Shown: positions 1 to 64,000 of the stretch, in pieces | How positions within the stretch are numbered: position 1 is the stretch's first letter | Layout of the letters: every line of letters starts with the position of its first letter | Assembly (NCBI RefSeq): GCF_011630105.1 | Contig: NW_022727368.1 | Span: forward strand, 169,157-233,156 | Direction: 5' to 3' | Origin: Anneissia japonica | Lineage: Eukaryota | Length of the DNA stretch: 64,000 bases | Program-made: the position numbers and the translations under genes | The notes under the pieces: model-generated | What the model saw: only the letters and a program-made list of their open reading frames with translations | Databases searched by the model: none | Told to the model about the DNA's origin: nothing

Positions 1-11
1 AATCACAATGG

Positions 12-17
12 TTTATT
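12..17 (-). other. Candidate polyadenylation signal AATAAA for Gene A (plus-strand tttatt).
   Basis: Lies ~240 nt downstream of the Gene A stop codon on the minus strand. Confidence 0.25.
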
Positions 18-256
18 CCTCATGAGTGTGAAAAAGCCTTGAATGATTAGCATTTAGACCGAGTAAGCATGGTTAGGAGTACAGTACGACTATGTTGCGA
101 GACAGACAAAGTCAGAGACCTACCAACACTTTGCTCTAATTACCTCGTCCTTTGAATGGGGTGTTAAGCCATTAGTCGTGCGTGTGTGTGGGCGCACACG
201 ATAAAACACTTGGTAAACTATTTGGAAAGAGTAGGAAATAAATACACACACAATAA

Positions 257-2586
257 AACCTATAAGGCATCCAATTGTGCTCGCTGTTCAAAGATATAAA
301 TGATGCAAACAAAATCAACAACATATTTACCTGGCACCAACACAATTCCTTTCTCTGTAAATTCAGCTGTATCATACTGCTCGTTTGGATAAAGAATATG
401 AAAGTCATTGTCGTCTGGGTTCTGACGTCGGTCCAGAAAGATTGTGGCAGTGTCATTTCTGACATAGATACTTTCTGTCAGCACCATAAATGTCAAAGAT
501 GGCCTGATTGAAAAAATAGTGTCACCAATGATACTGTAATTGGCAATGTTCAACGTTATTTCTGGTATCCAGAGATAGGAACGTATATCTATAAAATCAC
601 CAATAGAGAAAGTGTTTGGCAGGTCATCATATTCATCATTATTGTACATGTAAGCATAGGCAGTAGTGAACTCTAGCTTGGCAGTGATGTTTGGTACATT
701 AATGTGGCAGATATCAGAGGAGTTGATTGGCCCGTAGAGACGACCAGCAAAGTCTACTACACAGCTGTCATACCAAAGATTTCCCCTTCCAGTGATAATA
801 CTGTTAGCAATAAAATCAACATCATCCCGGAGAGCTAAAGAGAATGTGCCCTGAAAGGAAGCACCTTCAACATTGACTGGTAGGAATCCTAAATGGAAGA
901 ACCCAATGTCATTGTCATAAGTTATTTCACAAAGTGTTGGATCCAAGCATGAAGGACTTGATATAATATCAGCTGGCAGGACCTCTCCACTTCCATTTGA
1001 AATGGTGAAATTAACTGCACCAAGATAAAGACTCAAGTTATATGCTGGAGAGTTGGAAGCGTCAGTGTGTTGGATCTTATAGAAGAACTTTACAAAGTCC
1101 AAACTATCCACAATGTCACTTGGATCTGGCACAATACGCACAAACGTTATCTCTAATTCTGGTTCAACAATCACAAATTCGTCACCAAGTGGTGTGACTG
1201 CCTCATCAATTACTGTTAAATTATAGTCCCAGTTGTCTAGAATGTGCTGGGTTTCATTATCTGGTGGAACAAAGCATTCACATTCAAAACCTTCTTGTGG
1301 AACCATCTCTTCGCATAGAACTGGTTTGATATCAGGAATAATGATGTCTACATCAGAACAATTGCAATATAACACAAATTCATCCCAGTTCACACTTTCC
1401 TGAGGGCTATTTGGATTACAGTATGTTCCGTTGGCAGTGGTAGTAGTTCCGTTGGCATTAGTATTAGTTCCACTGCCAGTGGTATTAGTTCCATATTCAG
1501 AAGTTACATTATGCTCACAGGTAACATCTTGGGTGACACTACTCTGATTTGTATAGGTTCCATTTTTCTGTAATTGGTATCGTTTCAAGGCATCCTGAAT
1601 TGTATAATTCACTGTGAAAACTTTCTCACATGAACAATAGCCATCATTGACTATGTACTCTTTTGAGTATACAACATCTTCACATTCTGTGACATTGAAA
1701 GTGTTGCAGGCATTTGTAACATTGACTGTACATATATCGTGACAGTAACATGGTTTGAAATTTGCATCAGTTACGTTCCCACAATCACACAATGAAGGAT
1801 CACCATGGTAAGTAGATGTGTCTACCACTGACCTCTGGCACTGTATGATAGAGAAATTAGCAACACTGGAAGAAACAGGAAAACTGTGAAAACTACAAGA
1901 GCAGTTTGAATCAACAAATAGATTCTGTGATGAACACTGGCAGAACCAAGTCAAATTCAACATCTGTAGCACATTTACTTCCCAGCATTCTCTTTTGGAA
2001 ACATTCTTACATTCCTCTTGCGTGTTCTTGACAATATGATTGACATTTGGACAAGTGTAGTTTCTAAAGTACATTTCTCTACATCTTGTTAGATAGTCAA
2101 TGTTATCCTGAGAGTTGGCAGTTGAAAATATCTTGTATGAGTCACAATCACATACTGTGTTATCAAATTCTGAGAAATCTTTCACCATTGGTTGATTCAG
2201 GAAATACTGTACATTCTTTTCACAGAAATTAACACAGTCACATGAAGGTGCCCCAAAGTAGCTCTTTTCAGTTTCTTGGAACGTTGATGTGCAGTTACAA
2301 AGATCACTCCGATGGCCGATCAGTGTCATCGTATCACAGGCACAATCCAAAGGATAGAAGTCGTTAAAATATTGAGTAAGAGGCTTAGAACAGGTACAGT
2401 TTTCTTCATACCAAAGAGGTGGTGGTTTTGGTACTGACATGTACATGAATGTAGATGATGTATTGATATATAAAGTCTCATCTCGACTATTCTCCACCTC
2501 ATCAGATATTACCATAGTTACATAAATAGCAACAGAATCACCTCCTAAACCAAAACCTGGAAGATTAACAGCCTGGTATTTTACCC
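257..2586 (-). CDS. Gene A terminal coding exon (~775 codons plus stop). Extracellular region dense in CxC cysteine pairs (CDC, CNC, CSC, CEC, CYC, CTC, CAC, CQC) and about 40 NxS/T sequons.
   Basis: Acceptor tttttag| at 2586. Uninterrupted frame to the stop at 259-257. A minus-strand AATAAA lies at 17-12. A possible internal donor CCAG|gtaaat at 331 leaves the terminal-exon status uncertain. Confidence 0.55.
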
Positions 2587-2855
2587 CTAAAAAATAAAAG
2601 GAAATATATTCTATTATCATTTGAAGTATTAAATGAAAAATATGTTTTACTACAAAATACTATGTTTGGTAACTTCTGTCAGTACAGTATTATAATTATT
2701 ATTATTATAATTATTATTATTATAATTATTATTATTATTATTATTATTTTTATTATCAAACATATTACAGTATAACATAGAAAAATTAAAAACCTGGTAT
2801 TTTATTAAAATATCATTTACTGTAGTTTGTAAAATGAAAATTATATTATTAATAC

Positions 2856-3215
2856 CTGGTTGATAAGGGTTGTGATTGTTTCCACCAACAAAAGTGCAAA
2901 CAACACCATCTCGATTGGTTGTGATTGAAGTATTCACAACCTTTGCCATTCCAAGCTCAACAGTTACTTCTTCGAAACAGAAATCAGGAATACTATAATG
3001 ATCCTCTGCACCTAATTCTGTTGTTGAATTACTTTCAGATGATGATGAATTTTGGGAAGGGGGCTCTGGAGAAGATTCATCTCTATAAGGTTTTGCCAGC
3101 AAAGACTTGTTGGCAAATAGTGTTGAGCAAATCTGATATGGTTTCTGTGACTTATTGTAGTTGCCTTCTAATATACTGGTGAGGTTCAAACCTTCTAAAG
3201 GGTCTTCTAAATCAT
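2856..3215 (-). CDS. Gene A exon (DLEDPLEGLNLTSILEGNYNKSQKPY … GGNNHNPYQP). S-rich and glycosylated.
   Basis: Acceptor tttcag| and donor CCAG|gtatta. 360 nt, phase 1 in and 1 out. ORF 2650..3189. Confidence 0.55.
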
Positions 3216-3580
3216 CTGAAAGAATTATAAGTGCGAGGCAGTGAAGACGAAAATTTGTATTTCATTAACAAAATTTTGATTCTCAGAAAGTGCACACAAG
3301 TGGTTTATTCAAAAAATATATTAATTAGAATAGTTTTTTATCATAGATAAGCAATGTTAATCTCATTACCACAAATTTTAAACTACTGTACTTTTAAATG
3401 TTTTATATTTTTGTATTTTTTAAATGTTATTTTAATTTTAAGGAGACGCTTGTTCGGAATCCTGTCTAATTTTTTTGTGTCATTTTCTTATATTTTATTG
3501 TAAATTATGAGACCAATAAATAAAATTAAATAAGTAATAAAACAAAATAAAATTGAAATACAATATATTTATGCATTTAC

Positions 3581-4558
3581 CATCTTTTTTGGTTTCTTCT
3601 AAACATGCACAAGTCCAATCGCCAATATAATCATCAAGAGGATGTGGAGTATAATTAGGACTATCACTCTGGTTCTTTTGACCAGGAATTCCTGCCCAGT
3701 TGCACTCACTGAAAATAGCACTGTGGCAAAAATTGACAGAGAAATTCTTACAGATTTCTTCATCTGTTGGGACAGTGAAGTTAGTGGAACAATTGGACAA
3801 GTTCCAAGAAATTGATGAGTTCCAAAAAAGCGATGTATTCCAAGGAATCGATGAATTCCAAAATACTGATGACTGGTTGAATGATGTTCCATTGAAATTA
3901 ATTATGCCATTCATCATGTTACTGCTACTGGTCGACACATTGCATGTCATTCCATGGAAGTCTGATGCTGTTTGCAGGTAACTGGTTACATTAGGATTTT
4001 GAAGGCAGAGCTTTTTCGAAGTGTTCTGACATGCTTCATAGACATGTGGAAGAAAATCGCAATCTGTGATCTTGCTTTTCCCCGTGTCTCTATCTGTCAC
4101 ATTAGTACAAAGTTGGTCAGTCTTCAACTGGCAAGAAAACTGCGAGATTATAAAGCTGGCATCAAATGATACATTCTTTTCTCCATAACAAAAACACGGC
4201 CGCATCTCTGCATAACATCCGTTGTCAAAAAAAGTATCTTCAATTGGCAGTACCTCCGGTATGTTTTTCTGGATCTGTTGCACTTCCCATATTTTTCGAG
4301 TTACATTTCGACGTGGGAGGTACATTTCCATTGTGAGGTTGCACGTGATTGGAGGTAGAGGGACCATAAGTCGGTAGGTAAGTTGTTCATTGATGGCAAC
4401 TTCCTTATCAGGTGTATCGGGAAGAGATGTTCCGATAAATTTGAGAGATGCATTTCGGATATTGAGGACATTTTCACTTACGGTTGTGTAAGGATAATAC
4501 CTACCCCAGTGGTAAAAGCTCACCATTTCATATTTCACTTGAGCCTGTAAGCAAATGC
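3581..4558 (-). CDS. Gene A exon (~325 codons). Many NxS/T sequons including repeated WNSS/WNTS motifs, and cysteine-rich.
   Basis: Acceptor cttcacag| at 4558 and donor GATG|gtaaat at 3581. 978 nt = 2+975+1 with no stops. ORF 3495..4538. Confidence 0.55.
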
Positions 4559-4813
4559 CTGTGAAGAAAAATATTAATACAAATCTTAATTATAAAGCCC
4601 TGTCTAGACTATTAAATTTGATTGGACAAAAACATTTGGCATGTTTAAATATGGTCATGATGACATCACATCATCACCATATATAGCCACATCATGACTA
4701 AATATGGGCATACAACAGTTTTTTTTGTCAAAGAATGTTGATAGTGTGGACATGACATCATGTAGGTGATCACTTTTTGGTTTAAAAAAGAAACAAACTT
4801 CTAATGACCTAAC

Positions 4814-5086
4814 CTTCCATTAGCTTGGTAGAAATTTGCACAAGGAATGTGCCTTCAATGACTTCATTCAGGTCTAGTTTATAGATATATAGCTTCAGGA
4901 TCTCATCATTTAGTAGTTTTCCTTGTTCTGACAGTTGATCTCTTAGCGGAATTCTTGAATTTTCATAAGGAAGGAAATGTTTGTAGATCTTCATATAAGG
5001 TAAGAGAATACTGACATTTATATGATGGGCAGCTGATTGTGATACATCTGAATGATTTACTCTTAAGTAGTACTGAAATATTTCAC
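4814..5086 (-). CDS. Gene A exon (EIFQYYLRVNHSDVSQSAAHHINVSILLPYMKIYKHFLPYENSRIPLRDQLSEQGKLLNDEILKLYIYKLDLNEVIEGTFLVQISTKLME).
   Basis: Acceptor tcatcag| and donor GAAG|gttagg. 273 nt, phase 1 in and 1 out. Confidence 0.5.
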
Positions 5087-5547
5087 CTGATGAAAGAGAA
5101 CAAAGATTGTCATTATTTTCTTCATTCTGTAAATTCTGCAGTGTTAACTAATGTATAGACATCTTGAATGGTTTTCACATTGCACGACTGGTAATGACAG
5201 AAGGCAAGGATTATTTGAAAATTACACTGCAAACATTATTAAATATCTGGGCCAGATGCAGGATGCCAGATGTCCGTAGGTGGTACGTATGAGTGGACAC
5301 TACCTCAGCCCCACCATGGTTGGGGCTGAGGCTACGAACATTTTGAGAATATGGTTAAATTCTAGGTGCCTGGAAATTGCACTCTCGTACCTTAAAAATC
5401 TTACCAGTAATTCATATCAACAATAAAAAATAATACAATTATTTTTCTTAATAAAATTTAGGAGGGTGCGATCGCACCGTATGCACCCCCTGCATATGTC
5501 CCAGGATACAAGCCAACCATACAGGTAGTTACGGAGAAACCTCTCAC

Positions 5548-5745
5548 CAGGGTCAGCATCCGTGCTAGCATTGGCCACCTTCAGATGCAAGTGGATATCT
5601 GGTTCAGTTACTGTAATGGTTTGCTGCTGTATCAAATCTTCTCCATTAGTGTATGTTACTACAGTCGTTAATGTATGCTCTGTGTCTTTCACAGCTTCAT
5701 CTTTTTCATCCAGAAGAACAACATTAAACTCGACCACAGTACTGT
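5548..5745 (-). CDS. Gene A exon (STVVEFNVVLLDEKDEAVKDTEHTLTTVVTYTNGEDLIQQQTITVTEPDIHLHLKVANASTDADP).
   Basis: Acceptor ttatag| and donor CCCTG|gtgaga. 198 nt, phase 1 in and 1 out. Part of ORF 5417..5737. Confidence 0.5.
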
Positions 5746-6227
5746 CTATAACAGATATTATAAGTATAGAAGCTAGCTGTTAATCTCGTAATGAATAATT
5801 AATGTTTACATCAGTGCGATTGTTGGTTGGATTCCCCTTTTTGCATGGTGTTTTTTTAATGGAAAAGATTGTACACAATGCTTTCAAAAGGCCACACCTA
5901 AAGATTTCTGTAATTGGGAAGGCATCTTACATCAAGATGTTCAAATGCTTTAAATCGGAGACGTAGCCTGTCCAATCAACTGAGTAAGAACCAAACTACA
6001 AATGAAATTCCCAGTTTTTGATTCTTTGATCATTAGGAAGGAAATGTGTCCTAATGAAATAATCCAAGAGCGTACTAAACGTAGCCTAATAAACATAGCC
6101 TAATAGCTAAATTTAGTAGACTCTAAATGGTAATTGGAAAATGTAATGTCCAAATCCTTAAAGTGACAGTACGCTATTTCTAAAATTTTGTTGTAGAAGA
6201 CATAGACACTGTAAAATAAAAACTTAC

Positions 6228-6314
6228 CATTTTCACTTTGTAGGTTATCAGCTATATTTGTCGCTTCACCTAAATTCATTTTCAGATTTGACCTTGTTGA
6301 CATATCCCATGATA
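6228..6314 (-). CDS. Gene A exon (SWDMSTRSNLKMNLGEATNIADNLQSEN).
   Basis: Acceptor cactgaag| and donor AAATG|gtaagt. 87 nt, phase 1 in and 1 out. Confidence 0.45.
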
Positions 6315-6386
6315 CTTCAGTGGTAAATAAAATAGTAAATCATATAATAAAATATACAGTTGGTAGTCTATGAGTGGAATACTTAC

Positions 6387-6426
6387 CTGTATTCCCACTC
6401 TGGTAATTAGATGGTTTATCAAATTT
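6387..6426 (-). CDS. Gene A 40-nt micro-exon (KFDKPSNYQSGNT). Its donor CAG|gtaagtattccactcatagactaccaac is a fragment of the DIRS-element terminus.
   Basis: Phase 0 in and 1 out joins the flanking exons exactly. The intron to the next exon is 72 nt. Confidence 0.4.
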
Positions 6427-7629
6427 CTTCATTCAGAGCAAAAATAATTTTACTGAATTTGATCAAACATATAGAAGTTGTAAGAGTTGCTTATAACAAA
6501 ACTATAGCTTTTTGTGAGAACAGTTTAAGCTCAGTCACTGTTCTGTTGGTATCAACTGTGTGCGCATTGAAATATGGAGTTCCTTTCATAACTTTTGTTC
6601 TCAGTATAAACTTCATGACTACCCTGTGTTTAAGCTGGAGTTTTAGTTTTTAAAGCCATTAGTCATTTGTGCAATACAGCTGACAGGGGTTGATTCAGAG
6701 AAAAATCTAGGTAGGGGCAATGCTGGATCTAATTAAGGTTTGTTTGAGATTTTTGTTAACCAATGCTTGACTATAGACAAGGTAAATAGAATTTAAATCA
6801 AACAATAGCTTGTTGTGGAGTACCACCCACCCCCACTTTTTCCTTTCTTTTCTTCTCTCATTTTTTTCTGCGGTGGGGGAAACCTGGTCCCTGTGGCCCC
6901 ACTAGATCCACCCCTGGCCCAGGTACATGTTAAAAAAAAAGTGCGCTCACTGAAAAAGAGTCACTGTGTACTCTCTGATCCACCACCCCTCAAAATAGGT
7001 CTTCATGATTTAGAGAGTCTATCATGGTATGTTTCACACAAGAAATCCTATCTTACCTATGTCTTCATCTCCATCTTCAAGATATGCCGAGGTTAGGTTG
7101 ACAATATTGGAACCAATGAATATGATTCTTGAATAGTAGATGGCTAGCACAGGATGTGGCATAATTATATGAAGGTCAATCTGGTAATGGTAGATAATAT
7201 GATAATAAGTTGATATGAGTTATTGGTGCTACACATAAGTAGTATAGAAAGTACTGTATTTACTTATCTATGGTAAACACATTTAAAAAACAAATGGTTA
7301 AAAAATACTTGATTTGAAATTTGTGTACACAAAAAATAGTTCTGTATACTGCAAGGATTCCAAGATTTTAAGATCTGGTTAAATGAGCTTTCTTTCTTAA
7401 ATTTAATTTTTTTTTTGTGGATGGTGATATAGATCGGCATGGACTTCTGCAAAATAGTAAAAACATGCAAACATTATCAATTTGCTGGGAATATGTATTT
7501 TCCTGATGTTACTTGCGGAAGTGAGGGAGGTGTTCCCAATTTCCAGGATACCCCTGTGAGGGACTTGAAACCCCTGCTACTGAACATTTTAATGAGCAAA
7601 GAAAAGAAATACTATACAGTAGCATATAC

Positions 7630-8888
7630 CTGAGAGGTTACTTCTGGCATGGTTATATTGACTATGAATGTTGCATTAGACCCAACAGGCATCAGGTAGT
7701 TTAGAGGTCCAGTATCATCATCATCTACGATATAATCCATGTAATCTTCTACTGTGCCATTCTCTGGAGCAGCAATTGTTGTCATCACATCAATTTCCTT
7801 TTCAACTAAGTCCCTTGCATACAAAGTGTAAACAATGCCAGGTGTCTCTAGAGCTTCACTGGTTCCTGCCAGATATGGAATCACCGTATCCTGTTCCTCC
7901 TTTCTGAAGGACAACCATACCTCACAGATAATTGAGTAATGTGGAGCAATTCCATTATTGACAAGGCGAAACGTCTGCTGGCCTAAAGTGACAACCTCTG
8001 GAGCAAGTTCCGTGAAATGGATATGAAATGTGTGATTGGTAGTTGTCATGATGTCAGCGTTACTATCACTGGTGATGTTCACTGGATGGATGATATCCAG
8101 TTCAAGAGTGATGGGGATAATGACCAAATCAGGGCAGGTCACATTCATCCAGATATCCTTGATAGAGAATTCAAGAACATGAGACAAGTTAAACCCATAT
8201 ATGATGTCATCTTCTGCGTCTGGTACCTGTGTGATGTTCAATGGTGGAATAAGTGGTACAAATGGCTGGGCAGTGACAATTAGAGATCGTGATGAACTAG
8301 CCCAGTACTTTTCTCCCCTTACTGGAAATTTGAAATCCATTTTTACAGAAAATCTAAGTTTATCATCTTTAACTACACTTGACAAAATTCGTGAATTTAA
8401 CGAGATACTAATTGCACGGTCAACGGCACGTCCAGTCTCCACGCAGATGAATGGTGTAAAAGAGAGAGAATACTGGACAATGATATACTCCCCATCCGGG
8501 TCTTGTTCTATCAGCCTCTCAAGGGTTACATCAGGATGTTCTCGGCTTGTTCCGCTGTGATATTTGTCTAATGTATCTATGACTGAGTCTAGGGTGATTT
8601 CATCAGCATCCATGTTATGTGTAGAATTGAACATATCATTAGCAGAGGTTTTTATCAGGTTTCTACCAAGTTTCCACACGGGTGTGACGTTTTCAAATTT
8701 AGCCAAGTACACACCATCAAGTTGTGGAACGTCAAGCGTGATGACCACCCCACGGTTGAATGCTTCAGTGTTGTAGATGACCACCGCATGAGCAATGAGT
8801 TCATGTTTCAGAGCAAATTTAGCCTCAGAAAATGTTGGAATGTTGCGAAACCATATTAAGGCATTTCTAATAGCCACTTCCTGGATAG
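7630..8888 (-). CDS. Gene A large exon (~419 codons, AIQEVAIRNALIWFRN … ITMPEVTSQ). Hydrophilic and N-glycosylation-rich, with few Cys.
   Basis: Acceptor ttttttcag| at 8888 and donor TCTCAG|gtatat at 7630. Length 2+1257 nt with no stops. The first 30 aa of ORF 7612..8976 are intronic read-through of a SINE. Confidence 0.55.
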
Positions 8889-8954
8889 CTGAAAAAAAGT
8901 GTAACTTGATATTATTAAGATCATAACATGACTTACTAACTCTAAAGTTAGTAG

Positions 8955-9235
8955 AAGTGGTTTGGCGCAGTGGCAACGACTTGGTATCCCAACTTTGTGG
9001 TCAGGGTTTTAATCCCTCGCTGTGCATTTCGCTTGTGTTCTAGAGCAAGACACTTTATCTGCATTGCTTCTCTCCACCCTGGAGTACAAGTGGATAGCTA
9101 GTAGGGTTAGAATGCCAAATGCACCGATTAGCTGCTACAACGTTATGGAATAGAGTTTGTGTTTCGTAAGTGTTTAGCCTGTGGTAATAATATGAAGTGC
9201 ATTTGAGACCTTAGCATGATGCACTATATAAATCT
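8955..9235 (+). mobile_element. SINE (head GGTTTGGCGCAGTGGCAACGACTTGGTATCCCAAC…). Second copy at 28505-28735.
   Basis: tRNA-like 5' region and shared body (…gtgcatttcgcttgtgttctagagcaagacactttat…ctccaccc.ggagtacaagtgg…). Confidence 0.5.
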
Positions 9236-11088
9236 ACATTTAATGTAGTAATACTACTGTATTAATAAAGCGTTTATGCACATAAAAAAAATGTTCAACA
9301 TGGTGCATTTTTGGCCGTTAACAGAACTGGTCCATGGCACCCGGCTTTTGGAAAAACTCGGGTTATAAATCCTGCTGGTTTGTTGATTAGCGATGGGTTC
9401 TTTAAATTATTTATTGCCACTGAAGCCCATGAGATGAACTGAGTGATTGTAATGGGTTTCTTGTTTACATTCCAATGGCTATATGTTGCTGGCCAGGACT
9501 CTCTTGTTAACTCCCAATGGACATTCTTAAAACCAATTAAAGTTAAGTTTATGGAGCTGCTAACAGCTCCCTCTGGACCATTTGACAGCTCACTCTCAAC
9601 TATAAGACAGCTCACTATGGACCATTTCTGCTAACGGGGACTTTTGCCTCATGATATACAGTAATTACCAACTGCCTGGGTTGTTTGATTGAATGGCTTG
9701 GTGCTTTGTGTAATATTGGCTGTAACAGTTGATACTAGAATTTGGCTAACTTCAACATAGTTTAATAATTTACCTGAAAAGAGAAGGTACAAATGAAAGA
9801 AAAAATTGCATCTATACAATGGTAAGATTATTACCACGAAGCATTATTATTGCTATAAAGATGGTACCAGGATTATAGCAGTTTCTTACCAAAAATGGTA
9901 CATTGTATACAAATGTATGCGGCATATAATAACTAACTGTATTATAAGTCGCTACAAATGTTTTTTTCCTACCCAGGCCTAGCCTACATCGATTCGTAAG
10001 CATAGATGAAATCATCAGTGCGTGGTGGTGGTTTTTAGTTGGTGTCTGCACCAACTAAATATGTGATTACTGTATCCTTCCAAATGCTTGAAGATATTTT
10101 AATTTCTTTGATAAATGTCGCTCAAAATAGTAAACTCATGACTAAATTCTTCAAATACAATAAAATATTTATTCTTCGTACTGATGTGTAAATTGTACAG
10201 TACATACCATTTGAACTGCACTGCTGTGCTAGCGCGTACTACAGCAGCAATCCACACGCACAGCTAAATGTACCGTAATACGCGCACAGATATAATAAAT
10301 ATATCACTATAGCTACCAATGACTACAACAGTTTCATTATGAAACTAACTTTAAACAGATGGCGATTTACTTACAAAGCAATTAGAACAGTGCTTATGTA
10401 TACGCTAGAGGAAATTATTATAATCAGTTTAGATTAACACATTCAAAAAATTCCTTTCTTTTTTTTTTCTTTTATTAATCTAACATGAGTATATTAATTT
10501 CCACTAGTGTATGATATGCCACTATTCTAATTACTTATTACATCATAGTTGGTTGATAATACCATTACCAAATAATTAATAATGGTCTGGTAGTACAATG
10601 TCATAGTTCTATTCCTTATTTACCCAGGGTGTTCTATTCAGTGTGATAAAATTCTGTTTTGCCACAAGGCCCAGGCAGTGATGGCGCCAGGAATTTTTCG
10701 ACAAGGGGTCCAAACCATGAGGCAAACAAGAGCCTCGGTTGAGGTCCTGGAATAACAAATCCCTGTTAGGGTTTACGGGTAGAGTTCTTACGTCTTATTC
10801 TTATGGTCCAAATTGTGCTTTTAGACTGATTGGCAATTAAAATAATTTTGAATATGCAAGTTATATCTTTAATTTTTAATCCAACAAGCTCGTCGTAGCG
10901 TGGTAGCAAATGCCCCGCTGACCCGACAGCGCCACCACTGGGCCCAGGAGCAACTTGCCAAATTACTTCATGGTTGGTCCATGTGCAGTGCAAACCGAGT
11001 CCAAAAATTATGTGTATTTAAAAGACAACAATATCTTTTTTTATAAAAATATTTTCTGTAAATAAGATTTCAAAGAAGGTTTTGATAC

Positions 11089-11355
11089 CAGAGAACTTGA
11101 CAGAAATGTTGAAGTCCTTCCAATCAATTGGTTCAGGAGGGGGGTAATAAAATCCAGTAGTGTTGACATTTAAGCAGTACTTGGCACTGAAGAACTTATC
11201 TGTCTTGGGTAGAGCTTTGAATGGGTTGTGAGTTGGTGCTGGAGTTGTAATGATAGGCTTGATCCTCATAATAACACGGGTACAACCATCTTCGTCTTCC
11301 TCCTTAATGGTCACGTCATATGTATATTGGCGACCATTTACAGTCTCTTCTGCCA
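11089..11355 (-). CDS. Gene A exon (AEETVNGRQYTYDVTIKEEDEDGCTRVIMRIKPIITTPAPTHNPFKALPKTDKFFSAKYCLNVNTTGFYYPPPEPIDWKDFNISVKFS).
   Basis: Acceptor gatttag| and donor TCTG|gtatca. 267 nt, phase 1 in and 1 out. Lies within ORF 11018..11392. Confidence 0.5.
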
Positions 11356-12015
11356 CTAAATCAAAATTAATATCACAGTGAATATATACCAAATTTATTC
11401 AATAAACGTGAGCGTAAACCAACAATACGCCCTTATATGCACCTAGGAGAGGACGCCTGCTGTGTTAAAGGTGCACGTATTATGTATAAAGGTGCACGTA
11501 TTATGTATACTCTTGGATTACTTAAATTTGTAAGGGTTTTTTCTTGTTTTTGCAGATGGATGGCAGTATAATAATAGCAGTCAATGTTAATAAAATAATA
11601 AAACTTTCAATATACATGGTGCACACGAAAGTGTAATTACTTTATTATTAAGGAGGCTTCACAAGCTTACGAAAACGATAATGATTGTGGTTACATCATA
11701 ATTTTTGTAGTGAATCCATCCCACAGCATATATGTCACAAAATAGACGCCTTGACTTTTAAATGAATCAACGATAATATTCAGCTTGTATATGTATTGTT
11801 AATGATGTGTTAAGCACATTATTGCACGTTATTGTTTTTAAAAGGTTGCAAAATCTCCATATTATTGATACTCGCCATGCAAACATTCAAAATGTAATCA
11901 ATGTGTTAAACAATACACAAAGATTTAATGGCTTGACAAAAATAAATGTAAAAAAGACAGATATAAATGAAAAAAAAAGTTAGTGTCATTAAAAAAAGTG
12001 ACATACACCAGATAC

Positions 12016-12330
12016 TCTCCATTGTCATGCCACAGAAATCTTTCTCGTATGTCTCAGGAATTGGAGCAGAGGTTGGTACACTGAAGTCATATTGAGTGAA
12101 GAATATTCCACGATCGTTGATTTGGATGCAATCAGTTTCGTTAATATCTGTCGGACACAACATATTTTGAGGTTGTTCTGCAGCATTAAGCAGCTCCTCC
12201 AGGCAGGCTGTTGTGTTGACATGGTAACACTCTGAGGTCACATTCCATGGTAGGCAGGATGATACTGGGAACCGATAGCAGTACTCTGGGTCCCATGTTT
12301 GGTCTGGTGACCGATCATAGAACACACAAT
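12016..12330 (-). CDS. Gene A exon (CVFYDRSPDQTWDPEYCYRFPVSSCLPWNVTSECYHVNTTACLEELLNAAEQPQNMLCPTDINETDCIQINDRGIFFTQYDFSVPTSAPIPETYEKDFCGMTME).
   Basis: Acceptor tcctacag| at 12330. The donor was chosen by phase (GAGA|gtatct). An alternative donor 7 nt downstream (TCTG|gtgtat) would break phase. Part of the 11906..12325 ORF track. Confidence 0.45.
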
Positions 12331-13055
12331 CTGTAGGAACATTAAGGAATTTAATAAATACAATATAATCAATAAATAATAGCAGTACCCTTTTTAAGAG
12401 GATATGTTCTGGAACAAAGAGTGTCCCCTTAATATAAGGGTGTCATGGCCGAAATCTATTGTAATAGTAATATAAGCAATAAGTATGTGTATCGTACATG
12501 TGTGGAAAATAAGTTGGAACAAAATATGAAGACATTATTCTGCTGGTTTAAAATAATTATTTAAAAATTGAGTTTTTACCATAATATAATCCTAAAGAAA
12601 TTATAAAACAAGTGATGTGCAAGTGGTAGAAAACCAACTAAGCAGTGCATGTCATATCTATAAATATCGTCAAATTTTAATCATTTACGTCCAGACTATC
12701 AAATTTTATTTGACAAAAACATGTGACATGCCTAAAAATGGTGATGATGACATCACATCATTACCATATATAGGCACATCATGACCATATATAGGCACAT
12801 CATGACTATATATGGGCATACAACAGTTTTGTGATAGTTTGGAGAGAGCTTTAGATTTCAGAAGTTTGAGGCCTTTTATTACAAAGACATGTATCAAGCA
12901 GCATAGGAAAGACCCTTATAATTTAAATTTCCAAGTCACTTTGTCACCTGCATTAGTATAGTGGCGTTGACATTTGTTGCTACTGACAATGATGACAACA
13001 ATAATGATGATGATGATGATGATGATGAAAATGTGGGAAAATAAACATTACTAAC

Positions 13056-13163
13056 CGGAATGCAAAGCATCATAGCAATACGGATATGAAGGGCGCCACC
13101 AACAGTCAGGTTTTTTCCAAGGCTCAGTCAAGTTGATCCACATAAGCTCAGAGATATCAATTC
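13056..13163 (-). CDS. Gene A exon (…IDISELMWINLTEPWKKPDCWWRPSYPYCYDALHS…). Cysteine-rich.
   Basis: Acceptor cctag| and donor CCG|gttag. Phase 1 in and 1 out, matching the next exon. Confidence 0.45.
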
Positions 13164-14226
13164 CTAGGTACAGCTGTTTATTTTTTTTTAAATTAATTAA
13201 TATATATTGGTATTGACATCATTGTTCATTGGAAGGATTACCAAAGAAAGACAAATGCTGATACTACAGAATGGTAGAAGTTGTTCCAATTTAGGATAAT
13301 AAGGAACAACAAGCATATATTCTTTCCTTTCTGTAAAATGATCACCAGCTGTTCTAAGGCTCCAGGGTTCTAATGGGTCCTTGATTGTTTTCATCATTTT
13401 CATGAGAGTACAAAACATACTCTTTTTGCTGAACCCCTCTCCCCACCCCCTGAAAGAGTACATGATAAAATGATGATTTTTTTTTTCCAGTGTTTAGTGG
13501 TTCAAAGCTTACACTAGCAGTGTGCAGTACATGATGAAACATTGTGGGATTTATATTGCGCAGATCTCTATACACTCTTTAAAATAAATTCATGCTATAT
13601 AGGTCTAAAGGTAAACTTTGGCCATTTAGGTGAATGGCTAGGCACAAAAACGTAGGCTACACTTAAATATAGTCATTTTTTTACTATTTCAAAAGCATAC
13701 ACACGCCGCCAACCCCTCCCCCAGCGTACATTTTGCGACTATGATGAATTAAATGGATGACTCCTGAAGGCCAAATAGTTATTGCTAATAAATAAATTTA
13801 AATTTCATTATAAAAAGCCAAATTGAAAAAGATTTCAATCTCTGCTTTGTTCTAGCATGTATCTTCCTAAGCTTAACCTCGTTATTCTTAAAACAAACTT
13901 TAGTCTACTAGCACCACGACTAAAGCATGCGAACCTCCACTAAAATTATACCCCTCAGACCGATTTTTTAGTCAGCCTAGGGTCAGGCTAAATTGCTGAC
14001 TTGAAATATTTACTCCAATAAACGTGCTATTTTGTAACTTTCGATGAAGTGAAACGAATATAAATGATTGTATAAATAGGTCCGATGTATCTCCAGTGTG
14101 TTCAAGAAAAGGGACATTATGTTTAGCTTCCAAAAGGCGAAATTGCTTAAATGGGGCATGTAGACAAATGCGGCTCTCACATAGGTACAGGTACTGAAAT
14201 AAAACAAATAATCACAAATAAACTAC

Positions 14227-14373
14227 CTTTTCATCAACTGGATCATGGTCTATGTACAGAATCTTCACTTCTTCAGTAATGTTGGTCTGGTTCCCCACAT
14301 TGACGTCAAGAGCATAGCTCTGAAGAGTGATGTCCAAGGTATCTTGGTCAAATGTACTGCATGGAAGATCCAC
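14227..14373 (-). CDS. Gene A exon 4 (VDLPCSTFDQDTLDITLQSYALDVNVGNQTNITEEVKILYIDHDPVDEK).
   Basis: Acceptor ttttag| and donor AAG|gtag. 147 nt, phase 0 in and 0 out. At least one further exon must lie between 13164 and 14226 to restore phase, and I could not resolve it. Confidence 0.5.
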
Positions 14374-15114
14374 CTAAAATGGATAATGAAGACAAATTAT
14401 TTACGGGAGCAGATGTCCAAAAGGTTGGACATAATTAAAGTTAAAGGTATGAAAAGCCAGTGTAAATGCCAAATAAGTCATTCTTAGAATTATCTTAGAT
14501 AATGTTTTTAGCTGTTCAACACCCGCAAGCTAGTTACTGTAGTTTGTTTTAAACTACTTTATGTAAATGCTGTACCAAGCACACAGGGCAGTTTAAAGGC
14601 TAGCTAGCCATTTGTTATTTTCTAATAACGATGCTTTGTACTGTACTGGCACATTGGGATAGGCACAGCCTTTGGTAAGCTTTTTACTTAGGCTATTTCT
14701 ATTTTCCTGTTAATGAATATCTCTATAGGCTTTGCAGTATTAGCCCGACATACAAAAATCGTCTAAAACCTTCTCAAATTTAGGGGTCCTCTACACAGAT
14801 TACCTTATACACGAGAATTACGTTATTGTATAATGCAAATTTGATTTCAGGAGAACTCGAACAACAGGACTGGATTGAAGGGCTGTGGGGCCTGGGGCTG
14901 TAATTACAAGTGGGCCTAAATACTCTGTGACTAAAACATAAAACCAGATTTTCTGTGATTTTTTTCCTGGGGTTCGGGGCCTATTTTTCCCCATTGGGAC
15001 CGATAAGCCTGGGACTGGCGCCCCAATATCCCCTATGTTAATTTGGCCCTGACAATAATGTTAGCATCTATAGCAACAACAAAAAAAATACAAATGACAA
15101 GAAACAATTTATAC

Positions 15115-15240
15115 CTCAAAGGATACGTTGATTGCTGTATGTTCTGGTTCTACCTTGTAGCGTAGCACCCAAGCATGTTCTAGTACACTACCTGCATCGA
15201 CCTTTTTAGGATATGTGTCGCCTGATATCACATAATCCAA
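15115..15240 (-). CDS. Gene A exon 3 (LDYVISGDTYPKKVDAGSVLEHAWVLRYKVEPEHTAINVSFE).
   Basis: Acceptor ctattag| and donor GAG|gtata. 126 nt, phase 0 in and 0 out. Confidence 0.5.
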
Positions 15241-15898
15241 CTAATAGAAAACAGATAGAAATATAAACGTTAAAATATTGATAAATGAATAGTTTATTTT
15301 ACTATAAATAATTATTTACTGTAAGTATATTTTAGTTGTAAAATTTCACTAAATGTCTCATTAGATACATCATCATGCAAAAAAATCAGAAATTCAAAAC
15401 AAATTTAAAAACCAATTCCAAAAATTGTTAAAAATAGCTTTTAATTAAATAACTTAGCGCTGAAGATGTGGCTTGGACAAAAAAATAAAAAACATAACGA
15501 AAGCATGAAGCAAACTAATAAATAAAACTTGTAGTGCATATTACATCATCAACTGAATATCAGCATATTCAGTCAAGTTTGTCAATACTTAACCATTTAT
15601 GTTGCCATTAATCACTGCTCAGATATAGCAGTGTTTGTTTGGCCAGAGCACCAAGCTAAGTCAAGAATGGTCAATTTCAAATTATAGTAAGCATTACCAG
15701 CCAAATTAAAAGAATTACTGCTTGGAATTTGCGACATGAAAAAATGGTGTAGTTATACACGTTTGTCTGGAGCATCCAAGCTGTTCTGTATTCTACTATT
15801 GCTCCCATAAGCCAACTGAGAATGCCAAGCAAAAATTAATGATCGATAAAACAATTTTTTTGTTTGGTTTTCAATTTTTCTGAATTTATTTGCATTAC

Positions 15899-15993
15899 CT
15901 GTACTTCGGGAATTTCTTCCACCCAAACTTCTTCAGAACTCCGTGTTTTTCTACTTAAGACGCCATTTTCTTCCTCAGTAATATTCATTCCCC
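15899..15993 (-). CDS. Gene A exon 2 (…GGMNITEEENGVLSRKTRSSEEVWVEEIPEVQ).
   Basis: Acceptor ttttcag| and donor CAG|gtaat on the minus strand. Phase is consistent with exon 1 and there are no stops. Confidence 0.5.
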
Positions 15994-16445
15994 CTGAAAA
16001 ATGGAGAATAAATATTAGTATTAGTATATATTTTTATCTCTATTACTATTTTTGTAAACCCTTTTTTTTATTTATATTTCATTCTACCGCAGTATTTTCT
16101 TACTATATTTTATCACAGTAATTAAGTTTTTACTGATTTTGTTATTGTTGCACATCTTTACGGCTGTGCCTCTGTTATAAAAGAGAAGCAATAAAGTTAC
16201 TTACTAGAATCATTGTTTATCAATAATTCAATACACTCAATTGGTTCCCAAAGATGTTGAGTATAAAATCCAAACAAGAAAACAGAAAAGCCCAAAAGAC
16301 CATGTGAAAGCTTGACTTTGAGCCAAGACTCGATCGATCACCAGCAATCACTTCACATTTCAACAGTAATATAAGTAGGCCTACTGTCATTCAAATAGAA
16401 ATAAATGCAGAAAATACAAGACAATTTAATATAATTTGAATTTAC

Positions 16446-16515
16446 CATTGTTAGAAGAAAAATACACTGCACCAATAGTTAATAGCCCAGCAACAGCAAC
16501 CACAGCAATCCCCAT
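16446..16515 (-). CDS. Gene A first coding exon. ATG at 16515-16513 with an in-frame TGA just upstream. Encodes MGIAVVAVAGLLTIGAVYFSSNN (signal peptide or signal-anchor). Donor AATG|gtaaat.
   Basis: Reverse-strand translation read by eye. The hydrophobic 20-aa stretch directly follows Met. Canonical donor, and phase 1 continues into the next exon. Confidence 0.55.
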
Positions 16516-17249
16516 GTCATTTAGGAATCATTGTAGGGCCTAGAAGTAACGAAATATGACAGTACACATTAGTGTTACAAAAAATGTCTGTTGGTTCAAC
16601 AAAAATGTCTGTGCAATTTCAAAAACTGAGCAAGCCAAAGTAGAGTTTTATAATATATAACTGTGAGTAAATCTTGTGGTTTCAATGCTCTATTAAAAAC
16701 AAGTTTTCTTTACCATTGTGGATTTCAAAATTGCATATCACACAGAGATTAAAACAACTTTACACTACTACAGTCCACACTTATAAAATTAAAATATAAC
16801 ACTCTGTTTCCTAACGTACACAAACTTATCATTGTTAAAAATTTACGTAGATAATACAACAAACAGAAACATGCTGACATCAATTTGCAAAAAAAAAAAA
16901 AAAAGACATACAGTGTCTGCTGCTGATGATGTCATACATATGAAACTATTGCTTGTGTTTACCAAGCCAATTGCAAAAATATTTTTGTTTATTTAAAAAA
17001 AAACTGGCCGGATAATGTACTGAAAGCGAGTCATTAGGATGTCCTGTGGATGGGGAGACACGCTGGATAAGCCCATACTGTCAAGTTTTTTAATTGCGCG
17101 GAGGATATCCAGAAGCGGATTTGGGGGGGGGGGCACCCCAACCAAACCTTTTCGAAGGTAAAAAAAGGAAACAAAAAAGAAAGAAAGAAAAAATTGATCA
17201 TCCAAAACGCCTCAGGGGTTATTTTCGGGTGTCTAGTTTGAACATCTCT

Positions 17250-17700
17250 GGATCCGCCAATGATATTTAAAAAATCAGCTCAAATTTGCATTAAAATTTG
17301 CTAGGAAAATAGGTGCACAGGATCATAATTAATTGCTGCATCATTGCATTGTCTGGTTTTTAGGCCTATGCTAGGCCCCTAATTCTCATTAGATCTGTTC
17401 AAAGGCCATCTGTAAAGTTTTTTAATTGTGAGGATATCTAAAAAATCAGATCAAACATGCACGGAAAATCGCTAGGCCTAGGTAGGAAAATAGGTGTGCG
17501 GAATCGTAATTGCTGCATAATTGCATTGGTTATATTAAGACTTGTTCGAAGCCTGTCATTTTCGGCAAAATCTGCGTGGAAATCTGCCCTTACTTTTGTG
17601 CGGAGGATGCCAATACTATCCGGTTCAAAGCCTAACTTTCGGCAAAATCTGCACAGAAATCGGCGCTTACTTTTCGAAAAGTGCGGGCCTTACTATTTAC
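17250..17700. repeat. Intergenic tandem repeats: a 2 x ~180-bp unit (…aaaaatcag.tcaaa..tgca…gctagg…aaaataggtgc…) and a 2 x ~80-bp unit (cattttcggcaaaatctgc…cttacttttg).
   Basis: Direct inspection of the divergent intergenic region between Gene A and the PARP4-like gene. Confidence 0.6.
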
Positions 17701-18620
17701 AGTCTGGAGCCAGGCCTAGGATAGTATGGCCAGCCTAGCCTACCCCGCCCGGCCTACTACTAGAGCCTTAGACCTTGGTCCTCTGCTCGCTACGCCTAGA
17801 GAGAGGGCCTGCTAGGCCTAGGCCTAGGCCATATAGATTTACCAAGATTTGCATGAACATGAAAGAACATGAAAAAACCTTTCAATATTCTAAATGGCCT
17901 AGGCCTAATACTAAATTCTACAGAATGCATGTAAAATAACACTTTCGGGCCTTCTAAACAGATTTACTTAACGTTGAAAAAATTGAAAAACTACCACTCA
18001 GATTTGCTTTTTTAATATGCGCGCCATCTGAAAGTTTCCGCAATGGGGAAATCCTCACATAGCATAGAGGGCGCATTCTCCTTGAATATTTTTAGATGTG
18101 ACGTAATGATGTTGTTATTAAAGTTTTTGTAATGAAAGATGGTGGTAGACGTAACATGAGAAGTTAGTTTTATTGCGCTAAATATATTACATATTATTTA
18201 TTTCATATTCGGAGTTATGACATAATGTCATTATTTTATTATCCATGTTAATTAATCGAAATTGTAGGCCTAGGCCATAGCAGCCAACTACAACTTAACC
18301 AGGGCCTAGCTAGGCCTACTACTAGCCAAAGTAGCTAGGCCTAGCCCCTCCTCCTAGGCTAGTCTAGCTTGCTAGGCCTAGTCTAAGTTAGAGAGTATGA
18401 CTTTCCTTCCGCCAACCTCGATCGGACTACCTTTCCATGGATGGGGCGAGGAGGGAACCCGATGTGGAGTTGCTGGCAAGAGACTGAGGCCTCATTAGAC
18501 TAGAGTCTAGGCTAGGCCATTGCTAGTCTATCTAATGTAGTCCTAACAGTCTATCTAGACTAGCTTGCAAGGGCAAGTAGTATAGATAGATAGGCCTAGC
18601 CTAGTAGAAGTAGAGCGAAG
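17440..18620. promoter_or_regulatory. Divergent-promoter region rich in the palindromic motif CTAGGCCTAG / TAGGCC (more than 25 occurrences in 1.2 kb), immediately upstream of the putative PARP4-like 5' exon.
   Basis: Motif density seen by eye. The region sits between two head-to-head genes, and locally GC/CpG-richer patches occur at 18000-18080 and 18400-18480. Confidence 0.3.
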
Positions 18621-18704
18621 AAGTCTGGCCTTTTGCTGATATCATGCTCCGGATGTTTGCACGACTGACTGAGTTGTGGACAACCTATCTTCTGAATCAG
18701 TTAG
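18620..18704 (+). other. PARP4: Putative non-coding 5' exon of the PARP4-like gene, ending at donor CAGTTAG|gtacgt.
   Basis: Strong donor consensus 1.1 kb upstream of the first coding-exon acceptor. The TSS was not determined. Confidence 0.25.
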
Positions 18705-19838
18705 GTACGTGACAACAAATTTTAAATGCAAGGAATTTAACAAACAGATTGGTTTGATGATGAGGTCAAAGAGGAAAATGTTAACTATGTCATCAGTATT
18801 TTCAGGTCATAGGGAAAAGATAAATACGACCTCTGCAGCCAAAACAATAGAGGGCTATGTAGACAGTCGAGTTACTTGCAGAAAATGATCGCGGTGCCAT
18901 GATATCGCGCTCTCAACAGCCGATAGTCACATACCTAAATCAGTTATTCACACAACTTCTCATGCGAACAACTAGAACAGTTACGGCAGTGGTTCCCAAC
19001 CTTTTTGCGGACCCCCATGACCAAATATTACTCATTGTCCATATCTCAACAATCGGATTAGGCCTACAGATAGAAGATGATTTGTCATGAAACTAGAACA
19101 TTAAACAATGGCAAATCCTGGAATTTAAAATAAAAGCCATCACGTCAATATGGTACAACATTTTTTATGTCTACGCCACTTCTAGGTGGCCGGAAATAGC
19201 ACTGTCAGACTCAAAATTTGAAGGTAATTTTCTTTTATTCCCATCCCACATGGTTGATATTCTGCCAATAAGATTATTGATGGAAAATAATAAGCCAAAT
19301 TACAACATCTTGGATCTTGGAATTCGACATAAACAAGAGGGGAGTGGTTCAGCAGATAGGGGATTTACGCTACCCTGGTTGGGGCTGAGGTAGGAAAATG
19401 TTTATATTTCTGGCACTTGTAGATGGCTGGAAATGACACTGTCAGACTCAACATTTGAATGTAATATTCTGTTATCCCCCATTTACTTTTTATTTACTCA
19501 AATTGAGGGCTCCCTCCTAATTTTTTTTTTTTATTTATTCAATATTCAGGTAAAAGCAATTATGGGCCGCACACATAGGGTTTGTAATTCATTTTCGCAG
19601 GCTACAAAAAAAATCACTCCGAGGCACATGTGGCCCACGGGCTGGCACCTTGCCTACCTGTGCTAAAAACCATGACAGACAAGTTTGCAACAGGATTTTA
19701 CTTTCCTACTTAGGCGAGACTTATTTTTATACACTGTTTGTTTGTACTCGCCTGGGTGGGGTTAATGTGATACAGTATCTCACGCATAGCTAGGCTATCA
19801 ACACTGCTGATTTGTATAATTTATCTTGTTCTAAATAG

Positions 19839-20008
19839 GATTCCTGTTTTAGTTGTGGCAGGTATTTGGATACGATATGTCAAGTCTTTTCAAAGGCTAC
19901 CACTTTGCTCTTGAGCTGGACTTCAGCTTCCGGTATAAGCAGAAGCAAGAACTGAAAAAGAAAATAACCAACAATGGTGGAGTGATATCATATGCTCTGA
20001 CAAAAGAG
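19839..20008 (+). CDS. PARP4: PARP4-like exon 1. ATG at 19877. MSSLFKGYHFALELDFSFRYKQKQELKKKITNNGGVISYALTKE, the BRCT N-terminus.
   Basis: Acceptor ctaaatag| and donor GAG|gtagaa. Aligns with the human PARP4 N-terminus (…KKKLQTDIKENGGKFSFSLNPQ). Confidence 0.6.
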
Positions 20009-20913
20009 GTAGAATTTATTTTTATTCAAAATATTCACTCTTAGGATGTAGTTGATTTTGAATGCAGACTTCTCAAGTACTACGGACCTTAGTGTTTAAT
20101 GTTTTTGCCGCTTTCTTGCCCATAACTTTTGTAATATTACAAGCAATTTGGCCCATTGGGCCACCATTTGTAATACCTCTGAGTGTTTTATCAATAAAGT
20201 GAAGTGAATTTCCGTAGTTAGGCCTAGTTTCTTCAGAAATTTTGCTTAATTACGAACGTACGGAAATAGACAAAAATACAATGGAATTGATCATAGGCCT
20301 ATACCCAAAAAATATATAAGTCCAGAGCAAATTACTTTGGTTACATTGTCCCTAGAGCTGGGCCCAGAGAGTGACTTTTACAGATGGAGAGTGTAGACCA
20401 CCTCAGCCCCACCATGGTTGGGGCTTAGGTAAGAAAAATTATGATTATGGCACCTCTGTTGGTCAGAAATGGCACTCTCAGACTGAATTTGAATATAATT
20501 TTAATTTTATGTTTATGCAAGGAAAAAATAAATTCTCCAGGGCATTTATTCAAGGGAGGCGTTAATTCCAAATGAGGCTCTAAATGGGGTGTGTTTTTCT
20601 AGGCATTGGGAGTTTATTCGAAATAGGGCGTTTATTTTTTGGTATGAATATGTGGACAATAAAGTACCTATTATTGTTTAAGTTATTTATTTGTTTGCCT
20701 ACTATCTGTAATGATATTGCTATATTAGTATTGATATATATTATATTATATATACCATTACTATATTGTATATAGCCATATTTTTAGTACAATTTAATTA
20801 CTAAGGTCTTAATGCATTTGATTGTATATAATATGTATCACCTTATTCCAGTCTTAGAAATCAAGGTAAAGCACTTAGTGATTTCATTAAATACGTTTAA
20901 TTTAGCAATAATT

Positions 20914-20917
<4 letters not shown>

Positions 20918-20960
<43 letters not shown>
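20918..20960. repeat. Poly(T) tract of about 42 nt. Other microsatellites: (TTG/TTA)n at 21480-21650, (ATT)n at 2689-2752, (ATC/ATG)n at 37300-37455 and 12965-13030.
   Basis: Direct inspection. Confidence 0.9.
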
Positions 20961-20964
<4 letters not shown>

Positions 20965-21229
20965 CAAACTTCCTAATTGTCAGCAGTATCAACCAAGCTA
21001 ATACCACATATAAAGGACGAACTGCGCAGAAGAATGGAACGCCGATAGTAACTATTTTGTTTATCAGCAGATGTGTTAAGGAAGGCCGAGTTGTTGACCC
21101 CACTGCCTATCTTGCTAATGGTAGCAAGCAACTAGCAGGATTTGAAAGGGGGAAAATACAAGGTATGGATGGGAAGATCAATACAACCTAAAGCATAGCT
21201 TATTCTCTGTCCTCACTTTCAATTTTCCT

Positions 21230-21337
21230 TTGACAAAATCTGTTATATGCCCATATATAGTCATGATGTGCCTATGTATGGTCATGATATGATGTCATCA
21301 TGACCATATATAGGCATGTCACATGTTTTTGTCAAAG
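21230..21337. mobile_element. About 110-bp MITE with TIRs TTTGACAAAAACATGTGACATGCC. Other copies at 4622-4733, 12711-12835 and 35980-36066 (partial).
   Basis: Palindromic ends and an internal catgatgtgcctatatatggtcatgatgtgatgtcatcatgacc core shared by all copies. Confidence 0.55.
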
Positions 21338-22118
21338 CTTAACACAATTTATTTTTTTTAATGTTAAAGCAGATTGAATAGGTTTGCAATATTTGTTAAA
21401 TTATTTTTTTCATTATTTAAAATATTAATGGTTCACATTTTTGTTCATTTTATTTTCGTTTTTAGTATTCCAGTATTTTAATTATTTTTTTTTTTTATTG
21501 TTATTACTATTATTATTATTTCTGTTATTATTTTCTTTATTGTTATTGTTGTTGTTAATGTTGTTGTTGCTGTTATTGCTACTTTTGTTGATGTTGTTGT
21601 TGTTTGTTGTTAGTATTAGTATTATTATTATTTTAATTATGAATATTTTGATGTTGTTTTGAATATATTTAATTATGTATTAAAATATTATTATTTTTCA
21701 ACTTTACAGTACTTTCATTTTTATAATTTCACTTAAATTGAAAGCTTAAACTTATATATGAATAGCTTAATGTAAGAAATAATTATTGAACTACTAATAC
21801 CTGTGCCTGTATTTTCTTCCAGTTAAAAACCCTCTCAAGAAATCAGCCACAGCTAAGTCATCTACATTCAATTTGAAAGCGTTTCCGTATGTTTGTTTTT
21901 TACACATCCAATCATAAACTTTGAAAGTATTTTCATGTGGTAGTATACTTACACGACATTTACACATACAAGGGTCGTAGGCCACCTTTGAGTTTGTCTC
22001 TGTTCTCAAAATGCACTTATAGTACACAGACAGCACTGCAATTTCAGAATAAAATATGCTGGCTTGGGGCCCGGCAATAATTAGACATTTCTGCATATTT
22101 AGCATTGAACATCTTTAG

Positions 22119-22200
22119 CTATATTCATACATAATACGATGTGTAGCAAATACACCGTGTGTGACGATCATCCTCTTTATCCAGAAATATCAGTTAGTTG
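22119..22200 (+). CDS. PARP4: PARP4-like exon 2 (LYSYIIRCVANTPCVTIILFIQKYQLV), BRCT.
   Basis: Acceptor atctttag| and donor GTTG|gtaaaa. Resembles human CTHIILDNADVLSQYQL. Phase 0 in and 1 out. Confidence 0.45.
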
Positions 22201-22261
22201 GTAAAACAAATCTTCATTGCTTACTTCCAACTTAATTTTTAAAATGCATTATTTATCAGAG

Positions 22262-22338
22262 TCTGGACATGGGGTGACAACAAGGCTCCTGACTTCAATG
22301 AAGACAGTTATGAAGTGGCTAAGAGCTGTCTCCTCTTG
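22262..22338 (+). CDS. PARP4: PARP4-like exon 3 (VWTWGDNKAPDFNEDSYEVAKSCLLL), BRCT C-terminus.
   Basis: Uses the second AG of cagag| so that phase matches. Donor TTG|gtaagt. The motif APDF..SYEVAKSCLLL resembles human NPDFIWKSIREKRLL. Confidence 0.45.
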
Positions 22339-23472
22339 GTAAGTGTCTTTTATACTTCACTGCCAGGAACGCGAATTTACATCTGACAAGGTTCACTCGG
22401 GGCACCAAAGACACAAGTTTACGTCCATACCTGTCTAAACATACATACCACATTGCATGTACACTAATTGCAACAGCCCATGAATTCCACGTCGGCGATT
22501 GCCGACCATATTGCCGAGCCAGAATTGCCACAGGACGACAATTTTTTTGCCGACCTAGGCGTAGATTTCTTTCTTCACTATTGTGAAGTATATGTGTACA
22601 TGTGTGGAAAATCCCAGATACTGTGACGTCACGATTAAATCGTATATAATGACCTATAACTCCATAAGAAATTGCGATGTTGCGAAAAAGCGATTTTAAG
22701 GTTGATTATATTATAAATGGCATATAAAAATTCCCCTCTAGAACAAAAAATCGTTTTGCTAGTTCTCTTTTAAAGAACAGATGACAGTCTGTGGTGATAC
22801 GATCATAGCTTTTATGAAAGTGATGTTGCCCATGCTAAAGATAACGCTAAAACGACATTTCTTCAGTGATTTTCTTACGTAAAGCATATGTATTATACTA
22901 CAATATTAAAATAATACAAGTACGTCTATTCTTTCAGCAACAATCTATTGATTTAATAGAGATAACCAAATCACGATCCGTAGATGACGATGTAAAGTCA
23001 AGCATTCCGAAAAATTGTAGTTTATACTATAGGTACAGTAGTAAAAATTGCCAAGACTGCCAACCTTAAATTTTGCTGACCTAATTTTTTTTGGGCTGTG
23101 GAAAGGATTTTATTATTGTGGTGCCCTGTATGCCTTGGTCTGTGGGATAAAGCTAGGAGAAAGGATTGGCAGTCAATGTGTTGCTTTGCCTCTCCAAATT
23201 TGAAACCCGAACTATCTCTCTTTCATTTGCGTTTGCGGCAGATTGTGCAATAATGCTGTGGAGATATTATTGACATTTATAAATAATTATAAAAATTTAA
23301 CTATCCATGGTGGGAATGAGGTGAGCAAGAGCCTCCATGAAAGTCGAAGTTCCCTCTGGCCCCCCCCCCGCCCCCCCCCATTTCAAATTCCTGTATCCGC
23401 CACTACTGTTTGAATAGTTTCAGAGATGAGATGAGTGATTTTGATATATGCTAATGTTTGTTTTATAAACAG

Positions 23473-23622
23473 AAGTCATCAAGGTCCAATGATGGTGACC
23501 TGTTTTACCAACTTGAACTTCATGTTTTGCCGCTTGCCAGCCAAGCATCTGAAAATGAAGAAAACAAATACCTGTACCGTTTTCGAGTTTTCTGCCATTA
23601 TGGAAACTGCAAGGAAATCAAG
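23473..23622 (+). CDS. PARP4: PARP4-like exon 4 (KSSRSNDGDLFYQLELHVLPLASQASENEENKYLYRFRVFCHYGNCKEIK).
   Basis: Acceptor ttataaacag| and donor AAG|gtgggt. 150 nt, phase 0. Confidence 0.5.
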
Positions 23623-25558
23623 GTGGGTATGGGTTGGTTTTGGTTCCTATCTCTAGAACATTAAAACCAGCGTAATGTAATTGCTTGAAGTATGTATTGA
23701 TAGTTTGTGTTTGTACACTTACGTTTACTTAAGCAGGGCACAGCCGTATGACTGTCGCACGACGAATCCAACTCCACTCCATGTGAGCGATAGATGACGC
23801 AACGCTGTCTGCTGATTGTTGGTAGCAGTCTTAACCTATCATCATTAAAAACAATCCATTGCGTGTGCGTCATCGCGTTGCGTTCTTTATAGAATCTGGT
23901 CAGCCAACAATTATCGTGCGCAGTGCGTGTCCGGCTTTAAACCTAATGCTATTATTGGTTAGATAATTTAAAATGGATTTTGGAAGGAAGAGGAGAAGGG
24001 AAAAGAGGAATTGGAAAAAGAAGAGAGGATATGCTGGATGATCTGATAAATGGTAGATATGACACTTTAAAAAGACCAGCACAAGATCGTGAAGCAAGGA
24101 GAACATATGATAATTAGTGGCTCCTTTATACCTTGTTTCGCAAACTTATTTTTTATAGATCGTCAGAGTAGGGCGAAAATAAAATTTTGGTTTTTCATTT
24201 AGAATATCATAGTTTTGCCAAAAACATTCAGACAGAGGAGAAAATGAAAATAAAATTTTATTGGTGAATGTGAATAGTGTAGTAAAATGCTTTAAATGGT
24301 TAAATGCTTTTAAATTTATGTAATTATGAGGAAATATACATATCTTATTTTTGGAGATTTCAAGGCAGCTGTGGGTGTAGTAAAAATAAAGAAAAACTTT
24401 TTTTCTGAAATTTCCATTTTTTTTTTGTGGAAGCAGGTGCTCTAATTGGCCAAAATGAAATTGTATATTTATTCAAAATCACCATTATTTGGCAGGTGGT
24501 GTGTTCACTGAACAATGTATAAGAATAGGCTCCCAGCGGGATCGTGTGTCTACTGCCTTATACAGGAGATTTTGTTTTTTGTTATTTTATGTTCTTCAAT
24601 ATGCAGATGTGTGTATTATTACTAGCTGCAATATTATGTAATTCTCCCCAGGGAGCTGAGTATGTGTTCCATATGTGTTTGATCCAATGACCGGGGTAGT
24701 AATGTGAAGCGCTTAGAGGCATTGTGCATGAAGCGCTATATAAGAGCGACATATTATTATTATTTTAGTAGTGTATCTGGATTTTTTCATGAAAATTTTC
24801 TTTCATATCAATATTCTGTATAGGCCTACTGCTATATTACACTAAAAACACTTTAAAAATTAGTAACTCCCTTCAGTTACCACATCATGTCGTTGATCAC
24901 AAAGAGTACTACCATGTTTTAGAGGGCGTCTTTCAAATGACAGTAAAAGGCGTTCGTGGCGAACGCGTGCTGCGTCTCAAATACGCATGTTTGAGTTTTG
25001 AATGCAATTTTGTTTGAGTTCTGAACGCTATTCGATTGTCAATAGAGTGCCCCGACCCCGTGTAGTAGTACCCATCAAGTCTAAACCGGATTTACCCTTT
25101 TCCGCCATCTTTAATTGCTACATCATGACATAGTGTCTATGCTCCCGTTGGGGGCAGTAGACACAAAAACGTCTTGTTTAATTTCCCACAAAAATTAAGT
25201 ATGTAAGTAAGGTCCCACAAATGTAAGTATGTGTATGTATACACAAGCGTTTGTGGGACAGGCGCATATTCCTGCCTCTGATCTGATTGGTCAGAACTTG
25301 TCAAACTTAGTTGATGCTTGGTTATTATGAATGGTTTGATCGAATGCTGGGTTTTTGTTTGTTTTATTTTATTCGTAATTCCTGTCATGTAATGATTTCT
25401 ATTGTATAAATTTTAAAGAACAGTCTATTTCGTGAATACTCAACTGGATAAACTGTCTAATTGCCTTTGTTCTTAACCGGAACTCCCCTTTCAATAAAAT
25501 AAAATAGAATAGTCGATTGATTTGTTTATTCTATAAGACTGCTTTTTTTATGTTTCAG

Positions 25559-25720
25559 AATGAATCTAGTGGTGAAAGAGAATTCCGTTACTTAACTTCT
25601 AGTTCTGATGCCCTCAACGTATATTCACAGTTATACCGGATCATGACGTTCCCGGACAAAGGATACAAGAAGTGTAATAAGTTTATTTCAAGGTGGATTG
25701 GGTCTGATAAACAGAGAAAG
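25559..25720 (+). CDS. PARP4: PARP4-like exon 5 (NESSGEREFRYLTSSSDALNVYSQLYRIMTFPDKGYKKCNKFISRWIGSDKQRK).
   Basis: Acceptor tgtttcag| and donor AAG|gtagac. An upstream alternative donor AAG|gtggat at 25692 would break phase. Confidence 0.45.
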
Positions 25721-25957
25721 GTAGACCGACATCAATTTCTTAACATTATTTTTAGCTTTAATCAGTGCTATATATTTGATTTTACTCGGTGTAAAAGGAT
25801 AACCCACGAAAGTCTGAAGAATACTTATTTCCAGTGGGCGCCTTCTCATGGTGAATGGGCAGTGCACCTGGGCACAATCCCCAACTCTTTTCTGAAGAGT
25901 GTACTGCGTTCTTTAACGTACACATAAAATGCACACGGGACCAACATCTCATCTGAA

Positions 25958-26110
25958 AGATGGTGTGCTATCCTAACTAATATTTCAGCCCACTAGCTGA
26001 AATACAAGGAGAGCAGCGATGGGAATTGAACCGGGGATCAAGAGATCTCCATGTTTCAGAGTGACTACCACCAGTTTAGCTGACTAAGCTAAGTTGCTCT
26101 CTATGAATAT
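25958..26110 (-). mobile_element. tRNA-derived SINE with a conserved central block (…gtttcagctgga…ctttcggatgagac.tttaag…). Other copies at 31512-31760 (+) and 34203-34440 (+).
   Basis: tRNA-like head with B-box GGTTCAATTCC. Three mutually similar copies in PARP4 introns. Confidence 0.55.
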
Positions 26111-26235
26111 CAATGTATTATTTGTTGTTATATTGACATATTGTATATTGTTCCAGTGGAAGCTAGGATGGCAGAAACTTGTGGCATGTGACCACAGTGT
26201 TTTCAAAATTAATCATTTTGATTCTTTTGTTTAAG

Positions 26236-26373
26236 ATTTCACTGGAGTCTAGCTATGAATCTGGTGCCACATCAACTGAGGTAGTTGATTTAGTGGAGCA
26301 CATTTGGCAAGAGGCAAATGAGCAAATTAAGGGGATGTTGTCTTTACCTGAAGAAACCATGAAAAAAGAACAG
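26236..26373 (+). CDS. PARP4: PARP4-like exon 6 (ISLESSYESGATSTEVVDLVEHIWQEANEQIKGMLSLPEETMKKEQ).
   Basis: Acceptor tttgtttaag| and donor CAG|gtaagt. Aligns with the human EVSDLVEMIWAEALGHLEHML segment. Confidence 0.55.
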
Positions 26374-26562
26374 GTAAGTGAAGTCTATTAGAATTACTTT
26401 TATGTTGAACCAAAAAATGTAACAATAGATTACCTGTAACGTGAAGTCTGTTTTGTGAATACATACTTGGATAAACGAACAACAAAGGAATAAAGATGGT
26501 GCTTGGGCATAGCTGCAGTCACATACTGGGACAATCAGACTGTTCTATTTTTGTTGTAGGGG

Positions 26563-26585
26563 TGTTCTTAAATGATCAGTTGCAA
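26563..26585 (+). CDS. PARP4: Possible 23-nt micro-exon (LQLVCLS, phase 0 in and 2 out) needed to restore frame between exons 6 and 7. Its donor CTG|gtaagtatctcactcatagaatac is a DIRS-terminus fragment.
   Basis: Inferred from the phase requirement and a strong donor. The acceptor (aaatgatcag|) is weak. Confidence 0.25.
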
Positions 26586-27396
26586 TTAGTTTGTTTATCC
26601 TGGTAAGTATCTCACTCATAGAATACAAATATCACTGATTTATGTAATTTCTGTCGAAACAAAAATATCTAGTAGATTATTATCAAAATTATAAGACTAC
26701 CCCTGTGTTTTTTTATCGTAATTTGCTATTTGAAGCCTTGTCTTACACGCGAGGCATGTTTTTTGCATATTGGTTAAGTTGTAGCAAAAATTGAAATTCA
26801 AGTTATTGGTATTTGCATATACCTGTGTATGTAATCTATGAGGGGTCATGCATTGGAATTGGACATGTCAAGTCTTAGTTATTGGGAAGAGAATGTACAG
26901 CACTCCTAGAGTCAAGATAAACATTATTTTGAGTAAATGCCTTTCAAATTTTTTTTTTTTTTGCATACACTGTTTAATGGCAATAACTACAGTACCAAAA
27001 TAATGTTAAATAAACAATTTGTTGACCAGACCAGAACTAAGAATTTAAGACATGATTAATTAGGAATTAAACTTTGATCTATAGTGAAAAAAAAATGATT
27101 TTTAGGTCATTTTTGAGTTCCCATAAGTTATAGCTCATTTTACTGAATACTTTTTGCCAAGACATGCCTCATAAATTCTATGCACTCTATGAATTGACTG
27201 CCATTTGTTGTTATTATTAAAGCCTAAATTTACACAAATTGATAGCATCATTGTAATTAAATTTTCAAGCTTGAGTTATATCTCATCAACAGCTATCATA
27301 CATTTCAAGTGAACTTTGTTTTTGCTGTTCTTTCATTAGGTTGATAAACAAACTTTGGAACAATAATGAGTTGAATGTAATGCTTCTATTTTGTAG

Positions 27397-27534
27397 CAGA
27401 AACAATTTTGACATCAGGAACATATTTGCTGTTAGTCGATCAATTGAAGAAACAAACTTTACGCATCGCCTTGGAAACAAGAAACTTCTATTCCATGCAT
27501 CAAACCCTGCCAACTTCGTGGGGATATTTACAAG
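27397..27534 (+). CDS. PARP4: PARP4-like exon 7 (RNNFDIRNIFAVSRSIEETNFTHRLGNKKLLFHASNPANFVGIFT…). First catalytic-domain exon, with H-A-S in the position of the H-G-S motif.
   Basis: Acceptor ttttgtag| and donor ACAAG|gttggt. Aligns with human VLQIFRVGRVNETTEFLSKLGNVRPLLHGSPVQNIVGIL. Confidence 0.6.
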
Positions 27535-28296
27535 GTTGGTATTGTTATCGCATAATTTTTATTTCAGGTAGTATATAAAATGAAAAACTTCCGGTTTTTA
27601 TATTTCAAGGTTAAAGTTTAATTTTATTAAGTTATTATTACGAAAAAGAAAAAAAAAATTGTATTAACTTTCATGTCAAGTGTACTGAAAATCACACTAC
27701 ATGTATTCCCGCAGGAAATGTAGCATCTTGAATTTAAAAGTAAACTACCGTAAATGATCTATACAGTGGCTCTCTTGAATGCGGACCGCTTTCAAATTTA
27801 AGGCCAGCCACTCTGTGTCTTATGACCGTTGGCCAAAGAATCCATCTCTGCTCACTGTCAGCGTTAGAGGACGCGACCTCGTCTGTTGATTGCTGGTTAC
27901 AGTCCAAATGAAATGTCATTAAAACGATCTGTTGCATGCAAGTTGTGGCGTTGCATTCCCCATAGAATCGTGTGAACTGACAAAGATTGTGCGCAGTTAG
28001 TGCATGGCTTACAGTGTAGCACTAGACTTGATTTTTTTGACTGAATCCCGCTTTGGAATAAGTACTCCTAAGTTTTTAGTGGAATAATTTACTGTTAGTA
28101 AATATAACAGTGTTTTAAGCGAGAAACATACCCAGCATGCTTTGATGTTTTGTACAATACTATTGACTAACCGATCTCTCATGGATTAAATAATGCTAAC
28201 CTTGCAACTAGTCAGATAGGTCTACATGCAATACATATAGCTTTACAATAATATAAATTAAAGTCTAATATATTGGATGGTGCTTGTTTATTGTAG

Positions 28297-28395
28297 AGGT
28301 CTTCTCCTGCCTAAGATAGTAGTGAGTGATTTCGGTGGCAAGAGAAGGGATCCTGGCAACCTTGGAAGTGGAATTTATTTTACAGACAGCAGCAG
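28297..28395 (+). CDS. PARP4: PARP4-like exon 8 (RGLLLPKIVVSDFGGKRRDPGNLGSGIYFTDSSS), PARP catalytic.
   Basis: Acceptor tattgtag| and donor AGCAG|gtagga. Near-identical to human RGLLLPKVVEDRGVQRTDVGNLGSGIYFSDSLS. Confidence 0.7.
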
Positions 28396-28829
28396 GTAGG
28401 AAAATTATTTAGTGTCATACATAGAGGTTTGTATTAAGGTTACCTGTCAATTAATCAAACTTTGATGATCAAAAACATTGAAAGATTTTTAGATAAATTA
28501 TTGAAGTAATTTGGCGCAGCGGTTGTGGTTATGCTTCTCAACCTGGAGGTCGGAAGTTTAATCACTAGCTGTGCAATTTGCTTGTGTTCTTAGGCAAGGC
28601 ACTTTATTTACAGTTGTCTCTTTCCACCCAGGAGTACAAGTGGGTACCTGGTAGTTTCAAACAAAAGTTGGGCTGATTCAGGCTGTAACGTTACAAAATT
28701 CTACCCAGGGAGAGCATTTTTTTTTTCATGATGAATGCATGAACCTTTAATTATTCAATCACATTGGCTTTGAATTTCTCTTTTCTCAAAACTATTTTAT
28801 AAGCTAATGTAAAATTTTTCTTCTGTTAG

Positions 28830-29013
28830 TACAAGTGCCAAGTATTCATCTCGAAGTACAGTTAAAGGATCCCGATTCATGCTGGTTAATGAAGTTGCCC
28901 TTGGCAAGTGTCTGGATATGACAACTAAGAATTATAAACTATCGTCTGCTCCAGAGGGCTACAATAGTGTCCATGCCGTTAAGAGAGCAGTTGGGAAGAA
29001 GTCAGTTTTTGAG
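28830..29013 (+). CDS. PARP4: PARP4-like exon 9 (STSAKYSSRSTVKGSRFMLVNEVALGKCLDMTTKNYKLSSAPEGYNSVHAVKRAVGKKSVFE), PARP catalytic.
   Basis: Acceptor ttctgttag| and donor GAG|gtaatt. Matches human TSIKYSHPGETDGTRLLLICDVALGKCMDLHEKDFSLTEAPPGYDSVHGV. Confidence 0.7.
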
Positions 29014-29890
29014 GTAATTAAAATAAATCTGCCACCTTGTTTTTCAAGATAGAATTCTACCTATGTTTATAATGATGTCTACTGTATAGTTATATATCAT
29101 TAAATATTTAATGACCTGATTATTTAAAACTTCATTATTGATGTTTCTACCCTAAATAAATTATTTACAATTTTTTTTATGAAATCGCCTCCTAGAAAAG
29201 CCATAATCCACTTTCAAGTAAGGAGTTAAATATTTATTTCTTATATTTATATGCCCTGAAATGCTTGCACCTAGTGCTGAAACATAGCCTGAGCCACTTC
29301 ACAGCCCATCACAAACGATGCAAATTGGGGTATCTGTGCTGTCCAGATAATTACATATCTTGGTATTATTGGCAAAAGTTAGAAACTATATATACACATT
29401 TCATGTAGGGAATGTCTTGTAGAAAATTTATTGTTACAAATTGACGAATATAAAATATACACCTATTTGGTCACATTTTGACTGATGACTTCATACACAT
29501 ACAATACATACTTCATTCAAAAAAAACTTTCCATTATGGCTATTTTGTGAGTAGTTACTGAGTTCTTATCAACTGAATCAAAGTGGGATGTCACATTTTA
29601 TGCGATGGAAATTTTTGTGAGGTCTTGACATGTACTGGGCCCTTTTTACTGGGCCCTTTGAGAGAACAGTAGCATTTTACTGAAGAAGAAACCCAGTATA
29701 AAGAACAAATAAAAAGAAAATAAATAAATGTACAATGTTTTTGATTGAATCTAACCCATCTTTCAAAGACATTTTTAGAAGCCTATGTTAAGAAAAAGAA
29801 GAAAACTGGATACACTCTTTAATTGAACAACTTGTGTTCCATATATTTTACCCATTTTATATTTTCTACCTTCTGGCGGTTCTCTTGCAG

Positions 29891-30041
29891 GATAACGAGT
29901 ATGTTGTGTATGATGCATGTCAGCAGCGTATTCGTTACCTCATCGAGTTTGCACTGCCTGAAGATAAGATCATAAGCTTTATTCAGAAATCTCTAAAGGA
30001 AACGCTGGATGAAATTGATGATTCACAAATGATGGATATTA
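29891..30041 (+). CDS. PARP4: PARP4-like exon 10 (DNEYVVYDACQQRIRYLIEFALPEDKIISFIQKSLKETLDEIDDSQMMDI), containing the catalytic Glu of the H-Y-E triad.
   Basis: Acceptor tctcttgcag| and donor TTA|gtgagt. Matches human DDEFVVYKTNQVKMKYIIKFSMPGDQ. Confidence 0.65.
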
Positions 30042-30062
30042 GTGAGTAGCTAATGCAATGTA

Positions 30063-30360
30063 TCATATGATTGGAGTGGAGTTAAATAGCTTGGTGGTTA
30101 AGATGCTTGCATTCCAATCCCAGGGTCATGGGTTCAATTCCTGTCAGTTGCAGGACTTTTTCTCACGACCAAAACAACTCCACTCCCTAAACCTCATATT
30201 GAGATTTAGTTTGTGTACAGCATTATGTGTGTATGTTTGTCTTGTGTTTCGTGGACTGTTCTATGTGTACTGGGCCCTCTGGGAGAACAGTAATTTGTTA
30301 CTGAAGAGGAAACCCAGTATAAAGAACAAATAAATAAATAAATAAAATAAATAACTAAAA
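30063..30360 (+). mobile_element. SINE (tRNA-like head …ggttcaattcctgtcag…, tail …gtactgggccct.tgggagaacagta…actgaagaggaaacccagtataaagaacaaataaataaa). Partial copies at 45095-45200 and 29620-29740.
   Basis: Shared head or tail blocks among the copies. (AAATAA)n-like tail. Confidence 0.45.
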
Positions 30361-30613
30361 AAGAAACAATACAAAATCAGACACAACAATAAACATACAA
30401 ACCAAAAATATGGAAATATATAATCAAACACGCAAAAAAAAATATACAAACCGATTCAAATTATTTAATAAATTGTGATAACTTCTATATTTGGGGGTTT
30501 TTTTTGGGGTTACTCTATAAATGCATCTCAAGTTTTAATAGTTATTTTGTACAAATTAATAGGCGATTAAAAGAAGTTGAATTGAAATATTTATTTTTCT
30601 ATTGATAATTTAG

Positions 30614-30744
30614 GTATAGCTGATATACAATCACTGCAGGATCCATTGGACAAGGTGCAGGCAGGGTTACAATCCAAAGACAATTGTTCTGTTCCACTGA
30701 CAGCAGTACACATCAGAGCCAAGCTTATTGACCTCGCTGCCCAG
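30614..30744 (+). CDS. PARP4: PARP4-like exon 11 (SIADIQSLQDPLDKVQAGLQSKDNCSVPLTAVHIRAKLIDLAAQ), start of the VIT region.
   Basis: Acceptor taatttag| and donor CAG|gttagg. Resembles human NLVPLEDVHIKGRIIDTVAQV. Confidence 0.55.
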
Positions 30745-31907
30745 GTTAGGCTTATCACATGTATATTTTCTGTGTGTCTTAGGTGAACTGAGAGATATTA
30801 GGAATGATCTGACAATATCAGTAGATAAACTGATCTTACTTAATAGCTAAGTATACGCCAAATAAGGACATGCATGCCCAGTGGGGAATCCAGTAGTTTG
30901 AAATGGAGGACCCATGAGGGAGGGACTTTAAGAAGTGGAAGTCTACACTACCTCAGCCCATCCATAGTTGGGGTTGAGATTTAAACTTATGGTTATGGTA
31001 CATGTAGATGGCCCGAATTAGCACTCTCAAACTTAAAATTTGAGTATAATAATATTTAATTGGCTGGGACCCCCTTGATTCTGCCATTAAAGCCAACCGA
31101 TATTTTGATCTTTATAATAGATCATCATGCGGAATGACATGTAATCAATATTTCCAATTACAAATACCAAAAGATTTATAACAATTAACTAATGAAAAGA
31201 AGTTTAAAAATTTAACCAATATGATATCCGATGGTGTAAATGAGTAAATTATTATAAGTTCAGAGAAGTATTATCCACAAACATGAGAGGTAAAAAGTCA
31301 GTCAATAAACAGAGAGTGCTAAAGTCTTCTGCAAGTCGCGGTAGTCCGCACTCCTGTGGAGTACTCTTGAAAAATCATTCATTTCTCGCAAATTCTTTAT
31401 ATTTTTATGTTTTTACTACTGTATTATCAATCGTTTGGAATGCAGTGCCAAAGTATATCACCATGTACAGCAATATAAAATCGTATGTGTTAAGAAAGTT
31501 CATTTCTTAACAAATTGAATTGAACCGAGGACCTAGATATCTTTAGGTTCCCAGTTCAATTCCCGCTGCTCTCCTTGCGTTTCAGCTGGAGGGCTTAAGC
31601 GCAAGTTGCAATAGTACACCTTCTTTCGGATGAGACATTTAAGCCGTTTAAGGTCTCATGTGCATTATGGCCCATGTGAATGTTAAAGAACACAGTACAC
31701 TATTTGGAAAAGAATAGAGAATTGTCTCCCGGTGTACTGCAAAATCATCACCGGAAGGACTCCACAGGAAGTCTTTAGACGTTTGTGGGTTATCTTTGGT
31801 GTTTACACCGAATAGATCCATCCATCCATTTAACCAAGTCTCCCAGATATGGCTTCTTCCAACTTGGGACCCCTGTAAACGTAGCTTGTTAATGTCACCT
31901 TTGATAG

Positions 31908-32126
31908 GTTGTGGTATTGCAAGCCTACAGAAACGAAAACAGTTGCGCGATTGAGGCTAAGTATGTGTTTCCACTGGATGACATGGCCGCAGTATGTGGC
32001 TTCGAGGCTTTCATTGATGGCAAACACATTGTTGGTGAGGTCAAGGATAAAGATGTCGCTCATCGGGAATACAGAGAGGCTATTAGCAAAGGTCACGGTG
32101 CATACCTGATGGATGAAGAAACACCT
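31908..32126 (+). CDS. PARP4: PARP4-like exon 12 (VVVLQAYRNENSCAIEAKYVFPLDDMAAVCGFEAFIDGKHIVGEVKDKDVAHREYREAISKGHGAYLMDEETP), VIT domain.
   Basis: Acceptor tttgatag| and donor CCT|gtaagt. Strong match to human IEAKYIFPLDDKAAVCGFEAFINGKHIVGEIKEKEEAQQEYLEAVTQGHGAYLM. Confidence 0.75.
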
Positions 32127-32766
32127 GTAAGTTTTCTTTTATTCTCTCATTAGCTGTTATTGTTTATTATGAATATACTGTAATAATAAAGTACAGTAAT
32201 TATTATGAAATCATTTGGCATATAGTATCTACTTGCTGTTGGATTTAGATAATTTTTTTTAATTAAATAATTACCACATCATTTTTTCATTGTTGCTGTG
32301 ATAGTTGTTTTTTGTATATTTTCTTGCATGAGGATTATACTCAACTTCTTTAAAATGATTGTACAGTAATTAGTATTAAATATTGCCCTCTATTGGCTGC
32401 AAAGGGATCCTTTGCTCATGCTGTGTTTGAACTGTGTTACTGTTTATGCTCAATAAAGTTCACTTGTAGCAAAAAGGAGTTTTTTCTTATATGATTTATG
32501 ATTATGTATATATATTTATTTATGATTATATTATATAGATACAGTACATAATAATAATAATATTTAATAATAATAATGAAATTGATATAATGACAATAAT
32601 TATTATTAATTACTGTACACTTTCAAATATTAACAGTATTTTTGTTAGACATTACAAACTTAAGTAGCATTATTTTATTATAAATTTTAAATGATAAATT
32701 GCTGTCTTTTTATAGCAAAAAATAATACCTGTATATTGTTTATTAACATAAATCCTGTCCACCTAG

Positions 32767-32969
32767 GATGTCTTCACGGTTAGTGTAGGCAATCTGCCTC
32801 CAAACTCAGAAGTGTTGATCAAGATTACGTACGTAGCGGAACTAGCGGTAGATTGTGGGAATATTGTGTTTAATCTTCCGGGAAGCGTAGCTCCTTGGAA
32901 AAAAGATGGTGCTTTATCTGTGAAAACTCAAGCAGAGCTATTGACAAAGAAAATTTCTGGTCTGCCTGG
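32767..32969 (+). CDS. PARP4: PARP4-like exon 13 (DVFTVSVGNLPPNSEVLIKITYVAELAVDCGNIVFNLPGSVAPWKKDGALSVKTQAELLTKKISGLP), VIT domain.
   Basis: Acceptor cacctag| and donor CCTGG|gtaaat. Matches human DVFTVSVGNLPPKAKVLIKITYITELSILG. Confidence 0.75.
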
Positions 32970-33753
32970 GTAAATACAATTTATTATACTGTTATCTGAG
33001 CAAAAAATGATATTTATATGCTTATGTTTATTTGTATCTTTTAGTAACATATGAGCAAGAGTGTGCAATAATGACCCAAGTTTGTACTGTAAAACCAGAA
33101 ACTTTTGAAGCAGAAAACTTCTGCGGAATTAAACTTTCGCTAACTGATAATTTTCGCAAATCACAGAAGGCCTAAATTTTATTCATAAGAGGAATACCAT
33201 ACAAAAGCTTTTAAAATATCGTATCATGAGTTCTAGGCCTGATAGGACTGCAGCCACTGTCTAGGCTACAGTAGCTATGCTAGGTGCCATAAGCCTGTCC
33301 CCCTCAGCTGCTAGGACTGGCCATCACAGGCACAGTTAATTATGACAAAGAGAGAAATGTTTACACACATACAGTATTCTCTTATGATATTCCAAAATTT
33401 TGTATTATGTTCAGTCATACCATGAACAAGGCATATCAAATCTTGTGTTTTATTAAACAAATTATTTTCCAGTAATATTGATCCAAACACATTGATTAAT
33501 GATGACTAAACATCAAAATTGAATGCTTGCAAAATTTTCTGGTTTTACAGTATACTAGAATCCCCTGCACGGTCAAAGGTCAGCCTGTTGGATGGCAGCT
33601 TCCATTTTTCATTACTTTGTCAACTTAAGAATTTCATTTCCAATTTGTGTTGGAGTGTGTACGCCCCCCCCCCCCCCGCACCTTGCTGAAAACGTACCTA
33701 ATGGGGTATTATGCTAGTCTTTCATTGTCATTTATTCTTGTTATATGATTTAG

Positions 33754-33841
33754 AAATTTGAAAACATCCATCCAGATTGCAGTAGTTATGCCTTATGATA
33801 TTCGTTCTATCGATTCTCCAACTCATGATATCAAAATAAAG
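33754..33841 (+). CDS. PARP4: PARP4-like exon 14 (GNLKTSIQIAVVMPYDIRSIDSPTHDIKIK).
   Basis: Acceptor gatttag| and donor AAG|gtaagg. Matches the human SLTMSIEMPYVIEFIFSDTHELK segment. Confidence 0.55.
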
Positions 33842-34969
33842 GTAAGGAAAACTATAAGCAAACAAGTAATACCTGTACATATTCAACTTGGTATTTTATT
33901 ATTTTGCTTTAGTTGTGAAACTTTCTCTCTTCTTGATATATTTTTTAAATATGTTCTGAATGAACATATAAACATATTGATTAAATGTCTAAATCTGATT
34001 GATAGATTTTTTAAATTTTTTATTTATTTGTCCTTTAAACTGTGTAAACTCATTCAGTTAAAATGACTTCTCTCAGAGTGCCAAGTGTACAACACAGATA
34101 AAATATAAGAAAGTGCAGATAAAAGTCCTTAAAAACACCTTAAAATACCAATTAAAATAAATTTTAAAAAATATATATATATATATATTAAAAATAGAGA
34201 GAGCAGCCTTAGCTCAGGTGGCTAATATGGTGGTATCCCACTGTGTGTGTGCTGATCCGTGGAGGTCTCTAGGTCCCCGGTTCAATTCCTATCGCTGCCT
34301 CTCCTTGTGTTTCAGCTGGAGTGCTGAAATACAAGTTACGATGGCGCACTGTCTTTCGGATGAGACGTTTAAGTCGTTGGTCCCGTGTGCAATTATCACC
34401 AAAGAAAGGACCCCTCTGGAAATAAGACTTCTAGAATTTACACTGTTCTCATCATTTTTAAATTTAATCTTAGTACTATTGCTTTTCTTGCTAGGTATAA
34501 TCTCTTTTAAAGTTTTCTACAACTTTGTATTGTCATATATATTATTAGAAATAGTGGAAAGAAAAAAATATTGCCTCATGTTTTTCAACATATTTCTGTG
34601 CATTTTATTAATGTCCCATTCAGCAGGGTTGTTACTATGCTTAGCCTTCTGTCTGAGGCACTTTGCTTGTCATCATAATGACATATAGTCTTGACTTATC
34701 CACAGCGGTAGATTGGTAGAAACTTTAATATTGATGAGGTGCATGATTGATTTATAACACACCTAAAGTAGATCATTGTCATTTGATTGGTGAATGTCCT
34801 TATGAGTGGAGTCGTTTATGTTGTGAGGAAAAATCCTGTTACCGTGACATCAATTGATCTTTAGGACCCTGTGATTGGAAAGCAAGCATCTTAACCACCA
34901 AGCTATTAATCTCCATTCTAGATTGATTAGTTGATGATTACTGTTAAAAATATTTTTTTATATATTCAG

Positions 34970-35107
34970 CACGCTACAACAAAGGCAACTGTGGAAGTGG
35001 ACGAAGAGCTCTCATTGGATGATGGCTTTCAGTTACTGATTGAATTGGCTGAAATGCACGTGCCTAGAATGTGGGTTGAAAGACATCCAGAAAAAGTTGA
35101 TTCGCAG
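34970..35107 (+). CDS. PARP4: PARP4-like exon 15 (HATTKATVEVDEELSLDDGFQLLIELAEMHVPRMWVERHPEKVDSQ).
   Basis: Acceptor tatattcag| and donor CAG|gttgta. Matches human LSAAYLPRMWVEKHPEKESE. Confidence 0.65.
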
Positions 35108-36246
35108 GTTGTATTCCCAGGATTTGGCATAATTTATGTTATAGGGAGCTTTCGTGACAACATGATGCTAGAACGGAATCATTCTTGCGTGTCTGTCCTA
35201 CCAGGTGTCCTACATTCTCTGCATGCGTAGATTTGGCCAAATTGCGTGCTAGAATCCATGCAACAAGGAACTTGATGTTCTTGCATGCGCAGATGACTTA
35301 ATGACATCATTACTTTATACGTCCTGCTGTCATCATGCAATCGAAAGCTCTCTATGTCTCCTAAACTATGGAATTATTTATTTTTCCTTATGATTAGGTA
35401 CTAATTTAGATACACTGCTAAGCACAGCCAGCTAAGTGTTTAGCAAAGTGTATAAATAGGACAAGAGTGCATACTCCTGTTTGTGAAGCCAGGCACTTAC
35501 TAAATTTACAGTTAGAATAATTATTTAATAATATTTATATGAGTACATTTCCTTATAATTTAGTCGAATACAAATGTATATATGCCTGCTTGTGTTTAGA
35601 ACTTTCTTGTTTTGTTTTATGTTATTTGGAAATATAATGGAGTTTAAGCCCCTAAAATTGATTTTAATTTGTTATATTCCATTAGACCTGGAGTCTAACG
35701 CATGCATTCTACTGGCAAAAACTGGATATGATGCCTAGACTATCAGATTTTTCATGCTTCATTGGCTTTTGTTTTGCAAAAGTACATTATGTCCATTTTG
35801 ACTGGGCTGTAGAAAAAAAAATCATCAAAAAAGTACTTTAGTTGGTTCAGTTGTGTAGTTAGTACATTTACACACAAAAATCAATATAATTGAATTTTAT
35901 AACAAAATTGTAACAAGAAATGCGTTTTGCTCAATATCTCAGAACTAAAATTTTGGCTTATGCGTTCTTCCGAATCACAGCAGTATGGTCATGATGTGAC
36001 TATATATGGTCGTGATGTGATGTCATCATGACCATATTTAGGTATGTCCCATGTTTTTGTCAAATCAAAATTTTATAGCCTGGACAGGAATATAATAATC
36101 ATTGGTAATTTTATTGAATTGTGTAAATGAGGAATTCAAAACTTTACCTGAGGGTTTTTGTTTTCTCTGTTTATTGGCTAGCAGCTTAAACTGAATACAT
36201 TAAATATAATTTATATTTTTGTTTTATTATCAAATTATTTCCCAGG

Positions 36247-36433
36247 CCTGTATGTTGACATTTTACCCTGAGTTTGAGAGTGAAAGCAGTAAATTGCCAG
36301 AGATCCTGTTAGTTCTCGACTTGTCAAACTCAATGAAAGGAGAAAATCTGTTGCAAGCGAAGAAAATTCTCCTGATGATTCTCGAATGTCTTCCAACTCA
36401 TGCAACGTTCAACATCATTACATTTGGAACAAG
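36247..36433 (+). CDS. PARP4: PARP4-like exon 16 (ACMLTFYPEFESESSKLPEILLVLDLSNSMKGENLLQAKKILLMILECLPTHATFNIITFGT). The vWA domain begins here with a DxSxS MIDAS-like motif.
   Basis: Acceptor ttcccag| and donor ACAA|gtaaga. Matches human ACMLVFQPDL…VIICLDCSSSMEGVTFLQAKQIALHALSLVGEKQKVNIIQFGT. Confidence 0.7.
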
Positions 36434-38619
36434 TAAGATGTGTTATCCTATTAAATCGGTTAATCAAAACAAACTACCTATATGATCCACACTTTTTACT
36501 GCAACAAGCCTTTGTGATTTGGCAGTGGACTCTTCATACATGGGCTAAATTTCGAGAAGCCCATCTCAAATTGAGGCTTCTTTCTTTAGTTTGCTAAAGT
36601 ACTGTAGCCTCGAAAAAGAAGCCCGCCTCGAAAATATGCCCATGGGCTTTTCAAGGTAGCATAGGCTTCTTTTTGAGATAATACAGTACACATACACTGT
36701 ACATGAATCTCAGCCATGGTTGGGGCTGAGGTAAGAACATTCATGATGGCATCTCTGGACAGCCGGAAGTTGCACTTTAGACTTAAATTTGAGTAGAATT
36801 TGCTTTTTTCCTCAATTTTTGTTAAATTTTGAAATATTTAAGAGTTGGGGGCCAGGCCTCCGATTAAATTCACCACTGGTTTAATAAGTTAACTTAGTAT
36901 TTATTTGACAATCCAATCTCTTTCTTCAGGTCTATTTGTATCAAATTTTCTAACTTGTATGTATATTGACAATATCGAAGGTCCAAGCCTTTTATAATTA
37001 TTAATTAATAATGTAAAGTATTTAATATTTGATACATTGTAAGCATAATCTCCAGAGTACTAGAAGTCATGAAAATATTCATGAAAAAGAATTAAAAAAG
37101 ATTAATTTCCAGATTTCATCAATAAACGGTCAGCTTTATTTACAGTTCTCGTAGGAAAAACAGATGAATGATAGTGGATGAATGTATAAGTTTAATAATT
37201 TTTGTTTATTTAGTTTTCTTATTTTTTACGTAGTTATGCCAGGCCCCTGCTGGGCCCGGTCCCCGGGGGCACTAACCCCAGCCTGTCAACGCCACTGGTT
37301 ATCACCTTTAATCATCATCAGCATCATTATCATCATCATCATCATCAACATCATCATTACCAGCATCTGCATTGGTATCACCAGCATCACCATCTTCATT
37401 AGCGTCAGCAACAAAATCAGCATCGTCATCGTCATCATTATCATAATCATTGTCATCAGCCTAATTCATAAGACTTGTTAGTGAATAGATGATATATGCA
37501 TTGCATCAGAGTTAGTGACGAATAAAAAAAAATTATTGTGTTGGCCAAGCCTGACCAAATGAAAATGTACTAAATTGAGGTTTGGCGTTTTGTTTTTTTA
37601 CAGGGAAAAATTTTTATTGATCTAATTTTATTTATTTTTATTTTATTTATTCATTCTGAAGTAATTATAAGTAAAAACATTCAAGGATAAAAACACAGAA
37701 TAGTACAAAAAGCAACTTATTTCCACTGTGGTCCCTAAATGAGAATACTAAAATTACAGAATAATAATAGAACAATAAGGAAACAATACAATAAAACATT
37801 TTCAGAGTCAGATTCAACCAAAATTGACATCATAAACATTAAACTATTTAATACTACTATGAAGTTTAGGTAAATAGTGGTTCTTAATGAGTTTTTTAAA
37901 TGTGTATATGCATTGTGCATTTTGAACATTATAAGGTAATTAAAGGCTGGAATGAGATTACAGTATCTCGCTGAATGGTAGGTGATGCGACAGTGTTATG
38001 CAATCATTTTCCTTTTAAATATAGATTTAAAAATGGTCTTTGTTGTATTTTTGTGTATTTTCTACTTATTCCTATTGACCTACCTTTTTTTTGGATCTTC
38101 CCAATACATGGCCAACACAATTGTATATTTGTGGCAAAGACAAGCCAAACCGTCGCAAAAAATCGATCTTGAGTTATTAATACAGGGTTAAAGAGTAAAA
38201 TAAGAGCTATAAAATGGTAAAAAAATCATTCAAATCCAACATTTCCTTATGAAGTTACAAGCATTTAAGCATACAGCTGTTTAAAGAACAATATATGAGA
38301 AATCAGTCTTCAAAGTTGATGATTTCAGGCATTTCTCATGCAGAAGCCATCATAAAATCTTTAAAAAGTGTTGTTTTAACATTGAAATTGGGAAAAATAT
38401 CGGCACAGCATGATGTATAGATACATAAACCTCAGTTTAGTGAAATAAAATAGATTTTTAAAAATTTTACATTCTAGCATGTTTTTGCTATTTTCTCTGA
38501 AACACAATTTGCGACGAGTGACTGGTTTGGCTTGTCTTTGCCACATTTATTGTTATTGTAATAGGAATTATTTTTTTCATTTTTTTAAACTTACAGTGTC
38601 TAATTTTTTTCCCCCCAAG

Positions 38620-38881
38620 ATTTTGATGAACTTTATCCAGCCAGTCACCCTAAGACTGTTACTAGTGTTTCTACTGCTAGGAGGTTTATTCGTAATGTTA
38701 AAGCCAATATGGGGAACACTGAAGTGTGGCGCCCTCTACATGCTTACTTCTTGCTGAGTGATACAAATTGTTTGCGTAATATCTTCCTGATATCCGACGG
38801 CCACATCAACAATGAGGAATCAACTCTTAATGCCATTCAACACGGTGCAAAAAACAACAGAGTTTTCACATTTGGGATAAG
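38620..38881 (+). CDS. PARP4: PARP4-like exon 17 (NFDELYPASHPKTVTSVSTARRFIRNVKANMGNTEVWRPLHAYFLLSDTNCLRNIFLISDGHINNEESTLNAIQHGAKNNRVFTFGI), vWA.
   Basis: Acceptor ccccccaag| and donor TAAG|gtaaga. Matches human TMGNTDFWKTLRYLSLL…NILLVSDGHLQDESLTLQLVKRSRPHTRLFACGIG. Confidence 0.7.
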
Positions 38882-39167
38882 GTAAGATTGTGAAAGAAAT
38901 AAATACAAATATGAAGAAGAATTTATTCCTGAAGATGAACTAATAAAGTTCGAAATATAGAATCAACAATAGCTTGTATCACTTTTTTCAGAGTTTGTTT
39001 CATACTATCTTAAATATGGAGAACATAACACTAAAAAATGTTTATTAAAATATTTAAATGTAAAAAGAGCTGCTATTTAAGAAGTAATAAACCACTAAAA
39101 CATTGTACATAAGACTAAAAATGCTATTTTTAGTCTTATGTTTTTTTTTCAATAACTATTTATTTAG

Positions 39168-39267
39168 CAAAACGGCGAACAAACACTTGTTGAGGGCGAT
39201 AGCACGTGTTGGAACAGGCGCCTTTGAGTTCTTTGACACAGCCAGAAAGTCAAAATGGGCAAGGAAA
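39168..39267 (+). CDS. PARP4: PARP4-like exon 18 (SKTANKHLLRAIARVGTGAFEFFDTARKSKWARK), vWA.
   Basis: Acceptor tatttag| and donor AAA|gtaaga. Matches human STANRHVLRILSQCGAGVFEYFNAKSKHSWRKQ. Confidence 0.65.
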
Positions 39268-39329
39268 GTAAGAAATTAATTATCTTATTTCAAAACTTGA
39301 TGAATTGACATATTCTTTATAGTAAAAAA

Positions 39330-40350
39330 TATAATTTATTTCATTTTTCATTTTTACTATCAGATTTATAATACATTTGTAAATGTACAGTATATAGTTA
39401 ATCTGGTCAAGGGTCGATTATTAAAAGCCAGTCAACAACTAAAAATATATCTTAACTTATTGCAATTGTATATGCATCATTTATATTTAATTATTCTAAA
39501 TGAAATTATCTTTTTTAAATTTTTATATAATTCATTTGATGATAAATTATTTATTTATTTAGCATCAATATCAAATCTTGAAAATATTCCAAATAGGTCA
39601 AAGTTCAATTATTGAAAGCAAAATTTAAAATACATTTTGAAATATCAAATGTAATAGTTCAAAAGTCAGTTATTGAAAGCAAAGCAACCAGCCTATGATC
39701 AGATTATAATACATTTTGAAGTGTATATATCTAATCTGGTCAAGGGTCAATTATTAAAAGCCAGTCAACAACTAAAAATATATCTCAACTTATTGCAATT
39801 GTATATGCATCATTTATATTTAATTATTCTAAATAAAATTATCTATTTTAAATTTTTATATAATTCATTTGATGATAAATTATTTATTTATTTAGCATCG
39901 ATATCAAATCTGAAAATATTTCAAATAGGTAAAAGTTCAATTATTGAAAGCAAAATTTATAATACATCTTTAAATGTAAATGTAATAGGTCAAGAGTCAG
40001 TTATTAAAAGCAAGGCAAGCGGCCTACTATCATATTTATAATACATTTTGAAATGTATGTATTTAATCTGGTCAAGGGTCAATTATTAAAGCCAGACAAC
40101 AAGTAAAAAATATCTTTACTTATTGAAGAATACATATCAAGTATATATGCATCATCATTTAATTATTATAAATAAAATTATCTATTTTTAATTTATATAT
40201 ATATTTCATTTTATCATAAATTATTTATTTATTTAGCACCAATATCAAATCTTTAAAATATTCCAAATAGGTCAAAGTTCAGTTTTTGAAAGCAAAATTT
40301 ATAATACATTTTGAAATGTCAAATGTAATAGGTCAAGAGTCAGTTATTGA
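39330..40350 (+). repeat. Tandem repeat, 3 x ~340 bp, AT-rich. The last unit carries the acceptor of PARP4-like exon 19.
   Basis: Units 39330-39670, 39670-40010 and 40010-40350 are about 90 percent identical. Confidence 0.7.
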
Positions 40351-40502
40351 AAGCAAGGCAACCAGCACTGAGCAATGTGAGTGTGGAGTGGCAACAATCA
40401 GATGACAATGCCTCCAAACCCATCCAAGCTCCAGGACAGATAACATCCTTATTTAGCGGTTCACGCCAAGTAGTGTATGGGTATGTTCCATTCTGCAGAC
40501 AG
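40344..40502 (+). CDS. PARP4: PARP4-like exon 19 (LLKARQPALSNVSVEWQQSDDNASKPIQAPGQITSLFSGSRQVVYGYVPFCRQ).
   Basis: Donor CAG|gtaagg. Matches human SVSVKWQQLNPDVPEALQAPAQVPSLFLNDRLLVYGFIPHCTQ. The acceptor (agagtcag|) lies in the last unit of an upstream 3x ~340-bp tandem repeat. Confidence 0.55.
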
Positions 40503-41334
40503 GTAAGGCATCTTTATAATAATAATAATGTTATATTTATATAGACCATATTGCACATTACCCCTATGCACTTTACACAGAAATGATATAGACTAACCGA
40601 GAAAATACAAATAACAATAAAATAATAACTATATAATAAAATAAAAATAATAATCATAATAACAAAAATAACAATGATGCTAAACTACTTCTATTCCTTA
40701 AACTAATTAATGGTTGGCCGTTGACTCCGAGGAGCTCATCCGCCTTTTGTTCAGCTATTGGTTTTTCTTGCTGCTGGCTAACCAAAATCACCCTTCTCCC
40801 CCCCCCCCCCCCCAGCAGCCACTATGACATATCATGAGAGGCATATCTTCAAGTTATATTTATTAAATAATATTTTAAGTGAGTTTATTATTAACCTGTA
40901 ATCATGGTAAAAGTGTATTACAGTTAAAGACCACTTTTGGGCCTTTGATTTCCATGGGCTCTAGTTTTTTACAATAAGACGAGTCTACTAAATATTGTCA
41001 TGTGATCACACATGTGAGAATTAATTTTTTCATGTATTGTGTAATCCATTTTTGATCATATTCTTTACCAGTTATGCCTGTCTTACCTACTTTAAATACA
41101 GTATTATAAACAAAATTATTATTGACTCATGTGCTTCTTTATTTAAAATGTAATTTGACTTTCATTTCAATTCAATTCAATTCAATTAACATTTATTCAA
41201 TTAATTATAATAAATACATCAAGTGATAAAGAAAGTGGACAACATTAAAATTAATTAATTAGGATCAAAAATAGAAGCAAAGCTTGTCTCAATTTGACCC
41301 TGACAAAACAAAAAGTAAAAACTAATAATAAACG

Positions 41335-41735
41335 CATATCAGGTAGACCTACATTTTATATACAAATATATATATATATATATATACACATATATACATA
41401 TATACATACACACATGTACATACACACATACATACATATACACACACTTACATACACACACATACACCCCCATACATTCATGTAAATACACACACACACA
41501 TATACATAAACACATACATAAATGCACACACACACACACACACAAATCAACATATACACACTTATGCACACATATATATATACATACAATATAAATCATC
41601 AAAGGTACATATGCAGTGTTTAGATAAGGACATGATGGAACATCATAGGCTACCCTGTAGCTATTTAACAAATGTACATGTATATATGTTTGAATATCAT
41701 ACATATATACATAAACATACACATACATATATAAA
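41335..41735. repeat. Compound (CA)n/(TA)n/(CATA)n microsatellite.
   Basis: Direct inspection. Gives rise to the spurious ORFs 41294..41728. Confidence 0.9.
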
Positions 41736-42008
41736 ATAAAATAAAATATTTAAATAAAGTTAAGATTGCAAAGGTCCTTCTATTAAAAATTATAGTTAAA
41801 GATGTAGCAGTATTTAACATTATGCTTTAGAATATTCTTTTGCATATGGATTTACTTGCAGCATTTGGTCGACTGGCTTCACAGAATGATTATTTAAATG
41901 ATGCATACGAGTGGATCCATGGGGGGGGGGGGCGATAGTCATCATTAAGTCAAATGCATGGTCAGAGGTAAATCTCTATCATCATTGTTTATATTTTTTG
42001 TATTAAAG

Positions 42009-42089
42009 GCAACATTAAAAGCTGAAATTAATGGTGATGAAATCTCAACTATGGTATCTACCAATGAGCTTAGCGTAACAAGGGGCAAA
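42009..42089 (+). CDS. PARP4: PARP4-like exon 20 (ATLKAEINGDEISTMVSTNELSVTRGK).
   Basis: Acceptor tattaaag| and donor AAA|gtaagt. Matches human ATLCALIQEKEFRTMVSTTELQKTTGT. Confidence 0.6.
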
Positions 42090-42641
42090 GTAAGTTTGTT
42101 TTAGATTTTATTTTATGGCATATGAGAGCTATATAGAAAAAGTGAATCCATTTTAGGGTTAAAATGCATTTGAATCCCAGGCCGGAGTCTTGGGCTTAAT
42201 TCTTGTTAGTGACATATCACATGACAATTTAGGACTGCCAATTAAAAAATTGTAATGAGAGTTGTCTAGAGATCATAGGGTTTAATACCACATTTAGCAT
42301 GTAGAAGTGAATCCATCCTAGGGCAATTTAAAATAGCTTAAACAATACAGTAACAATGCAAGGCCATACAACTTATACTACATTTTGTATTACACTAGCA
42401 GTTAATACCTCTGTGTTCTGTATGCTTACATAATGGTTTACTAAATAATTTGATTATTGGTTTGTTTCATTGTGTCCGGCCTTTTGTGTTCGTATTTGTG
42501 AATCCATCGTAAGGTCACATTGTTGTTGGTCAATGAATGGCTCTCTAATGTTTGACCAATGAAATTTGCACATTATTATCACAGTTTTGGACTGCCAATT
42601 TTAATTTAATACAATTTTCGGTACTCATTTGTTGCCATCAG

Positions 42642-42824
42642 ATTCTTCATCAATTGACAGCAAGAGCCATTATTCGTGATTGGGAGGATGGAACCCTGGA
42701 TGTCAATCCAGTGGAGCATGACGTGAAGAAGGACGCACAGAAATCTTATATCATTGATCTCAGCAAAGAATATTCCATTGTGACGCAATTCACCAGCTTC
42801 ATCGCTGTTGAAGAACGAGATAAG
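42642..42824 (+). CDS. PARP4: PARP4-like exon 21 (ILHQLTARAIIRDWEDGTLDVNPVEHDVKKDAQKSYIIDLSKEYSIVTQFTSFIAVEERDK).
   Basis: Acceptor gccatcag| and donor AAG|gtttgt. Matches human MIHKLAARALIRDYEDGILHENETSHEMKKQTLKSLIIKLSKENSLITQFTSFVAVEKRDE. Confidence 0.75.
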
Positions 42825-43575
42825 GTTTGTACGGAAACAGGAGTATTAAAAAGATAGCATAAATTATTTACTGTTTATTATTTATTGAAATTGATGTAGC
42901 GCACACATCCAGAAAACTGCTCAAGGCGCTTTCTTTCCCCCCTGTTCATTGGATACAGAATCAGTCACAAACAATGTATACCCTCCTCTGCTCCTAAAAA
43001 AATGTTAATTTACCTATCAAAACAATGTTATTATGATACCACGCTATCAATTGTGCCATCCTTGTGGCCACAATTTAGTTCCCCAACTAAACCATTAAGT
43101 CACTATAATAGTCACCTCCTCTGTATTCACTAAATGCTTTACTGTCTTTTAATGTGTGTTAAACTTTGAAGGTCAAAGTACACTCTACGGCAAAGTACAG
43201 AATTTTCCTCTAAGCGTACTGCCAAATTGACCATCAGGATTTGCTCTGTAAAGGCCCAATTTAACCTTCATGGGTCGGCAAGGCCCGCTGGTTCAGATTA
43301 CATGATGAACGTATTTCAGTTACCGTAAAACGGCGTATTAGCAGTGTTTAGGGGATTTGGTATATAAAAATGGGATGATGTTGATACGGTGATGTTAACA
43401 CTGGGATGTCTGGTGTGGTTATGATTTGAATCGGCGAGCGACAGCCTTTTTATAGGCACATCACATGATTGTCGGCAATACGCTGCCATGAAATGTGCAT
43501 AAGGTGAGCATTCGTTGGTAAAAGTTTTCTAAAAGCTACCAGAACTATATATATTTTTTTTTTCATTTAATCTAG

Positions 43576-43728
43576 ACTGATTTTGTAGGAGCAGTGTTCA
43601 AGCCTAGCATTAATGATCTTGTTGCCAATGAAGATGTGGATGATCTTCCATATGTGTGCTGGGAAGATACCGTCTATTCAAACTTTGAAATATGTTCATT
43701 GAGCGTTGAAACACCTCCTCCAGTCCAT
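43576..43728 (+). CDS. PARP4: PARP4-like exon 22 (TDFVGAVFKPSINDLVANEDVDDLPYVCWEDTVYSNFEICSLSVETPPPVH).
   Basis: Acceptor ttaatctag| and donor CAT|gttagt. Resembles human PDIPKVSELIAKEDVDFLPYMSWQGEP. Confidence 0.55.
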
Positions 43729-44057
43729 GTTAGTAGAAATTTATTTTCATTTTTATTATAACCATAATTTGGTTTTAATTGTGTATTTACTAGTATGAGT
43801 CAAGGATTATAAAATGATGTATGTGTGTATGTATGTATAATAATAATATGGTAGCGGTACACTCTAAACTGTCGTGCGGTAATGCTGTAAATATATATAA
43901 ATCAATTTTAAATAATATAATGAATAACTGCCCCAACCAGGAATTCAACCCAGAACCTTCTACTGTCTATGTATATTATTATTATTATTTGGATTTGATT
44001 AGTTTCTTAAAACTTAATATTGCATATCCGATTAAATTTTCCTAATTTTTCTTATAG

Positions 44058-44086
44058 GGAAGATATGAAGGAGATTACATCATCAG
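44058..44086 (+). CDS. PARP4: PARP4-like 29-nt micro-exon (GRYEGDYII).
   Basis: Acceptor cttatag| and donor TCAG|gtacag. Phase links exons 22 and 24. Confidence 0.35.
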
Positions 44087-44708
44087 GTACAGTATATTAT
44101 GTATTAATACCATGGTGATTGCATATTATTATTTAATTTTCTTTTGTATATTGGCATTTAAGAGTAAAAACAGTACAATTTATATACATAAGCATAAAAA
44201 GAAAAAGGTTAGTAGTACCTTATATAAAAATATTATATGTGCATGTCCAAATTATCAAAAGTTTAAAAAACAATTCTTTATTGATATTTTACCAGGTTTA
44301 ATTGACTGATTAATTAATTAACTGATTTTTACAGGAATAATGAATATTGTAGCTGATTTTGGTCTTTAAATCACTTTGCAGTCTCAGGGTCCCAGATTCA
44401 AGTCCTTCAATGTCAATGTAGTGGGGCTTCTCTTGGCCATAAAAAGAGTTAATTTTACTTTCTTTCAAACAATTTTTTTGTGTAATCCTAATTCATGTAA
44501 TATTTCCTTTGTATTAAATTTTTTTTGCCTAAGATGCATATATTTATTCATAACCATTATGTTTTTAGTGTTGTCACAAACTTGTGTAAAGCCAATCTCT
44601 TGTGTTAAACAAGTCTGTACTCGTGTACTCTACTTGTTTTCGTGAAGAAATTAAGTTTATAACATTATTTATATTATTTTCATGTCTGATTTTTCATTTC
44701 TCTCTTCA

Positions 44709-44740
44709 GCAATTCTGAGGATTCATCCATTATATGGATA
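44709..44740 (+). CDS. PARP4: PARP4-like 32-nt micro-exon (SNSEDSSIIWI).
   Basis: Acceptor tctcttcag| and donor ATAG|gtaaat. Phase 2 in and 1 out, which is the phase the mini-exon array requires. Confidence 0.35.
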
Positions 44741-46479
44741 GGTAAATCACAGTACATTTCCTTTTTTTTTTTATTGTTGATTACATTGTTTTATGTATGT
44801 CAGTGGTGGTACCAGCATGTGGGCAGGAACATGCCTGGATCCCCTGCCATCCGCCAACCATTTGCTAATGTATGTATGCATGGTATGTACATAGTACGTA
44901 TAAGCAATTAGTATAATAGCATATTATACACTAGTGGAAATTATTATACAAAGATTTAGATTAATGCATGAAAGCAGTTTTTGAATGCATTTTAATAATT
45001 TCCTCTAGTCTATAAAGCCTGTCACCATCTTTTAATGTTAGTTTCGAAAATATATGTGTGATCAAACTGTTTCAGAAGTCATCGATTGCTGTTATGGTTG
45101 AATAAATTTGCCTTGAATAACTTGCCTTCCAATCCCAGGATCCTGGGTTTGAATCCTGTCAGATTCCAAGATTTTTTCTCATGACAAAACAACTATAATA
45201 TTATGTTTTGAGTCCTGTAAAACTAGATTTTTGCACATAACTAAAATTTGATGTGTAAAATTAAATCAGTATTATCAAATATGTTTTATTCTAGATACAT
45301 AGAATATTAGGTTATTGACAACAAATTCTCAAGGTTGTAAGAGAGCACCAATCTTTAAGTGTATATTATAAATAATTTCATAGATGATAAAAACAAATAA
45401 AAATTTAATTTTCCATACACGAAACACATTTATTCTACAGATGCAGGAAAAGGACGATTTTAGCTTGGTTTAGTGTGTTCTTCTTTGGCATGCTCAGCGG
45501 GGAGCATTGGCATTGGTTTATCTTGTTAATTATCACTCACTCATTACTAGTGACATTTTCTTGTTTAGTTAGATACTTTTTAACATACTTGACTTTTTTA
45601 TGTATTTGACAAACTCCTGAAATAATATACTGATTTCAAACTAATATAAATTTTCACTAATTATGTTGTTTTATTTTACCAACGTATCCTTGTACGTACA
45701 ACACGTTTGTCATCGTCTGTACATTTCATTATACCATACAACAAGACAATTGGAGGTTCTTCATTCCCTTGTTATGCTTTTAGACTTTGGAATAATCTTC
45801 CAACTGACCTTCGGGATATTTCAAATAGAAAAGGGAGAATTCCCTTGTCTGACATGCCTGGAGCCTGTCATTCGATGCCATGACGAGGTCATCGGATCAA
45901 AAATAAAAAGATAATAATTTGCCTATTCAAATATTAACATTTTGATTGGCAGTCCCTGTGGTCTAAAAGTACAATTTCGACCATACTAAGCCTTAAAAAC
46001 TCTCCCAGTGAACCCTACCAGGCTTGACCCCTCCCTTAAATTTAAATTCAAATCAGCTGTCATACCCCCTGTCACAATATTTCTGGAGCCACCACTGGGG
46101 GAACATTGGCATTAGTTTACCTAGTTGAGTATCTCACACATTAATAATGACATTTTCCTTGTTTGGTTAGATACTTTTAGGACCCCTAAATTTTGACTCC
46201 TTTGGAAACAAACCTTCTGGTTTAAAGGGTTATCCAATGCTCCCTCCAACCTGTTTTCTGTTTCTAATGCATATAATTGTGTATTTCTTTTCTTTTGTTT
46301 GTATTCTCTGGTTTGTCTGATCTCTTTTTACCTTGTTGATGTTTTCCTCTGTTACTTTTGAATGGCTTTGTTTTGTAAATTTGTTCTATGTAATGCTTCT
46401 GTGAGCATGAAATAAAAATAACAAACTACTTTTCTGTTACAGGATTGCTACATTATGTCATGCAGTTTAAGTTTTAATC

Positions 46480-47348
46480 CAACAAAAACTCTCTTTGGAA
46501 AATAAATCTTTGTTTATTAAGGATCCCTACATGGAACCTCGAAAGTGCTAATCTGGCATGTGCTGATGATGTCATATACTTGGGTGTTAAATTCAGTAAA
46601 AATGTAAAAGGCAAAGCCCATGTTGATGATAGAATCAGCAAATGTCAGAGAGCTTTTTATACGTTAAAACATGGAGGTTAAAAGGTGCGGGCATGTGTAA
46701 ATGTAGGTTCGTCAACTGATGTCAAGTTACAGTACATGTCTTGAACACTGTTTTGGAACCGATCCTGAGTTATGTGGCCTACAATGCATAAATTTAAGTG
46801 TGAGCTCTTTACGAGAGTTGGAAAAAAAATCCAGATTAAATTGATTAAAGCATCATTAGGCCTTCCAAATCTCTGTGATAATCTTTAAGATCGTTGATAG
46901 TTAATTTTGTGTTTAAATTTTTCACCCATTCTTGACGATGGGCTTGTGGAAACCGATGGAGCTGGTAGGGCTGAATACAACAGGAGCAATCCTTGCGAAA
47001 AAATCCCTGGTTGGGACACAACTCGTTTTTCCATTGTTGAAGCTTAAATTGGCTATTACTGCAGCCATTCACCTGGCAAATCTTTCTTGCACCTTTTCCA
47101 CTCATTCTTTTATTCCGGAGAATAATGGCTTAAAGTATTTCACAAAAGAATTTAACAACAAAAGAAAACAATCGCTTCGCTACTCTACTTTACAGTAACT
47201 GTAATGTATGTAAAAGCATAGGCACTTCCGGGTATCACTGGTACACCGCGGTGTCGTTGTACCCCAGGCAAGGTTGCCAGGTTAACGAAAGTTTTCTATC
47301 CAATTATCGCGAAAATGGTGTATACAGCTCTTACTCATGGTCTTAATC
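46480..47348 (+). mobile_element. Degenerate non-LTR (LINE) reverse-transcriptase fragment (…NLACADDVIYLGVKFSKNVKGKAHVDDRISKCQRAFYTLK…).
   Basis: An xADD RT motif followed by a LINE-type downstream motif. Many stops. Ends at the adapter junction. Confidence 0.35.
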
Positions 47349-47386
47349 CTGTCTCTTATACACATCTAGATGTGTATAAGAGACAG
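47349..47386. other. Exact Illumina Nextera mate-pair junction adapter, CTGTCTCTTATACACATCT + AGATGTGTATAAGAGACAG (Tn5 mosaic end and its reverse complement, abutted).
   Basis: 38/38 nt identity to the junction adapter. This is a library-construction artefact, not native sequence. Confidence 0.9.
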
Positions 47387-48480
47387 GTTCAATGGCAATT
47401 TGAATACAAGAATCTAAGTTAAGTTAAATGGCAATTTGAATACAAGAATCTAAGTTAAGTTAAATGGCAATTTGAATACAAGAATCTAAGTTTTAAAGTG
47501 TATTTAGATTTTCATAATTTTTACAATTTTAATATATAATCTATGGTAGGTGGATGGGCATTCCATAATTAAACATATTTAAAACACATCCTTATATCAA
47601 CCGGGCCATCCATGCGACGTGCCCTATTAGTGGTAATGGCAGTAATTTACAGTCCTTTTTGAAACCCTTGTTTTTTTTTTGTAGGTGTAGGGGATCCCTG
47701 GGGACCAACTTAAAAAAGGCAATGAACGTTATTAACAACAAAAACAAGAAAAGGAGTTAGGTGCTTTTTTATAGTAGTAGCTTTTACTGGGACTAAACCT
47801 AATTGTCAGAATGACCGTAGTATCATGATATTATCAGGAGAATTAATTTATTTTAAATGATTTTAATGATTTAATTTGATATTCAGTTGTGGCAAGAAGT
47901 CCAAAACCAAAACTAAAAAACGTTTTCATTCAGTTAAAAGCAGAGGGTAAGTAAAAACATGAAGGTATTATAATACCTCCATGGTAAAAACACAAGTAGC
48001 TTGTAATTTGATGCATGCTACATTGTTTAATGGAGGAATAAGTTTAGAATGAAATTAAATTCATGTAAGAATTTAAACTAATTCCTCCATGATTGTATAT
48101 TGCACTTGTCTTGGTGGAGATTAACCAGTGATGGTATCAAATGACAGATTCTATAGGACAATGTATTGTTTACTTGTGCTAAACAAAGGAGTGCAGTCAT
48201 TTCATTAATGTAAAATTAGCAGAAAATATTGTGATTTAATGGTTAAAGGAATATATTGCTAACATAGCTGACATTCTGTTAAATAGATGTGCAGGATAAT
48301 GCACATCTAAATGATAGGAAGCTTTTGATTTGTGCAACAACGTGACACTAGGACTGATTCACTCATGCATGACCGCCCTGTATTCTTTGCACAACATATA
48401 TTTGGCCAAATTGCGTCCTGGAATTCACGCAACCCTGTGAACTGCACATTGTGATACTCATCAGCACTGAAAACATGCAA
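47387..48480. repeat. Segmental duplicate. 47387-47826 ≈ 51837-52252 and 47995-48480 ≈ 54665-55135 (each >95 percent), i.e. the two flanks of the DIRS element.
   Basis: Near-identical long matches by inspection. Begins immediately after the mate-pair adapter. Internal (aaatggcaatttgaatacaagaatctaagttaagtt)x3 mini-repeat. Confidence 0.7.
47887..47946 (+). CDS. PARP4: Array mini-exon (VVARSPKPKLKNVFIQLKAE), phase 1/1.
   Basis: Canonical ag/gt splice signals. Symmetric phase matches exon 24. Lies downstream of the adapter junction, so genomic placement is uncertain. Confidence 0.3.
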
Positions 48481-49374
48481 ATGTTATGAATTTGTGGGAG
48501 AAGGGTTACTTACCGGGAGATATTTGCTTAATGATTTCCGGGAGATTTCTATGAGTTTTGGTACACTCTAGAAAGGTCTATTCACAAGCAGAACAACCCC
48601 ACTGGAAATTTATCAATCAACTTTATTTCGGACTTTTATCCATGTAATAACAAATATAAATATAAAGATAAACCGCATTTATAGAAATTATAGAATACCT
48701 TTACAGATATTAATGCAATATAAAATGCCATTTAAAAAAACATTGAATATTTCAATATGCAACTGGCAATGCCTAAGACAGGGGAGTTTTCAGATGCAAA
48801 AATACTTGACATGACGTCTTACACTGATTTTCTTACCGACTTGAAAAACATAGTAACTTGCTGAGACAAACATGGTGCTAGCACTGCTTGCTTATGGTTT
48901 ACTAATATCAGTGCATTATTGTAGCATACTCTTCAACCAAGAAGCGCTATATAAGACCAACATATTATTATTATTATTATTATTAGCCCACAAAATTACA
49001 CATTAGAAATTCTTACATTAACTCCTGATTAGCATATTTTTATGCGTGAGTTTCACAAATACTGATCAACTCTCCAGCAAACGAAGAGGACATTAAAATA
49101 TCAGTGTTTGGACAATGTGGTTTATTCGTTTTATGTCAATGGTCTATAGCTTAATTAAGAAGATTTTATAGTATGTATAAATCATATTATCAATGTATTT
49201 GGTATTTTTCTTTTTTTTTTTTTTTTTTTTGTTAATTTATATGATTTACAAATCATAGTAAGGAGAACTAATCCATCATTGCCAATAAATATACCAATGT
49301 CAAAGGTTAACATTATAGACCATTTTTTAAAATCTGGTCAGATTCTTAAATGTTCTTTATTTTTTTATTTATAG

Positions 49375-49446
49375 ATCAGTACTGTTCATCCAAATCACAG
49401 AAAACCAAAGCAAGACTCCCTGATTTAAAAAAAAGTGTAAAAAAAG
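49375..49446 (+). CDS. PARP4: Array mini-exon (QYCSSKSQKTKARLPDLKKSVKK), phase 1/1.
   Basis: Acceptor tttatag| and donor AAAG|gtttgt. No stops in this frame only. Confidence 0.3.
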
Positions 49447-50369
49447 GTTTGTCTCATCTGTTTAAATTCCTTTGACCAGCATTTTGTTAGTACATACTCT
49501 CAGGGGAATGTTAGGCCAGTGGTGACACCATTGGGTTGGGAGGGGGTGGGAGCTCTTCTGCAATTTAATGGTGGCATTCCCATTTTAATTTCTATAGCTT
49601 CTTTTATTTTCCTTTTGAATGAATGAGTCTCTTCAGTTAGTGCTTTTATTTTATTCCAATTAATTGTCCAGTGATTTTACAATGTTCTGCTACCGCTGAA
49701 TGTATTTTAACACGTTGATTTAAATGTTCCTTGACACGTGTGTCTAATGATCTTGCGGTTTCTCTGATGTACGATTTTCCACACGTATCACACCAATAGT
49801 TGGCATGCACTTTTTTATCAAGTATAAGTAGGGTTGGAAATTTGCAACATACAGTATTTTTTGGCGATTCCTTTCCGGTTTGTTGTGGGAATTGGCGCGA
49901 AAAATGGTGTTTGTATAAGAGTTATTATTAAAGTGGGTGGGGTGGTGGTTGGAAATTATGAACATATTTTGGGAGATTTATTTTATAGAAAGGATTTTGC
50001 GGTGGGTGGTTATTGTTCTTACTACTCTTCTATACTTCTTATCCTCCTCCTTCTTTCGAATAATGCCAAAATTTTTAACCCATTTAGGCAACCGGCCTAT
50101 AGACCATCTATGGACTAAAGAGAGATTTGTTGTTAATAAACTTAAATAAGTGTATTAAATGACTATATTTAAACAAAGGCTAGTGGAAGAGCATTTCGAA
50201 TCTATGAACAAGGGTCAAAATATGAACATAGGGTCAAAAAGCATTTCGCAAACACAACCAAGCCAAAATCTACGGGTAATTTTTTTTTTTTTTTTTTTTA
50301 AATGCTGACCAACTAACCCCAATATAAGTTAATGTGTTATGTTAATTATCAATTCCTCATCATTTTTAG

Positions 50370-50420
50370 GCCGTGGGAAATCATCTGGACAACTAGAAAT
50401 TTACTATGAAGCGAAGATGC
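50370..50420 (+). CDS. PARP4: Array mini-exon (RGKSSGQLEIYYEAKM), phase 1/1.
   Basis: Acceptor atttttag| and donor ATGC|gtaagt. Paralogous in position to the 51430 unit. Confidence 0.3.
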
Positions 50421-50928
50421 GTAAGTATCACTCATCAATTCATAATTAATTAATCATAATTATTAATTATTTGTACAATGCTATTTCAAGTGTTCTTCCA
50501 TTATTTTCTTGTAAAAATTAAATAATATCAAGCAAAATTTATAATAATAATTAATAGTATATTAAAGCTTAAGGATCATTAGTTTAGAATAAATAATAAC
50601 TTCATGGATGAATTTAAACTAATTCCTCCATGATTGTATATTGCACCAGTGGCAGTGAACTTGAACCAGTGATGGTATCAAATGACATAGATTTCTATAG
50701 GACATTGGATTGTTTATTTGTGCTAAACAATGGAGTACATTTAATTTCATTGGTATAAAGTTAGCAGGAAATATTCAGATTGGTTGTTTAAAGTAATGTA
50801 TTGGGGTTTCCTTTTTGGGGTGTTGGGTGGGGTGAAAGATCGTGTTTGTTTAAGAGAAAAAATGAAACATATTTTTGGAGACATATAGAAATAGATTTGC
50901 AGTAAACAGACATATGCTCTGATTGCTC

Positions 50929-50934
<6 letters not shown>

Positions 50935-50996
<62 letters not shown>

Positions 50997-51065
50997 AGTA
51001 TTATTATTATCATTATTTTATTATTATTGTTATTATTTTTATTATTGTTCTTATTATTCTTATTC
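50935..51065. repeat. (ATT)n microsatellite, about 40 units.
   Basis: Direct inspection. Explains the poly-Ile ORF 50747..51013. Confidence 0.9.
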
Positions 51066-51429
51066 CTCTTTAAAATTCTTCTTATTTTATTGAATCGGAC
51101 ATTGCTCGACTTTTTAACACATTTTAGGCCACCAGCCCATAGAGTAACCTTAGACAGAACAGAGATTTGTTCTCAATCTAGTAGCAACATTGAGAAACTT
51201 AAATACATTTATTAAATGATTATATCTAAACAAAGGCATGTGGAAATGCATTTAGAATCTGTTAACCTAGGGTCAAAATTATATTTTCCATTGCCCAAAC
51301 ACAAAACCAAACCAAATTCTAGGGTATTCTTTTTCCTCTTTTTTTTTTTATTTTATAAGAAATGCTGACCAACTGACCCTGATATAAGTTACTGTGTTAT
51401 GTTATTTATCAATTTTTTTTTATTTGTAG

Positions 51430-51486
51430 CTCGTGAGAGATCTTCTAAAACAAAAGTAAATCTCCGTTCTTTAGAATTGGAATGTA
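51430..51486 (+). CDS. PARP4: Array mini-exon (RERSSKTKVNLRSLELEC), phase 1/1.
   Basis: Acceptor tatttgtag| and donor TGTA|gtaagt. The flanking intron sequence is paralogous to the 50370 unit. Confidence 0.3.
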
Positions 51487-52252
51487 GTAAGTACAGTGTC
51501 ACTCTTACCAAATCATAATTAATTAACCATAATTGTTAATTACTTGTACAATGCTACTTCCTGTCTGCTTTCATTATTTTCTTGTAAAAACTTAATAATA
51601 TCTAGCAAAATTTATAATTAATAAATAAATAATAATAAATTAAATATTAAAGATATAATAAGAATTATTGATTAAAGAGAGGATAATCTTGGCAGCATCA
51701 GTCTCAGAAGTGAAAGTTCAAAGATGAAGAGAGTTCCATAATTTTGAAAACTTACTTTAGCAATTTGAAGTTTAGTAGGTGAAAAAGTGAAAACCTACTT
51801 AAATGGCAATTTGAATACAAGAATCTAAGTTAAGTTAAAAGTTCAATGACAATTTGAATACAAGAATCTATGTTAAGTTAAATGGCAATTTGAATACAAG
51901 AATCTAAGTTTTAAAGTGTATTTAGAGTTTCATAATTTTTGCAATTTTAATATATAATCTATGGTAGGTGGATGGGCATTCCATAATTAAACATATTTAA
52001 AACACATCCTTATATCAACCGGGCCATTCATGCGACGTGCCCTATTAGTGGTAATGGCAGTAATGTACAGTCCTTTTTGAAACCCTTGTTTTTTTTTTGT
52101 AGGTGTAGGGGATCCCTGGGGACCAACTTAAAAAAGGCAATGAACGTTATTAACAACAAAAACAAGAAAAGGAGTTAGGTGCTTTTTTATAGTAGTAGCT
52201 TTTACTGGGACTAAACCTAATTGTCAGAATGACCGTAGTATCATGACCATTG

Positions 52253-54685
52253 TTCCCAAAACGGAACACCCCTTCGAAAAAAAATGGAACAGTCCGACCC
52301 AAGGCGCCACGTGCGAACCGTCTCCCTAACAAACGTCCTCATTCCCTTTTTGACGTTGTTCGAAGTCGGATACATTCTAGCCTTTGAAAATTACTAGCAG
52401 ACTTTTCAAGCAATTCTGTTCTCCTTGGATTTATTTTTGCTTTGGATTTATTTTTGCCTTGGATTTATTTTCAACTTGTGGTTGACAAGATATCCTTTTT
52501 ATTGTAGTCTCGTACGTATCAGTTCAAAGTTCTTCCCTTCGGTCTATCCACAGCTCCTCGGGTGTTTACACGGGTGGTAAAATCCCTAGGTGCAGTGTTC
52601 CATGCGAGAGGGATACGTATTTTCATGTACCTAGACGACTGGCTCGTGTTCGCAAATTCCCGAGCAACTCTGTTGCATCATCTCAGCATTGTCTTAGACA
52701 TGACGGAAACAGTAGGGTTCATTATCAACCGGGAGAAATCGGTTTTGGTTCCCACGCAACTTCCGCTGTATCTGGGGGCGCACATCGATCTTGTTAGTTC
52801 AGTGGCGTTCCCCTCCACGAGTCGGATCCGCAAGTGCCAGCTAGCAATCACTCAGCTTCTTTCCCTTCCGGATTCCCCAGCCGAGTCGTGGCTGCGGATG
52901 TTGGGGTTTCTCGCGAGCCTGGTAGACCTAGTTCCTTATTGCCAGCTTCATATGCGCCCTCTTCTACTGCATCTGCTCGCGTTTTTCTCTCCAGCATCTC
53001 GGGACTTGTCAGCTCAGATTCCCTTGAATGCATTTGTCGCCAGGCACCTCCGGTGGTGGCTTCAGGGGAACGTGCTTCAGGGTTCCCCGACCCTCTCCCC
53101 GTCTTTCGCTCACGGAACGCGTCGTGGGGGACTGGTCGCTGGAAGAATCCACCAGTCACATAAACGTTCTGGAGCTTTTAGCAGTTCGTCGGTCTCTGGA
53201 GGCCTTCGTCGATCGGGCAAAGGGGAAAGCTATGCTAGTTCATTCCGAAAGTTCAACCGTGGTCTCCTACATCAACCATCAGGGCGGCACGCATTCACTA
53301 ACGCTATGCTTCCATACATGGCAGCTCCTGCTTTGGTGTCTCAGCCATCGCATTCATCTTCGAGCAGCTCACATTCCCGGCCGACTGAATGTCCTCGCTG
53401 ATGTGCTGTCTCGACGTCAGTTACCTCCACTCCGTCCGACGGAGTGGAGGCTGTGTCCGGTCGTGGCCCAGCATATTTTCAACACGTTTGGGCGTCCCAA
53501 CCTAGATCTGTTTGCGACGAGCTCGAACACTCAGCTTCCGACGTTTTGCTCCCGGTTTCCGGAACCAACAGCGTGGGCAGTGGATGCCCTGTCCATCTCA
53601 TGGGACGGGTTTTGGGCTTCGGGTTCCCGCCCTTATCGCTTCTTCCGAGGGTGATGGCGCACATCCGTCGCCCCCCATTGCAAGGTTCTCCTGATAGCGC
53701 CATGGTGGGCCCGCCAGGGTTGGTTCCCACTTCTGCTGAGTCTTCTCTTCGAGCATCCCTGTGTGTTGCCGGTTCATCCGGACCTTCTTCAACAGGCCCG
53801 GTCGTGGGTCGGCCTGAACCATTTAACATCGCTGAACTTGACTGTTTGGCCCTTATCCGGGATAATCTCCAAGGTTCAGGCATTCCAGATGGCCCTGCCG
53901 CCATCTACAACAGTCGCCTTAAGCACTTCCTCCTGTGGTGTACCGATCACGAAGTGGATCCTATGTCAGCCTCTCTGGGTCAGGTGTGTCTCTTTTTGCA
54001 TTATCTGTTTGAGTCGGGTCTCAGATTCGCATTTGTTTGTGTCTTCAGTTCGGCCCCACGGGCCTGCTTCTGTTGATACCATTGCTCGCTGGGTGGTTTC
54101 GGCCATCCAAGCTGCTATGCGTCGGCTCGCAAGCCGCCGCCTGCCCACATGCATGAGGTTCGCGGCACGGCGGCTTCTTGGGCTCTCTTTTACGGGGTCC
54201 CCCCTCGCCGACATTCTGGCAGCGGCATGGTGGAGATCGGAGACTACATTTTCATCTTGCTACTTGTGGGATGTCTTGTCGACCCAGGCGTCAGTAGCGG
54301 CTGCTGTGTTGAAGCCGTCTCTGTAGGTAAGTCTTCTGGTTTCTGATCACGCCCGCCTCCTCTTTACGCTGCTAATCTGGCAATTAGTCGGTTATCCAGG
54401 TAAGTATTCACAAAGTAGACTACACAAATCAATCGTGATGTTGGTAGTCTATGAGTGAGATACTTACCTGGATAACCTTCCCTCCCTTCCTACCCTCGCC
54501 GTGATCGTGTCGATCTTTAGGGAATGAGGACGTTTGTTAGGGAGACGGTTCGCACGTGGCGCCTTGGGTAGGACTGTTCCATTTTTTTTTTCGAAGGGGT
54601 GTTCCGTTTTGGGAACAATGGCAATTAGTCGGTTATCCAGGTAAGTATCTCACTCATAGACTACCAACATCACGATTGATTTGTG
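52253..54685 (+). mobile_element. Truncated, frameshifted DIRS-like tyrosine-recombinase retroelement. RT (YLDDW), RNase H (HINVLELLAV), the AFPPF…APWWPRQGWFP region and a YR domain (HEVRGTAASWA … AGRWRSETTF … Y).
   Basis: Inverted terminal repeats 52253-52355 and 54521-54623 are reverse complements of about 103 bp. An internal complementary hairpin lies at 54371-54490. ORFs 52562..54326 sit in three frames. Confidence 0.7.
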
Positions 54686-55216
54686 TAATTTGATGCATGC
54701 TACATTGTTTAATGGAGGAATAAGTTTAGAATGAAATTAAATTCATGGAAGAATTTAAACTGATTCCTCCATGATTGTATATTGCACTTGTCTTGGTGGA
54801 GATTAACCAGTGATGGTATCAAATGACAGATTTCTATAGGACAATGTATTGTTTACTTGTGCTAAAGAATGGAGTGCAGTCATTTCATTAATGTAAAATT
54901 AGCAGAAAATATTGTGATTTAATGGTTAAAGGAATATATTGCTAACATAGCTGACATTCTGTTAAATAGATGTGCAGGATAATGCACCTCTAAATGATAG
55001 GAAGCTTTTGATTTGTGCAACAACGCGACACTAAAACTGATTCACTCATGCATGACCGCCCTGTATTCTTTGCACAACATATATTTGGCCAAATTGCTTC
55101 CTGGAATTCACGCAACCCTGTGAACTCAACGTTCTCGCATTCCCAAATGACTTCATGAGGACAGCTCGCTTAACATCCAGATGCTACATCTTTTATCAAT
55201 TCTTTATCTTTTTTAG

Positions 55217-55264
55217 CTTCTAGGAAAAGTAGAATTAGTTTTGGCCGTCTTTCATTTATAAATG
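55217..55264 (+). CDS. PARP4: Array mini-exon (SRKSRISFGRLSFIN), phase 1/1.
   Basis: Acceptor cttttttag| and donor AATG|gtaagt. Downstream flank is paralogous to the 50420 and 51486 flanks. Confidence 0.3.
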
Positions 55265-56189
55265 GTAAGTATCATTCTTATCAATGCATAATTAATTAAT
55301 CATAATTATCAATTACCTGTGCAATGTTTCTTCAGGTCTTTTTTCATTCTTTTTCTTGTAAATATTTCTTGAAATCCACATATCCTGGAATTTACACATC
55401 CGAAAATGCTTATCAGGTCAACAAGGACACAAGTTCACATCCACACCTGTCCACTACTATATCGTATTGCACGTAAACACATTGGTAGTTGTCATCAGAA
55501 TGCTAACTCCCATCTTTGAATAGAGTTTTTCTTATTGAGGTTTCTCGAAAGTGTCCCCTTGATTAGGAGTTCCACTGCATATCGAAGTACTGTAGTGTCT
55601 CGTAACAAAAATATGTTACTATTTGATAAGCATACTTATTAAAAAAAATAATTATCTAAAGTAGCTTTTCAAAGATTTGTTGATTTCCATCATTTTCATC
55701 TGACTGTTAATTATGACAGTGGTTGCTAGCACCTTTCTCATGTTTTGATTCGATAATGCCCACTATTTTAGCTAGTAGGCACTAAAGGGTAAATGCCCGT
55801 CAATAGTAGGTCTAGACAAATAAGGAGCACAGGATGCGAATGAGTAACACAACACCGTAAAGTTTCTAAAATTACAAGACCAAAACAATTCAACAAACAT
55901 CTGTCTGACTAAGATTATAGTATGCTGCCGGCGCAAATTACTAACAATAGCTAATATGTTATCAAGTTATTTTATTTAAGAAATGTTTTTTTTTTCGATG
56001 TTTTCATAGGAATCTTCTGATTTTTACAGTATATAATTTTAACACTTAAGCTTTTCTGTATAATTTTTTTGAGATGAGACCCAGATGCAATCCAACTACA
56101 CTCAACAATTCACTCACGACCCAAACTTGGGTTGCCGATGGGTTGCCGATGTTAGATCTAGAGGTGCTATGTACATAAAATTGTGTACC

Positions 56190-56300
56190 TAACCCCAGCC
56201 ATGGTGGGGCTCATGTAGTGTAGAACCTTCATTTGTCATAGTTCTTCCCTGCACCCCCTCTATTTCAAATTCCTGGATTTTCCATTGTTCCCCAAGTTCA
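56190..56300. repeat. Dispersed short repeat family with core CCATGGTTGGGGCTGAGG … CTCTATTTCAAATTCCTGGAT. At least 10 copies (5285-5400, 19330-19480, 20395-20530, 30940-31090, 36700-36830, 56520-56650, 56810-56950, 57175-57300, 58085-58220, 61030-61450).
   Basis: Recurrent conserved blocks in both orientations. One copy accompanies each mini-exon unit at 56-58 kb. Confidence 0.5.
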
Positions 56301-56373
56301 GTACAATAATGAATGCAGAACTTGAGACCGGTGATGTTTAATTTATTTTTATTATTGTATTAATTAGATTCAG

Positions 56374-56421
56374 CTCTCTCACGTCCATTGTCTGACCTTA
56401 GTATGAAGGATGAAGAAAATG
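56374..56421 (+). CDS. PARP4: Array mini-exon (LSRPLSDLSMKDEEN), phase 1/1.
   Basis: Acceptor ttagattcag| and donor AATG|gtaagt. First of four 48-nt paralogues. Confidence 0.35.
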
Positions 56422-57016
56422 GTAAGTATAAATAAAAGTGACTTGTACAGTATTATTGTGATCAGATATTCTTATTACTGGACAGCAGACAAAAACTAAA
56501 GTCTTATAGTGCCATGTCTGGTCATCTAGAGGTGCTATAATCATAAATTGTTGGGGCTGAAGTGATCTAGACCCCCCCCCCATCTGTGAAAGTCCCTTCC
56601 TGGACCACTCTATTTGGAATTCCTTGATCCGCCAATGACACCCGTGGTCCATATGTTCACTAGTCTTTATATGATTCATTGGTCAATGATCAATGTTATT
56701 TTTTTTTTAAATATTCTCTATTGTATCTGTAGATGCTTTTCTGTACTTTTCACTCACGACCCAAACCTGGGTCACTACCCATGGGTTGCCGATGTTAGAT
56801 CTAGAGGTGCTATGTACATAAAATTGTGTACCTAACCCCAGCCATGGTGGGGCTCATGTAGTGTAGAACCTTCATTTGTCAAAGTTCTTCCCTGCGCCCC
56901 CTCTATTTCAAATTCCTGGATTTGCCATTGTTCCCCAAGTTCAGTACAATAATGAATGCAGCACTTGAGACCGGTGATGTTTAATTTATTTTTATTATTG
57001 TATTAATTAGATTCAG

Positions 57017-57064
57017 ATATCTTACCTCCAATGCATATGCTTAGTATGAAGGATGGAGAAAGTG
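57017..57064 (+). CDS. PARP4: Array mini-exon (ILPPMHMLSMKDGES), phase 1/1.
   Basis: Identical splice context (attagattcag| … |gtaagtataaataaaagtg) to the 56374 unit. Confidence 0.35.
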
Positions 57065-57381
57065 GTAAGTATAAATAAAAGTGACTTCTATTATTGTGAT
57101 CTGATATTCTTCTTACTAGACATCACACAAAAACCACCCAAAAAAAGTCTTAGAAATGCCATGTCTGGTCATCTAGAGGTGCTATAATCATTAATTGTTG
57201 GGGCTGAAGTGATCTAGACCCCCCCCCATCTGTGAAAGTCCCTCCCTGGACCACTCTATTTTGAATTCCTAGATCCGCCAATGACACCTGTGGTATCATT
57301 GACTAGTCTTTATATGATTCGTAGGTCAATGATCAGTGTCAATGATCAATTTTTTTTTATTATTGTATTAATTAGATTCAG

Positions 57382-57429
57382 CTATGGCACAACCAACCCG
57401 AATGCGTAGTTTTGAGGAAGAAGACAATG
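57382..57429 (+). CDS. PARP4: Array mini-exon (MAQPTRMRSFEEEDN), phase 1/1.
   Basis: Same unit structure as the other 48-nt paralogues. RMRSF followed by an acidic tail. Confidence 0.35.
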
Positions 57430-57568
57430 GTAAGTAAAAATAAAAGTGGTTTGTATTATTGTGATCAGATTTTATTCTTATTGGAAATCAGACAAAAACC
57501 ACTAAGGATGATTTGTAGGTCAATGATAAGTGCTATTTTTTTTTTAATGTTCTCTATTGTATCTGTAG

Positions 57569-57613
57569 ATGCTGATGAGCCGAATCATAGTGCCTTTTTC
57601 TGGAGAGCCAGAG
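57569..57613 (+). CDS. PARP4: Array mini-exon (ADEPNHSAFFWRAR), phase 1/1.
   Basis: Acceptor atctgtag| and donor AGAG|gtttgt. A paralogous copy at 56737 is disrupted by a SINE. Confidence 0.3.
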
Positions 57614-58276
57614 GTTTGTAACTGCTTTTGTTTTCTTGTAAATATTTTATCAAAATAAATTACTCTTTTATTAGTACTGTACTTCATTTTTACATTTACG
57701 TGCATACAAGTCGATAAGGAATTTGTATACAGAGAAACTGTGAAAATATTGCACTTTCAAGTTTCTAAAACTACAAGACCAAAACAATTCAACAAACGTC
57801 TGTCTGACTGAGATTATTGTATACTGCTGGCACAAATTAAAGACAATAGCCAATATGTTATCAAATTATTTTATTTTTAAGAAATGTTTTGTTTCGATGT
57901 TTTCACAGGAATCTTCTGGTTTTTACATTAATTTTAACACTTATGCTTTTCTGTATAATTTTTTGAGATGAGACCCAAATGCGATCCAACGACACTCAAA
58001 AATTCACTCACGACCCAAACTTGGGTCACTACCCATGGGTTGCCGACCGTAGATCTAGAGGTGCTATAAACATAAATTGTGTACTAACCCTAGCCATGGT
58101 GATGCTCATCAGGTAGTGCTAAGAACCTTCATTTGTCAAAGTCCCACCCTCCCCCTCTATTTCAAATTCCTGGATTTGCCACTGTTCCCCTATTTTCATT
58201 ACAATAATGAATACAGAACTTATTTGGGACCTGTCATGTTTAATTTTTTTTTTATTATTGTATTAATTAGATTCAG

Positions 58277-58324
58277 CTAGGGCACGACCAACACGAATGC
58301 GTAGTTTTGGGAAAGAAGAAAACA
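58277..58324 (+). CDS. PARP4: Array mini-exon (RARPTRMRSFGKEEN), phase 1/1.
   Basis: Same unit as the 57382 exon, at 78 percent nucleotide identity. Confidence 0.35.
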
Positions 58325-59825
58325 GTAAGTAAAAATAAAAGTGGTTTGTATTATTGTGATCAGATATTATTCTAATTGGAAATCAGACAAAAACCACCAA
58401 GGACAATAACCACCAGACAAACACCAACCAAAACTGATTATACCATTGTTAAAGCGGGGTGGACAGTTGGGTAGACTTGTATATATCTAGCTATACAATA
58501 GGATAGTTTACATTCTGACTTCCTATTATACACTTATAGAAAAATACTTGCTTCCTAGCCTAGCCTACCATCCCACTAGGTACCCATTTATACTTAATTA
58601 TTATACAAATTATTGATCGCACAGAACTCCTCAGATGTTATTTTCGGGCATATAGAATACAAAATTTTCCTGGGGTAGTGTTGTCTCTCGATCGCACCCC
58701 CTCTGGCCTTTCGAACATCTATGGATCTGCTCCTGATAGGGAGCTGTCGATTTGCACAAGGACGCAACTCTTGAACAGATTCAGCCACTGCACTACATAG
58801 ATTTGGTCAAATTGCATTCTAGAATCCACACGACCAGGAGAGCTTAACATTTTCGCATGCACAGATGACTTTTCAGTGACGTCCTTACATTCCACATCCC
58901 ACCACGTTATGGTGCTAACGTCCCAGACCTATTAAAAACTGATCAATAAATCAAAGACTTTCTAGAATGGATTGTCATGTTCCAAGGAAGGAATGATTAA
59001 ATTTTGTTAACGATTTGGAGTAGGTGTGGATATGAGGGCTATATAAAGGGAACTTCCCAGGCCAGATGTTTTAAAAATAATAAATGTGGTAAAGACAAGC
59101 CAAACCAGTCACACATCGCAAATTGTGTTTCAGAGAAAATAGCAAAAACATACTAGAATGTAAAATTTTTTTTAATCTATTTTATTTCACTAAACTGAGG
59201 TTTATGTACAGTATGTATACATCATGCTGTGCTGATATTTTTCCCAATTTCTATGTTAAAACAACACTTTTAAAAGATTTTATGATTGTTTCTGCATGAG
59301 AAATGCCTGAAATCATAAACTTTGAAGGCTGATTTCTCATATATTGTTCTTTAAACAGCTGTATGCTTAAATGCTTGTAACTTCATAAGTAAATGTTGGA
59401 TTTGAATGATTTTTTTACCATTTCATAGCTCTTATTTTACTCTTTAACCCTGTATTAATAACAACGAGTGACTGGTTTGGCTTGTCTTTGCCAATGCATC
59501 TGAAAACCTTTCTGGATTTTTTCATCATGGCTAAAGAAAATAGTATGCATTAGGGTGTGTATGTGGAAACCCTTAAAATTGAACGTCCCAGACCTAAATA
59601 TCTCAAAGACTGATCAATGAATCAACTGAATGAAACTTTCTAAAATGGTCTGTCATGGTTGATCTAAGGAACAATGATCAAAGGCTCCCAGTAGCTACCA
59701 GATCGCACATAACTAATAATGCATTCATATGAGCCAGTTGGTTATGTTCACTTTGTAAGCAAAAGCTCTCAGTTTCAATGGAGATTGAGAATGTTTTTCA
59801 TTCTTTAAATTTTTTTTTTCCCAAA

Positions 59826-59995
59826 AGGAAAACATGAATTGCTAATTAATACAGGAATGAAAGGTACGTCCTTTCCTCGACCACTACTAAAACAACAAAT
59901 GCAAAGTGCCAGCATTCCACCACCGCCACCGCCTCCGCCTGGACAAAGTTATGCATTTCCATCAGCAGACGTGCCAGCCTACGATATTTCAGGTA
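59826..59995 (+). CDS. PARP4: Pro-rich C-terminal-region exon(s). Either micro-exon KHELLINTGMK (donor AAAG|gtacgt at 59866), or read-through TSFPRPLLKQQMQSASIPPPPPPPPGQSYAFPSADVPAYDIS (donor TCAG|gtatga at 59995).
   Basis: Acceptor cccaaaag|. Open frame matching ORF 59839..60174. Two competing donors. Pro-rich, like the human PARP4 C-terminal region. Confidence 0.3.
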
Positions 59996-60261
59996 TGATT
60001 TACTGTACGTGCATTTACTGTGGCGTGCATTTTGATACTTGTAGTATGTATTATACTATCTTATCTGAGATTAATCAGTGGACCTTTCAGACTTGGTTCT
60101 ATCAACCAAACGCCAACTCCCCTTCCTCACCGCTTGACCACTTGACACAGATGTATTGGGGCCTGAACCCTTGATTCAAGCCCTAGTCAAACATCTAGGA
60201 ACCATGTAATATGAAATTGCCATATTTATTTTATTCTAATTATTGTATTTATTTGGTTTAA

Positions 60262-60357
60262 GGACCAGACCTGGCACTGCAACAGACTCGAAAGCTAGCA
60301 CCACCACCTGCTTCATCTACACCTTTAACACAATATAGATCAGCATCTCCTAATTGT
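60262..60357 (+). CDS. PARP4: Exon (PDLALQQTRKLAPPPASSTPLTQYRSASPN), phase 1/1.
   Basis: Acceptor ggtttaag| and donor AATT|gtaagt. Pro/Ser-rich. Confidence 0.3.
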
Positions 60358-61547
60358 AAGTATAATAAGGAAGCTTTTGATTAAATATTGTAATCATGTA
60401 TTATTTGTGTATCTTCTTGAAGAATTATATATTTTAATTTTTTTAATACATACAGTACTATAATTTAGTTATATGTTTAAAGTAACCTTGTATAATTTTT
60501 GATTTTTAAAACATTTACCTTTTTAGGTGTGCTTTGGTTAAAGAAACAGTCATAGTATCTTAATTAGAGAACAAAATGACAGTGGATTCTTGTTCTTTTT
60601 TATAAGAATTTACCATTGCCACATGAAAAATATGCAGTGCCGGATCAAGGAATTTTGCGAACAAAGGTGGCCCGGGGAGGGAATTTTATGTCGATCTCGC
60701 CTCTAGGTGGCTGGAAACTTCCTTCCACCCCCACCCCTCCCCCATAATTTTTTACATTTTCAAAATGTTGGGGTCTGCCTGTGATTTGTGTTATCTCATG
60801 TATATTTTTTATATTTTGTTTAGTATTAAAAAAAACTTACCAATATAAGACTAGTGTCATCTTTATCATTGTTATACTGTATAGTCATCACCATCATCAT
60901 CTTCATTATTCACATCATCACCATTAAATAATAGATTTCAAACAAATTAAGGTGTTTTTTGTTTTTAAGCAAGTTTGATCAACCCAGACCAGTGGCAGAT
61001 TCAAGAGGTGTGGGTGGTGGGGCCATCCTGAAAGTGCCATCTAGTGGTACCATACCAACCATGTTGGGGCTGAAGCAATCCACCATCCATCTGTTTTAGG
61101 CGAGTCGAGTGGCCGAGTGGTAAGGCAGGGGCGCCGCTGCTAACTACCTCCTTAACATCGACGCTGGCTCCAGCTGCTCCTCCCCCAGGGTTCGTTTGGT
61201 AGAACTAATTCTTCTCGGATAAGGACAAAAAATGGAGGCCTGTGTACACATTAGCTGCTATGATTCATTTCAGCCCTGTCGTGAAGTGATGTGAACATAT
61301 CGGTACTATAAGCGCCTCTTTACAGCCACAAGGTAATCACGGACCACACATTGACACTGCGAGTTGTGGGTTCTCCTACCTTTTCCGTACATTCGCCTTT
61401 CCCTTCATGGGCCCTCTCTATTTCAAATTCAGCAGACCATGACAAATTCAGGTTGATTAATTTTTTTTTACAGGGCTCCTAAGATAAATTTAGGCTCAGC
61501 ATTATTTAATATCTTAATCATTGTATTATTTAATTTAAGTTTCAGCC

Positions 61548-61650
61548 TCGGCCTACCCTACACTTAACCAGGTAGAACCAGTTAGAAATTCAGCCTTCCG
61601 TGAATCTGTAAGCCCACACAGCCAAGAAACCTTCAACAGTTGTGATAGTA
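61548..61650 (+). CDS. PARP4: Exon (SAYPTLNQVEPVRNSAFRESVSPHSQETFNSCD), phase 1/1.
   Basis: Acceptor aagtttcag| and donor GATA|gtaagt. Confidence 0.3.
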
Positions 61651-61978
61651 AGTAAACATTTTAAAATGGTTGTTAGTTATATTGTAACCATTAATCATTT
61701 TAGTTTCTTACTGAAAAATCAAAATACACATAAAAAAAAACTGCTGTTGCTGATGTTTGTTATAGAGAAAAAGTATAGTATTATAGAATCAACTGACTAT
61801 CAGTGTTGTTCCACTTTAAAAAATAAATTCCAATTGAGGCTTGATATTCACATTCTCCACATTATAAACTTTAAATTGATGAGTCATTTACTGGAATCGA
61901 CTGACTGCTGCCAAAGTTAAGAGTGAAAGTATTTTTTCACCGTGCAGAGGACTATAAACTATAGTATTTTATTTGTAG

Positions 61979-62035
61979 ATATATCATTTGAGTATACGGG
62001 ACCCGGCTGTGCATCTCTCGGAGGTACTGGCAATG
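61979..62035 (+). CDS. PARP4: Exon (ISFEYTGPGCASLGGTGN). Tandem-duplicated as 63229..63285 (ILCDMLSRGSSSPQLGAN).
   Basis: Acceptor tttgtag| and donor AATG|gtttgt in both copies. About 1.25-kb duplicated unit, 61700-62420 versus 62940-63600. Confidence 0.3.
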
Positions 62036-64000
62036 GTTTGTACTTCTTGTGTTTTCTTGTAATATAAAATGTTAAAGGCTGCGTTTATACAGCACTTATT
62101 ACTTTACGTTTTGTTATTTTTTGCTGCGAACCTTGGCCCAATGTTTCCGATATGTTATTTGATGAGAATCAGATAATTTATCAGAAGCAGCTCCAAAATA
62201 CTAAAAAAAATTAACTTTTGACCAAGGTCAAATTTCGGTACTGTACACACACAGAATTATTTTTTGGAACTTTAATTTGTGCGAATGTTCTCAGGCAACT
62301 AGGCCTATTATCAAAACACTTTAATAAATAGTGAGTAATTTTTTTCCGGCTTATTATTAAAAAAAAGACTTGACATCCACGGTGCAGCCCAGCTACCCTG
62401 GGCCTAGGTCTGACCATATTGTATATTGTACCGTAAAATACACCAATGCTGCATTCATTTTCGTTGATACTTCAAAATATATATATGTTATCTTTTTTTT
62501 TTTGTCTTAACTTTTTTTTTCATTTTCTTTCTTGTGTTTTCTTTTCTTTTCCTTACCTTTTCTCTCTTATGTTTCCTTATCTTTTTCTTCCCCTTTTCTT
62601 TCTTATGCTTCCTTTTTATTTTCATTTCTTTACTTTCTTATGTTTCCTTGACATATCCTTTTCCTTGTTAGTAGTATATTAAGAAATTTAATATTATTTG
62701 GCAATTCAAAATACTGAAGAAGAGTAAAGTACAAATTGAGTTTTTGCTTTAGTTAGTGAGTGTACTATTAATTAGTTAGTGAAGAATCTTTTTATTTGTG
62801 CGACGACGTGACACTAGAAAGGATTCACGCATGCGTGATCGTTCTATATTTTCTGCACAACGTTCTCACATGCGCCAATGACTTTATGTGATGCCATTAC
62901 ATTCTACCGTCGTCGTGAAATTGAAAGTTCCCTATTACTTTTTCTATAATTGCTGTTGCTGATGTTTGTTATAGTGGAAAAGTATTTTATTATAGAATGA
63001 AATATCAGTTGTTTTTTTTTTTTTCATAAAAAAAAAACAATTGAAGTTTGCCATCCCAAAACCTGCATCAGCAACCAAAAAATGATATTGACTTTTTGAT
63101 ATTCACATTCTCCACATTATAAACTTTAAATTGATGGGTAATTTACTGGAATCGACTGACTGTTGCCAAAGTTGTGAGTGAAAGTATTTTGTCACTGTGC
63201 ATATTATTTTGTCTTTATTTTATTTGTAGATATACTATGTGATATGTTATCCCGTGGATCATCATCTCCCCAACTTGGTGCCAATGGTTTGTAACTTCTT
63301 GTGTTTTCTTGTAAAATAAAATGTTTTGGGCTCTGTTTCTGCAGGACTTACTACTTTACATTTTGTTATTTTTCATTGCAAACCTGTGCTCAAAGTTTCC
63401 TATATATTACTTGATGAGAATCAGATAATTTATCGGAAACAACTCCAAAATACTAAAAAAATTTAACTTCTGACCAAGGTCAAATTACAGTTCAGTACAC
63501 GCAAAGAATTTTTTTGTACCCGTGGGAACTTCTTTAATTTGTGAAAATGTTTGTTAGGCAACTAGGCCCAGTATCTTTTCAGTCAGTCAGTCAACAGTAG
63601 ATTTTCTTTGTAGCAAGTCAATAATCCAATCAATCCTGGGACTGTGGTTATTGGCATGAGTTGCAGAGTGGAAACACATTCTTCTTAGGTCAATATTAAA
63701 ATTAGGATATTTCTCTTGGACAGATGATGAGAGCTCCGATCCCTGGACAGACAGGATTATTACCAGCTTTATTTTACATATTTGTCTATACTTAGTCCTA
63801 TCCTCTTTTTCTTTTTCCGACCTTTAGCACATTCTCATCTGAGTTTTAAAGAAAAAATAGAATGATCCTGCCATCCTGCTAATCTTAATCGAGCTGATGG
63901 CCCCAACAAGCTAACCACCACCCACCACTACTAATTACATCTGCTATCTTGCTGTTATGTAAATATTCACGCATTCTTGTCATGAGCCATGTTCTTTGGA

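What the first reader, a model, noticed from the sequence alone, without database searches (positions are those of the whole stretch)
257..16515. Large orphan CxC-repeat, heavily N-glycosylated, signal-anchor protein (Gene A)
Fifteen or more phase-consistent exons encode over 2000 residues. There is an N-terminal hydrophobic anchor, a 419-codon hydrophilic exon and a 775-codon terminal exon packed with CxC pairs and about 40 NxS/T sequons. I cannot assign it to a known family from sequence alone. The ~10-residue spacing of the CxC pairs and the repeated WNSS/WNTS motifs may define a new cysteine-rich ectodomain.
Basis: seen in the sequence. Interest (0 to 1): 0.5.

Follow-up and report, generated by a model that had tools for sequence, protein, structure and literature searches.

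The report
Giant adhesin-like secreted glycoprotein gene
This is the first 55% of a real 4,133-residue secreted glycoprotein gene of the feather star Anneissia japonica, conserved in echinoderms and acorn worms; it combines very divergent copies of the domain pair that forms bacterial adhesin stalks with a cysteine-rich region that has no detectable relative outside this gene family.

Summary
The gene is real but runs off the window. A 16-exon minus-strand model (16515..331, 2,262 aa) is 100% identical to the N-terminal 55% of RefSeq LOC117113693 (Anneissia japonica, 4,133 aa, "uncharacterized"). The "terminal exon" ends at a GT donor at 331/330, not at a stop.

It is not an orphan. Collinear orthologs exist in another crinoid, two sea stars and a hemichordate, and fragments come from two more echinoderm lineages.

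Curated models (Pfam, NCBIfam) and PDB sequence searches find nothing. Profile methods show at least five ~300-aa two-domain units, about three of them in the window. These are homologous to the repeat unit of bacterial fibrillar adhesins: a TIGR04226-type domain plus DUF11/"CLIPPER". The same unit is tandemly repeated in giant choanoflagellate and apusomonad proteins.
- HHalign probability is 98.8%.
- All eukaryotic copies lack the Lys-Asp-Asn isopeptide triad.

The CxC region (~390 aa, window 2413..1247) is genuine. Across seven lineages 22 Cys and 8 CxC pairs are invariant at ~25% overall identity. It is non-repetitive, matches nothing else in 1.84 billion proteins, and could not be modelled. 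The WNSS/WNTS motif is an 18-nt tandem repeat in a non-conserved linker.

Function is inferred: a secreted, disulfide- and glycan-stabilised extracellular stalk or matrix protein.

The parts
331..16515 (-). In-window part of the gene: 16 exons encoding residues 1-2262 of a 4,133-aa protein. Exons (high..low): 16515-16446, 15993-15899, 15240-15115, 14373-14227, 13173-13056, 12330-12007, 11355-11089, 9773-9669, 8888-7630, 7180-7057, 6314-6228, 5745-5548, 5086-4814, 4558-3581, 3215-2856, 2586-331. The gene continues beyond window position 1.
   Evidence: Splice model. It is 100% identical over 100% coverage to RefSeq P0004. tblastn of orthologs hits only minus-strand 314-15240.
16459..16515 (-). 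Start codon and N-terminal hydrophobic segment (MGIAVVAVAGLLTIGAVYF). Probably a signal peptide; a signal anchor is not excluded.
   Evidence: It is the only segment with Kyte-Doolittle mean >1.6 over 19 residues, and the same holds in all orthologs.
11090..13173 (-). Conserved N-terminal Cys-rich region (residues 147-382; exons 5-7). No family assigned.
   Evidence: Many invariant Cys, Trp and Pro columns in alignment A1. No Pfam or PDB match.
7630..8888 (-). 420-codon exon (residues 418-837). Its C-terminal part (residues 569-837, window 8436-7630) is adhesin-type unit 1.
   Evidence: Exon boundaries. Iterative profile match to the unit, E 1e-19.
4182..7180 (-). Adhesin-type unit 2 (residues 838-1190; exons 10-14). 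It has a TIGR04226-like half ('...NIADN...EFNVVLLD...TVTEP') and a DUF11/CLIPPER-like half (residues 945-1090, window 5635-4482).
3001..4181 (-). Non-conserved Cys-, Asn-, Ser- and Thr-rich linker (residues 1191-1462), including the WNSS/WNTS run.
   Evidence: Indel-rich and unalignable between orthologs.
3802..3872 (-). 18-nt tandem repeat, 3.4-3.9 copies, encoding FWNSSI/PWNTSL/FWNSSI/SWNLSN.
   Evidence: Tandem Repeats Finder. Absent from orthologs.
2414..3000 (-). Conserved beta-rich segment before the CxC region (residues 1463-1568, '...GGNNHNP.QPGV.Y...VTMVISD...'). By eye it resembles the C-terminal part of the TIGR04226-like half.
   Evidence: Conservation in A2. The resemblance was seen in the sequence only and was not tested separately.
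1247..2413 (-). CxC cysteine-framework region (residues 1569-1957). It holds 12 CxC pairs in Anneissia; 8 CxC pairs and 22 Cys are invariant in seven lineages. Two invariant sequons overlap CxC (ENCTC, CNCT).
   Evidence: No homolog outside the orthologs. No repeat structure and no similarity to the unit. AF2 pLDDT 21-46, not modelled.
1420..1492 (-). 21-nt tandem repeat, 3.4 copies, encoding the TNTTGSGTNTNANGTTTTANGT run inside a variable loop of the CxC region.
   Evidence: Variable in orthologs.
545..1207 (-). Adhesin-type unit 3 (residues 1971-2191), with a DUF11/CLIPPER-like copy at residues 1978-2130 (window 1186-728; 'VIVEPELEITF...FYKIQHTDASNSPAYNL').
   Evidence: This segment (profile positions 486-584) carries the matches to Salpingoeca, Thecamonas and bacterial DUF11 proteins in the 1.84-billion-protein search.
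331..358 (-). Last in-window codons (start of unit 4), ending at the phase-1 donor CCAG|GTAAAT. The intron runs off the window.
   Evidence: Orthologs continue with 'PGV.VN.ADN...'.

Best explanation
Gene A is the 5' 55% of Anneissia japonica LOC117113693. It encodes a 4,133-aa protein that enters the secretory pathway through an N-terminal signal sequence and has no other hydrophobic segment.

SHOWN
- The polypeptide is a mosaic. At least five ~300-aa two-domain beta-sandwich units are homologous to the repeat unit of bacterial and archaeal fibrillar-adhesin stalks (a TIGR04226-type domain followed by a DUF11/CLIPPER CnaA-like domain).
- The same unit is tandemly repeated 8-15 times in giant proteins of a choanoflagellate and an apusomonad.
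- Between and within these units lie lineage-specific Cys-rich segments and sequon-rich, repeat-prone linkers.
- All eukaryotic copies lack the Lys-Asp-Asn triad that cross-links the bacterial domains.
- The CxC region is a ~390-aa, non-repetitive cysteine framework. It sits between a conserved beta-rich segment and the next DUF11-like domain, and it is restricted to the ambulacrarian orthologs.

INFERRED
- The protein is secreted, or possibly N-terminally tethered.
- It forms an extended, mechanically robust, heavily N-glycosylated stalk or fibre in the extracellular space (surface coat or matrix).
- Disulfides and glycans take over the stabilising role that isopeptide bonds play in bacteria.
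- The CxC region is a disulfide-bonded globular or spacer module, possibly the binding part.
For: GENE MODEL AND IDENTITY
- Splice model and identity to RefSeq.
- One gene: collinear alignment with four orthologs over the whole length.
- Secretory entry: a single N-terminal hydrophobic segment in all orthologs, plus 3.2-fold sequon enrichment with nine invariant sequons in residues 1463-2419.

UNIT HOMOLOGY
- An animal-only profile (A2), searched against 1.84e9 proteins, hits Salpingoeca (E 4.5e-22), Thecamonas and bacterial-type giants (E 1e-7 to 3e-4), only at profile positions 486-584 and 775-867.
- In the bacterial hits these segments are Pfam DUF11/TIGR01451, preceded by TIGR04226.
- HHalign, animal-only versus bacterial-only DUF11 halves: 98.75%, E 1.4e-16. 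Animal versus protist: 98.76%.
- Other half of the unit: animal versus bacterial 90%, animal versus protist 96%, protist versus bacterial 99%.
- An AF2 model of residues 838-1190, built without bacterial sequences or templates, has pLDDT 70-90 in the DUF11-like half.

TRIAD
- K-D-N is present in 14 of 14 bacterial-type copies, 0 of 13 animal copies and 0 of 10 protist copies. Triad positions follow 9IFR and PMC12617251.

CxC REGION
- 22 invariant Cys and 8 invariant CxC pairs in seven lineages at 25% identity.
- An even number (28) of invariant Cys in the five named orthologs.
Against: - No experimental or expression data were available, so location and function are inferred from architecture alone.
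- Curated DUF11, TIGR01451 and TIGR04226 models do not detect any animal copy, even at E<=1.
- The relation of the TIGR04226-like half rests on only 71 aligned columns.
- The CxC region could not be folded (pLDDT 21-46), so 'disulfide-bonded module' is an inference from Cys conservation.
- No C-terminal anchor, transmembrane segment or known matrix-assembly domain was detected, so how or whether the protein is retained at a surface is unknown.
- The unit AF2 model is only moderately confident overall (mean pLDDT 64).
- The local iterative searches used a tiny database, so their E-values are not library-wide.
Confidence: 0.6

Rival explanations
1. It is a type II (signal-anchored) cell-surface adhesion receptor. 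The N-terminal hydrophobic segment would stay in the membrane and the whole 4,100-residue ectodomain would project from the cell.
For: The hydrophobic run in Anneissia is 17-19 residues and starts at residue 2-3, with no obvious small-x-small cleavage site. No other anchor exists. Bacterial and protist relatives are cell-surface proteins (PMC12617251; bioRxiv 10.1101/2024.01.29.577165).
Against: There is no cytoplasmic tail and no positive charge before the hydrophobic run in Anneissia. In the orthologs the hydrophobic cores are 12-15 residues followed by small residues (Acanthaster MTGVVLVLLLVNVAG|F; Asterias ...FLCLTLG|D), which is typical of cleaved signal peptides. No predictor could be run.
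Confidence: 0.2
2. The CxC region is a metal-binding (metallothionein-like or biomineral-associated) module rather than a disulfide framework.
For: CxC is a classic metal-chelating motif (general knowledge). The region has 30-36 Cys, and echinoderms biomineralise.
Against: The protein is routed to the oxidising secretory pathway. Invariant N-glycosylation sequons overlap the CxC motifs (ENCTC, CNCT). The number of invariant Cys is even, 28 in five orthologs. The gene is also present in a non-biomineralising hemichordate. Cys density (~9%) is far below that of metallothioneins.
Confidence: 0.05
3. The adhesin-type units are not anciently eukaryotic but came by horizontal transfer from bacteria, or the apparent homology is convergence of generic Ig-like beta-sandwiches.
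For: DUF11 and TIGR04226 are overwhelmingly bacterial and archaeal. A 2025 survey regarded eukaryotic isopeptide-domain hits as probable contamination (PMC12617251). No other named animal protein was found with these units. The fold also resembles integrin legs and alpha-2-macroglobulin domains.
Against: Contamination is excluded for this gene: it has 15 spliceosomal introns and is conserved and collinear in at least five ambulacrarian genomes. Sequence-level profile matches (E 1e-16, including the shared VEPxL...GD..Y...H...S.A motif) go beyond fold convergence. There is a graded similarity from bacteria to protists to animals. The protist and animal copies also share loss of the triad, which fits vertical descent from a unicellular ancestor. 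An old transfer cannot be excluded.
Confidence: 0.15
4. The long model is an annotation chimera of two or more adjacent genes.
For: The ortholog models differ in length (2,433 to 5,175 aa). Some lack exons or carry a duplicated segment. No transcript data were available.
Against: All junctions are phase-compatible with no stop over 16 exons. Order and content are the same in five species' independent models. There is no second signal peptide and no internal start context, and adhesin units are split across exon boundaries.
Confidence: 0.05

Closest known systems
Bacterial and archaeal fibrillar adhesins built from CLIPPER (DUF11, PF01345/TIGR01451) and TIGR04226-type isopeptide domains (structure 9IFR; PMC12617251)
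   Different: The Lys-Asp-Asn triad is absent in all animal copies. Curated HMMs do not detect them. The units are few (about five) and interrupted by Cys-rich inserts rather than in long uninterrupted tandem arrays. The gene has introns, the protein carries N-glycosylation sequons, and no sortase, T9SS or other bacterial sorting signal is present.
Giant repeat proteins of unicellular relatives: Salpingoeca rosetta PTSG_13117 (5,131 aa) and Thecamonas trahens AMSG_09866 (4,923 aa)
   Same: The same unit, likewise without the isopeptide triad. They are the best non-ortholog hits of the animal profile. Each has an N-terminal signal-like hydrophobic segment.
   Different: The protist proteins are long tandem arrays (14-15 and 8-10 units) with few Cys (0.5% in Thecamonas). 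They have no CxC region, and their copies are still faintly visible to Pfam DUF11 (14.8-22.7 bits).
GhpA 'grappling hook' protein of Aureispira (PDB 9FLP; bioRxiv 10.1101/2024.01.29.577165)
   Same: Best solved-structure sequence hit of the bridging profile (E 3e-27). It is a ~600-kDa secreted fibre of Ig-like domains, reported to be stabilised by disulfides and glycans rather than described isopeptides. This makes it a functional analogy for a disulfide- and glycan-stabilised stalk.
   Different: The hit is driven by the bacterial rows of the profile and lies in GhpA's N-terminal hook module. GhpA is a T9SS substrate that heptamerises. There is no evidence of oligomerisation here and no CxC region in GhpA.
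Integrin alpha-subunit leg domains (thigh, calf-1, calf-2) and alpha-2-macroglobulin/complement MG/RBD domains
   Different: Structural resemblance only, at 6-12% identity. There is no sequence-profile link, no beta-propeller, no thioester, and no partner subunit.
Cysteine-framework extracellular modules that contain CxC (EGF and laminin-EGF signatures)
   Same: CxC pairs in a secreted, glycosylated context. Outside the window the protein has one EGF-like insert ('CVCYSGF', seen in the sequence).
   Different: The CxC region has no EGF or other Pfam match, no periodic Cys pattern and no internal repeat. Its spacings are irregular, 13-90 residues.

Membership tests
DUF11 / CLIPPER domain (Pfam PF01345, TIGR01451) | Match to the curated family HMM at or above its gathering score | tested here: not met
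   0 of 11 animal copies match, even at E<=1. Full-length P0004 has no Pfam or NCBIfam hit. Protist copies score 14.8-22.7 bits against a cutoff of 24.6.
DUF11 / CLIPPER domain (Pfam PF01345, TIGR01451) | Demonstrable homology to verified DUF11 domains | tested here: met
   The animal-only profile hits DUF11-bearing proteins in a 1.84e9-protein library at E 1e-7 to 3e-4, exactly on their DUF11 segments. HHalign of animal-only versus bacterial-only copies gives 98.75%, E 1.4e-16 over 123 columns.
DUF11 / CLIPPER domain (Pfam PF01345, TIGR01451) | CnaA-like Ig-type Greek-key beta-sandwich fold | tested here: met
DUF11 / CLIPPER domain (Pfam PF01345, TIGR01451) | Lys-Asp-Asn intramolecular isopeptide triad (present in many but not all family members, PMC12617251) | tested here: not met
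   K-D-N is present in 14 of 14 bacterial-type copies, 0 of 13 animal and 0 of 10 protist copies. The animal residues at these positions are L/F/V/Y, I/L/V/W and A/G/T/S/N.
DUF11 / CLIPPER domain (Pfam PF01345, TIGR01451) | Occurs repeatedly in the middle of long secreted surface proteins with a signal peptide | tested here: met
   Five copies in the 4,133-aa protein (one of them weak), behind an N-terminal signal-like segment.
TIGR04226 isopeptide-forming fimbrial-protein domain (CnaB-type) | HMM match or homology to the domain that precedes DUF11 in bacterial units | tested here: inconclusive
   No NCBIfam hit on P0004. HHalign of animal versus bacterial gives 90%, E 1.6e-6, but over only the C-terminal 71 columns. 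Transitive support comes through the protists (96% and 99%). Isopeptide residues of this half were not examined.
Type II signal-anchor membrane protein | Uncleaved N-terminal transmembrane helix of about 20 or more residues with a positively charged cytoplasmic flank | not testable with these tools
   Only a hydropathy scan was possible. The run is 17-19 residues in Anneissia with no preceding charge; orthologs have 12-15 residue cores. No SignalP or TMHMM was available.
EGF-like / laminin-EGF cysteine-rich repeats | Six- or eight-Cys module with the CxCxxG[FYW] signature, repeated | tested here: not met
   No EGF-family Pfam hit in any exon or in P0004. The CxC region shows no internal repeat (HHalign 0.2-0.4%).
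Orphan (taxonomically restricted, single-species) gene | No homolog in other species | tested here: not met
   Orthologs in Antedon, Asterias, Acanthaster and Ptychodera, plus two unnamed echinoderm-like fragments.

The most novel reading that the evidence does not exclude
Two linked claims.

1. The stalk unit of bacterial fibrillar adhesins (TIGR04226-type + CLIPPER/DUF11) is a native, vertically inherited building block of eukaryotic giant surface proteins, found in apusomonads, choanoflagellates and ambulacrarian deuterostomes. It would have lost the isopeptide triad early. In the animal lineage its stabilisation would have been taken over by disulfides and N-glycans. This would answer, in a qualified way, the open question of whether these domains exist in eukaryotes.

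2. The ~390-aa CxC region is a previously undescribed disulfide-framework domain, specific to Ambulacraria, inserted into such a unit.
Probability: 0.4. Interest if true: 0.6.

Novelty: new variant of a known kind. Interest (0 to 1): 0.45.

Why it matters
Standard annotation leaves this 4,133-residue, deeply conserved deuterostome protein completely blank.

- **Domain origin.** Its scaffold derives from the CLIPPER/DUF11 adhesin-stalk unit. That gives a bona fide animal example, with introns and conserved across a superphylum, of a domain family so far treated as prokaryotic. The eukaryotic occurrences of that family were recently dismissed as contamination (PMC12617251).
- **Natural experiment.** All eukaryotic copies lack the isopeptide triad while the animal protein is Cys- and sequon-rich. 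This lets one ask how mechanical stability of extracellular stalks is achieved without isopeptide bonds.
- **Evolution.** Presence in a choanoflagellate and an apusomonad, but apparently in no other named animals, bears on which surface-protein modules were inherited from unicellular ancestors and then lost in most animal lineages.
- **The CxC region.** It is a concrete candidate for a new cysteine-framework domain.

No function is known, and the gene itself is already in RefSeq, so the practical impact is modest until expression or structural data exist.

Tried and rejected
- **Pfam on exons and full-length proteins.** Scans of all large exons and of the full-length orthologs gave nothing real. 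The Lyase_8_C, DUF3915 and pXO2-34 hits were far below cutoff.
- **PDB sequence searches.** Animal-only profiles A2 and A1 gave nothing at E<=1.
- **AF2 of residues 1463-2419 with five sequences.** Mean pLDDT was 35 and the CxC part was unusable, so no fold search was run on that model.
- **Internal BLAST self-comparison of P0004.** No repeats at E<=1. The units are too divergent for BLAST and were only found by iterative profiles.
- **Exact look-up of P0004 for genomic context.** Not on record.
- **Literature search** for the five locus names: no paper.
- **Pfam on distant giants P0016, P0022 and P0032.** Only spurious low-complexity hits, or none.
- **Third named-database search** with a eukaryote-only unit profile (A5). 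It returned nothing, not even the query's own source proteins, so it is uninformative about other animals.
- **AFDB50 fold library.** Unavailable.
- **Rejected: the CxC region as a degenerate copy of the adhesin unit or as a tandem repeat.** HHalign probability 0.1-0.4%.
- **Rejected: WNSS/WNTS as a domain signature.** It is an 18-nt tandem repeat, absent from orthologs.
- **Rejected: contamination.** The gene has introns and is conserved in five genomes.
- **Rejected: open stretch 9630..9298 as an exon**.

Full report
**1. The observation**

The coding sequence is on the minus strand. Stop-to-stop open stretches and a simple splice-site score gave a 16-exon model from the ATG at 16515 to a donor at 331. 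All introns are GT-AG and there is no in-frame stop. Of the 15 introns that lie wholly inside the window, 11 are phase 1 and 4 are phase 0.

The model encodes 2,262 residues. It later proved 100% identical, over 100% of its length, to RefSeq 'uncharacterized protein LOC117113693' of the feather star Anneissia japonica, which is 4,133 aa (P0004). The window therefore comes from that crinoid and carries only the N-terminal 55% of the protein.

All orthologs continue there with 'PG|V.VN.ADN...'.

tblastn of the orthologs onto the whole window hits only minus-strand 314-15240. An attractive open stretch at 9630..9298 is not part of the gene.

**2.

- The last in-window exon has 12 CxC, against 2.2 +/- 1.4 in 1000 shuffles (maximum 7), and 28 sequons against 9.7 +/- 2.7.
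- The whole in-window protein has 80 NxS/T, against 25.4 +/- 4.5 (maximum 38).
- The enrichments are therefore real. The numbers 'about 40 sequons' and '~10-residue spacing' are not: spacings are 13-90 residues with a median of about 28.
- The WNSS/WNTS run lies in exon 14, not the last exon. It is an 18-nt tandem repeat (3802-3872) inside a linker that cannot be aligned between orthologs.
- A 21-nt repeat (1420-1492) likewise encodes the 'TNTNANGTTT' run.
- The only hydrophobic segment is the N-terminus, in every ortholog.

**3. Not an orphan**

A word-indexed search of 5.8 billion proteins found orthologs in Antedon mediterranea (66% identity), Asterias rubens and the hemichordate Ptychodera flava. 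A profile search then added Anneissia itself and Acanthaster planci, which is 5,175 aa. All are 'uncharacterized', and none has a Pfam domain.

The alignment is collinear over the whole 2,262 residues.

Two unnamed fragments (P0007 and P0008; 796 and 734 aa) cover the CxC exon. They are ~45% identical to the sea-star proteins and ~35% identical to the crinoid and hemichordate proteins, so at least two further echinoderm-like lineages carry it.

**4. What most of the protein is made of**

An animal-only profile of residues 1463-2419 (A2) was searched with HMMER against 1.84 billion cluster representatives. Two results matter.

1. The CxC part (profile positions ~50-480) was matched only by orthologs and their fragments.
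2. More than 20 giant proteins matched only two short segments, positions 486-584 and 775-867, usually many times each. They include Salpingoeca rosetta PTSG_13117 (E 4.5e-22) and Thecamonas trahens AMSG_09866.

In the bacterial-type hits, the matched segment coincides with Pfam DUF11/TIGR01451 and is preceded by TIGR04226, the 'isopeptide-forming domain-containing fimbrial protein'. This is the same order as '...ADN...EF.V.L...VVEPxL | GD..Y...H...S.A.N' in Gene A.

Local iterative profiles show a ~300-aa two-domain unit repeated as follows:

| Protein | Copies of the unit |
|---|---|
| Salpingoeca | 14-15 |
| Thecamonas | 8-10 |
| Bacterial-type proteins | 5-8 |
| P0004 | at least 5 |

The P0004 units lie at residues 569-837, 838-1190, 1971-2191, 2254-2338 + 2408-2627 (split by an EGF-like insert) and 2838-3042. 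The first three are in the window.

**5. Tests of that assignment**

- *Sequence.* HHalign of animal-only against bacterial-only DUF11-like halves gives 98.75% (E 1.4e-16, 123 columns). Animal against protist gives 98.76%.
- *Other half of the unit.* Animal against bacterial gives 90% (E 1.6e-6, 71 columns). Animal against protist gives 96%. Protist against bacterial gives 99% over 152 columns.
- *Solved structures by sequence.* A bridging profile (A3, 42 copies) hits GhpA, the grappling-hook fibre of Aureispira (9FLP, E 3e-27), and the CLIPPER crystal structure 9IFR (E 0.007). That profile is dominated by bacterial rows.
- *Fold.* AF2 was run on residues 838-1190 with an alignment of animal and Thecamonas units only, and no templates. 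It gave mean pLDDT 64, with 70-90 in the DUF11-like half, all-beta.
  - Foldseek gives integrin alpha legs as the best multi-domain matches. The best single-domain matches are 9IFR (TM 0.69) and the alpha-2-macroglobulin receptor-binding domain.
- *Curated models.* Pfam DUF11 detects 0 of 11 animal copies even at E<=1. It gives 14.8-22.7 bits (cutoff 24.6) for 3 of 10 protist copies, and recognises 18 of the 42 copies overall. NCBIfam sees nothing in P0004 and gives sub-threshold TIGR01451 in Thecamonas.

There is thus a similarity gradient from bacteria to protists to animals. This explains why the gene looks like an orphan to standard annotation.

**6. The isopeptide triad**

DUF11 was recently renamed CLIPPER and shown to carry a Lys-Asp-Asn intramolecular isopeptide (9IFR: Lys715/Asp748/Asn806). 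[quoted passage not shown] The same survey judged eukaryotic hits to be probable contamination (PMC12617251).

Reading the three columns in A3 gives K-D-N in 14 of 14 bacterial-type copies, 0 of 13 animal copies and 0 of 10 protist copies.

The eukaryotic domains therefore belong to the family by descent and fold but cannot form that bond. Contamination is excluded here by 15 spliceosomal introns and conservation in five ambulacrarian genomes.

**7. The CxC region itself (residues 1569-1957; window 2413..1247)**

- It lies between a conserved beta-rich segment (1463-1568) and the 'VIVEPELEITF' strand of the next DUF11-like domain.
- In seven lineages, 22 Cys are invariant, 29 are present in at least 6 of 7, and 8 CxC pairs are invariant.
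- Crinoid-hemichordate identity in this region is only 25%, and 29 of the 79 identical positions are Cys.
- In the five named orthologs, 28 Cys are invariant, an even number.
- Two invariant sequons overlap CxC motifs (ENCTC, CNCT).
- HHalign finds no similarity to the adhesin unit (0.1-0.2%) and no internal repeat (0.2-0.4%).
- No Pfam, PDB or library-wide relative exists.
- AF2 could not model it (pLDDT 21-46).

It is therefore a conserved cysteine framework on a fast-evolving background. This is typical of a disulfide-bonded extracellular module, but its fold is unknown.

**8. Mechanism**

*Shown:*
- secretory entry signal;
- extreme sequon enrichment, with conserved sites;
- a scaffold of adhesin-stalk-type beta-sandwich pairs without the isopeptide triad;
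- lineage-specific Cys-rich inserts.

*Inferred:*
- The mature protein is an extended, glycan-coated extracellular stalk or fibre, either in the matrix or as a surface coat.
- Disulfides and glycans supply the robustness that isopeptides give in bacteria. GhpA, a bacterial fibre reported to rely on disulfides and glycans, is a useful analogy.
- The CxC region is a globular or spacer module, possibly the binding part.

The hydrophobic N-terminus looks more like a cleaved signal peptide than an anchor. This is judged by eye, from short cores, the absence of a cytoplasmic tail, and small residues after the core in the orthologs.

Expression, localisation and binding partners are unknown.

**9. 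Comparison and novelty**

The gene is already in RefSeq, but nothing is known about it and no paper mentions it or its orthologs.

It works like, and descends from, the CLIPPER/TIGR04226 adhesin-stalk unit. It fails two membership criteria: the curated HMM score and the isopeptide triad. I therefore file it as a divergent eukaryotic variant, not as a standard member.

The labels 'orphan', 'repeat', 'terminal exon' and 'WNSS motif' do not survive.

I rate it a new variant of a known kind, with moderate interest.

Noticed in passing
window 52562-54326 (+), GC-rich block ~52-54 kb: Overlapping frame-shifted ORFs. The first matches Pfam RVT_1 (reverse transcriptase, E 2.5e-8, YLDD motif). GC is 0.51 against ~0.35 elsewhere in the window. 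This is probably a decayed retroelement.
   Followed up: partly
window 13173-11090 (-), protein residues 147-382: A second strongly conserved Cys-, Trp- and Pro-rich region ('NLTEPWK.PDCWW...CIQINDRG.FFT.Y') has no Pfam or PDB match. It was not included in the deep library search, so it is another unassigned domain of the same protein.
   Followed up: partly
window 12709-12915 and 4658-4819 (-), introns 5 and 13: The same short repeat family occurs in two different introns of the gene (21-nt tandem units; translated 'CCMPI[YF]SHDV.IYG.DVMSS'). It is likely an interspersed minisatellite-bearing element.
   Followed up: no
window 2688-2756, intron 15: A (TAT)23 microsatellite creates a long Asn/Tyr-rich open frame (2650-3189) that looks coding but is intronic beyond the donor at 2856.
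   Followed up: partly
P0004 residues 2263-4133 (outside the window): The downstream half contains two further adhesin-type units, one of them split by an EGF-like insert (CVCYSGF). It also has a ~1,000-residue very Cys-rich region with irregular short Cys spacings and several dibasic sites (RQRR, RKRR, RIRR). The C-terminus is conserved and carries an Asp-box-like 'SFDYGSSW' motif. None of these has a Pfam hit.
   Followed up: no
ortholog models P0001, P0002, P0003: The public gene models are uneven. Antedon lacks the signal-peptide exons and the equivalents of exons 10-11. Asterias carries a duplicated 29-residue segment ('LVQEATVHVWEPEMILMYNLTNETLAGDP' twice). Asterias and Ptychodera stop at ~2,500 aa, whereas Anneissia and Acanthaster continue to 4,133 and 5,175 aa. 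These are probably annotation or assembly artefacts.
   Followed up: no
P0013, P0006, P0022, P0023, P0032 (distant hits): The choanoflagellate and apusomonad giants also lack the Lys-Asp-Asn triad in every DUF11-like copy examined, as do several unnamed metagenomic proteins that resemble them. Isopeptide-less CLIPPER arrays may be a general eukaryotic feature.
   Followed up: partly
window 1-64000: No tRNA genes and no Rfam family at gathering threshold anywhere in the window. No ortholog-supported exon of this gene lies beyond 16515.
   Followed up: yes

Follow-up and report, generated by a model that had tools for sequence, protein, structure and literature searches.

PARP4 (vault PARP) in the feather star Anneissia japonica, with probable assembly faults at its locus

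The best described relative of the gene considered here is human PARP4 (VPARP, ARTD4; UniProt PARP4_HUMAN; PDB 11jf, 9bw6, 9bw7, 8sx1 and 8swy), which carries a disordered linker followed by the MVP-interaction domain at residues 1562/1570-1724 (PMC12280208, PMC10450202). Conservation of the MVP residues that touch PARP4 is reported to be restricted to vertebrates (PMC12280208). A VPARP homologue is encoded in the sea urchin genome, and purified sea urchin vaults gave bands of ~200 kDa (PMC550661). The VIT-vWA (ITIH-like) module is shared with ITIH1/ITIH4 and VWA5A (PMC10450202), which have no BRCT/PARP module.

The locus examined in the window (the whole 64,000-nucleotide stretch that was analysed) is an ordinary PARP4 gene (vault PARP of clade 5, ARTD4) of the crinoid, or feather star, Anneissia japonica, and it had been annotated in RefSeq before, so the novelty implied by the preliminary description does not hold. 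The RefSeq product XP_033113003.1 ([quoted passage not shown], 1274 aa) matches the + strand with 100% identity in 27 exons at 19877-45914; 26/26 introns of this chain are GT-AG and the protein is reproduced exactly, in accordance with the twenty-plus exons counted earlier. The span given at that time, 18620 to 63290, is too wide on both sides. The start codon lies at 19877, where homologues align from their own residue 1, and 18620-19876, for which no support for coding was found, would at most be 5' UTR. Conserved coding sequence ends at ~43728 with the last conserved exon, the RefSeq stop is at 45912-45914, and a search of 45.9-63.3 kb with homologues and with MINT and C-terminal profiles found no PARP4-like coding. 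The features are:

19877..20008, + strand: exon 1, with the start codon and the N-terminal half of BRCT (MSSLFKGYHFALELDF...); exact to XP_033113003.1 aa 1-44, GT donor
20964..21162, + strand: exon 2, second half of BRCT
21823..21886, + strand: exon 3, post-BRCT linker; exact to XP_033113003.1, weakly conserved among homologues
22260..22338, + strand: exon 4, VWTWGDNKAPDF..., beginning of the WGR-like region; 72% identity to Antedon
23473..23622, + strand: exon 5, WGR-like region
25559..25720, + strand: exon 6, WGR-like region
26236..26373, + strand: exon 7, initial helices of the helical (regulatory) subdomain (HD); ends ...LPEETMKKEQ in phase 0
26374..27396, + strand: 1023-nt “intron” from which the expected HD exons (~112 aa, VDKAES...KSNNE + 2 nt) are absent
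26580..26602, + strand: RefSeq exon 8, 23-nt micro-exon, LQLVCLSW; exact to XP_033113003.1, no counterpart in homologues
27340..27396, + strand: RefSeq 5' extension of exon 9, 57 nt, LINKLWNNNELNVMLLFC; no homologue alignment
27397..27534, + strand: conserved part of exon 9, start of the ART catalytic domain; His of H-Y-E in KKLLFHAS
28297..28395, + strand: exon 10, GLLLPK...GNLGSGIYFTDSS; Tyr of H-Y-E
28830..29013, + strand: exon 11, catalytic domain, VNEVALGKC
29891..30041, + strand: exon 12, DNEYVVY (Glu of H-Y-E), end of the ART domain
30614..30744, + strand: exon 13, ITIH-like region and VIT start
31908..32126, + strand: exon 14, VIT core, IEAKYVFPLDD...GHGAYLM; 86% identity to Antedon
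32767..32969, + strand: exon 15, VIT end, DVFTVSVGNLPP
33754..33841, + strand: exon 16, ITIH-like region
34970..35107, + strand: exon 17, ITIH-like region, VPRMWVERHPEK
36246..36432, + strand: exon 18, vWA start, MIDAS DxSxS motif in LVLDLSNSM
38620..38881, + strand: exon 19, vWA, MGNTEVW and LISDGHINNE
39168..39267, + strand: exon 20, vWA end
40332..40502, + strand: exon 21, post-vWA ITIH-like region
42009..42089, + strand: exon 22, XP_033113003.1 match and homologue alignment
42642..42824, + strand: exon 23, block IRDWEDG...VTQFTSFIAVEERDK
43576..43728, + strand: exon 24, TDFVGAVFKPSINDLVANEDVDDLPYVCWEDT...; final exon showing any conservation
44058-44086, 44710-44882 and 45784-45911, with TAA stop to 45914, + strand: RefSeq exons 25-27, GT-AG, exact to XP_033113003.1
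47349..47386, no strand: mate-pair junction adapter outside the gene, 38 nt, CTGTCTCTTATACACATCT followed directly by AGATGTGTATAAGAGACAG

The repaired full-length translation matches human PARP4 collinearly (query 5-1230, human 6-1213), as the ordered alignment of segments reported earlier had suggested, through BRCT, the WGR-like region, ART with H-Y-E, VIT, vWA (MIDAS included) and the ITIH-like block that follows vWA; an HD is present in the species, though only its initial helices (exon 7) lie in the window. The two proteins differ in that identity is ~46%, the human linker and MVP-interaction domain have no detected counterpart, and the window is without HD exons. Pfam finds BRCT, PARP, VIT and vWA in the order originally proposed, with E values of 3e-36 for VIT (aa 554-664), 3e-31 for PARP, 5e-19 for VWA_3 (aa 804-956) and 2e-8 for BRCT (BRCT_2 8e-9; region aa 3-93). 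PF00644 (PARP) scored 109 bits with a cut-off of 26.7, and the VIT and VWA scores are likewise far over their cut-offs, as expected from the domains named in the preliminary description. PARP1 WGR+CAT chains align starting at query aa 213, human LLHGS, GSGIYFSDS and DDEFVVY are the aligned counterparts of LLFHAS, GSGIYF and DNEYVVY, and the MIDAS residues DxSxS, T and D are all found. The encoded protein combines a PARP1-like N-terminal module, comprising BRCT, WGR-like region, presumably the helical subdomain, and ART domain with the H-Y-E triad, with an ITIH-like module that may serve for protein binding, and it is predicted to be an NAD+-dependent ADP-ribosyltransferase. Among invertebrates, the PARP4-like protein of Antedon mediterranea (XP_071956345.1) is 72% identical, and the hemichordate, mollusc and cnidarian models (Saccoglossus, Haliotis, Crassostrea, Porites) are 54-59% identical; all share the domain order and match exon by exon. 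We are highly confident that 19877 to ~43728 (to 45914 in the RefSeq model) is a single-copy PARP4 orthologue and that the HD gap and the downstream chimera are faults of the assembly.

An echinoderm PARP4 orthologue was to be expected from published surveys, and at a locus previously annotated it carries little weight as a discovery. The value lies in curation: XP_033113003.1 is without most of the helical regulatory subdomain owing to a scaffold fault which XP_033127659.1 could repair, its 3' end is doubtful, and the scaffold holds an untrimmed mate-pair junction adapter. The current model would mislead studies of PARP4 evolution, for example on HD autoinhibition or on the origin of the vault-docking domain.

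As assembled, the window contains no intact helical subdomain, and HD segments of six homologues and of XP_033127659.1, searched over the whole of it, gave no match. Antedon and the other invertebrate PARP4 models, unlike this locus, keep PARP_reg within one model. The missing HD is encoded by XP_033127659.1, a partial A. japonica protein from a separate 5392-bp contig, whose flanks are identical to exons 7 and 9, its N-terminus repeating the last residues of exon 7 exactly. Between the flanks lies an insert of 112 aa that shares 60% identity with the Antedon HD. Pfam PARP_reg matches this protein at 26.7 bits (cut-off 26.8) and does not match XP_033113003.1. XP_033127659.1 reads ...KSNNES/RNNFDIR, by which the conserved acceptor is placed at tattttgtag/C, 27397. 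That acceptor (phase 2) does not keep the frame of exon 7, which ends at 26373 (phase 0), a mismatch that arises because the intervening HD exons are missing from the window, and splicing one to the other would shift the frame. The mutually consistent splice phases claimed before therefore hold for the 27-exon RefSeq model and break down between 26373 and 27397. The RefSeq model seems to bridge the gap with the 23-nt micro-exon and the 57-nt acceptor extension. The former is probably an artefact by which the gene model regains its frame, and the latter is probably intronic; together they add 80 nt (2 mod 3), which presumably brings back the frame that had gone with the HD exons.

The absence of the HD exons from 26374-27396 may be a gap in the assembly or else a haplotype deletion; we judge it to be a scaffold fault and not biology. 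If the loss were real, the locus would be a deletion allele or a gene copy in decay, and it would yield either a frameshifted null or an HD-less PARP4 spliced by way of the cryptic micro-exon (26580-26602) and the acceptor upstream at 27340. The window has no Ns, no adapter lies at this site, and the RefSeq model does provide an in-frame GT-AG path. However, the other 23 conserved exons are all intact open reading frames that closely resemble those of Antedon, no homologue of the bridging peptide is seen, and a proven assembly artefact lies 20 kb away on the same scaffold. Moreover, the same assembly holds an intact HD on an unplaced contig with flanking exons 100% identical, as is usual for a gap or for a haplotig that was left unmerged. 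A real loss is, in our opinion, very unlikely, and a scaffold fault is the reading adopted here.

RefSeq exons 25-27 have no match in any homologue, and the RefSeq 3' end (44058..45914) is unconserved, doubtful and of low confidence. An ORF at 45650-45880 (...FPCYAFRLWNNLPTDLR...), in another frame over the DNA of exon 27, is presumably transposon-derived. The region 45.9-63.3 kb consists of transposon and repeat sequence, with a reverse-transcriptase element, tandem repeats and 97-99% duplicated blocks. The 38 nt at 47349-47386, the Nextera mate-pair junction adapter, give two perfect back-to-back matches where 0.02 would be expected by chance, and are translated as VSYTHLDVYKRQ within ORF 47222-47419. 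A perfect junction adapter means that the assembly is chimeric at this site, inside the span first assigned to the gene; downstream, chimeric or duplicated sequence surrounds a mate-pair adapter that was left untrimmed, an assembly fault.

It could be argued that the gene nevertheless runs to ~63290, with exons for a Pro-rich linker and an MVP-interaction domain hidden in 46-63 kb. Human PARP4 is ~500 residues longer beyond the aligned part (PMC10450202), a long acidic linker and an end that weakly resembles MINT (hmmsearch E 0.0025; hhalign 46%) are seen in a PARP4 model from a sea cucumber, and a Pro-rich ORF is present at 59809-60171. This ORF, however, gives only a sub-threshold DUF4656 match; homologues, the vertebrate MINT profile and the echinoderm C-terminal profile all have no match in 46-63 kb; the interval carries the adapter, duplicated blocks, reverse-transcriptase element and tandem repeats described above; and the two crinoid RefSeq models both end <= ~110 aa past the ITIH-like region. 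We consider such a long gene very unlikely and retain the end of conserved coding at ~43728.

With regard to the putative vault docking, a MINT profile built from 21 vertebrate domains and a second profile, made from three C-termini of echinoderm type, found no MVP-interaction domain in six-frame ORFs of the window (best E values 8 and 1), where the downstream assembly is chimeric. The MINT/MVPID domain (human 1562-1724) is poorly conserved, as the sea cucumber values illustrate. It is possible, though rather doubtful, that crinoid PARP4 ends soon after the ITIH-like region without an MVP-interaction domain and hence is not a vault-docked enzyme in this lineage, MINT docking being later or lineage-restricted. 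A short crinoid PARP4 of this kind would agree with the vertebrate-only conservation of MVP contact residues. The C-terminal tails of Antedon and the other invertebrate PARP4 models are all short and unlike one another. Short-ended crinoid PARP4 is suggested by the two crinoid RefSeq models and by most invertebrate models.

The idea that the locus holds a PARP other than PARP4 (PARP1/2/3), or else a VIT-vWA gene of the ITIH/VWA5A type, draws on the ART fold common to PARP1-3 and the VIT-vWA module common to ITIH (ITIH4 1e-13, ITIH1 9e-10), and is practically ruled out by the PARP4 scores, the Pfam domains and the collinear alignment. PARP, VIT and vWA lie within a single exon chain, ~1200 residues are collinear, and human PARP4 (E 5e-257) is >230 orders of magnitude ahead of other proteins of solved structure, the next PARP being PARP3 at 1.8e-19 (rounded, 2e-19), with PARP3/2/1 all at 1e-19 or weaker. 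This is the outcome foreseen when the gene was first called a PARP4 orthologue. The catalytic exons alone give 4e-44 for human PARP4 and 8e-15 for PARP2. ITIH/VWA5A proteins combine VIT and vWA without a PARP domain, whereas here BRCT and PARP are in the same chain and ITIH-type scores are 1e-13 or worse (ITIH4 only 1e-13). A chance match is excluded because of the E value of 5e-257 to human PARP4 and the Pfam VIT, PARP, VWA_3 and BRCT scores. The named top database matches of the protein are all PARP4.

Eight of the ten peptides quoted in the preliminary description are exact on the + strand at 28885-42692, while two are off by one residue. GNLGSGIYFTDSS followed by S is right after splicing, the last S being a split codon; for ITQFTSFIAVEERD the window has VTQFTSFIAVEERD, and the I is the human residue.

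The sequence is AT-rich (~35% GC), with 0 Ns, eukaryotic, and derives from a comatulid crinoid. A rough joining of the obvious exons gave Pfam matches to PARP (6e-31), VIT (3e-37) and VWA_3 (2e-13), while its catalytic part, compared with solved structures, matched human PARP4 at 4e-44 and PARP2 at 8e-15. A database search showed this concatenation to be 96% identical to the 1274-aa XP_033113003.1, [quoted passage not shown]. All residues of this protein map exactly onto the window in 27 exons at 19877-45911, followed by a TAA stop, and 26 of 26 introns are GT-AG. The window is therefore that RefSeq-annotated locus, and since a crinoid PARP4 orthologue is both expected and annotated in RefSeq, the gene is already known; the oddities of the locus are assembly and annotation faults. 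The preliminary description was right in its interpretation as PARP4 and largely so in what it observed, but it drew the gene over-extended at both ends (18620-63290). Eight of the ten peptide strings it quoted are exact on the forward strand (28885-42692) and the other two are one residue off: GNLGSGIYFTDSSS is recovered once a split codon is spliced, and “ITQFTSF...” reads VTQFTSF... in the window, the I being the human residue. Exon numbers below follow the RefSeq model, in which Pfam places four domains:

Pfam domains of XP_033113003.1
aa 3-93, BRCT
aa 338-495, PARP
aa 554-664, VIT
aa 804-956, VWA

Pfam PARP_reg, found in the proteins of Antedon, Saccoglossus and Porites, was not found in XP_033113003.1. 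This corresponds to a stretch of ~110 residues, between the equivalents of exons 7 and 9, that all homologues have and for which a threshold as loose as E 1000 still gave no match in the window. In a second search these residues turned up in XP_033127659.1, a partial A. japonica protein of 175 aa, likewise named “PARP4-like”, that is encoded on a 5392-bp contig. The 13 residues at its N-terminus (MLSLPEETMKKEQ) match the close of window exon 7 without a difference, and the 50 at its C-terminus (RNNFDIRNIF...FTRGLL) agree just as fully with exon 9 plus the beginning of exon 10; the 112 in between, not found in the window, show 60% identity to the Antedon helical subdomain (HD); against PARP_reg the protein scores 26.7 bits (cut-off 26.8). 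With exon 7 ending in phase 0 (26373) and the conserved acceptor tattttgtag|C entering in phase 2 (27397), a direct splice would shift the frame. To restore it, RefSeq adds a micro-exon of 23 nt (26580-26602) and extends the acceptor by 57 nt (27340-27396); neither piece has a homologue. An adapter as the cause of the gap was rejected, as none lies there and the sole adapter pair is at 47349-47386. In our reading the micro-exon and extension patch the gene model across a gap in the scaffold or a haplotype deletion, and the HD has not been lost from A. japonica as a species.

For comparison with known proteins we used a rebuilt protein of 1250 aa, in which the HD of XP_033127659.1 stands between residues 1-308 of XP_033113003.1 and the translation of exons 9-24. 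It matches human PARP4 in a single stretch (human residues 6-1213 of 1724, E 5e-257, 859 bits); next come PARP3, PARP2 and PARP1 (1e-19 to 1e-14) and ITIH4 (1e-13). Chains of PARP1 WGR+CAT align from query residue 213, which fits the BRCT-WGR-HD-ART layout of human PARP4 (PMC10450202), and the H, Y and E motifs of the catalytic triad as well as the vWA MIDAS residues of the human protein are kept. After itself, the nearest relative of XP_033113003.1 is the PARP4-like protein of Antedon mediterranea (72%), followed by hemichordate, mollusc and cnidarian PARP4 (54-59%) and vertebrate PARP4 (45-50%). VPARP homologues have been noted in the sea urchin genome, and sea urchin vaults have been purified (PMC550661).

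Homologues from six phyla match the window exon by exon, their own residue 1 falling at 19877 and the last matches at ~43668-43743, and have no match elsewhere in it. The part of the proposed gene at 18620-19876 is non-coding and without similarity to exon 1; its GC and CpG are slightly raised and it may hold a candidate promoter or 5' UTR. A duplicated first exon at 18.7 kb, prompted by the likeness of “MSSVFSGH” to “MSSLFKGY”, was ruled out, there being no DNA similarity. At the other end, none of the homologues, not even that of Antedon, has anything that corresponds to RefSeq exons 25-27 (44058-45914), and the DNA of exon 27 carries a second ORF (...FPCYAFRLWNNLPTDLR...) in a different reading frame, which looks like a retroposon tail. 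A homologue search with exons 23-25, aimed at transcript-derived crinoid C-termini, returned only four short ENA fragments, and an Rfam scan of the window at gathering thresholds gave no match.

Beyond ~46 kb, where the gene had been thought to continue, the sequence is repeat-rich and partly artefactual. At 47349-47386 the 19-nt Tn5 mosaic end occurs twice without a mismatch, the two copies set back to back (38 nt, CTGTCTCTTATACACATCT + AGATGTGTATAAGAGACAG; two matches in the window against 0.02 expected). The pair is the Nextera mate-pair junction adapter, and its translation adds the contaminant peptide VSYTHLDVYKRQ to the ORF at 47222-47419. It is an untrimmed library artefact and marks a chimeric join. 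Directly to its right, 47387-48448 is a 97-99% copy of 51788-52138 plus 54684-55131, blocks situated 4.4-6.7 kb further downstream, where they are split by ~2.3-2.5 kb of 51%-GC DNA (~52200-54650, forward strand) in a 35%-GC background. The duplicated blocks suggest that two haplotypes, one carrying a transposon insertion and one lacking it, were assembled one after the other. In the GC-rich DNA, a reverse transcriptase ORF is followed by frameshifted ORFs whose motifs resemble RNase H and the tyrosine recombinase of DIRS-like elements.

Repeats downstream of the gene
~52200-54650, forward strand, retroelement fragment with a 5'-truncated reverse transcriptase (RVT_1 5e-15, ORF 52508-53398)
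55850-58400 and 61840-63515, dispersed and tandem repeats (units ~643 and ~1250 nt, 62-94% identity)

A low-complexity tract, (TTA)45, lies downstream of the gene at 50929-51064. A short element, recognisable by an ORF motif like ...LH.RIHATR..., is present at 35.2, 48.3, 55.0, 58.7 and 62.8 kb and looks like a SINE-like family spread across introns and the downstream region.

Human PARP4 binds MVP through its C-terminal MVP-interaction domain (MINT/MVPID), residues 1562/1570-1724 (PMC12280208, PMC10450202). A vertebrate MINT profile, made from 21 domains taken from the PARP4 homologue search, matched no six-frame ORF of the window (best E 8), and the PARP4 models of crinoids and of most other invertebrates gave no match either; the only, weak match was the sea-cucumber model PIK52072.1 (hmmsearch E 0.0025, hhalign 46% probability). 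The C-terminus of the sea-cucumber protein gave no tblastn match in the window and four HMMER matches among 1.8 billion representative proteins, with only three detectable relatives; an echinoderm-type profile built from these had no match in the window either. MINT is a fast-evolving domain and the assembly downstream of the gene cannot be relied on, so these searches do not show it to be absent; we therefore classify the gene as a PARP4 orthologue and only infer an association with vaults.

At 39355-40366, from intron 20 into exon 21, a 333-nt unit stands three times in tandem (88% identity), each ending with a copy of the exon-21 3' splice site and the 30 first exon nucleotides (aaatgtaatag|GTCAAGAGTCAGTTATTGAAAGCAAGGCAA); as a result the real acceptor is preceded by two decoys, ~330 and ~660 nt upstream. 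Intron 21 contains a long low-complexity repeat of (ACAT/ACAC)n type at 41340-41750. A neighbouring gene on the reverse strand (263-12442) has unusually large open exons (799, 203, 364, 462 and 178 aa between stops) with many Cys residues and N-x-S/T sites. Its ORFs of 799, 364, 462 and 178 aa had no Pfam match and that of 799 aa no PDB match, and it may encode an extracellular orphan protein.

The contigs of the short ENA fragments, L001 and L002 (sample ERZ25070167, a “metagenome” assembly), carry a compact invertebrate PARP4 gene equally close to Saccoglossus and crinoids; nothing informative was found downstream of its exon-24 equivalent. In L001 (contig ctg360282, 547-1044) the 5' part of the exon-15 homologue (DVFTVSVGNLPP...) is present four times at a spacing of ~110 nt, and in L002 once, a difference in copy number that may reflect haplotypes or long-read errors at ~2x coverage.

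Follow-up and report, generated by a model that had tools for sequence, protein, structure and literature searches.

An untrimmed mate-pair junction adapter within a scaffold of Anneissia japonica, probably marking a falsely closed gap

The 64 kb stretch of Anneissia japonica scaffold analysed here (hereafter the window) contains at 47349-47386 the full 38-bp junction adapter of mate-pair libraries, a synthetic sequence that is a technical contamination and not a biological feature. Considering the sequence itself, the literature and the recurrence of the same 38-mer in other assemblies, we regard it as highly probable that an untrimmed junction adapter entered the assembly at the gap-filling stage and that a scaffold gap was falsely closed at this site, the error being local and the order of the flanking sequences being preserved. 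The scaffold would be mis-filled at 47.35 kb, where local sequence, repeat structure and features called across the site are not to be trusted. The observation is of value only for data hygiene, in that it flags a quality problem in this and other assemblies.

The sequence CTGTCTCTTATACACATCTAGATGTGTATAAGAGACAG is present as a single exact copy in the window and is still the sole match when three mismatches are allowed. It was absent from all of 100 dinucleotide-preserving shuffles of the window and, by our own arithmetic, would be expected by chance 2 x 64000 / 4^38, i.e. about 2e-18, times. It is made of two copies of the 19-mer AGATGTGTATAAGAGACAG, whose only two exact matches in the window abut with no spacer: one in forward orientation at 47368-47386 (+ strand) and one in reverse-complement orientation at 47349-47367 (- strand), which reads CTGTCTCTTATACACATCT on the + strand. 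This 19-mer is the Tn5 mosaic end (ME), an engineered sequence; a literature text search found it together with the phrase 'mosaic end' in 60 papers. The Illumina Nextera mate-pair junction adapter (CTGTCTCTTATACACATCT followed by AGATGTGTATAAGAGACAG) and the window are equal at 38 of 38 bases, with the same head-to-head arrangement, no spacer and no sequence difference, and both are tied to mate-pair libraries, which were used for the source genome. An identical 38-mer has been reported as the biotin-labelled ring adapter serving to circularise fragments of ~4 kb for mate-pair sequencing (PMC7357533), and the NxTrim preprint describes how the Nextera mate-pair protocol joins circle ends via an adapter whose 38-bp remnants need computational removal (10.1101/007666). 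The exact match, the published ring adapter and the 38-bp adapter of NxTrim all bear out the first-pass annotation, which had read the 38-mer as the exact junction of ME and its reverse complement produced by mate-pair circularisation. Elsewhere in the 64 kb window, no further fragments of Illumina or Nextera adapters were found, and the window holds no N bases.

The 38-mer recurs across numerous unrelated draft assemblies but has no match in finished E. coli genomes, a distribution that likewise upholds the earlier claim that it is technical. An exact scan with one genome per species retrieved it in at least 120 stretches of unrelated bacterial and archaeal assemblies; the hosts among the matches listed are Pseudomonas, Enterococcus, Collinsella, cyanobacteria, Streptomyces and others, and nearly all of the records are at scaffold level. 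It was also detected in seven viral contigs and in five plasmid records, but not in any of 5,426 complete E. coli genomes (28 Gb) or of 50,697 phage records. These assemblies have in common with the window the identical 38-mer within otherwise contiguous sequence; in them, the adapter is often located beside repeats (IS1, IS5) or near N gaps, with no annotated feature beneath it. Among the matches listed, Candidatus Enterococcus wittei and Pseudomonas sp. HS-2 contribute the most adapter-bearing loci. Several bacterial scaffolds contain two to four adapter copies spaced 70-130 bp apart, resembling fills stitched from multiple junction reads.

The A. japonica genome was sequenced from five short-insert and six mate-pair libraries, the latter with inserts of 2-18 kb (PMC7351957). 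Contigs were assembled by Platanus from the short-insert reads only, at k=69; scaffolding was performed by Platanus with inward (-IP) and outward (-OP) pair libraries and was followed by gap filling with GapCloser 1.10, the long-insert reads being used without error correction (PMC7351957). The mate-pair kit goes unnamed in that study, with no occurrence of 'Nextera' in the main text or in the supplements searched. The source assembly combined circularised mate-pair libraries with a step that adds read sequence. A mate-pair junction cannot occur in contigs assembled from short-insert reads, and scaffolding introduces nothing but Ns; the adapter is therefore expected to have entered at gap filling. 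Once the contigs are made, GapCloser is the sole source of additional read sequence, making gap filling the likely point of entry and the site likely a former scaffold gap. In the scenario that we propose, tagmented fragments of 2-18 kb would have been circularised, joining two Tn5 mosaic ends head to head, and the contig graph (k=69) would have broken at this site owing to a ~1 kb unit starting at 47388 and its second copy. GapCloser would then have used two different junction reads, one ending at 47348 to extend the left edge and one starting at 47387 to extend the right edge, the gap being 'closed' on the 38 bases common to all junction reads. Such a two-read merge would leave at the adapter a stretch, probably small, that has been lost, duplicated or wrongly filled. 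The two bases that directly abut the adapter are probably not adjacent in the genome; the larger flanks are probably in the right order, because independent read-pair links set that order before filling.

The left flank of the adapter (46000-47348, ending in ...GGTCTTAATC) has no second copy in the window over its last 1.2 kb, as judged by self-BLAST, and its last 150 bp show no similarity to the 150 bp preceding the second copy of the right flank (local score 8 vs a shuffled mean of 9.5). The right flank opens, from the first base after the adapter, with 2.9 copies of a 36-bp tandem repeat (47387-47492, + strand), whose counterpart in the second copy is at 51799-51914. This array belongs to a unit that we call W1 (47388-47828, + strand), similar to W2 (51799-52246, + strand) with 96.9% identity when gaps are counted and 98.4% when they are not, the two differing by 7 mismatches and a 7-bp indel within the tandem repeat. 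It is followed by 173 bp private to copy 1 (47829-48001, + strand), with no other match in the window, at the place where copy 2 holds a retroelement, and then by X1 (48002-48443, + strand), similar to X2 (54684-55126, + strand) with 97.7% identity counting gaps and 98.0% ignoring them. The second copy of the right flank thus begins 4.4 kb downstream, and the W and X copies lie 4.4-6.7 kb apart and are ~98% identical. Similarity with W2 begins at the first base past the adapter and ends sharply at 48443/55126, beyond which the sequences are unrelated (1.5 kb after copy 1). Older partial copies of X, ~81% identical, are found at 50578-50803, 62784-62861 and 35214-35264. The first-pass annotation had described the right side as entering a near-perfect duplicate of 51837-52252: the duplicate is real, but it is ~97-98% identical and not near-perfect, its coordinates are 51799-52246, and the middles of the two copies differ (173 vs 2437 bp). 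The exact runs common to both copies measure 86, 181, 64, 70, 117 and 62 bp; those of 86, 181, 70 and 117 bp exceed k=69, and contig breaks and gaps are therefore expected exactly here. The adapter site is a discontinuity, as supported by the onset of the downstream similarity right after the adapter, by the unmatched left flank and by the lack of a 9-bp target duplication.

Two other repeats were noticed in the same region. A (TTA)n microsatellite of ~46 copies (50929-51064) lies between ~71%-identical units at 50010-50576 and 51042-51654, and a tandem array at 55860-58400 consists of ~640-bp units, 83-94% identical (e.g. 56109-56715 vs 56749-57364), with a C-rich run in each.

The geometry of the junction was compared with that expected from the protocol. 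By our argument on orientation, a circularised fragment running from S to E would yield a junction read in which the sequence ending at E is followed by the adapter and then by the sequence starting at S, with S located upstream by the insert size. Had a single junction read served as the fill, a copy of the right flank would be expected 2-18 kb upstream, or a copy of the left flank downstream. In the window, neither an upstream copy of the right flank nor a downstream copy of the left flank was found; unlike one intact Nextera junction read, the flanks show no such recurrence, which disfavours a single-read origin and leaves the identity of the adapter unaffected. A survey of adapter placement covered 157 copies in 127 loci among the matches listed, of which 17 were too near the locus edge, 18 lay within 150 bp of an N run and 122 were testable. 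Proper mate-pair geometry was observed at 54 of the 122 testable copies, often as a tandem duplication of 100-400 bp around the adapter, local recurrence was absent at 55, and improper recurrences alone, like those of this window, were seen at 13; no adapter among the matches listed was flanked by a 9-bp duplication. We thus rejected the single-junction-read model, i.e. a tandem duplication produced by walking round the circle, as neither flank recurs properly here, in contrast with the 54 of 122 sites listed elsewhere. An in-place insertion with the 9-bp target duplication of Tn5 was also discarded, as the 9-mers flanking the adapter, GTCTTAATC and GTTCAATGG, differ. The observed geometry fits a merge of two reads, without proving it.

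Three adapter-bearing plasmid records could be compared with near-identical, adapter-free relatives that provide the true sequence. In K. variicola NZ_CP032357.1, ~45 bp of trbI are replaced by the 38 bp with respect to pQL2 (NZ_CP106965.1), both flanks being in place. In K. pneumoniae NZ_MF918372.1, a 25-bp stretch that its relative p69-2 (NZ_CP025458.1) has only once is duplicated, with one copy on each side of the adapter. The E. coli record NZ_MF589339.1 has 236 bp (118 bp foreign, the adapter and 80 bp foreign) in place of the 262 bp found between IS1 and IS5 in pHNAH8160R (NZ_CP104600.1). In all three cases the error is local and the outer flanks keep the order of the clean relative; the errors of NZ_CP032357.1 and NZ_MF918372.1 are what is expected if two junction reads, one extended from each edge, were merged on the 38 bases. 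For the plasmids, loss and gain are known exactly from the clean relatives, whereas the crinoid locus was examined in this one assembly copy. As the trbI example illustrates, the 38-mer, widespread in draft assemblies, can break real genes: NZ_CP032357.1 is a 'complete' plasmid record with the adapter at 152659-152696, for which the PLSDB table gives no trbI coding sequence, whereas the TrbI/VirB10 gene is intact in pQL2, its near-identical relative.

Among the alternatives to a local gap-filling error, the one with the most in its favour, which we nevertheless judge unlikely, is haplotype redundancy: 47387-48443 would be the retroelement-free allele of 51799-55126, left unmerged and wedged into the scaffold, with the adapter at one of its edges. 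The similarity begins exactly at the adapter, a near-identical copy lies nearby, the chief difference between the copies is the presence or absence of the 2.4 kb retroelement, and the remaining differences (~2% in substitutions and the 7-bp indel in the tandem repeat) are in the range expected between alleles of a marine invertebrate. Two ~98% copies less than 5 kb apart, one of them with a transposable element insertion, do resemble the haplotypic false duplications of short-read assemblies of heterozygous genomes; the window differs from these in that similarity stops at the right end of the copies, the left end being cut by the adapter, and in that diverged older copies occur nearby. Past 48443/55126, copy 1 runs with neither adapter nor gap into 1.5 kb of unrelated sequence, and haplotype redundancy would therefore need a second, undetected false join. 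Furthermore, a simple empty site would have none of the 173 bp that copy 1 has of its own, and the three older ~81% copies of parts of X make it clear that the element is genuinely repeated. It is possible, though less likely than not, that the ~1 kb W-X unit downstream of PARP4 is a genuine and very recent local duplication, or a pair of alleles differing by the 2.4 kb retroelement. If this is true, the assembly would mix or truncate a polymorphic repeat cluster, and the adapter would hide its real structure.

A more radical reading is that the adapter joins unrelated loci, for example by inter-molecular ligation, so that all sequence to the right of 47387 comes from elsewhere. Junction chemistry does join fragment ends that are not adjacent, the flanks lack proper mate-pair geometry, neither a gene model nor conserved synteny bridges the adapter, and the right flank could derive from any copy if W-X is a dispersed repeat. 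Read-pair links, on the other hand, fixed the order of the contigs before filling, and one bad fill moves no contigs; the outer flanks were collinear at all three adapter sites checked against clean relatives; and a ~98% copy only 4.4 kb away, with older copies nearby, fits a local repeat cluster. We consider such a long-range chimera quite improbable. The first-pass annotation had proposed a chimeric join: a discontinuity at the site is supported, but an adapter alone is no proof of a join between distant loci, and the errors in the three plasmids were local. Finally, the 38 bp could be a true perfect palindrome native to the genome, for example a hairpin, the precursor of a miRNA or the end of a transposon. 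They are able to fold into a perfect stem of 19 bp, and Rfam returns weak miRNA-like matches to mir-3910 (26.2 bits) and mir-511 (23.4 bits). These matches fall far short of their respective gathering scores (95 and 80 bits), have E-values of 0.11-0.36 and arise because the 38-mer is a perfect palindrome. The equality of 38 of 38 bases with a synthetic reagent and the exact recurrence in unrelated bacteria, viruses and plasmids, with no occurrence in finished E. coli genomes, reduce the probability of a native origin to a negligible level.

The element that splits copy 2 is a retroelement remnant with a reverse transcriptase domain at 52247-54683 (2437 bp, + strand), recognised from Pfam, inverted repeats and base composition. 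Its GC content is ~56% against a background of ~35%, and its ORFs are frameshifted. The RVT_1 domain was detected by Pfam with E=2.5e-8 and 34.3 bits, above the cut-off of 29.6. Inverted terminal repeats of ~100 bp (52247-52347 vs 54519-54621) are 97% identical over 103 bp. The reverse transcriptase domain and the inverted terminal repeats of DIRS-like tyrosine-recombinase retroelements are thus both present, and the architecture looks DIRS-like, a resemblance drawn from motif reading only; a search of the downstream ORFs for a tyrosine recombinase gave no Pfam match even at E<=5. A 57-bp internal segment recurs as a perfect inverted copy at the right end of the element (54421-54477 and 54631-54687).

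Upstream of the adapter, the window contains a real PARP4 gene on the + strand, whose exons over 19877-43743 correspond one by one, in collinear order, to those of the Antedon mediterranea gene, the last exon conserved between the two being at 43576-43743. The hand-joined + strand exons of 26.1-43.8 kb match the A. japonica PARP4-like protein XP_033113003.1 with 94% identity and 100% coverage, the runner-up protein being that of Antedon (73%), and the exons of XP_033113003.1 map onto the window at 96-100% identity. The final pieces of the RefSeq PARP4-like coding sequence are at 44058-44084, 44708-44881 and 45783-45911, with the stop at 45914. The adapter is located 1.4 kb past this annotated coding end and no annotated coding exon crosses 47.35 kb, leaving the PARP4 gene model unaffected by it. 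The first-pass annotation had extended a 3' mini-exon array of PARP4 across this position; this proposal is not sustained, as the coding sequence ends at 45911/45914 and no conserved exon occurs near or beyond the adapter. Beyond 43.7 kb, no alignment was obtained between the Antedon mediterranea locus and the window, and Antedon synteny is therefore uninformative, either way, about the join. Exact-protein look-ups for independent contigs returned none for the ORF at 46845-47105, the A. japonica PARP4-like protein and the Antedon isoform X2, and returned the locus for isoform X1.

The last ~110 residues of XP_033113003.1 (44058-45914, + strand) are encoded by three ORF pieces without counterpart in the Antedon orthologue; they read as hydrophobic, low-complexity, intron-like sequence, suggesting that the annotated C-terminus of the PARP4-like protein is probably wrong. 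A 61-bp exact inverted repeat has one arm inside PARP4 (38246-38306) and the other downstream of it (59329-59389), 21 kb apart, and is likely a transposable-element fragment shared by the two sites. Within a PARP4 intron, a near-exact direct repeat with a 333-bp period (39454-39566 and 39787-39899), in which the ORF text VKGQLLKASQQLKIYLNLLQLY... is repeated, stems either from a recent tandem duplication or from a further error of gap filling.

The adapter is itself traversed by an ORF of 35 amino acids (47315-47422, + strand), in the frame of which it encodes VSYTHLDVYKRQ, a peptide for which a literature search found no paper. As the adapter has one open frame, it can create false ORFs or link genuine ones together; this ORF, like any hairpin or miRNA predicted on the palindrome, is an untrustworthy call. 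The ORF adjoining the adapter (46845-47105) returned no homologues in a homology search, and its candidacy as a THAP zinc finger was dropped, as Pfam gave no support. Scans of 45.5-56 kb for tRNAs and Rfam families revealed nothing real. At the opposite end of the window, a run of long ORFs of 786, 347, 454, 179, 139 and 124 aa occupies 260-12325 on the - strand. Their products are rich in cysteine and in N-x-S/T motifs; no Pfam domain was detected in those tested, and the 454-aa ORF at 7612-8976 has no homologue among 5.8 billion proteins. This run may correspond to a lineage-specific gene for a secreted or surface protein, with unusually large exons.

Follow-up and report, generated by a model that had tools for sequence, protein, structure and literature searches.

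A tandemly duplicated array of short phase-1 exons downstream of a PARP4-like gene in Anneissia japonica, a feather star

Analysis of a 64,000-nt stretch of DNA from the feather star Anneissia japonica (the window) revealed 15 successive exons of 45–165 nt downstream of a PARP4-like gene on the plus strand, each flanked by AG and GT, with lengths that are all multiples of three and with phase 1 on both sides (Table 1). We consider this array to be the 3' continuation of the A. japonica vault-PARP (PARP4-like) gene, encoding its linker, with a probability of roughly 0.65. After the last exon with PARP4 homology (exon A), two micro-exons (B and C) would set phase 1 and be followed by at least 15 short phase-1/1 exons, jointly encoding a Ser/Pro/charged low-complexity linker of ~350 aa, probably disordered, at the place where vertebrate PARP4 carries a disordered region, between its vWA and MVP-binding domains. 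Growth would have proceeded by tandem duplication of entire intron-exon-intron units in three families, and since every exon is symmetric with phase 1, the gain, loss or skipping of a unit would change the linker by 15–55 aa without a frameshift. After duplication, exon interiors would have outpaced their own introns in divergence, with splice sites, frame and length class being kept.

Table 1. Positions of features in the window
Feature	Position	Strand	Properties	Evidence
PARP4-like gene body	19883..43728	+	BRCT, PARP catalytic, VIT and vWA exons	ends at last exon with detectable PARP4 homology
Exon A	43576..43728	+	phase 0/0, TDFVGAVFKPSINDLVANEDVDDLPYVCWED...	acceptor tctAG/ACT, donor CAT/GTTAGT
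Putative micro-exon B	44058..44086	+	29 nt	strong pyrimidine tract and AG, donor CAG/GTACAG, required frame open
Putative micro-exon C	44710..44741	+	32 nt	acceptor ttctctcttcAG, donor TAG/GTAAAT
Nextera mate-pair junction adapter	47349..47386		CTGTCTCTTATACACATCT plus reverse complement	matches exactly on either strand; chance expectation 0
Block copy 1	47388..48443	+	holds m1	begins at adapter, abrupt break at 48443
m1	47887..47946	+	60 nt, phase 1/1, VARSPKPKLKNVFIQLKAE	donor G/GTAAGT
m2	49375..49446	+	72 nt, phase 1/1, QYCSSKSQKTKARLPDLKKSVKK, singleton	AG/GT, open frame
m3	50370..50420	+	51 nt, phase 1/1, RGKSSGQLEIYYEAKM, family 1	AG/GT, paralogue alignment
m4	51430..51486	+	57 nt, phase 1/1, RERSSKTKVNLRSLELEC, family 1	AG/GT, paralogue alignment
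DIRS-like retroelement	52247..54687	+	internally deleted, in intron	between copy-2 flanks 51799–52246 and 54684–55126
m5	55217..55264	+	48 nt, phase 1/1, SRKSRISFGRLSFIN, family 1	AG/GT, paralogue alignment
m6	56368..56421	+	54 nt (48 nt via second acceptor), SALSRPLSDLSMKDEEN, family 2	RefSeq CDS start ATG 56403 inside
m10-like stub	56733..56737	+	acceptor only, tctgtAG/ATGCT	alignment; marks 643-bp tandem duplication junction
m8	57011..57064	+	54 nt, SDILPPMHMLSMKDGES, family 2	RefSeq coding exon
m9	57376..57429	+	54 nt, SAMAQPTRMRSFEEEDN, family 2	RefSeq coding exon
m10	57569..57613	+	45 nt, ADEPNHSAFFWRAR	RefSeq coding exon
m11	58271..58324	+	54 nt, SARARPTRMRSFGKEEN, family 2	RefSeq coding exon
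d1	59828..59992	+	165 nt, phase 1/1, KHELLINTGMKGTSFPRPLLKQQMQSASIPPPPPPPPGQSYAFPSADVPAYDIS	RefSeq match; possible in-frame alternative acceptor 59855
d2	60263..60355	+	93 nt, phase 1/1, cassette exon	RefSeq isoform X3 lacks it
d3	61540..61647	+	108 nt, phase 1/1	RefSeq coding exon
d4	61979..62035	+	57 nt, phase 1/1, family 3	in-frame alternative donor 62023 in isoform X2
d5	63230..63286	+	57 nt, phase 1/1, family 3, d4 paralogue	RefSeq CDS runs through GTTTGT donor; stop 63293–63295
Duplicated unit	50010–50576 vs 51042–51654			71%
Duplicated unit	55860–56496 vs 57759–58394			83%
Duplicated unit	56109–56715 vs 56749–57364			89%
Duplicated unit	57350–57508 vs 58245–58403			93%
Duplicated unit	61841–62312 vs 63096–63575			80%

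The gene upstream of the array is PARP4-like (vault-PARP), as had been proposed from the sequence alone. Its concatenated exons revealed PARP, VIT and vWA domains in Pfam, tblastn with PARP4 of Mytilus, Pomacea and Acropora gave exon matches in order from 19883, the site of a BRCT match, to 42824, and the identity to PARP4 of molluscs and cnidarians amounted to ~50%. Exon A carries the conserved motif 'EDVDxLPYxxW', which ends the alignable part of PARP4, and its positions 43603–43670 were matched by ~80 PARP4 homologues. PARP4 of a sea cucumber (P0092) shows a ~450-aa linker with internal repeats of its own, followed by an MVP-binding-type C-terminal domain; such a domain was not detected before exon A, nor was an MVP-binding domain or the 3' end of PARP4 seen in the window up to 64000. 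Since exon A ends in a donor, no domain of this type precedes it, and the sea cucumber protein has the architecture described, PARP4 must extend downstream. Micro-exons B and C, together 61 nt, would take the reading frame out of phase 0 and into phase 1. A continuation of PARP4 into the array, with B, C and m1–m5 as predicted spliced exons, is suggested by strand, order and phase as well as by the C-terminal domain that is missing.

All ten mini-exons of the sequence-only reading (m1–m6 and m8–m11) were recovered, at most 3 nt from where it had placed them and each with AG before and GT after it. Their symmetry was confirmed as well, all lengths being multiples of three and the frame with 2 nt at the start and 1 nt at the end, corresponding to phase-1 introns on both sides, being open; that only this frame is open does not apply to m10, which is open in two. 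The range 47887–58324 covers these ten exons but stops short of five more phase-1/1 exons (d1–d5), which extend the array to 63286. Four exons described as 48-nt paralogues encoding SMKDEEN, SMKDGES, RMRSFEEEDN and RMRSFGKEEN are indeed related (m6, m8, m9 and m11), but harbor tandem acceptors (ttAG/ATTCAG/), of which the upstream one, chosen in RefSeq, gives 54 nt and only the downstream one 48 nt. Splicing of 18 exons, 15 of them in succession with phase 1/1, resulted in a single open frame of 405 aa. At 0.058 stops per triplet, the probability that the single required frame is open was 0.003 for m1–m5 alone and ~7e-10 for the whole chain. GTAAGT occurs 13 times on the plus strand of 44742–64000, compared with five times on the minus strand and six expected from composition, and each of the 10 plus-strand occurrences lying outside the retroelement is the donor of a model exon. 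A crude scan for AG, pyrimidine tract and donor yielded seven symmetric phase-1-open candidates on the plus strand of the array region, whereas the controls, the minus strand and the rest of the gene, yielded none. The pattern of splice signals and open frames is far beyond chance.

Splicing from the ATG at 56403 in m6 through d5 reproduced exactly XP_033113006, XP_033113007 and XP_033113008, the three RefSeq isoform proteins of "uncharacterized LOC117113697", and about half of the array is already annotated under this other gene name. Isoform X3 lacks d2 and isoform X2 takes an in-frame alternative donor in d4, so that frame-neutral alternative splicing, postulated earlier as cassette diversity, does occur, but was not seen among the ten exons for which it had been suggested: d2, the only cassette exon seen, lies outside their range, and m8, m9, m10 and m11 are present in three of three isoforms. 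The RefSeq model begins at an internal Met in m6, with the frame open back to the m6 acceptor, and ends by read-through of the d5 donor GTTTGT, which is the functioning donor hexamer of the paralogue d4. It looks truncated at both ends, which makes LOC117113697 probably a split-off fragment of PARP4.

Three paralogue families were identified, namely m3/m4/m5 (family 1), m6/m8/m9/m11 (family 2) and d4/d5 (family 3), and families 1 and 2 sit inside duplicated units of 0.37–1.9 kb. Recurrence in duplicated units, as described before, is borne out by the unit alignments, but only seven of the first ten exons are clear paralogues; m2 is a singleton, m1 has only its downstream intron in common with the m3 unit (48038–48258 vs 50578–50803, 81%), and the sole copy of m10 is an acceptor stub. 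Within family 1, exon identity falls to 37–46%, with AG/GTAAGT and the same open frame kept and length differences (51/57/48 nt) in multiples of three only. With unit identities of 69–94%, most duplications appear not to be very recent, and the claim of a recent amplification was not upheld, the sole pair with 97–98% identity adjoining an assembly scar. As exon duplications go, the array is fairly ordinary.

Among the alternatives, the one that fares best, though unlikely, holds that only m6–d5 are functional and that m1–m5, B and C are pseudo-exons within a long intron of PARP4, copies that are decaying or were never included. The searched collections contained no database or transcript support for m1–m5 and no transcripts of B and C, remains of transposons abound in the region (DIRS-like, Penelope-like GIY-YIG, THAP-like ORF), and m1 lies in a suspect block. 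Against this, m3, m4 and m5 have kept splice sites, frame and multiple-of-three lengths at 37–46% exon identity, the low probability of an open m1–m5 chain was noted above, and four of four GTAAGT donors of m1–m5 are intact. Somewhat less likely still, LOC117113697 could be a gene in its own right, lineage-specific and coding for a small disordered protein, that happens to sit right after PARP4 and on its strand, with m1–m5 unrelated or unused. It is annotated in RefSeq as a distinct gene with three isoforms, a search of 1.84 billion representative proteins gave no homologue outside A. japonica, no PARP4 similarity was detected, and none of the transcripts or proteins in the collections searched connects exon A with B, C and m1–m5, or m5 with m6. 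However, an internal Met start with the frame open upstream and an end by donor read-through are features that fragments typically show, the chain agrees in phase with PARP4 via B and C, and m1–m5 show the donor hexamers, phase and length rule of the validated exons. PARP4 of other echinoderms also has a long linker and a C-terminal domain; in A. japonica, exon A must have this domain downstream of it, so that PARP4 would span the LOC117113697 locus.

The array as a duplication artefact of a short-read assembly is very improbable. The sequence at 47349–47386 is the Nextera junction adapter of mate-pair libraries and marks a gap that was falsely closed in the assembly. Platanus, six mate-pair libraries and GapCloser were used to assemble the genome (PMC7351957). 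Copy 1, the adjoining 1.06-kb block with abrupt ends, is a 97–98% copy of retroelement-flanking sequence 4–7 kb downstream (47388–47828 vs 51799–52246, 96.9%; 48002–48443 vs 54684–55126, 97.7%), while related copies at 55065–55158, 62784–62900 and 35214–35304 run beyond its breakpoint. In copy 2, m1 is absent and the retroelement takes its place. The block may be a false duplication or a misplaced haplotype contig, the chances that it is an assembly artefact being a little short of even, and the adapter scar at its edge together with the near-identical downstream sequence makes the placement of m1 suspect. Since the other units are only 69–94% identical with many indels, far above allelic variation, the differing peptides of m8, m9 and m11 are all included in the same RefSeq proteins, and the stub at the 643-bp duplication junction is a genuine genomic structure, an artefact could account for the placement of m1 or its number of copies, and no more. 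Assembly duplication, which the sequence-only reading had itself named as the possible undoing of the array, is thus a concern for the m1 block, the remainder being too diverged. ORFs that arose by chance between fortuitous AG/GT sites, or pseudo-exons of transposon origin, can hardly be credited, even though single short ORFs are common in AT-rich DNA and part of a duplicated unit (56160–56287) resembles interspersed minus-strand copies at 20360–20457 and 30879–30975, given the splice-signal and open-frame statistics and no copies of the exon segments themselves being found elsewhere in the window; for m6–d5, the exact RefSeq match effectively refutes this explanation.

Within the array, exon identity was lower than intron identity in eight of eight paralogue pairs (p<=6e-4 in six pairs; m6/m8 p=0.02; m9/m11 not significant). 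For m6/m8, 11.8 of the 12 differing sites were non-synonymous, in a comparison where intragenic copies of 45–57 nt give low statistical power for dN/dS. Faster exon divergence may point to selection for diversity, but the low-identity zones, though exon-centred, reach 30–75 nt into adjoining introns in some pairs, which makes patchy gene conversion an alternative.

Tandem exon duplication (Kondrashov and Koonin, 2001; Letunic, Copley and Bork, 2002) resembles the array in its adjacent exons of similar length and same phase inside duplicated intron-exon units. Classic duplicates are often mutually exclusive, with exons better conserved than introns, whereas paralogues of the array are co-included (m8, m9 and m11 in all isoforms) and less conserved than their own introns. 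Titin PEVK and the 54-bp exons of collagen are likewise arrays of short symmetric duplicated exons for an unstructured or repetitive segment of variable length, but keep a recognisable peptide repeat, while the peptides of the array are now so diverged as to be barely recognisable. Crotaline snake venom PLA2 isozymes are said to show accelerated exon evolution with conserved introns (Nakashima et al., 1993/1995), so that there, too, paralogue introns are more alike than coding exons; they are, however, secreted toxins whose genes were duplicated as a whole, with significant dN>dS, in contrast to intragenic duplicates of 45–57-nt exons. In tropoelastin (ELN), all splice sites are phase 1:1 (PMC12554196), and many short exons of a low-complexity modular protein can be gained, lost or skipped cassette-like without frame change. 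ELN is a different protein without sequence relation, in which the rule covers the whole gene with extensive alternative splicing, while with the array it is confined to the linker of a gene for a multidomain enzyme, with a single documented exon skip (d2). In vertebrate PARP4, a disordered region (human exon 30) of the same family and position, after vWA and before the vault-binding domain, undergoes rapid evolution by positive selection (Daugherty et al. 2014, PMC4038475), and the exon-centred divergence of the array echoes this linker. Both exceed 300 aa, vary greatly in length as well as in sequence and show signs of faster-than-neutral change, but the vertebrate region is one large exon with selection detected from orthologue dN/dS, whereas the array consists of at least 15 duplicated mini-exons without detectable sequence similarity to it, and its rate evidence comes from paralogue exon-versus-intron divergence only.

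The Ser/Pro/charged-rich composition of the mini-exon peptides agrees with the disordered region proposed earlier, and short strings such as RMRSF and LSMKD are still recognisable among them. Comparison with 120 PARP4 homologues revealed no significant similarity, human linker included, and the suggested likeness to the human KRKHRK...SEDFEEDGLG stretch was not supported; the strings 'PRPLL' and 'ASI...PPPPP...DVP', common with sea cucumber and teleost PARP4, were statistically not significant.

The intronic retroelement displays DIRS-like inverted terminal repeats (52247–52347 and 54519–54621, 97%), an internal complementary region (54421–54477 vs 54631–54687, 100%) and a Pfam RVT_1 domain in the ORF at 52508–53398. 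A Penelope-like GIY-YIG fragment (49649–49921) and a THAP-like ORF (46848–47129) are located on the minus strand.

The short exons downstream of the PARP4-like gene form an array of tandemly duplicated symmetric exons in a disordered linker, which contains a local assembly defect. The window consists of AT-rich metazoan DNA with zero Ns. Pfam analysis of the gene revealed a PARP catalytic domain (PF00644, E=1e-30, concatenated exons 27413-30046), followed C-terminally by a VIT (PF08487, E=6e-32) and then a vWA domain (PF13768, PF00092). In tblastn searches, the BRCT region (residues 2-70) of Mytilus and Pomacea PARP4 matched the start of the gene at 19883-20089 with E values of about 1e-8, and the N-terminal BRCT domain by which PARP4 is recognized is predicted on this similarity. 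PARP4 proteins of Mytilus, Pomacea, and Acropora matched exons in order from the BRCT region at 19883 to 42824 (tblastn). Top identities to PARP4 homologues in the protein search were about 50%; for a 704-aa query reaching from the PARP domain to exon A, the matches listed contained only homologues of at most about 50% identity, all of them no longer than 1232 aa, and A. japonica PARP4 itself was absent among them. About 80 PARP4 proteins show homology that reaches as far as exon A, where the conserved motif EDVDDLPYVCWED is encoded.

Features of the window around the PARP4-like gene and its mini-exon array
Feature	Coordinates	Strand	Remarks
Second gene	263-12442	-	Unusually long open exons (799, 462, 364, 203, 178 aa)
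PARP4-like gene, start	~19883	+	
Low-complexity tract	41255-41750		Long, TA/CA-type
Exon A	43576-43728	+	Phase 0/0, terminates at a donor
Micro-exon B	44058-44086	+	29 nt, good splice sites
Micro-exon C	44710-44741	+	32 nt, good splice sites
THAP-like ORF	46848-47129	-	Directly upstream of adapter
Adapter palindrome	47349-47386		38 nt, perfect
36-nt tandem repeat, ~3 copies	47387-47492, 51799-51914		Opens both near-identical blocks
Copy 1, with m1	47388-48443		1,056 bp
Mini-exons m1-m6, m8-m11	47887-58324	+	
GIY-YIG-like ORF fragment	49649-49921	-	
(TTA)45 microsatellite	50929-51064		Between m3 and m4
Copy 2	51799-52246, 54684-55126		Flanks retroelement
DIRS-like retroelement	52247-54687		Internally deleted; GC 51% vs ~34% around
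RVT_1 (RT) ORF	52508-53398		Within retroelement
Family 2 unit pair	56109-56715, 56749-57364		89%, 643-bp tandem duplication
Family 2 unit pair	55860-56496, 57759-58394		83%
Acceptor-only stub	56733		
Exons d1-d5	59828-63286	+	d1 = 59828-59992 in the X1 splice model
Family 3 unit pair (d4/d5)	61841-62312, 63096-63575		80%
Inverted repeat copies	59073-59493, 38132-38557		430 bp, 91% identity

All ten mini-exons proposed in the sequence-only reading (m1-m6, m8-m11) could be re-derived with AG and GT bounds, and each opens with 2 nt and closes with 1 nt of a split codon, in agreement with the symmetric phase 1/1 described there. In contrast to the claim that each is open solely in one frame, m10 has a second open frame. 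The four exons encoding SMKDEEN- and RMRSF-type peptides were found, but 48 nt is not their sole length, as tandem acceptors 6 nt apart give either 54 or 48 nt. Nor does the array end at 58324: five extra phase-1/1 exons (d1-d5) carry it to 63286. The predicted micro-exons B and C together comprise 61 nt and would move the frame from phase 0 of exon A to phase 1; in the 15 consecutive exons that follow, every intron is of phase 1 and every length is a multiple of 3 nt (45-165 nt). Joined, the 18 exons give a single open frame of 405 aa.

This array exceeds chance on four counts. GTAAGT occurs 13 times on the plus strand of 44742-64000, three times within the retroelement and otherwise exclusively as the donor of model exons (10/10), compared to five occurrences on the minus strand. 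Given 0.058 stops per triplet, m1-m5 would all be open in the one frame they need with a probability of 0.003, and the complete chain with one of about 7e-10. A crude scan for a pyrimidine-tract acceptor combined with a GTAAGT or GTTTGT donor yielded seven symmetric phase-1-open candidates on the plus strand of the array region, none on the opposite strand, and none on either strand of the 23 kb upstream gene. Finally, m3, m4, and m5 are strongly diverged, yet their lengths differ by multiples of 3 alone. A short motif, [R/L]-x-S-[F/L/M] with acidic residues after it, recurs in m4, m5, m6, m8, m9, and m11 of both families (RMRSFEEED, RMRSFGKEE, RISF/RLSF, LRSLE, LSMKDEE); it may be a candidate for a multiplied phospho- or binding motif.

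Based on self-comparison and on MAFFT alignments of whole paralogous units, the exons were grouped into three families, and the duplicated intron-exon-intron units are genuinely genomic. In family 1 (m3/m4/m5), the members share similarity around the acceptor and over about 100 nt of the intron that follows. In family 2 (m6/m8/m9/m11), the 643-bp duplication is joined 5 nt into an m10-like exon, leaving the acceptor-only stub, while the m9 module (160 bp) is 93% identical to the m11 module. Within the family 2 unit, 56160-56287 is similar to interspersed copies located in other introns; the exon segments are unique. The duplication of mini-exon units was borne out, with two exceptions: m2 is without a paralogue, and what m1 shares with the m3 unit is intron sequence only. 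With paralogous neighbours including flanking introns, a shared phase, and exon lengths of 51/57/48 nt, four times 54 nt, and 57/57 nt, the array belongs to the general class of tandem exon duplications. Since paralogous exons are included together (m8, m9, and m11, likewise d4 and d5, in RefSeq isoforms), it does not belong to the mutually exclusive subtype. The linker segment shares its layout with tropoelastin genes, whose architecture is all phase 1:1 and cassette-permitting (PMC12554196).

Half of the ten mini-exons are already annotated as coding under the name 'uncharacterized protein LOC117113697', the predicted linker peptide showing 100% identity per exon to A. japonica RefSeq proteins, which span m6-d5 only. 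Isoform X1 (XP_033113006.1, 237 aa) was exactly reproduced by splicing 56403-56421 (with the ATG in m6), m8-m11, and d1-d5 plus 9 nt, namely the read-through codons GGT TTG TAA (Gly, Leu, stop). X2 (XP_033113007, 233 aa) results from an in-frame alternative donor at 62023 within d4, and X3 (XP_033113008, 206 aa) from leaving out d2. Frame-neutral alternative splicing is documented at d2 (skip) and d4 (donor); no skip is documented among m1-m11, and m8-m11 are constitutive in all three isoform models. Altogether, the observation of a mini-exon array was confirmed and extended, and its interpretation as recent amplification or cassette diversity in a disordered C-terminal region was supported in part.

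We infer that LOC117113697 is likely the split-off linker part of PARP4 rather than a separate gene. Its RefSeq CDS starts at an internal Met, while the frame of m6 is open back to the acceptor, and it reads through the d5 donor GTTTGT, which the paralogue d4 uses; both are typical of a truncated model. Upstream, exon A closes in a donor, with no vault-binding-type C-terminal domain before it. In the PARP4 of the sea cucumber Apostichopus japonicus (P0092), such a domain follows a linker that is about 450 aa long and carries internal repeats, so that the feather-star PARP4 should extend downstream across the locus on the same strand and in matching phase. In favour of two genes, none of the collections searched contains a protein or transcript that links exon A to m1-m5, or m5 to m6. 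Neither was a vault-binding (MVP-binding) domain found up to 64000, and tblastn of 120 PARP4 homologues on 43000-64000 gave nothing credible past exon A; at 63286 the chain has yet to close, and the window itself reaches no further than 64000. The linker also revealed no significant similarity to other PARP4 linkers (blastp against PARP4 tails) and no Pfam family, and a HMMER search of 1.84 billion proteins with query P0122 matched only isoform X3 and one spurious bacterial repeat protein. Alignments of m5-m8 to an 'EEDVDFLPYM' region (28-31% identity) were discarded with E=25-33, and the likeness to the human KRKHRK...SEDFEEDGLG stretch noted earlier was not reproduced by blastp against PARP4 tails or by a regex for the motif. 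Residues ~880-960 of P0092 contain internal tandem peptide repeats (YELLPVVNEKxMVEEDDESET), and its 'PRPLL' string resembles one in exon d1. Together, these features hint that repeat expansion of the PARP4 linker recurs in echinoderms.

The assembled contig contains a perfect palindrome upstream of m1, the Nextera mate-pair junction adapter. Since the A. japonica genome was assembled from short-insert and six mate-pair libraries using Platanus and GapCloser (PMC7351957), the adapter is contamination of the public assembly and marks a false gap closure. It was rejected as firm proof of a chimeric join misplacing the next block, because GapCloser extending from both sides explains two adapter halves meeting equally well; it proves false closure, not wrong order. 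The following block (copy 1) has three parts: its left part matches 51799-52246 at 97%, its right part matches 54684-55126 at 98%, and 173 bp with m1 lie between them. Downstream, in copy 2, the DIRS-like retroelement stands where copy 1 has the m1 segment, and copy 1 ends at 48443, a point past which related copies run on. We consider it possible, at somewhat less than even chances, that copy 1 is an unmerged haplotype contig (the insertion-free allele) placed in a nearby scaffold gap, in which case the true position of m1, in one haplotype, would be between m4 and m5. Near-identical neighbours together with a gap-closure scar were found for this block only, whereas the other units show 69-94% identity, so that an assembly duplication artefact does not explain the array as a whole. 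With regard to annotation, the gene of which LOC117113697 is probably the linker part also contains a mate-pair adapter and a possible false duplication.

The retroelement has 100-bp inverted terminal repeats, and its 57-bp internal complementary region matches sequence immediately outside the right repeat. Two minus-strand ORFs had no Pfam match at E<=0.01, one with a THAP-like zinc-finger signature (C..C ... LHRFPQAHRQEWVKNL), which is probably transposon-derived, and one with a GIY-YIG-like motif (CDTCGKSYIRETARSLDTRVKEH) recalling Penelope-like elements.

The sole feature that merits follow-up is the exon-centred divergence. In the MAFFT unit alignments, conservation was lower in the exon than across the remainder of the unit in 8/8 paralogue pairs, and the exon was the identity minimum of the unit in five of six sliding-window profiles.

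Identity of exons and introns between paralogous units
Pair	Exon	Intron	Fisher p
d4/d5	53%	82%	3e-6
m8/m11	59%	84%	7e-5
m6/m11	57%	84%	1e-5
m3/m4	46%	69%	6e-4
m3/m5	37%	74%	6e-6
m4/m5	39%	73%	9e-6
m6/m8	78%	89%	0.02
m9/m11	85%	92%	Not significant

Between m6 and m8, 11.8 of 12 differing sites are non-synonymous (pN 0.29, pS 0.02, a paralogue proxy), while identity over the 150 nt upstream is 97%. No snoRNA, miRNA, or SINE was matched in the conserved introns (Rfam at gathering threshold for the whole window and at E<=1 on 47-64 kb; tRNA scan), the sole Rfam signal being the adapter palindrome, which scored weakly as a 'miRNA' hairpin. Two explanations remain, namely diversifying selection on the linker peptides and patchy gene conversion that homogenises introns while exons are kept different. 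As low-identity zones reach 30-75 nt into introns in some pairs, selection is not taken as demonstrated. We give a probability of roughly one in four to the reading that the PARP4 linker is a diversifying array, in which duplication of symmetric mini-exons would add units of 15-20 aa whose interiors would change 2-3x faster than the introns under selection.

In vertebrates, PARP4 has a disordered region of >300 aa in one large exon, and positive selection acts on this region in primates, bats, and birds (PMC4038475). The A. japonica segment corresponds to it in position and behaviour, but is divided into at least 15 exons of 45-165 nt, providing a clean example of a disordered linker lengthened via tandem duplication of phase-1 symmetric exons. 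If the exon-centred divergence reflects selection, the host-pathogen conflict proposed at the linker of PARP4 (vault) would extend from vertebrates to echinoderms, and many small paralogous units would be available for comparison across crinoids. If the linker is indeed a diversifying array, the arms-race-like evolution seen in mammals and birds would be ancient in deuterostomes and use a different genomic mechanism in an echinoderm, with frame-neutral exon inclusion or skipping adding further variants. Finding diversification at this PARP4 segment a second time, by an independent signature, would be useful without being decisive.

Some minor features were observed in addition. The low-complexity tract in a PARP4 intron gives spurious 'YIYIHTH' ORFs on both strands, and the inverted copies, located in different introns of one gene, are a young interspersed repeat. 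The five long open exons of the minus-strand gene matched no Pfam family; their translations are rich in Cys and N-x-S/T motifs, a composition that would fit an extracellular product.

What the first reader, a model, noticed from the sequence alone, without database searches (positions are those of the whole stretch)
47387..55135. Two copies of the DIRS flanks, one with the element and one with a 170-bp mini-exon segment instead
Flank A (47387-47826 ≈ 51837-52252) and flank B (47995-48480 ≈ 54665-55135) occur twice. In the upstream copy, 170 bp (47827-47994, containing a mini-exon) lies between A and B. In the downstream copy the 2.4-kb DIRS element does. The pattern is either a segmental duplication followed by replacement or insertion, or an assembly artefact given the adjacent adapter.
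Basis: seen in the sequence. Interest (0 to 1): 0.5.

Follow-up and report, generated by a model that had tools for sequence, protein, structure and literature searches.

The report
DIRS empty/filled site pair beside adapter
The same 1-kb stretch really occurs twice, once intact and once carrying a dead DIRS-type retrotransposon. The upstream copy starts exactly at a synthetic sequencing-library adapter, so its placement is partly an assembly error, and the whole thing is ordinary transposon and assembly biology.

Summary
Confirmed. A1 47387-47828 matches A2 51799-52246 (96.9% across the alignment), and B1 48002-48443 matches B3 54684-55126 (97.7%). Between A1 and B1 lie 173 bp. Between A2 and B3 lies a 2,441-bp DIRS1-like element (52247-54687).

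New points:
- An exact 38-bp Nextera mate-pair junction adapter (47349-47386) abuts the first base of A1. That edge is a false join.
- The element's internal complementary region predicts a left tip (~40 nt) that is missing. Its right end meets the host at a GTA that is present in the empty copy. So the "replacement" is an integration at GTA plus a ~215-bp deletion across the left junction.
- The right edge of B1 (48443|48444) cuts a dispersed repeat that continues intact after B3. The upstream copy is therefore the truncated one.
- The "mini-exon" has no support.

The element's closest relative (89%) is from the crinoid Anneissia japonica. That genome was built with Platanus, 2-18 kb mate pairs and GapCloser.

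Paralogue versus allele cannot be settled without reads. I lean to a young, partly collapsed ~4.4-kb tandem duplication (0.5) over a misplaced other allele (0.33). Interest is low.

The parts
47349..47386 (.). Nextera/Tn5 mate-pair junction adapter, CTGTCTCTTATACACATCT + AGATGTGTATAAGAGACAG. It is synthetic and palindromic, and marks a false join made during assembly or gap closing.
   Evidence: Exact 38/38 match, unique in the window, 0 expected in shuffles. The two halves are listed as the mate-pair junction adapters in bioRxiv 10.1101/443036.
47387..47828 (+). Flank A, upstream copy (A1). It starts inside a 36-bp tandem repeat (47387-47492, 2.9 units).
   Evidence: 96.9% to 51799-52246. TRF result.
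47829..48001 (+). The 173-bp host segment present only in the upstream ('empty site') copy. It is absent from the DIRS-bearing copy.
   Evidence: Alignments. No other copy in the window. No Rfam hit. No support as an exon.
48003..48005 (+). GTA in the empty site (AGCTT-GTA-ATTTG). This is the inferred DIRS integration point, identical to the last 3 nt of the element (54685-54687).
   Evidence: The 3-bp circular-junction integration model is described in PMC3266345.
48002..48443 (+). Flank B, upstream copy (B1). It ends abruptly at 48443|48444, inside a dispersed repeat.
   Evidence: 97.7% to 54684-55126. Other copies of the repeat (35214-35304, 62784-62861) continue like B3 and not like B1.
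48444..51798 (+). The 3,355-bp segment between the copies (M). Under the tandem-duplication reading it is the first part of the ~4,418-bp repeat unit. It contains older diverged tandem units and an ~82% copy of B at 50578-50803.
   Evidence: Start-to-start spacing of the A copies is 4418. Older repeats.
51799..52246 (+). Flank A, downstream copy (A2), in its natural context. Homology to the older unit continues to its left.
52247..54687 (+). A DIRS1-like retrotransposon copy, 2,441 bp, 52% G+C against 32% for the 1,057-bp upstream block (47387-48443). It is dead: no gag, the N-terminal part of RT is missing, there are several frameshifts through RT-RNaseH-MT-YR, and about 40 nt of the left tip are missing.
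   Evidence: Pfam RVT_1 E=3.7e-14. The stitched pol is 89% identical to an Anneissia japonica protein and 45-50% identical to asteroid (sea-star) proteins. Three-frame translation. G+C.
52247..52347 (+). Left inverted terminal repeat, truncated at its outer end.
   Evidence: 97% complementary to 54519-54621. The reverse complement of the left ICR predicts 40 more nt that are not present.
54379..54477 (+). Internal complementary regions. The left ICR (54379-54420) is complementary to the predicted left tip. The right ICR (54421-54477) is 100% complementary to 54631-54687.
   Evidence: (I2).
54519..54687 (+). Right terminus: conserved ITR 54519-54648, divergent tip 54649-54661, right extension 54662-54687 ending ...TTGTGTA.
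   Evidence: The layout matches the 'ITR / divergent tip / rE / ICR' scheme of PMC3266345.
54684..55126 (+). Flank B, downstream copy (B3). Its first 4 nt (TGTA) are shared with the element's end. It continues naturally into the rest of the dispersed repeat (55127-55158).

Best explanation
One ~1-kb stretch (A, 173 bp, B) is present in two states.

The downstream copy sits in its natural context and carries a dead DIRS1-like retrotransposon. The element integrated by tyrosine-recombinase-type recombination at a GTA, exactly at the 173-bp|B boundary. One deletion of about 215 bp then removed the 173-174 host bases to its left together with the first 40-43 nt of the element.

The upstream copy keeps the empty site but is only a fragment:
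- Its left end is a synthetic mate-pair junction adapter. This is a false join made when a gap was closed, and the 38-bp adapter probably acted as a universal repeat in a small-k local assembly.
- Its right end (48443|48444) is a sharp adapter-free breakpoint. A gap filler or de Bruijn assembler can only write such a junction if reads span it.

That junction is what the head-to-tail joint of a tandem duplication looks like. The unit would be 48444-51798 + A + 173 bp + B, about 4.4 kb without the element.

I therefore think the genome, or at least one haplotype, carries a young tandem duplication with roughly 2% divergence. The short-read assembler collapsed most of it. The gap filler then rebuilt only the last 1,057 bp of the first unit and sealed the rest with the adapter.

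What is shown:
- the repeats;
- the adapter;
- the element's anatomy;
- the truncated polarity of the upstream copy.

What is inferred:
- the order of integration and deletion;
- read support for the 48443|48444 junction;
- the missing first part of unit 1.
For: - Repeats and their edges.
- The adapter is exact and unique, and it abuts the first homologous base, inside a 36-bp tandem repeat where assemblies tend to break.
- Polarity: the dispersed repeat inside B continues after B3 as in its other copies (35214, 62784). After B1 it is replaced by unrelated sequence.
- B1 keeps its own variants up to 28 bp from the breakpoint, and no 20-mer spanning 48443|48444 occurs elsewhere in the window. 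I found no in-window sequence that would let a k-mer assembler jump there by mistake.
- The A spacing of 4418 bp equals unit M + A + 173 bp + B.
- The locus already has older tandem units.
- Element anatomy: ITRs, ICRs and rE match the DIRS1-like scheme and the 3-bp junction integration model of PMC3266345. RT hit; pol homologues.
- Pipeline: the nearest relative of the element is in Anneissia japonica (89%). Its published assembly used Platanus (k=69, bubble removal), six 2-18 kb mate-pair libraries and GapCloser 1.10 (PMC7351957). Earlier GapCloser releases are said to make wrong choices between similar repeats (PMC3626529).
Against: - No reads are available, so neither copy number nor the 48443|48444 junction is verified.
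- The expected first 3.4 kb of unit 1 is absent from the assembly and must be assumed collapsed.
- About 2% divergence plus presence/absence of a transposon is also what two alleles of a heterozygous marine invertebrate look like.
- False haplotype duplications near gaps made up 4-16% of the older vertebrate (platypus and bird) assemblies examined in PMC9516828.
- Host genes did not confirm the species, so the pipeline argument rests on one transposon match.
- My claim that a gap can only be closed through shared k-mers rests on my own knowledge of these programs. It was not tested here.
Confidence: 0.5

Rival explanations
1. False haplotype ('heterotype') duplication. The individual is heterozygous at a single locus. 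One allele is A-173 bp-B, and the other carries the DIRS element plus the deletion. The assembler kept the DIRS allele in place. The other allele, which had no home in the collapsed assembly, was scaffolded or gap-filled into a gap 4.4 kb upstream and sealed on the left by an adapter-containing read.
For: - The adapter lies exactly at the copy's edge.
- The block is small (1,057 bp) and both its ends lie in repeats: a 36-bp tandem repeat and a dispersed repeat.
- Divergence of 1.4-2.3% with a large indel is the kind of difference that stops alleles from being merged.
- The documented pipeline is heterozygosity-aware Platanus plus GapCloser with mate pairs (PMC7351957).
- False heterotype duplications were common in the older assemblies examined and are associated with gaps (PMC9516828).
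Against: - It does not explain the clean junction 48443|48444. The allele's true continuation should be like 55127 onwards. A gap filler that failed to reach the right-hand contig would leave Ns, and there are none in the window.
- An accidental k-mer bridge would need a truncated repeat copy ending in the same 25-28-mer directly in front of 48444. Other family copies are only 74-81% similar.
- The usual pattern has the gap between the two copies, not outside them.
Confidence: 0.33
2. A composite gap-fill product. The block 47349-48443 is a patchwork made by greedy local assembly. Part of it comes from a real short B-like remnant in front of 48444, and part from reads of the other allele or of the downstream copy. 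As a whole it corresponds to no real molecule.
For: - The adapter shows that the local assembly accepted at least one non-biological path.
- Exact runs shared by the copies reach 181 bp in A and 117 bp in B. These exceed any gap-filler k and also the Platanus k of 69, so phase switches are possible.
- GapCloser 1.10 is described as prone to wrong choices between similar repeats.
Against: The differences from the downstream copy are spread evenly along A and B, right up to 28 bp from the breakpoint, with no visible switch point. This reading needs more coincidences than either of the other two.
Confidence: 0.1
3. The assembled order is entirely correct apart from the adapter. It would be a dispersed, non-tandem duplicate of just A-173 bp-B, inserted between the upstream region and 48444. 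The adapter would replace only a few bases.
For: Both internal junctions of the block are clean, and the locus has a history of local duplication.
Against: - The duplicate would have to begin, by coincidence, exactly where a Tn5 cut and a false join occurred.
- In a genuine single mate-pair read, the sequence after the junction adapter lies upstream of the sequence before it. The flanks of the adapter therefore cannot be true neighbours (protocol geometry, my own knowledge).
Confidence: 0.05

Closest known systems
DIRS1-like tyrosine-recombinase retrotransposons (Piednoel et al. 2011, PMC3266345)
   Same: - Inverted terminal repeats.
- Two internal complementary regions near the 3' end that mirror the two tips.
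- A right extension.
- RT-RNaseH-MT pol order.
- Integration at a 3-bp sequence shared with the target, and no target-site duplication at the readable junction.
- The family is already known in echinoderms.
   Different: - This copy is a 2.4-kb wreck rather than a 5-6 kb element. It has no gag, a truncated RT, frameshifts and a YR reduced to remnants.
- The left tip is missing.
- The inferred junction trinucleotide is GTA, not the usual NTT.
False heterotype (haplotype) duplications in short-read assemblies (Ko et al. 2022, PMC9516828)
   Same: Two near-identical copies on one scaffold, differing at allelic-level divergence and by a large indel, next to a badly closed gap.
   Different: The closed gap lies outside the pair rather than between the copies. 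The inner junction (48443|48444) is seamless. Read depth and haplotype k-mers, which are the defining tests, could not be run.
Untrimmed Nextera mate-pair junction adapter in an assembly
   Same: The exact CTGTCTCTTATACACATCT|AGATGTGTATAAGAGACAG palindrome, as listed for mate-pair filtering in 10.1101/443036.
   Different: Nothing differs. It is simply library contamination that survived into the consensus.
Young tandem segmental duplication with a transposon insertion in one copy (paralogous empty and filled sites)
   Same: A head-to-tail junction (end of B joined to the start of the 48444 segment), about 2% divergence, and one copy preserving the pre-insertion state.
   Different: Only the last quarter of the first unit is present in the assembly, so the tandem structure is inferred rather than seen.

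Membership tests
DIRS1-like retrotransposon | Reverse transcriptase of the DIRS/Ty3-related type, followed by RNase H and the 'MT' domain | tested here: met
   Pfam RVT_1 E=3.7e-14, C-terminal half only. The stitched 507-aa RT-RH-MT translation finds 888 homologues at E<=1e-10. The best is 89% identical (Anneissia japonica) and sea-star proteins are 45-48% identical over 85-89% of the query. The MT domain has no Pfam model; it is covered only by these alignments.
DIRS1-like retrotransposon | Inverted terminal repeats | tested here: met
   52247-52347 against 54519-54621, 97% complementary.
DIRS1-like retrotransposon | Internal complementary regions that mirror both tips, plus a right extension | tested here: met
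   The right ICR (54421-54477) is 100% complementary to 54631-54687, which includes the 26-nt extension. The left ICR (54379-54420) mirrors the inner ITR and predicts a left tip that this copy has lost.
DIRS1-like retrotransposon | Tyrosine recombinase ORF | tested here: inconclusive
   There is no Pfam hit at E<=5 for the stitched C-terminal region. Only by-eye remnants (H-x-x-R ... Y) appear across frameshifts.
DIRS1-like retrotransposon | gag ORF and full length of about 5-6 kb | tested here: not met
   The copy is 2,441 bp. The sequence between the left ITR and mid-RT is about 150 bp with a 17-bp tandem repeat. It is therefore a deleted, non-autonomous copy of the family, not an intact member.
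DIRS1-like retrotransposon | Integration at a 3-bp sequence identical to the circle junction, without target-site duplication | tested here: met
   Right junction only. The element ends ...GTGTA and the empty site reads CTT-GTA-ATT. The left junction was destroyed by the deletion.
Nextera mate-pair junction adapter | Exact 19+19-nt Tn5 mosaic-end palindrome | tested here: met
   38/38 at 47349-47386. Sequences as given in 10.1101/443036.
False heterotype duplication | Half (haploid) read depth on both copies and haplotype-specific k-mers | not testable with these tools
   No reads are available. These criteria come from PMC9516828.
False heterotype duplication | An assembly gap associated with the duplicated pair | tested here: inconclusive
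   A falsely closed gap (the adapter) borders the upstream copy on its outer side. No gap or adapter lies between the copies.
Tandem duplication | Head-to-tail junction joining the end of the unit to its start | tested here: met
   B ends at 48443 and is joined to 48444, the start of the segment that precedes A2. The spacing of 4418 bp fits a unit of that segment plus A, 173 bp and B.
Tandem duplication | Two complete units present | tested here: not met
   Nothing resembling 48444-51798 lies upstream of A1. The adapter and unrelated sequence are there instead. This could be due to collapse in the assembly, which is not testable here.

The most novel reading that the evidence does not exclude
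The empty/filled pair may record a non-canonical DIRS integration. In that reading, a 5'-incomplete cDNA was joined correctly at its 3' end (GTA crossover), while its left end was joined by repair with simultaneous loss of about 174 bp of target. This would resemble the 5' truncation with target deletion seen in LINE-1 insertions. It would fit the proposal that DIRS elements amplify through linear single-stranded cDNA (PMC7192593, title and abstract seen) rather than always through a complete circle.
Probability: 0.12. Interest if true: 0.4.

Novelty: already known. Interest (0 to 1): 0.17.

Why it matters
Mainly as a quality warning.

- This scaffold contains library adapter sequence, and at least one false join lies 240 bp upstream of an ORF.
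- The apparent local duplication should not be counted as gene or repeat content without checking the reads.
- Other adapter-sealed gaps are likely elsewhere in the same assembly.

There is a small biological bonus. The pair gives a base-resolution view of a DIRS1-like integration site in a crinoid-type genome. It shows a GTA shared between target and element end and no target duplication at the readable junction. This agrees with the published 3-bp junction model.

Tried and rejected
- **Host-gene identification of the species.** The 786-aa ORF had no homologue. The VIT/VWA exon hit only ENA contigs of a distant relative, with exons at ~74% nt and nothing usable in intergenic DNA.
- **Independent contigs across the junctions.** Exact-protein look-ups were tried for the ORF spanning 48443|48444, a DIRS ORF, the 786-aa ORF and the A. 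japonica protein. None is on record.
- **The 'mini-exon'.** There is no conservation (the related contigs extend only ~7 kb past the last shared exon), no RNA family, and the pattern is common by chance.
- **B as a coding exon.** I first read B's right half as a minus-strand exon. Its other copies (35214, 62784) do not keep a reading frame, so it is a dispersed non-coding repeat.
- **The 173 bp as a DIRS remnant or a copy of something else.** No similarity was found.
- **A transposon inserted into B1 at 48443, with the rest of B further on.** No B continuation follows.
- **A single chimeric mate-pair read explaining the left join.** The geometry is wrong: the sequence after the adapter should lie upstream. 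It is resolved if the 38-bp adapter acted as a shared repeat between two genuine junction reads in a k<=31 local assembly. This is inference.
- **THAP-like and GIY-YIG-like ORFs seen by eye.** Neither has a Pfam hit.
- **tRNA or SINE origin for A.** No tRNAs were found.
- **Heterozygosity rate and library type.** They were not found in the main text or the held supplementary files of the A. japonica paper.


Full report
**1. The observation.**

A self-comparison of the window confirms both repeat pairs.
- 47388-47828 matches 51799-52246 at 96.9% over 448 columns.
- 48002-48443 matches 54684-55126 at 97.7% over 443 columns. Both have E = 0 (repeat finder families D2, D3, D6 and D7).

Base-level alignments show how the copies differ.
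- Flank A has six substitutions and a 7-bp length difference inside a 36-bp tandem repeat.
- Flank B has nine substitutions and one 1-bp indel.

Between the upstream flanks lie 173 bp (47829-48001). Between the downstream flanks lie 2,441 bp of G+C-rich sequence, 52% against 32% for the upstream block 47387-48443.

**2. The left edge is synthetic.**

At 47349-47386 there is an exact 38-nt palindrome, CTGTCTCTTATACACATCT|AGATGTGTATAAGAGACAG. It occurs once in the window, and none is expected by chance. These are the two halves of the Nextera mate-pair junction adapter, as listed for read filtering in bioRxiv 10.1101/443036.

Homology between the two A copies starts at the very next base (47387), inside a 36-bp tandem repeat. 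So the left boundary of the upstream copy is where a Tn5 transposase cut a DNA fragment, not a biological breakpoint. The adjacency of ...47348 and 47387... is false.

In a genuine single mate-pair read, the sequence after the junction lies upstream of the sequence before it (protocol geometry, my own knowledge). That does not fit this assembly. The simplest resolution is that two ordinary junction reads were linked through the adapter. One read ended at 47348 and one began at the A repeat. The adapter is 38 bp, which is longer than the k-mer of a local gap filler. This step is inference.

**3. What the inserted element is.**

The 2,441 bp carry the following features.
- The C-terminal half of a reverse transcriptase (Pfam RVT_1, E = 2.5e-8 and 3.7e-14).
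- RNase H- and 'MT'-type sequence, followed by remnants of a recombinase. These are spread over three frames with several frameshifts.
- A stitched 507-aa translation finds 888 homologues. The best is an uncharacterised protein of the feather star Anneissia japonica at 89% identity. Next come metagenome proteins at up to 50% and sea-star proteins at 45-48%.

The termini are the informative part.
- 52247-52347 is 97% complementary to 54519-54621.
- 54421-54477 is 100% complementary to 54631-54687 (I2).
- Reverse-complementing the region 54379-54477 gives [...GGTTATCCAGG...GATTTGTGTA][GTCTACTTTGTGAATACTTACCTGGATAACCGACTAATTGCC].

The first half of that string is the observed right end of the element. 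The second half should be its left tip.

This is the DIRS1-like architecture described by Piednoel et al. (PMC3266345). It comprises inverted terminal repeats, two internal complementary regions that mirror the tips, and a right extension.

Here the conserved ITR is about 130 nt, the divergent tip 13 nt, the right extension 26 nt, and the ICRs 42 and 57 nt. These values are of the same order as the examples tabulated in that paper.

The copy lacks gag and the N-terminal RT, and Pfam does not recognise its recombinase. It is a dead, internally deleted member of the family.

**4. Why 173 bp are 'replaced'.**

- The predicted left tip is not in the window. The copy starts at CCATTGTTCCC, 40 nt in from the tip.
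- The element's right end is ...TTGTGTA (54687).
- The empty copy reads AGCTT-GTA-ATTTGATG (47996-48013), and the filled copy reads ...TTGT-GTA-ATTTGATG.

The published model has the element integrate by recombination between a 3-bp junction sequence and an identical 3 bp in the target, without target-site duplication (PMC3266345). Here GTA fits that role.

The integration point is therefore the right-hand edge of the 173-bp segment. The segment and the missing tip are adjacent. A single deletion of about 215 bp across the left junction turns 'A-173 bp-[full element]-B' into what is seen. That deletion removes 173-174 host bases plus 40-43 element bases.

This is an inference, but it accounts for both oddities at once. 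A one-step aberrant integration with target loss is a less likely alternative.

**5. Which copy is the original.**

The right half of B belongs to a dispersed non-coding repeat, with other copies at 35214-35304 and 62784-62861.
- Those copies continue past the B3 boundary in the same way as 55127-55158.
- The sequence after B1 (48444 onwards) is unrelated.
- To the left, A2 runs on into sequence that is homologous to an older neighbouring unit (51042-51654 matches 50010-50576 at 71%).

So the DIRS-bearing copy sits in its natural context. The upstream copy is a 1,057-bp fragment cut at both ends.

**6. Paralogue or allele?**

The probable source matters. The published A. japonica assembly was made as follows (PMC7351957):
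- short-insert Illumina libraries plus six 2-18 kb mate-pair libraries;
- Platanus with k = 69 and bubble and branch removal for heterozygosity;
- GapCloser 1.10 for gap filling;
- adapter filtering, described only as removing reads with more than 10 bp of adapter sequence.

The SOAPdenovo2 paper says that the earlier GapCloser could make wrong choices between similar repeats (PMC3626529). Species identity rests on the transposon match only. Host ORFs gave no same-species hit.

With such a pipeline, two 97-98% identical copies cannot both come from the de Bruijn contigs. The copies share exact runs of up to 181 bp, longer than k. The upstream block is therefore most likely a gap fill. There are two readings.

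(a) **Other allele.** The block is the DIRS-free allele of a single heterozygous locus, written into a nearby gap. False haplotype duplications made up 4-16% of the older vertebrate (platypus and bird) assemblies examined, and they are associated with gaps (PMC9516828).

(b) **Real second copy.** The junction 48443|48444 is seamless and adapter-free, and there is no N anywhere in the window. B1 keeps its own variants to within 28 bp of the junction. No 20-mer spanning the junction occurs elsewhere in the window.

The allele reading has no read path from the end of B into 48444. The true continuation of that allele would be like 55127 onwards, and an unclosed gap would leave Ns. That closure needs shared k-mers is my own knowledge of these tools and was not tested.

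A head-to-tail tandem duplication of the unit 48444-51798 + A + 173 bp + B supplies exactly that junction. The unit length of 4,418 bp equals the observed spacing of the A copies. An assembler would collapse such a duplication, leaving a gap filler to walk from 48444 leftwards through B1, the 173 bp and A1. It would then stall in the 36-bp repeat and escape through an adapter read.

Weighing the higher prior for false duplications against the junction argument, I put the readings at:
- real, partly collapsed duplication: 0.5;
- misplaced allele: 0.33;
- patchwork fill: 0.1;
- assembled order essentially correct: 0.05.

**7. The 'mini-exon'.**

The segment is TTCAG|TTGTGG...GCAGAGG|GTAAGT with two open frames. 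Nothing supports it as an exon.
- The plus-strand VIT/VWA-type gene has conserved exons only from 32767 to about 43.7 kb, judged against two contigs of a related species. Those contigs reach only about 7 kb past the last shared exon, so the comparison says little about the 173 bp itself.
- No RNA family matches 44-58 kb.
- Under a stricter splice-site filter, 15 chance 'mini-exons' occur in the window, and this one fails that filter.

**8. Verdict.**

- The repeat is real in the sequence.
- The DIRS call is right.
- The adapter shows that the upstream copy's left context is an assembly error.
- The difference between the copies is an ordinary integration plus deletion.
- Whether the genome holds one or two copies needs the reads.
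- Nothing here lies outside known transposon biology or known assembly failure modes, so interest is low.

Noticed in passing
window 26538-26650: A solitary fragment of the right terminus of the same DIRS family (78% to 54572-54691). It ends in ...ATGTAATTT, so ATTT also follows the element's end at this second site.
   Followed up: partly
window 32767-42854 (+), possibly to 43758: Exons of a VIT/VWA-type gene, conserved at 55-83% amino-acid identity with two low-coverage ENA contigs (L001, L002; sample ERZ25070167) from a related but different species. The region holding the finding appears to lie downstream of this gene.
   Followed up: partly
window 260-12325 (-): A run of very long open reading frames (786, 347, 454, 179, 139 and 124 aa), rich in Cys and N-x-S/T motifs. 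The 786-aa ORF has no homologue in the 5.8-billion-protein database, and the 454-aa ORF has no Pfam domain. It is probably a fast-evolving extracellular protein gene.
   Followed up: partly
window 50010-51654 and 55265-55366: Older tandem structure around the finding. 50010-50576 matches 51042-51654 (71%). There is an 82% copy of the first half of B at 50578-50803. An 86-nt motif occurs three times (50421, 51495, 55265). Relative to the older unit, the unit holding A2 carries an extra ~790-bp block (144 bp + A + 173 bp + 30 bp) of unknown origin.
   Followed up: partly
window 35214-35304, 48318-48443, 55001-55158, 62784-62861: A dispersed non-coding repeat family, 74-81% identical between copies and with no conserved reading frame. 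The right edge of the upstream flank B falls in the middle of one copy.
   Followed up: yes
window 46845-47105 (-) and 49646-49810 (-): Two short ORFs that looked by eye like a THAP-type zinc finger and a GIY-YIG nuclease remnant. Neither has a credible Pfam hit; the best E-values (0.02-0.07) are for unrelated families and lie below their cutoffs. The adapter lies about 240 bp upstream of the first ORF's ATG.
   Followed up: partly
window 50929-51064; 55860-58400; 39355-40366; 38132-38557 with 59073-59493; 4599-4752, 12689-12800, 21208-21336, 35984-36088: Other repeats:
- an (ATT)n microsatellite of about 45 units;
- a tandem array with a ~643-bp period (83-89% identity);
- a ~339-bp tandem repeat (85-88%);
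- an inverted 425-bp pair 21 kb apart (91%);
- a ~100-bp dispersed element in both orientations (84-90%).
   Followed up: no
window 52423-52471: A 17-bp tandem repeat (2.9 units) inside the DIRS copy, between the left ITR and the truncated RT. This is where the internal deletion that removed gag and the N-terminal RT must lie.
   Followed up: no
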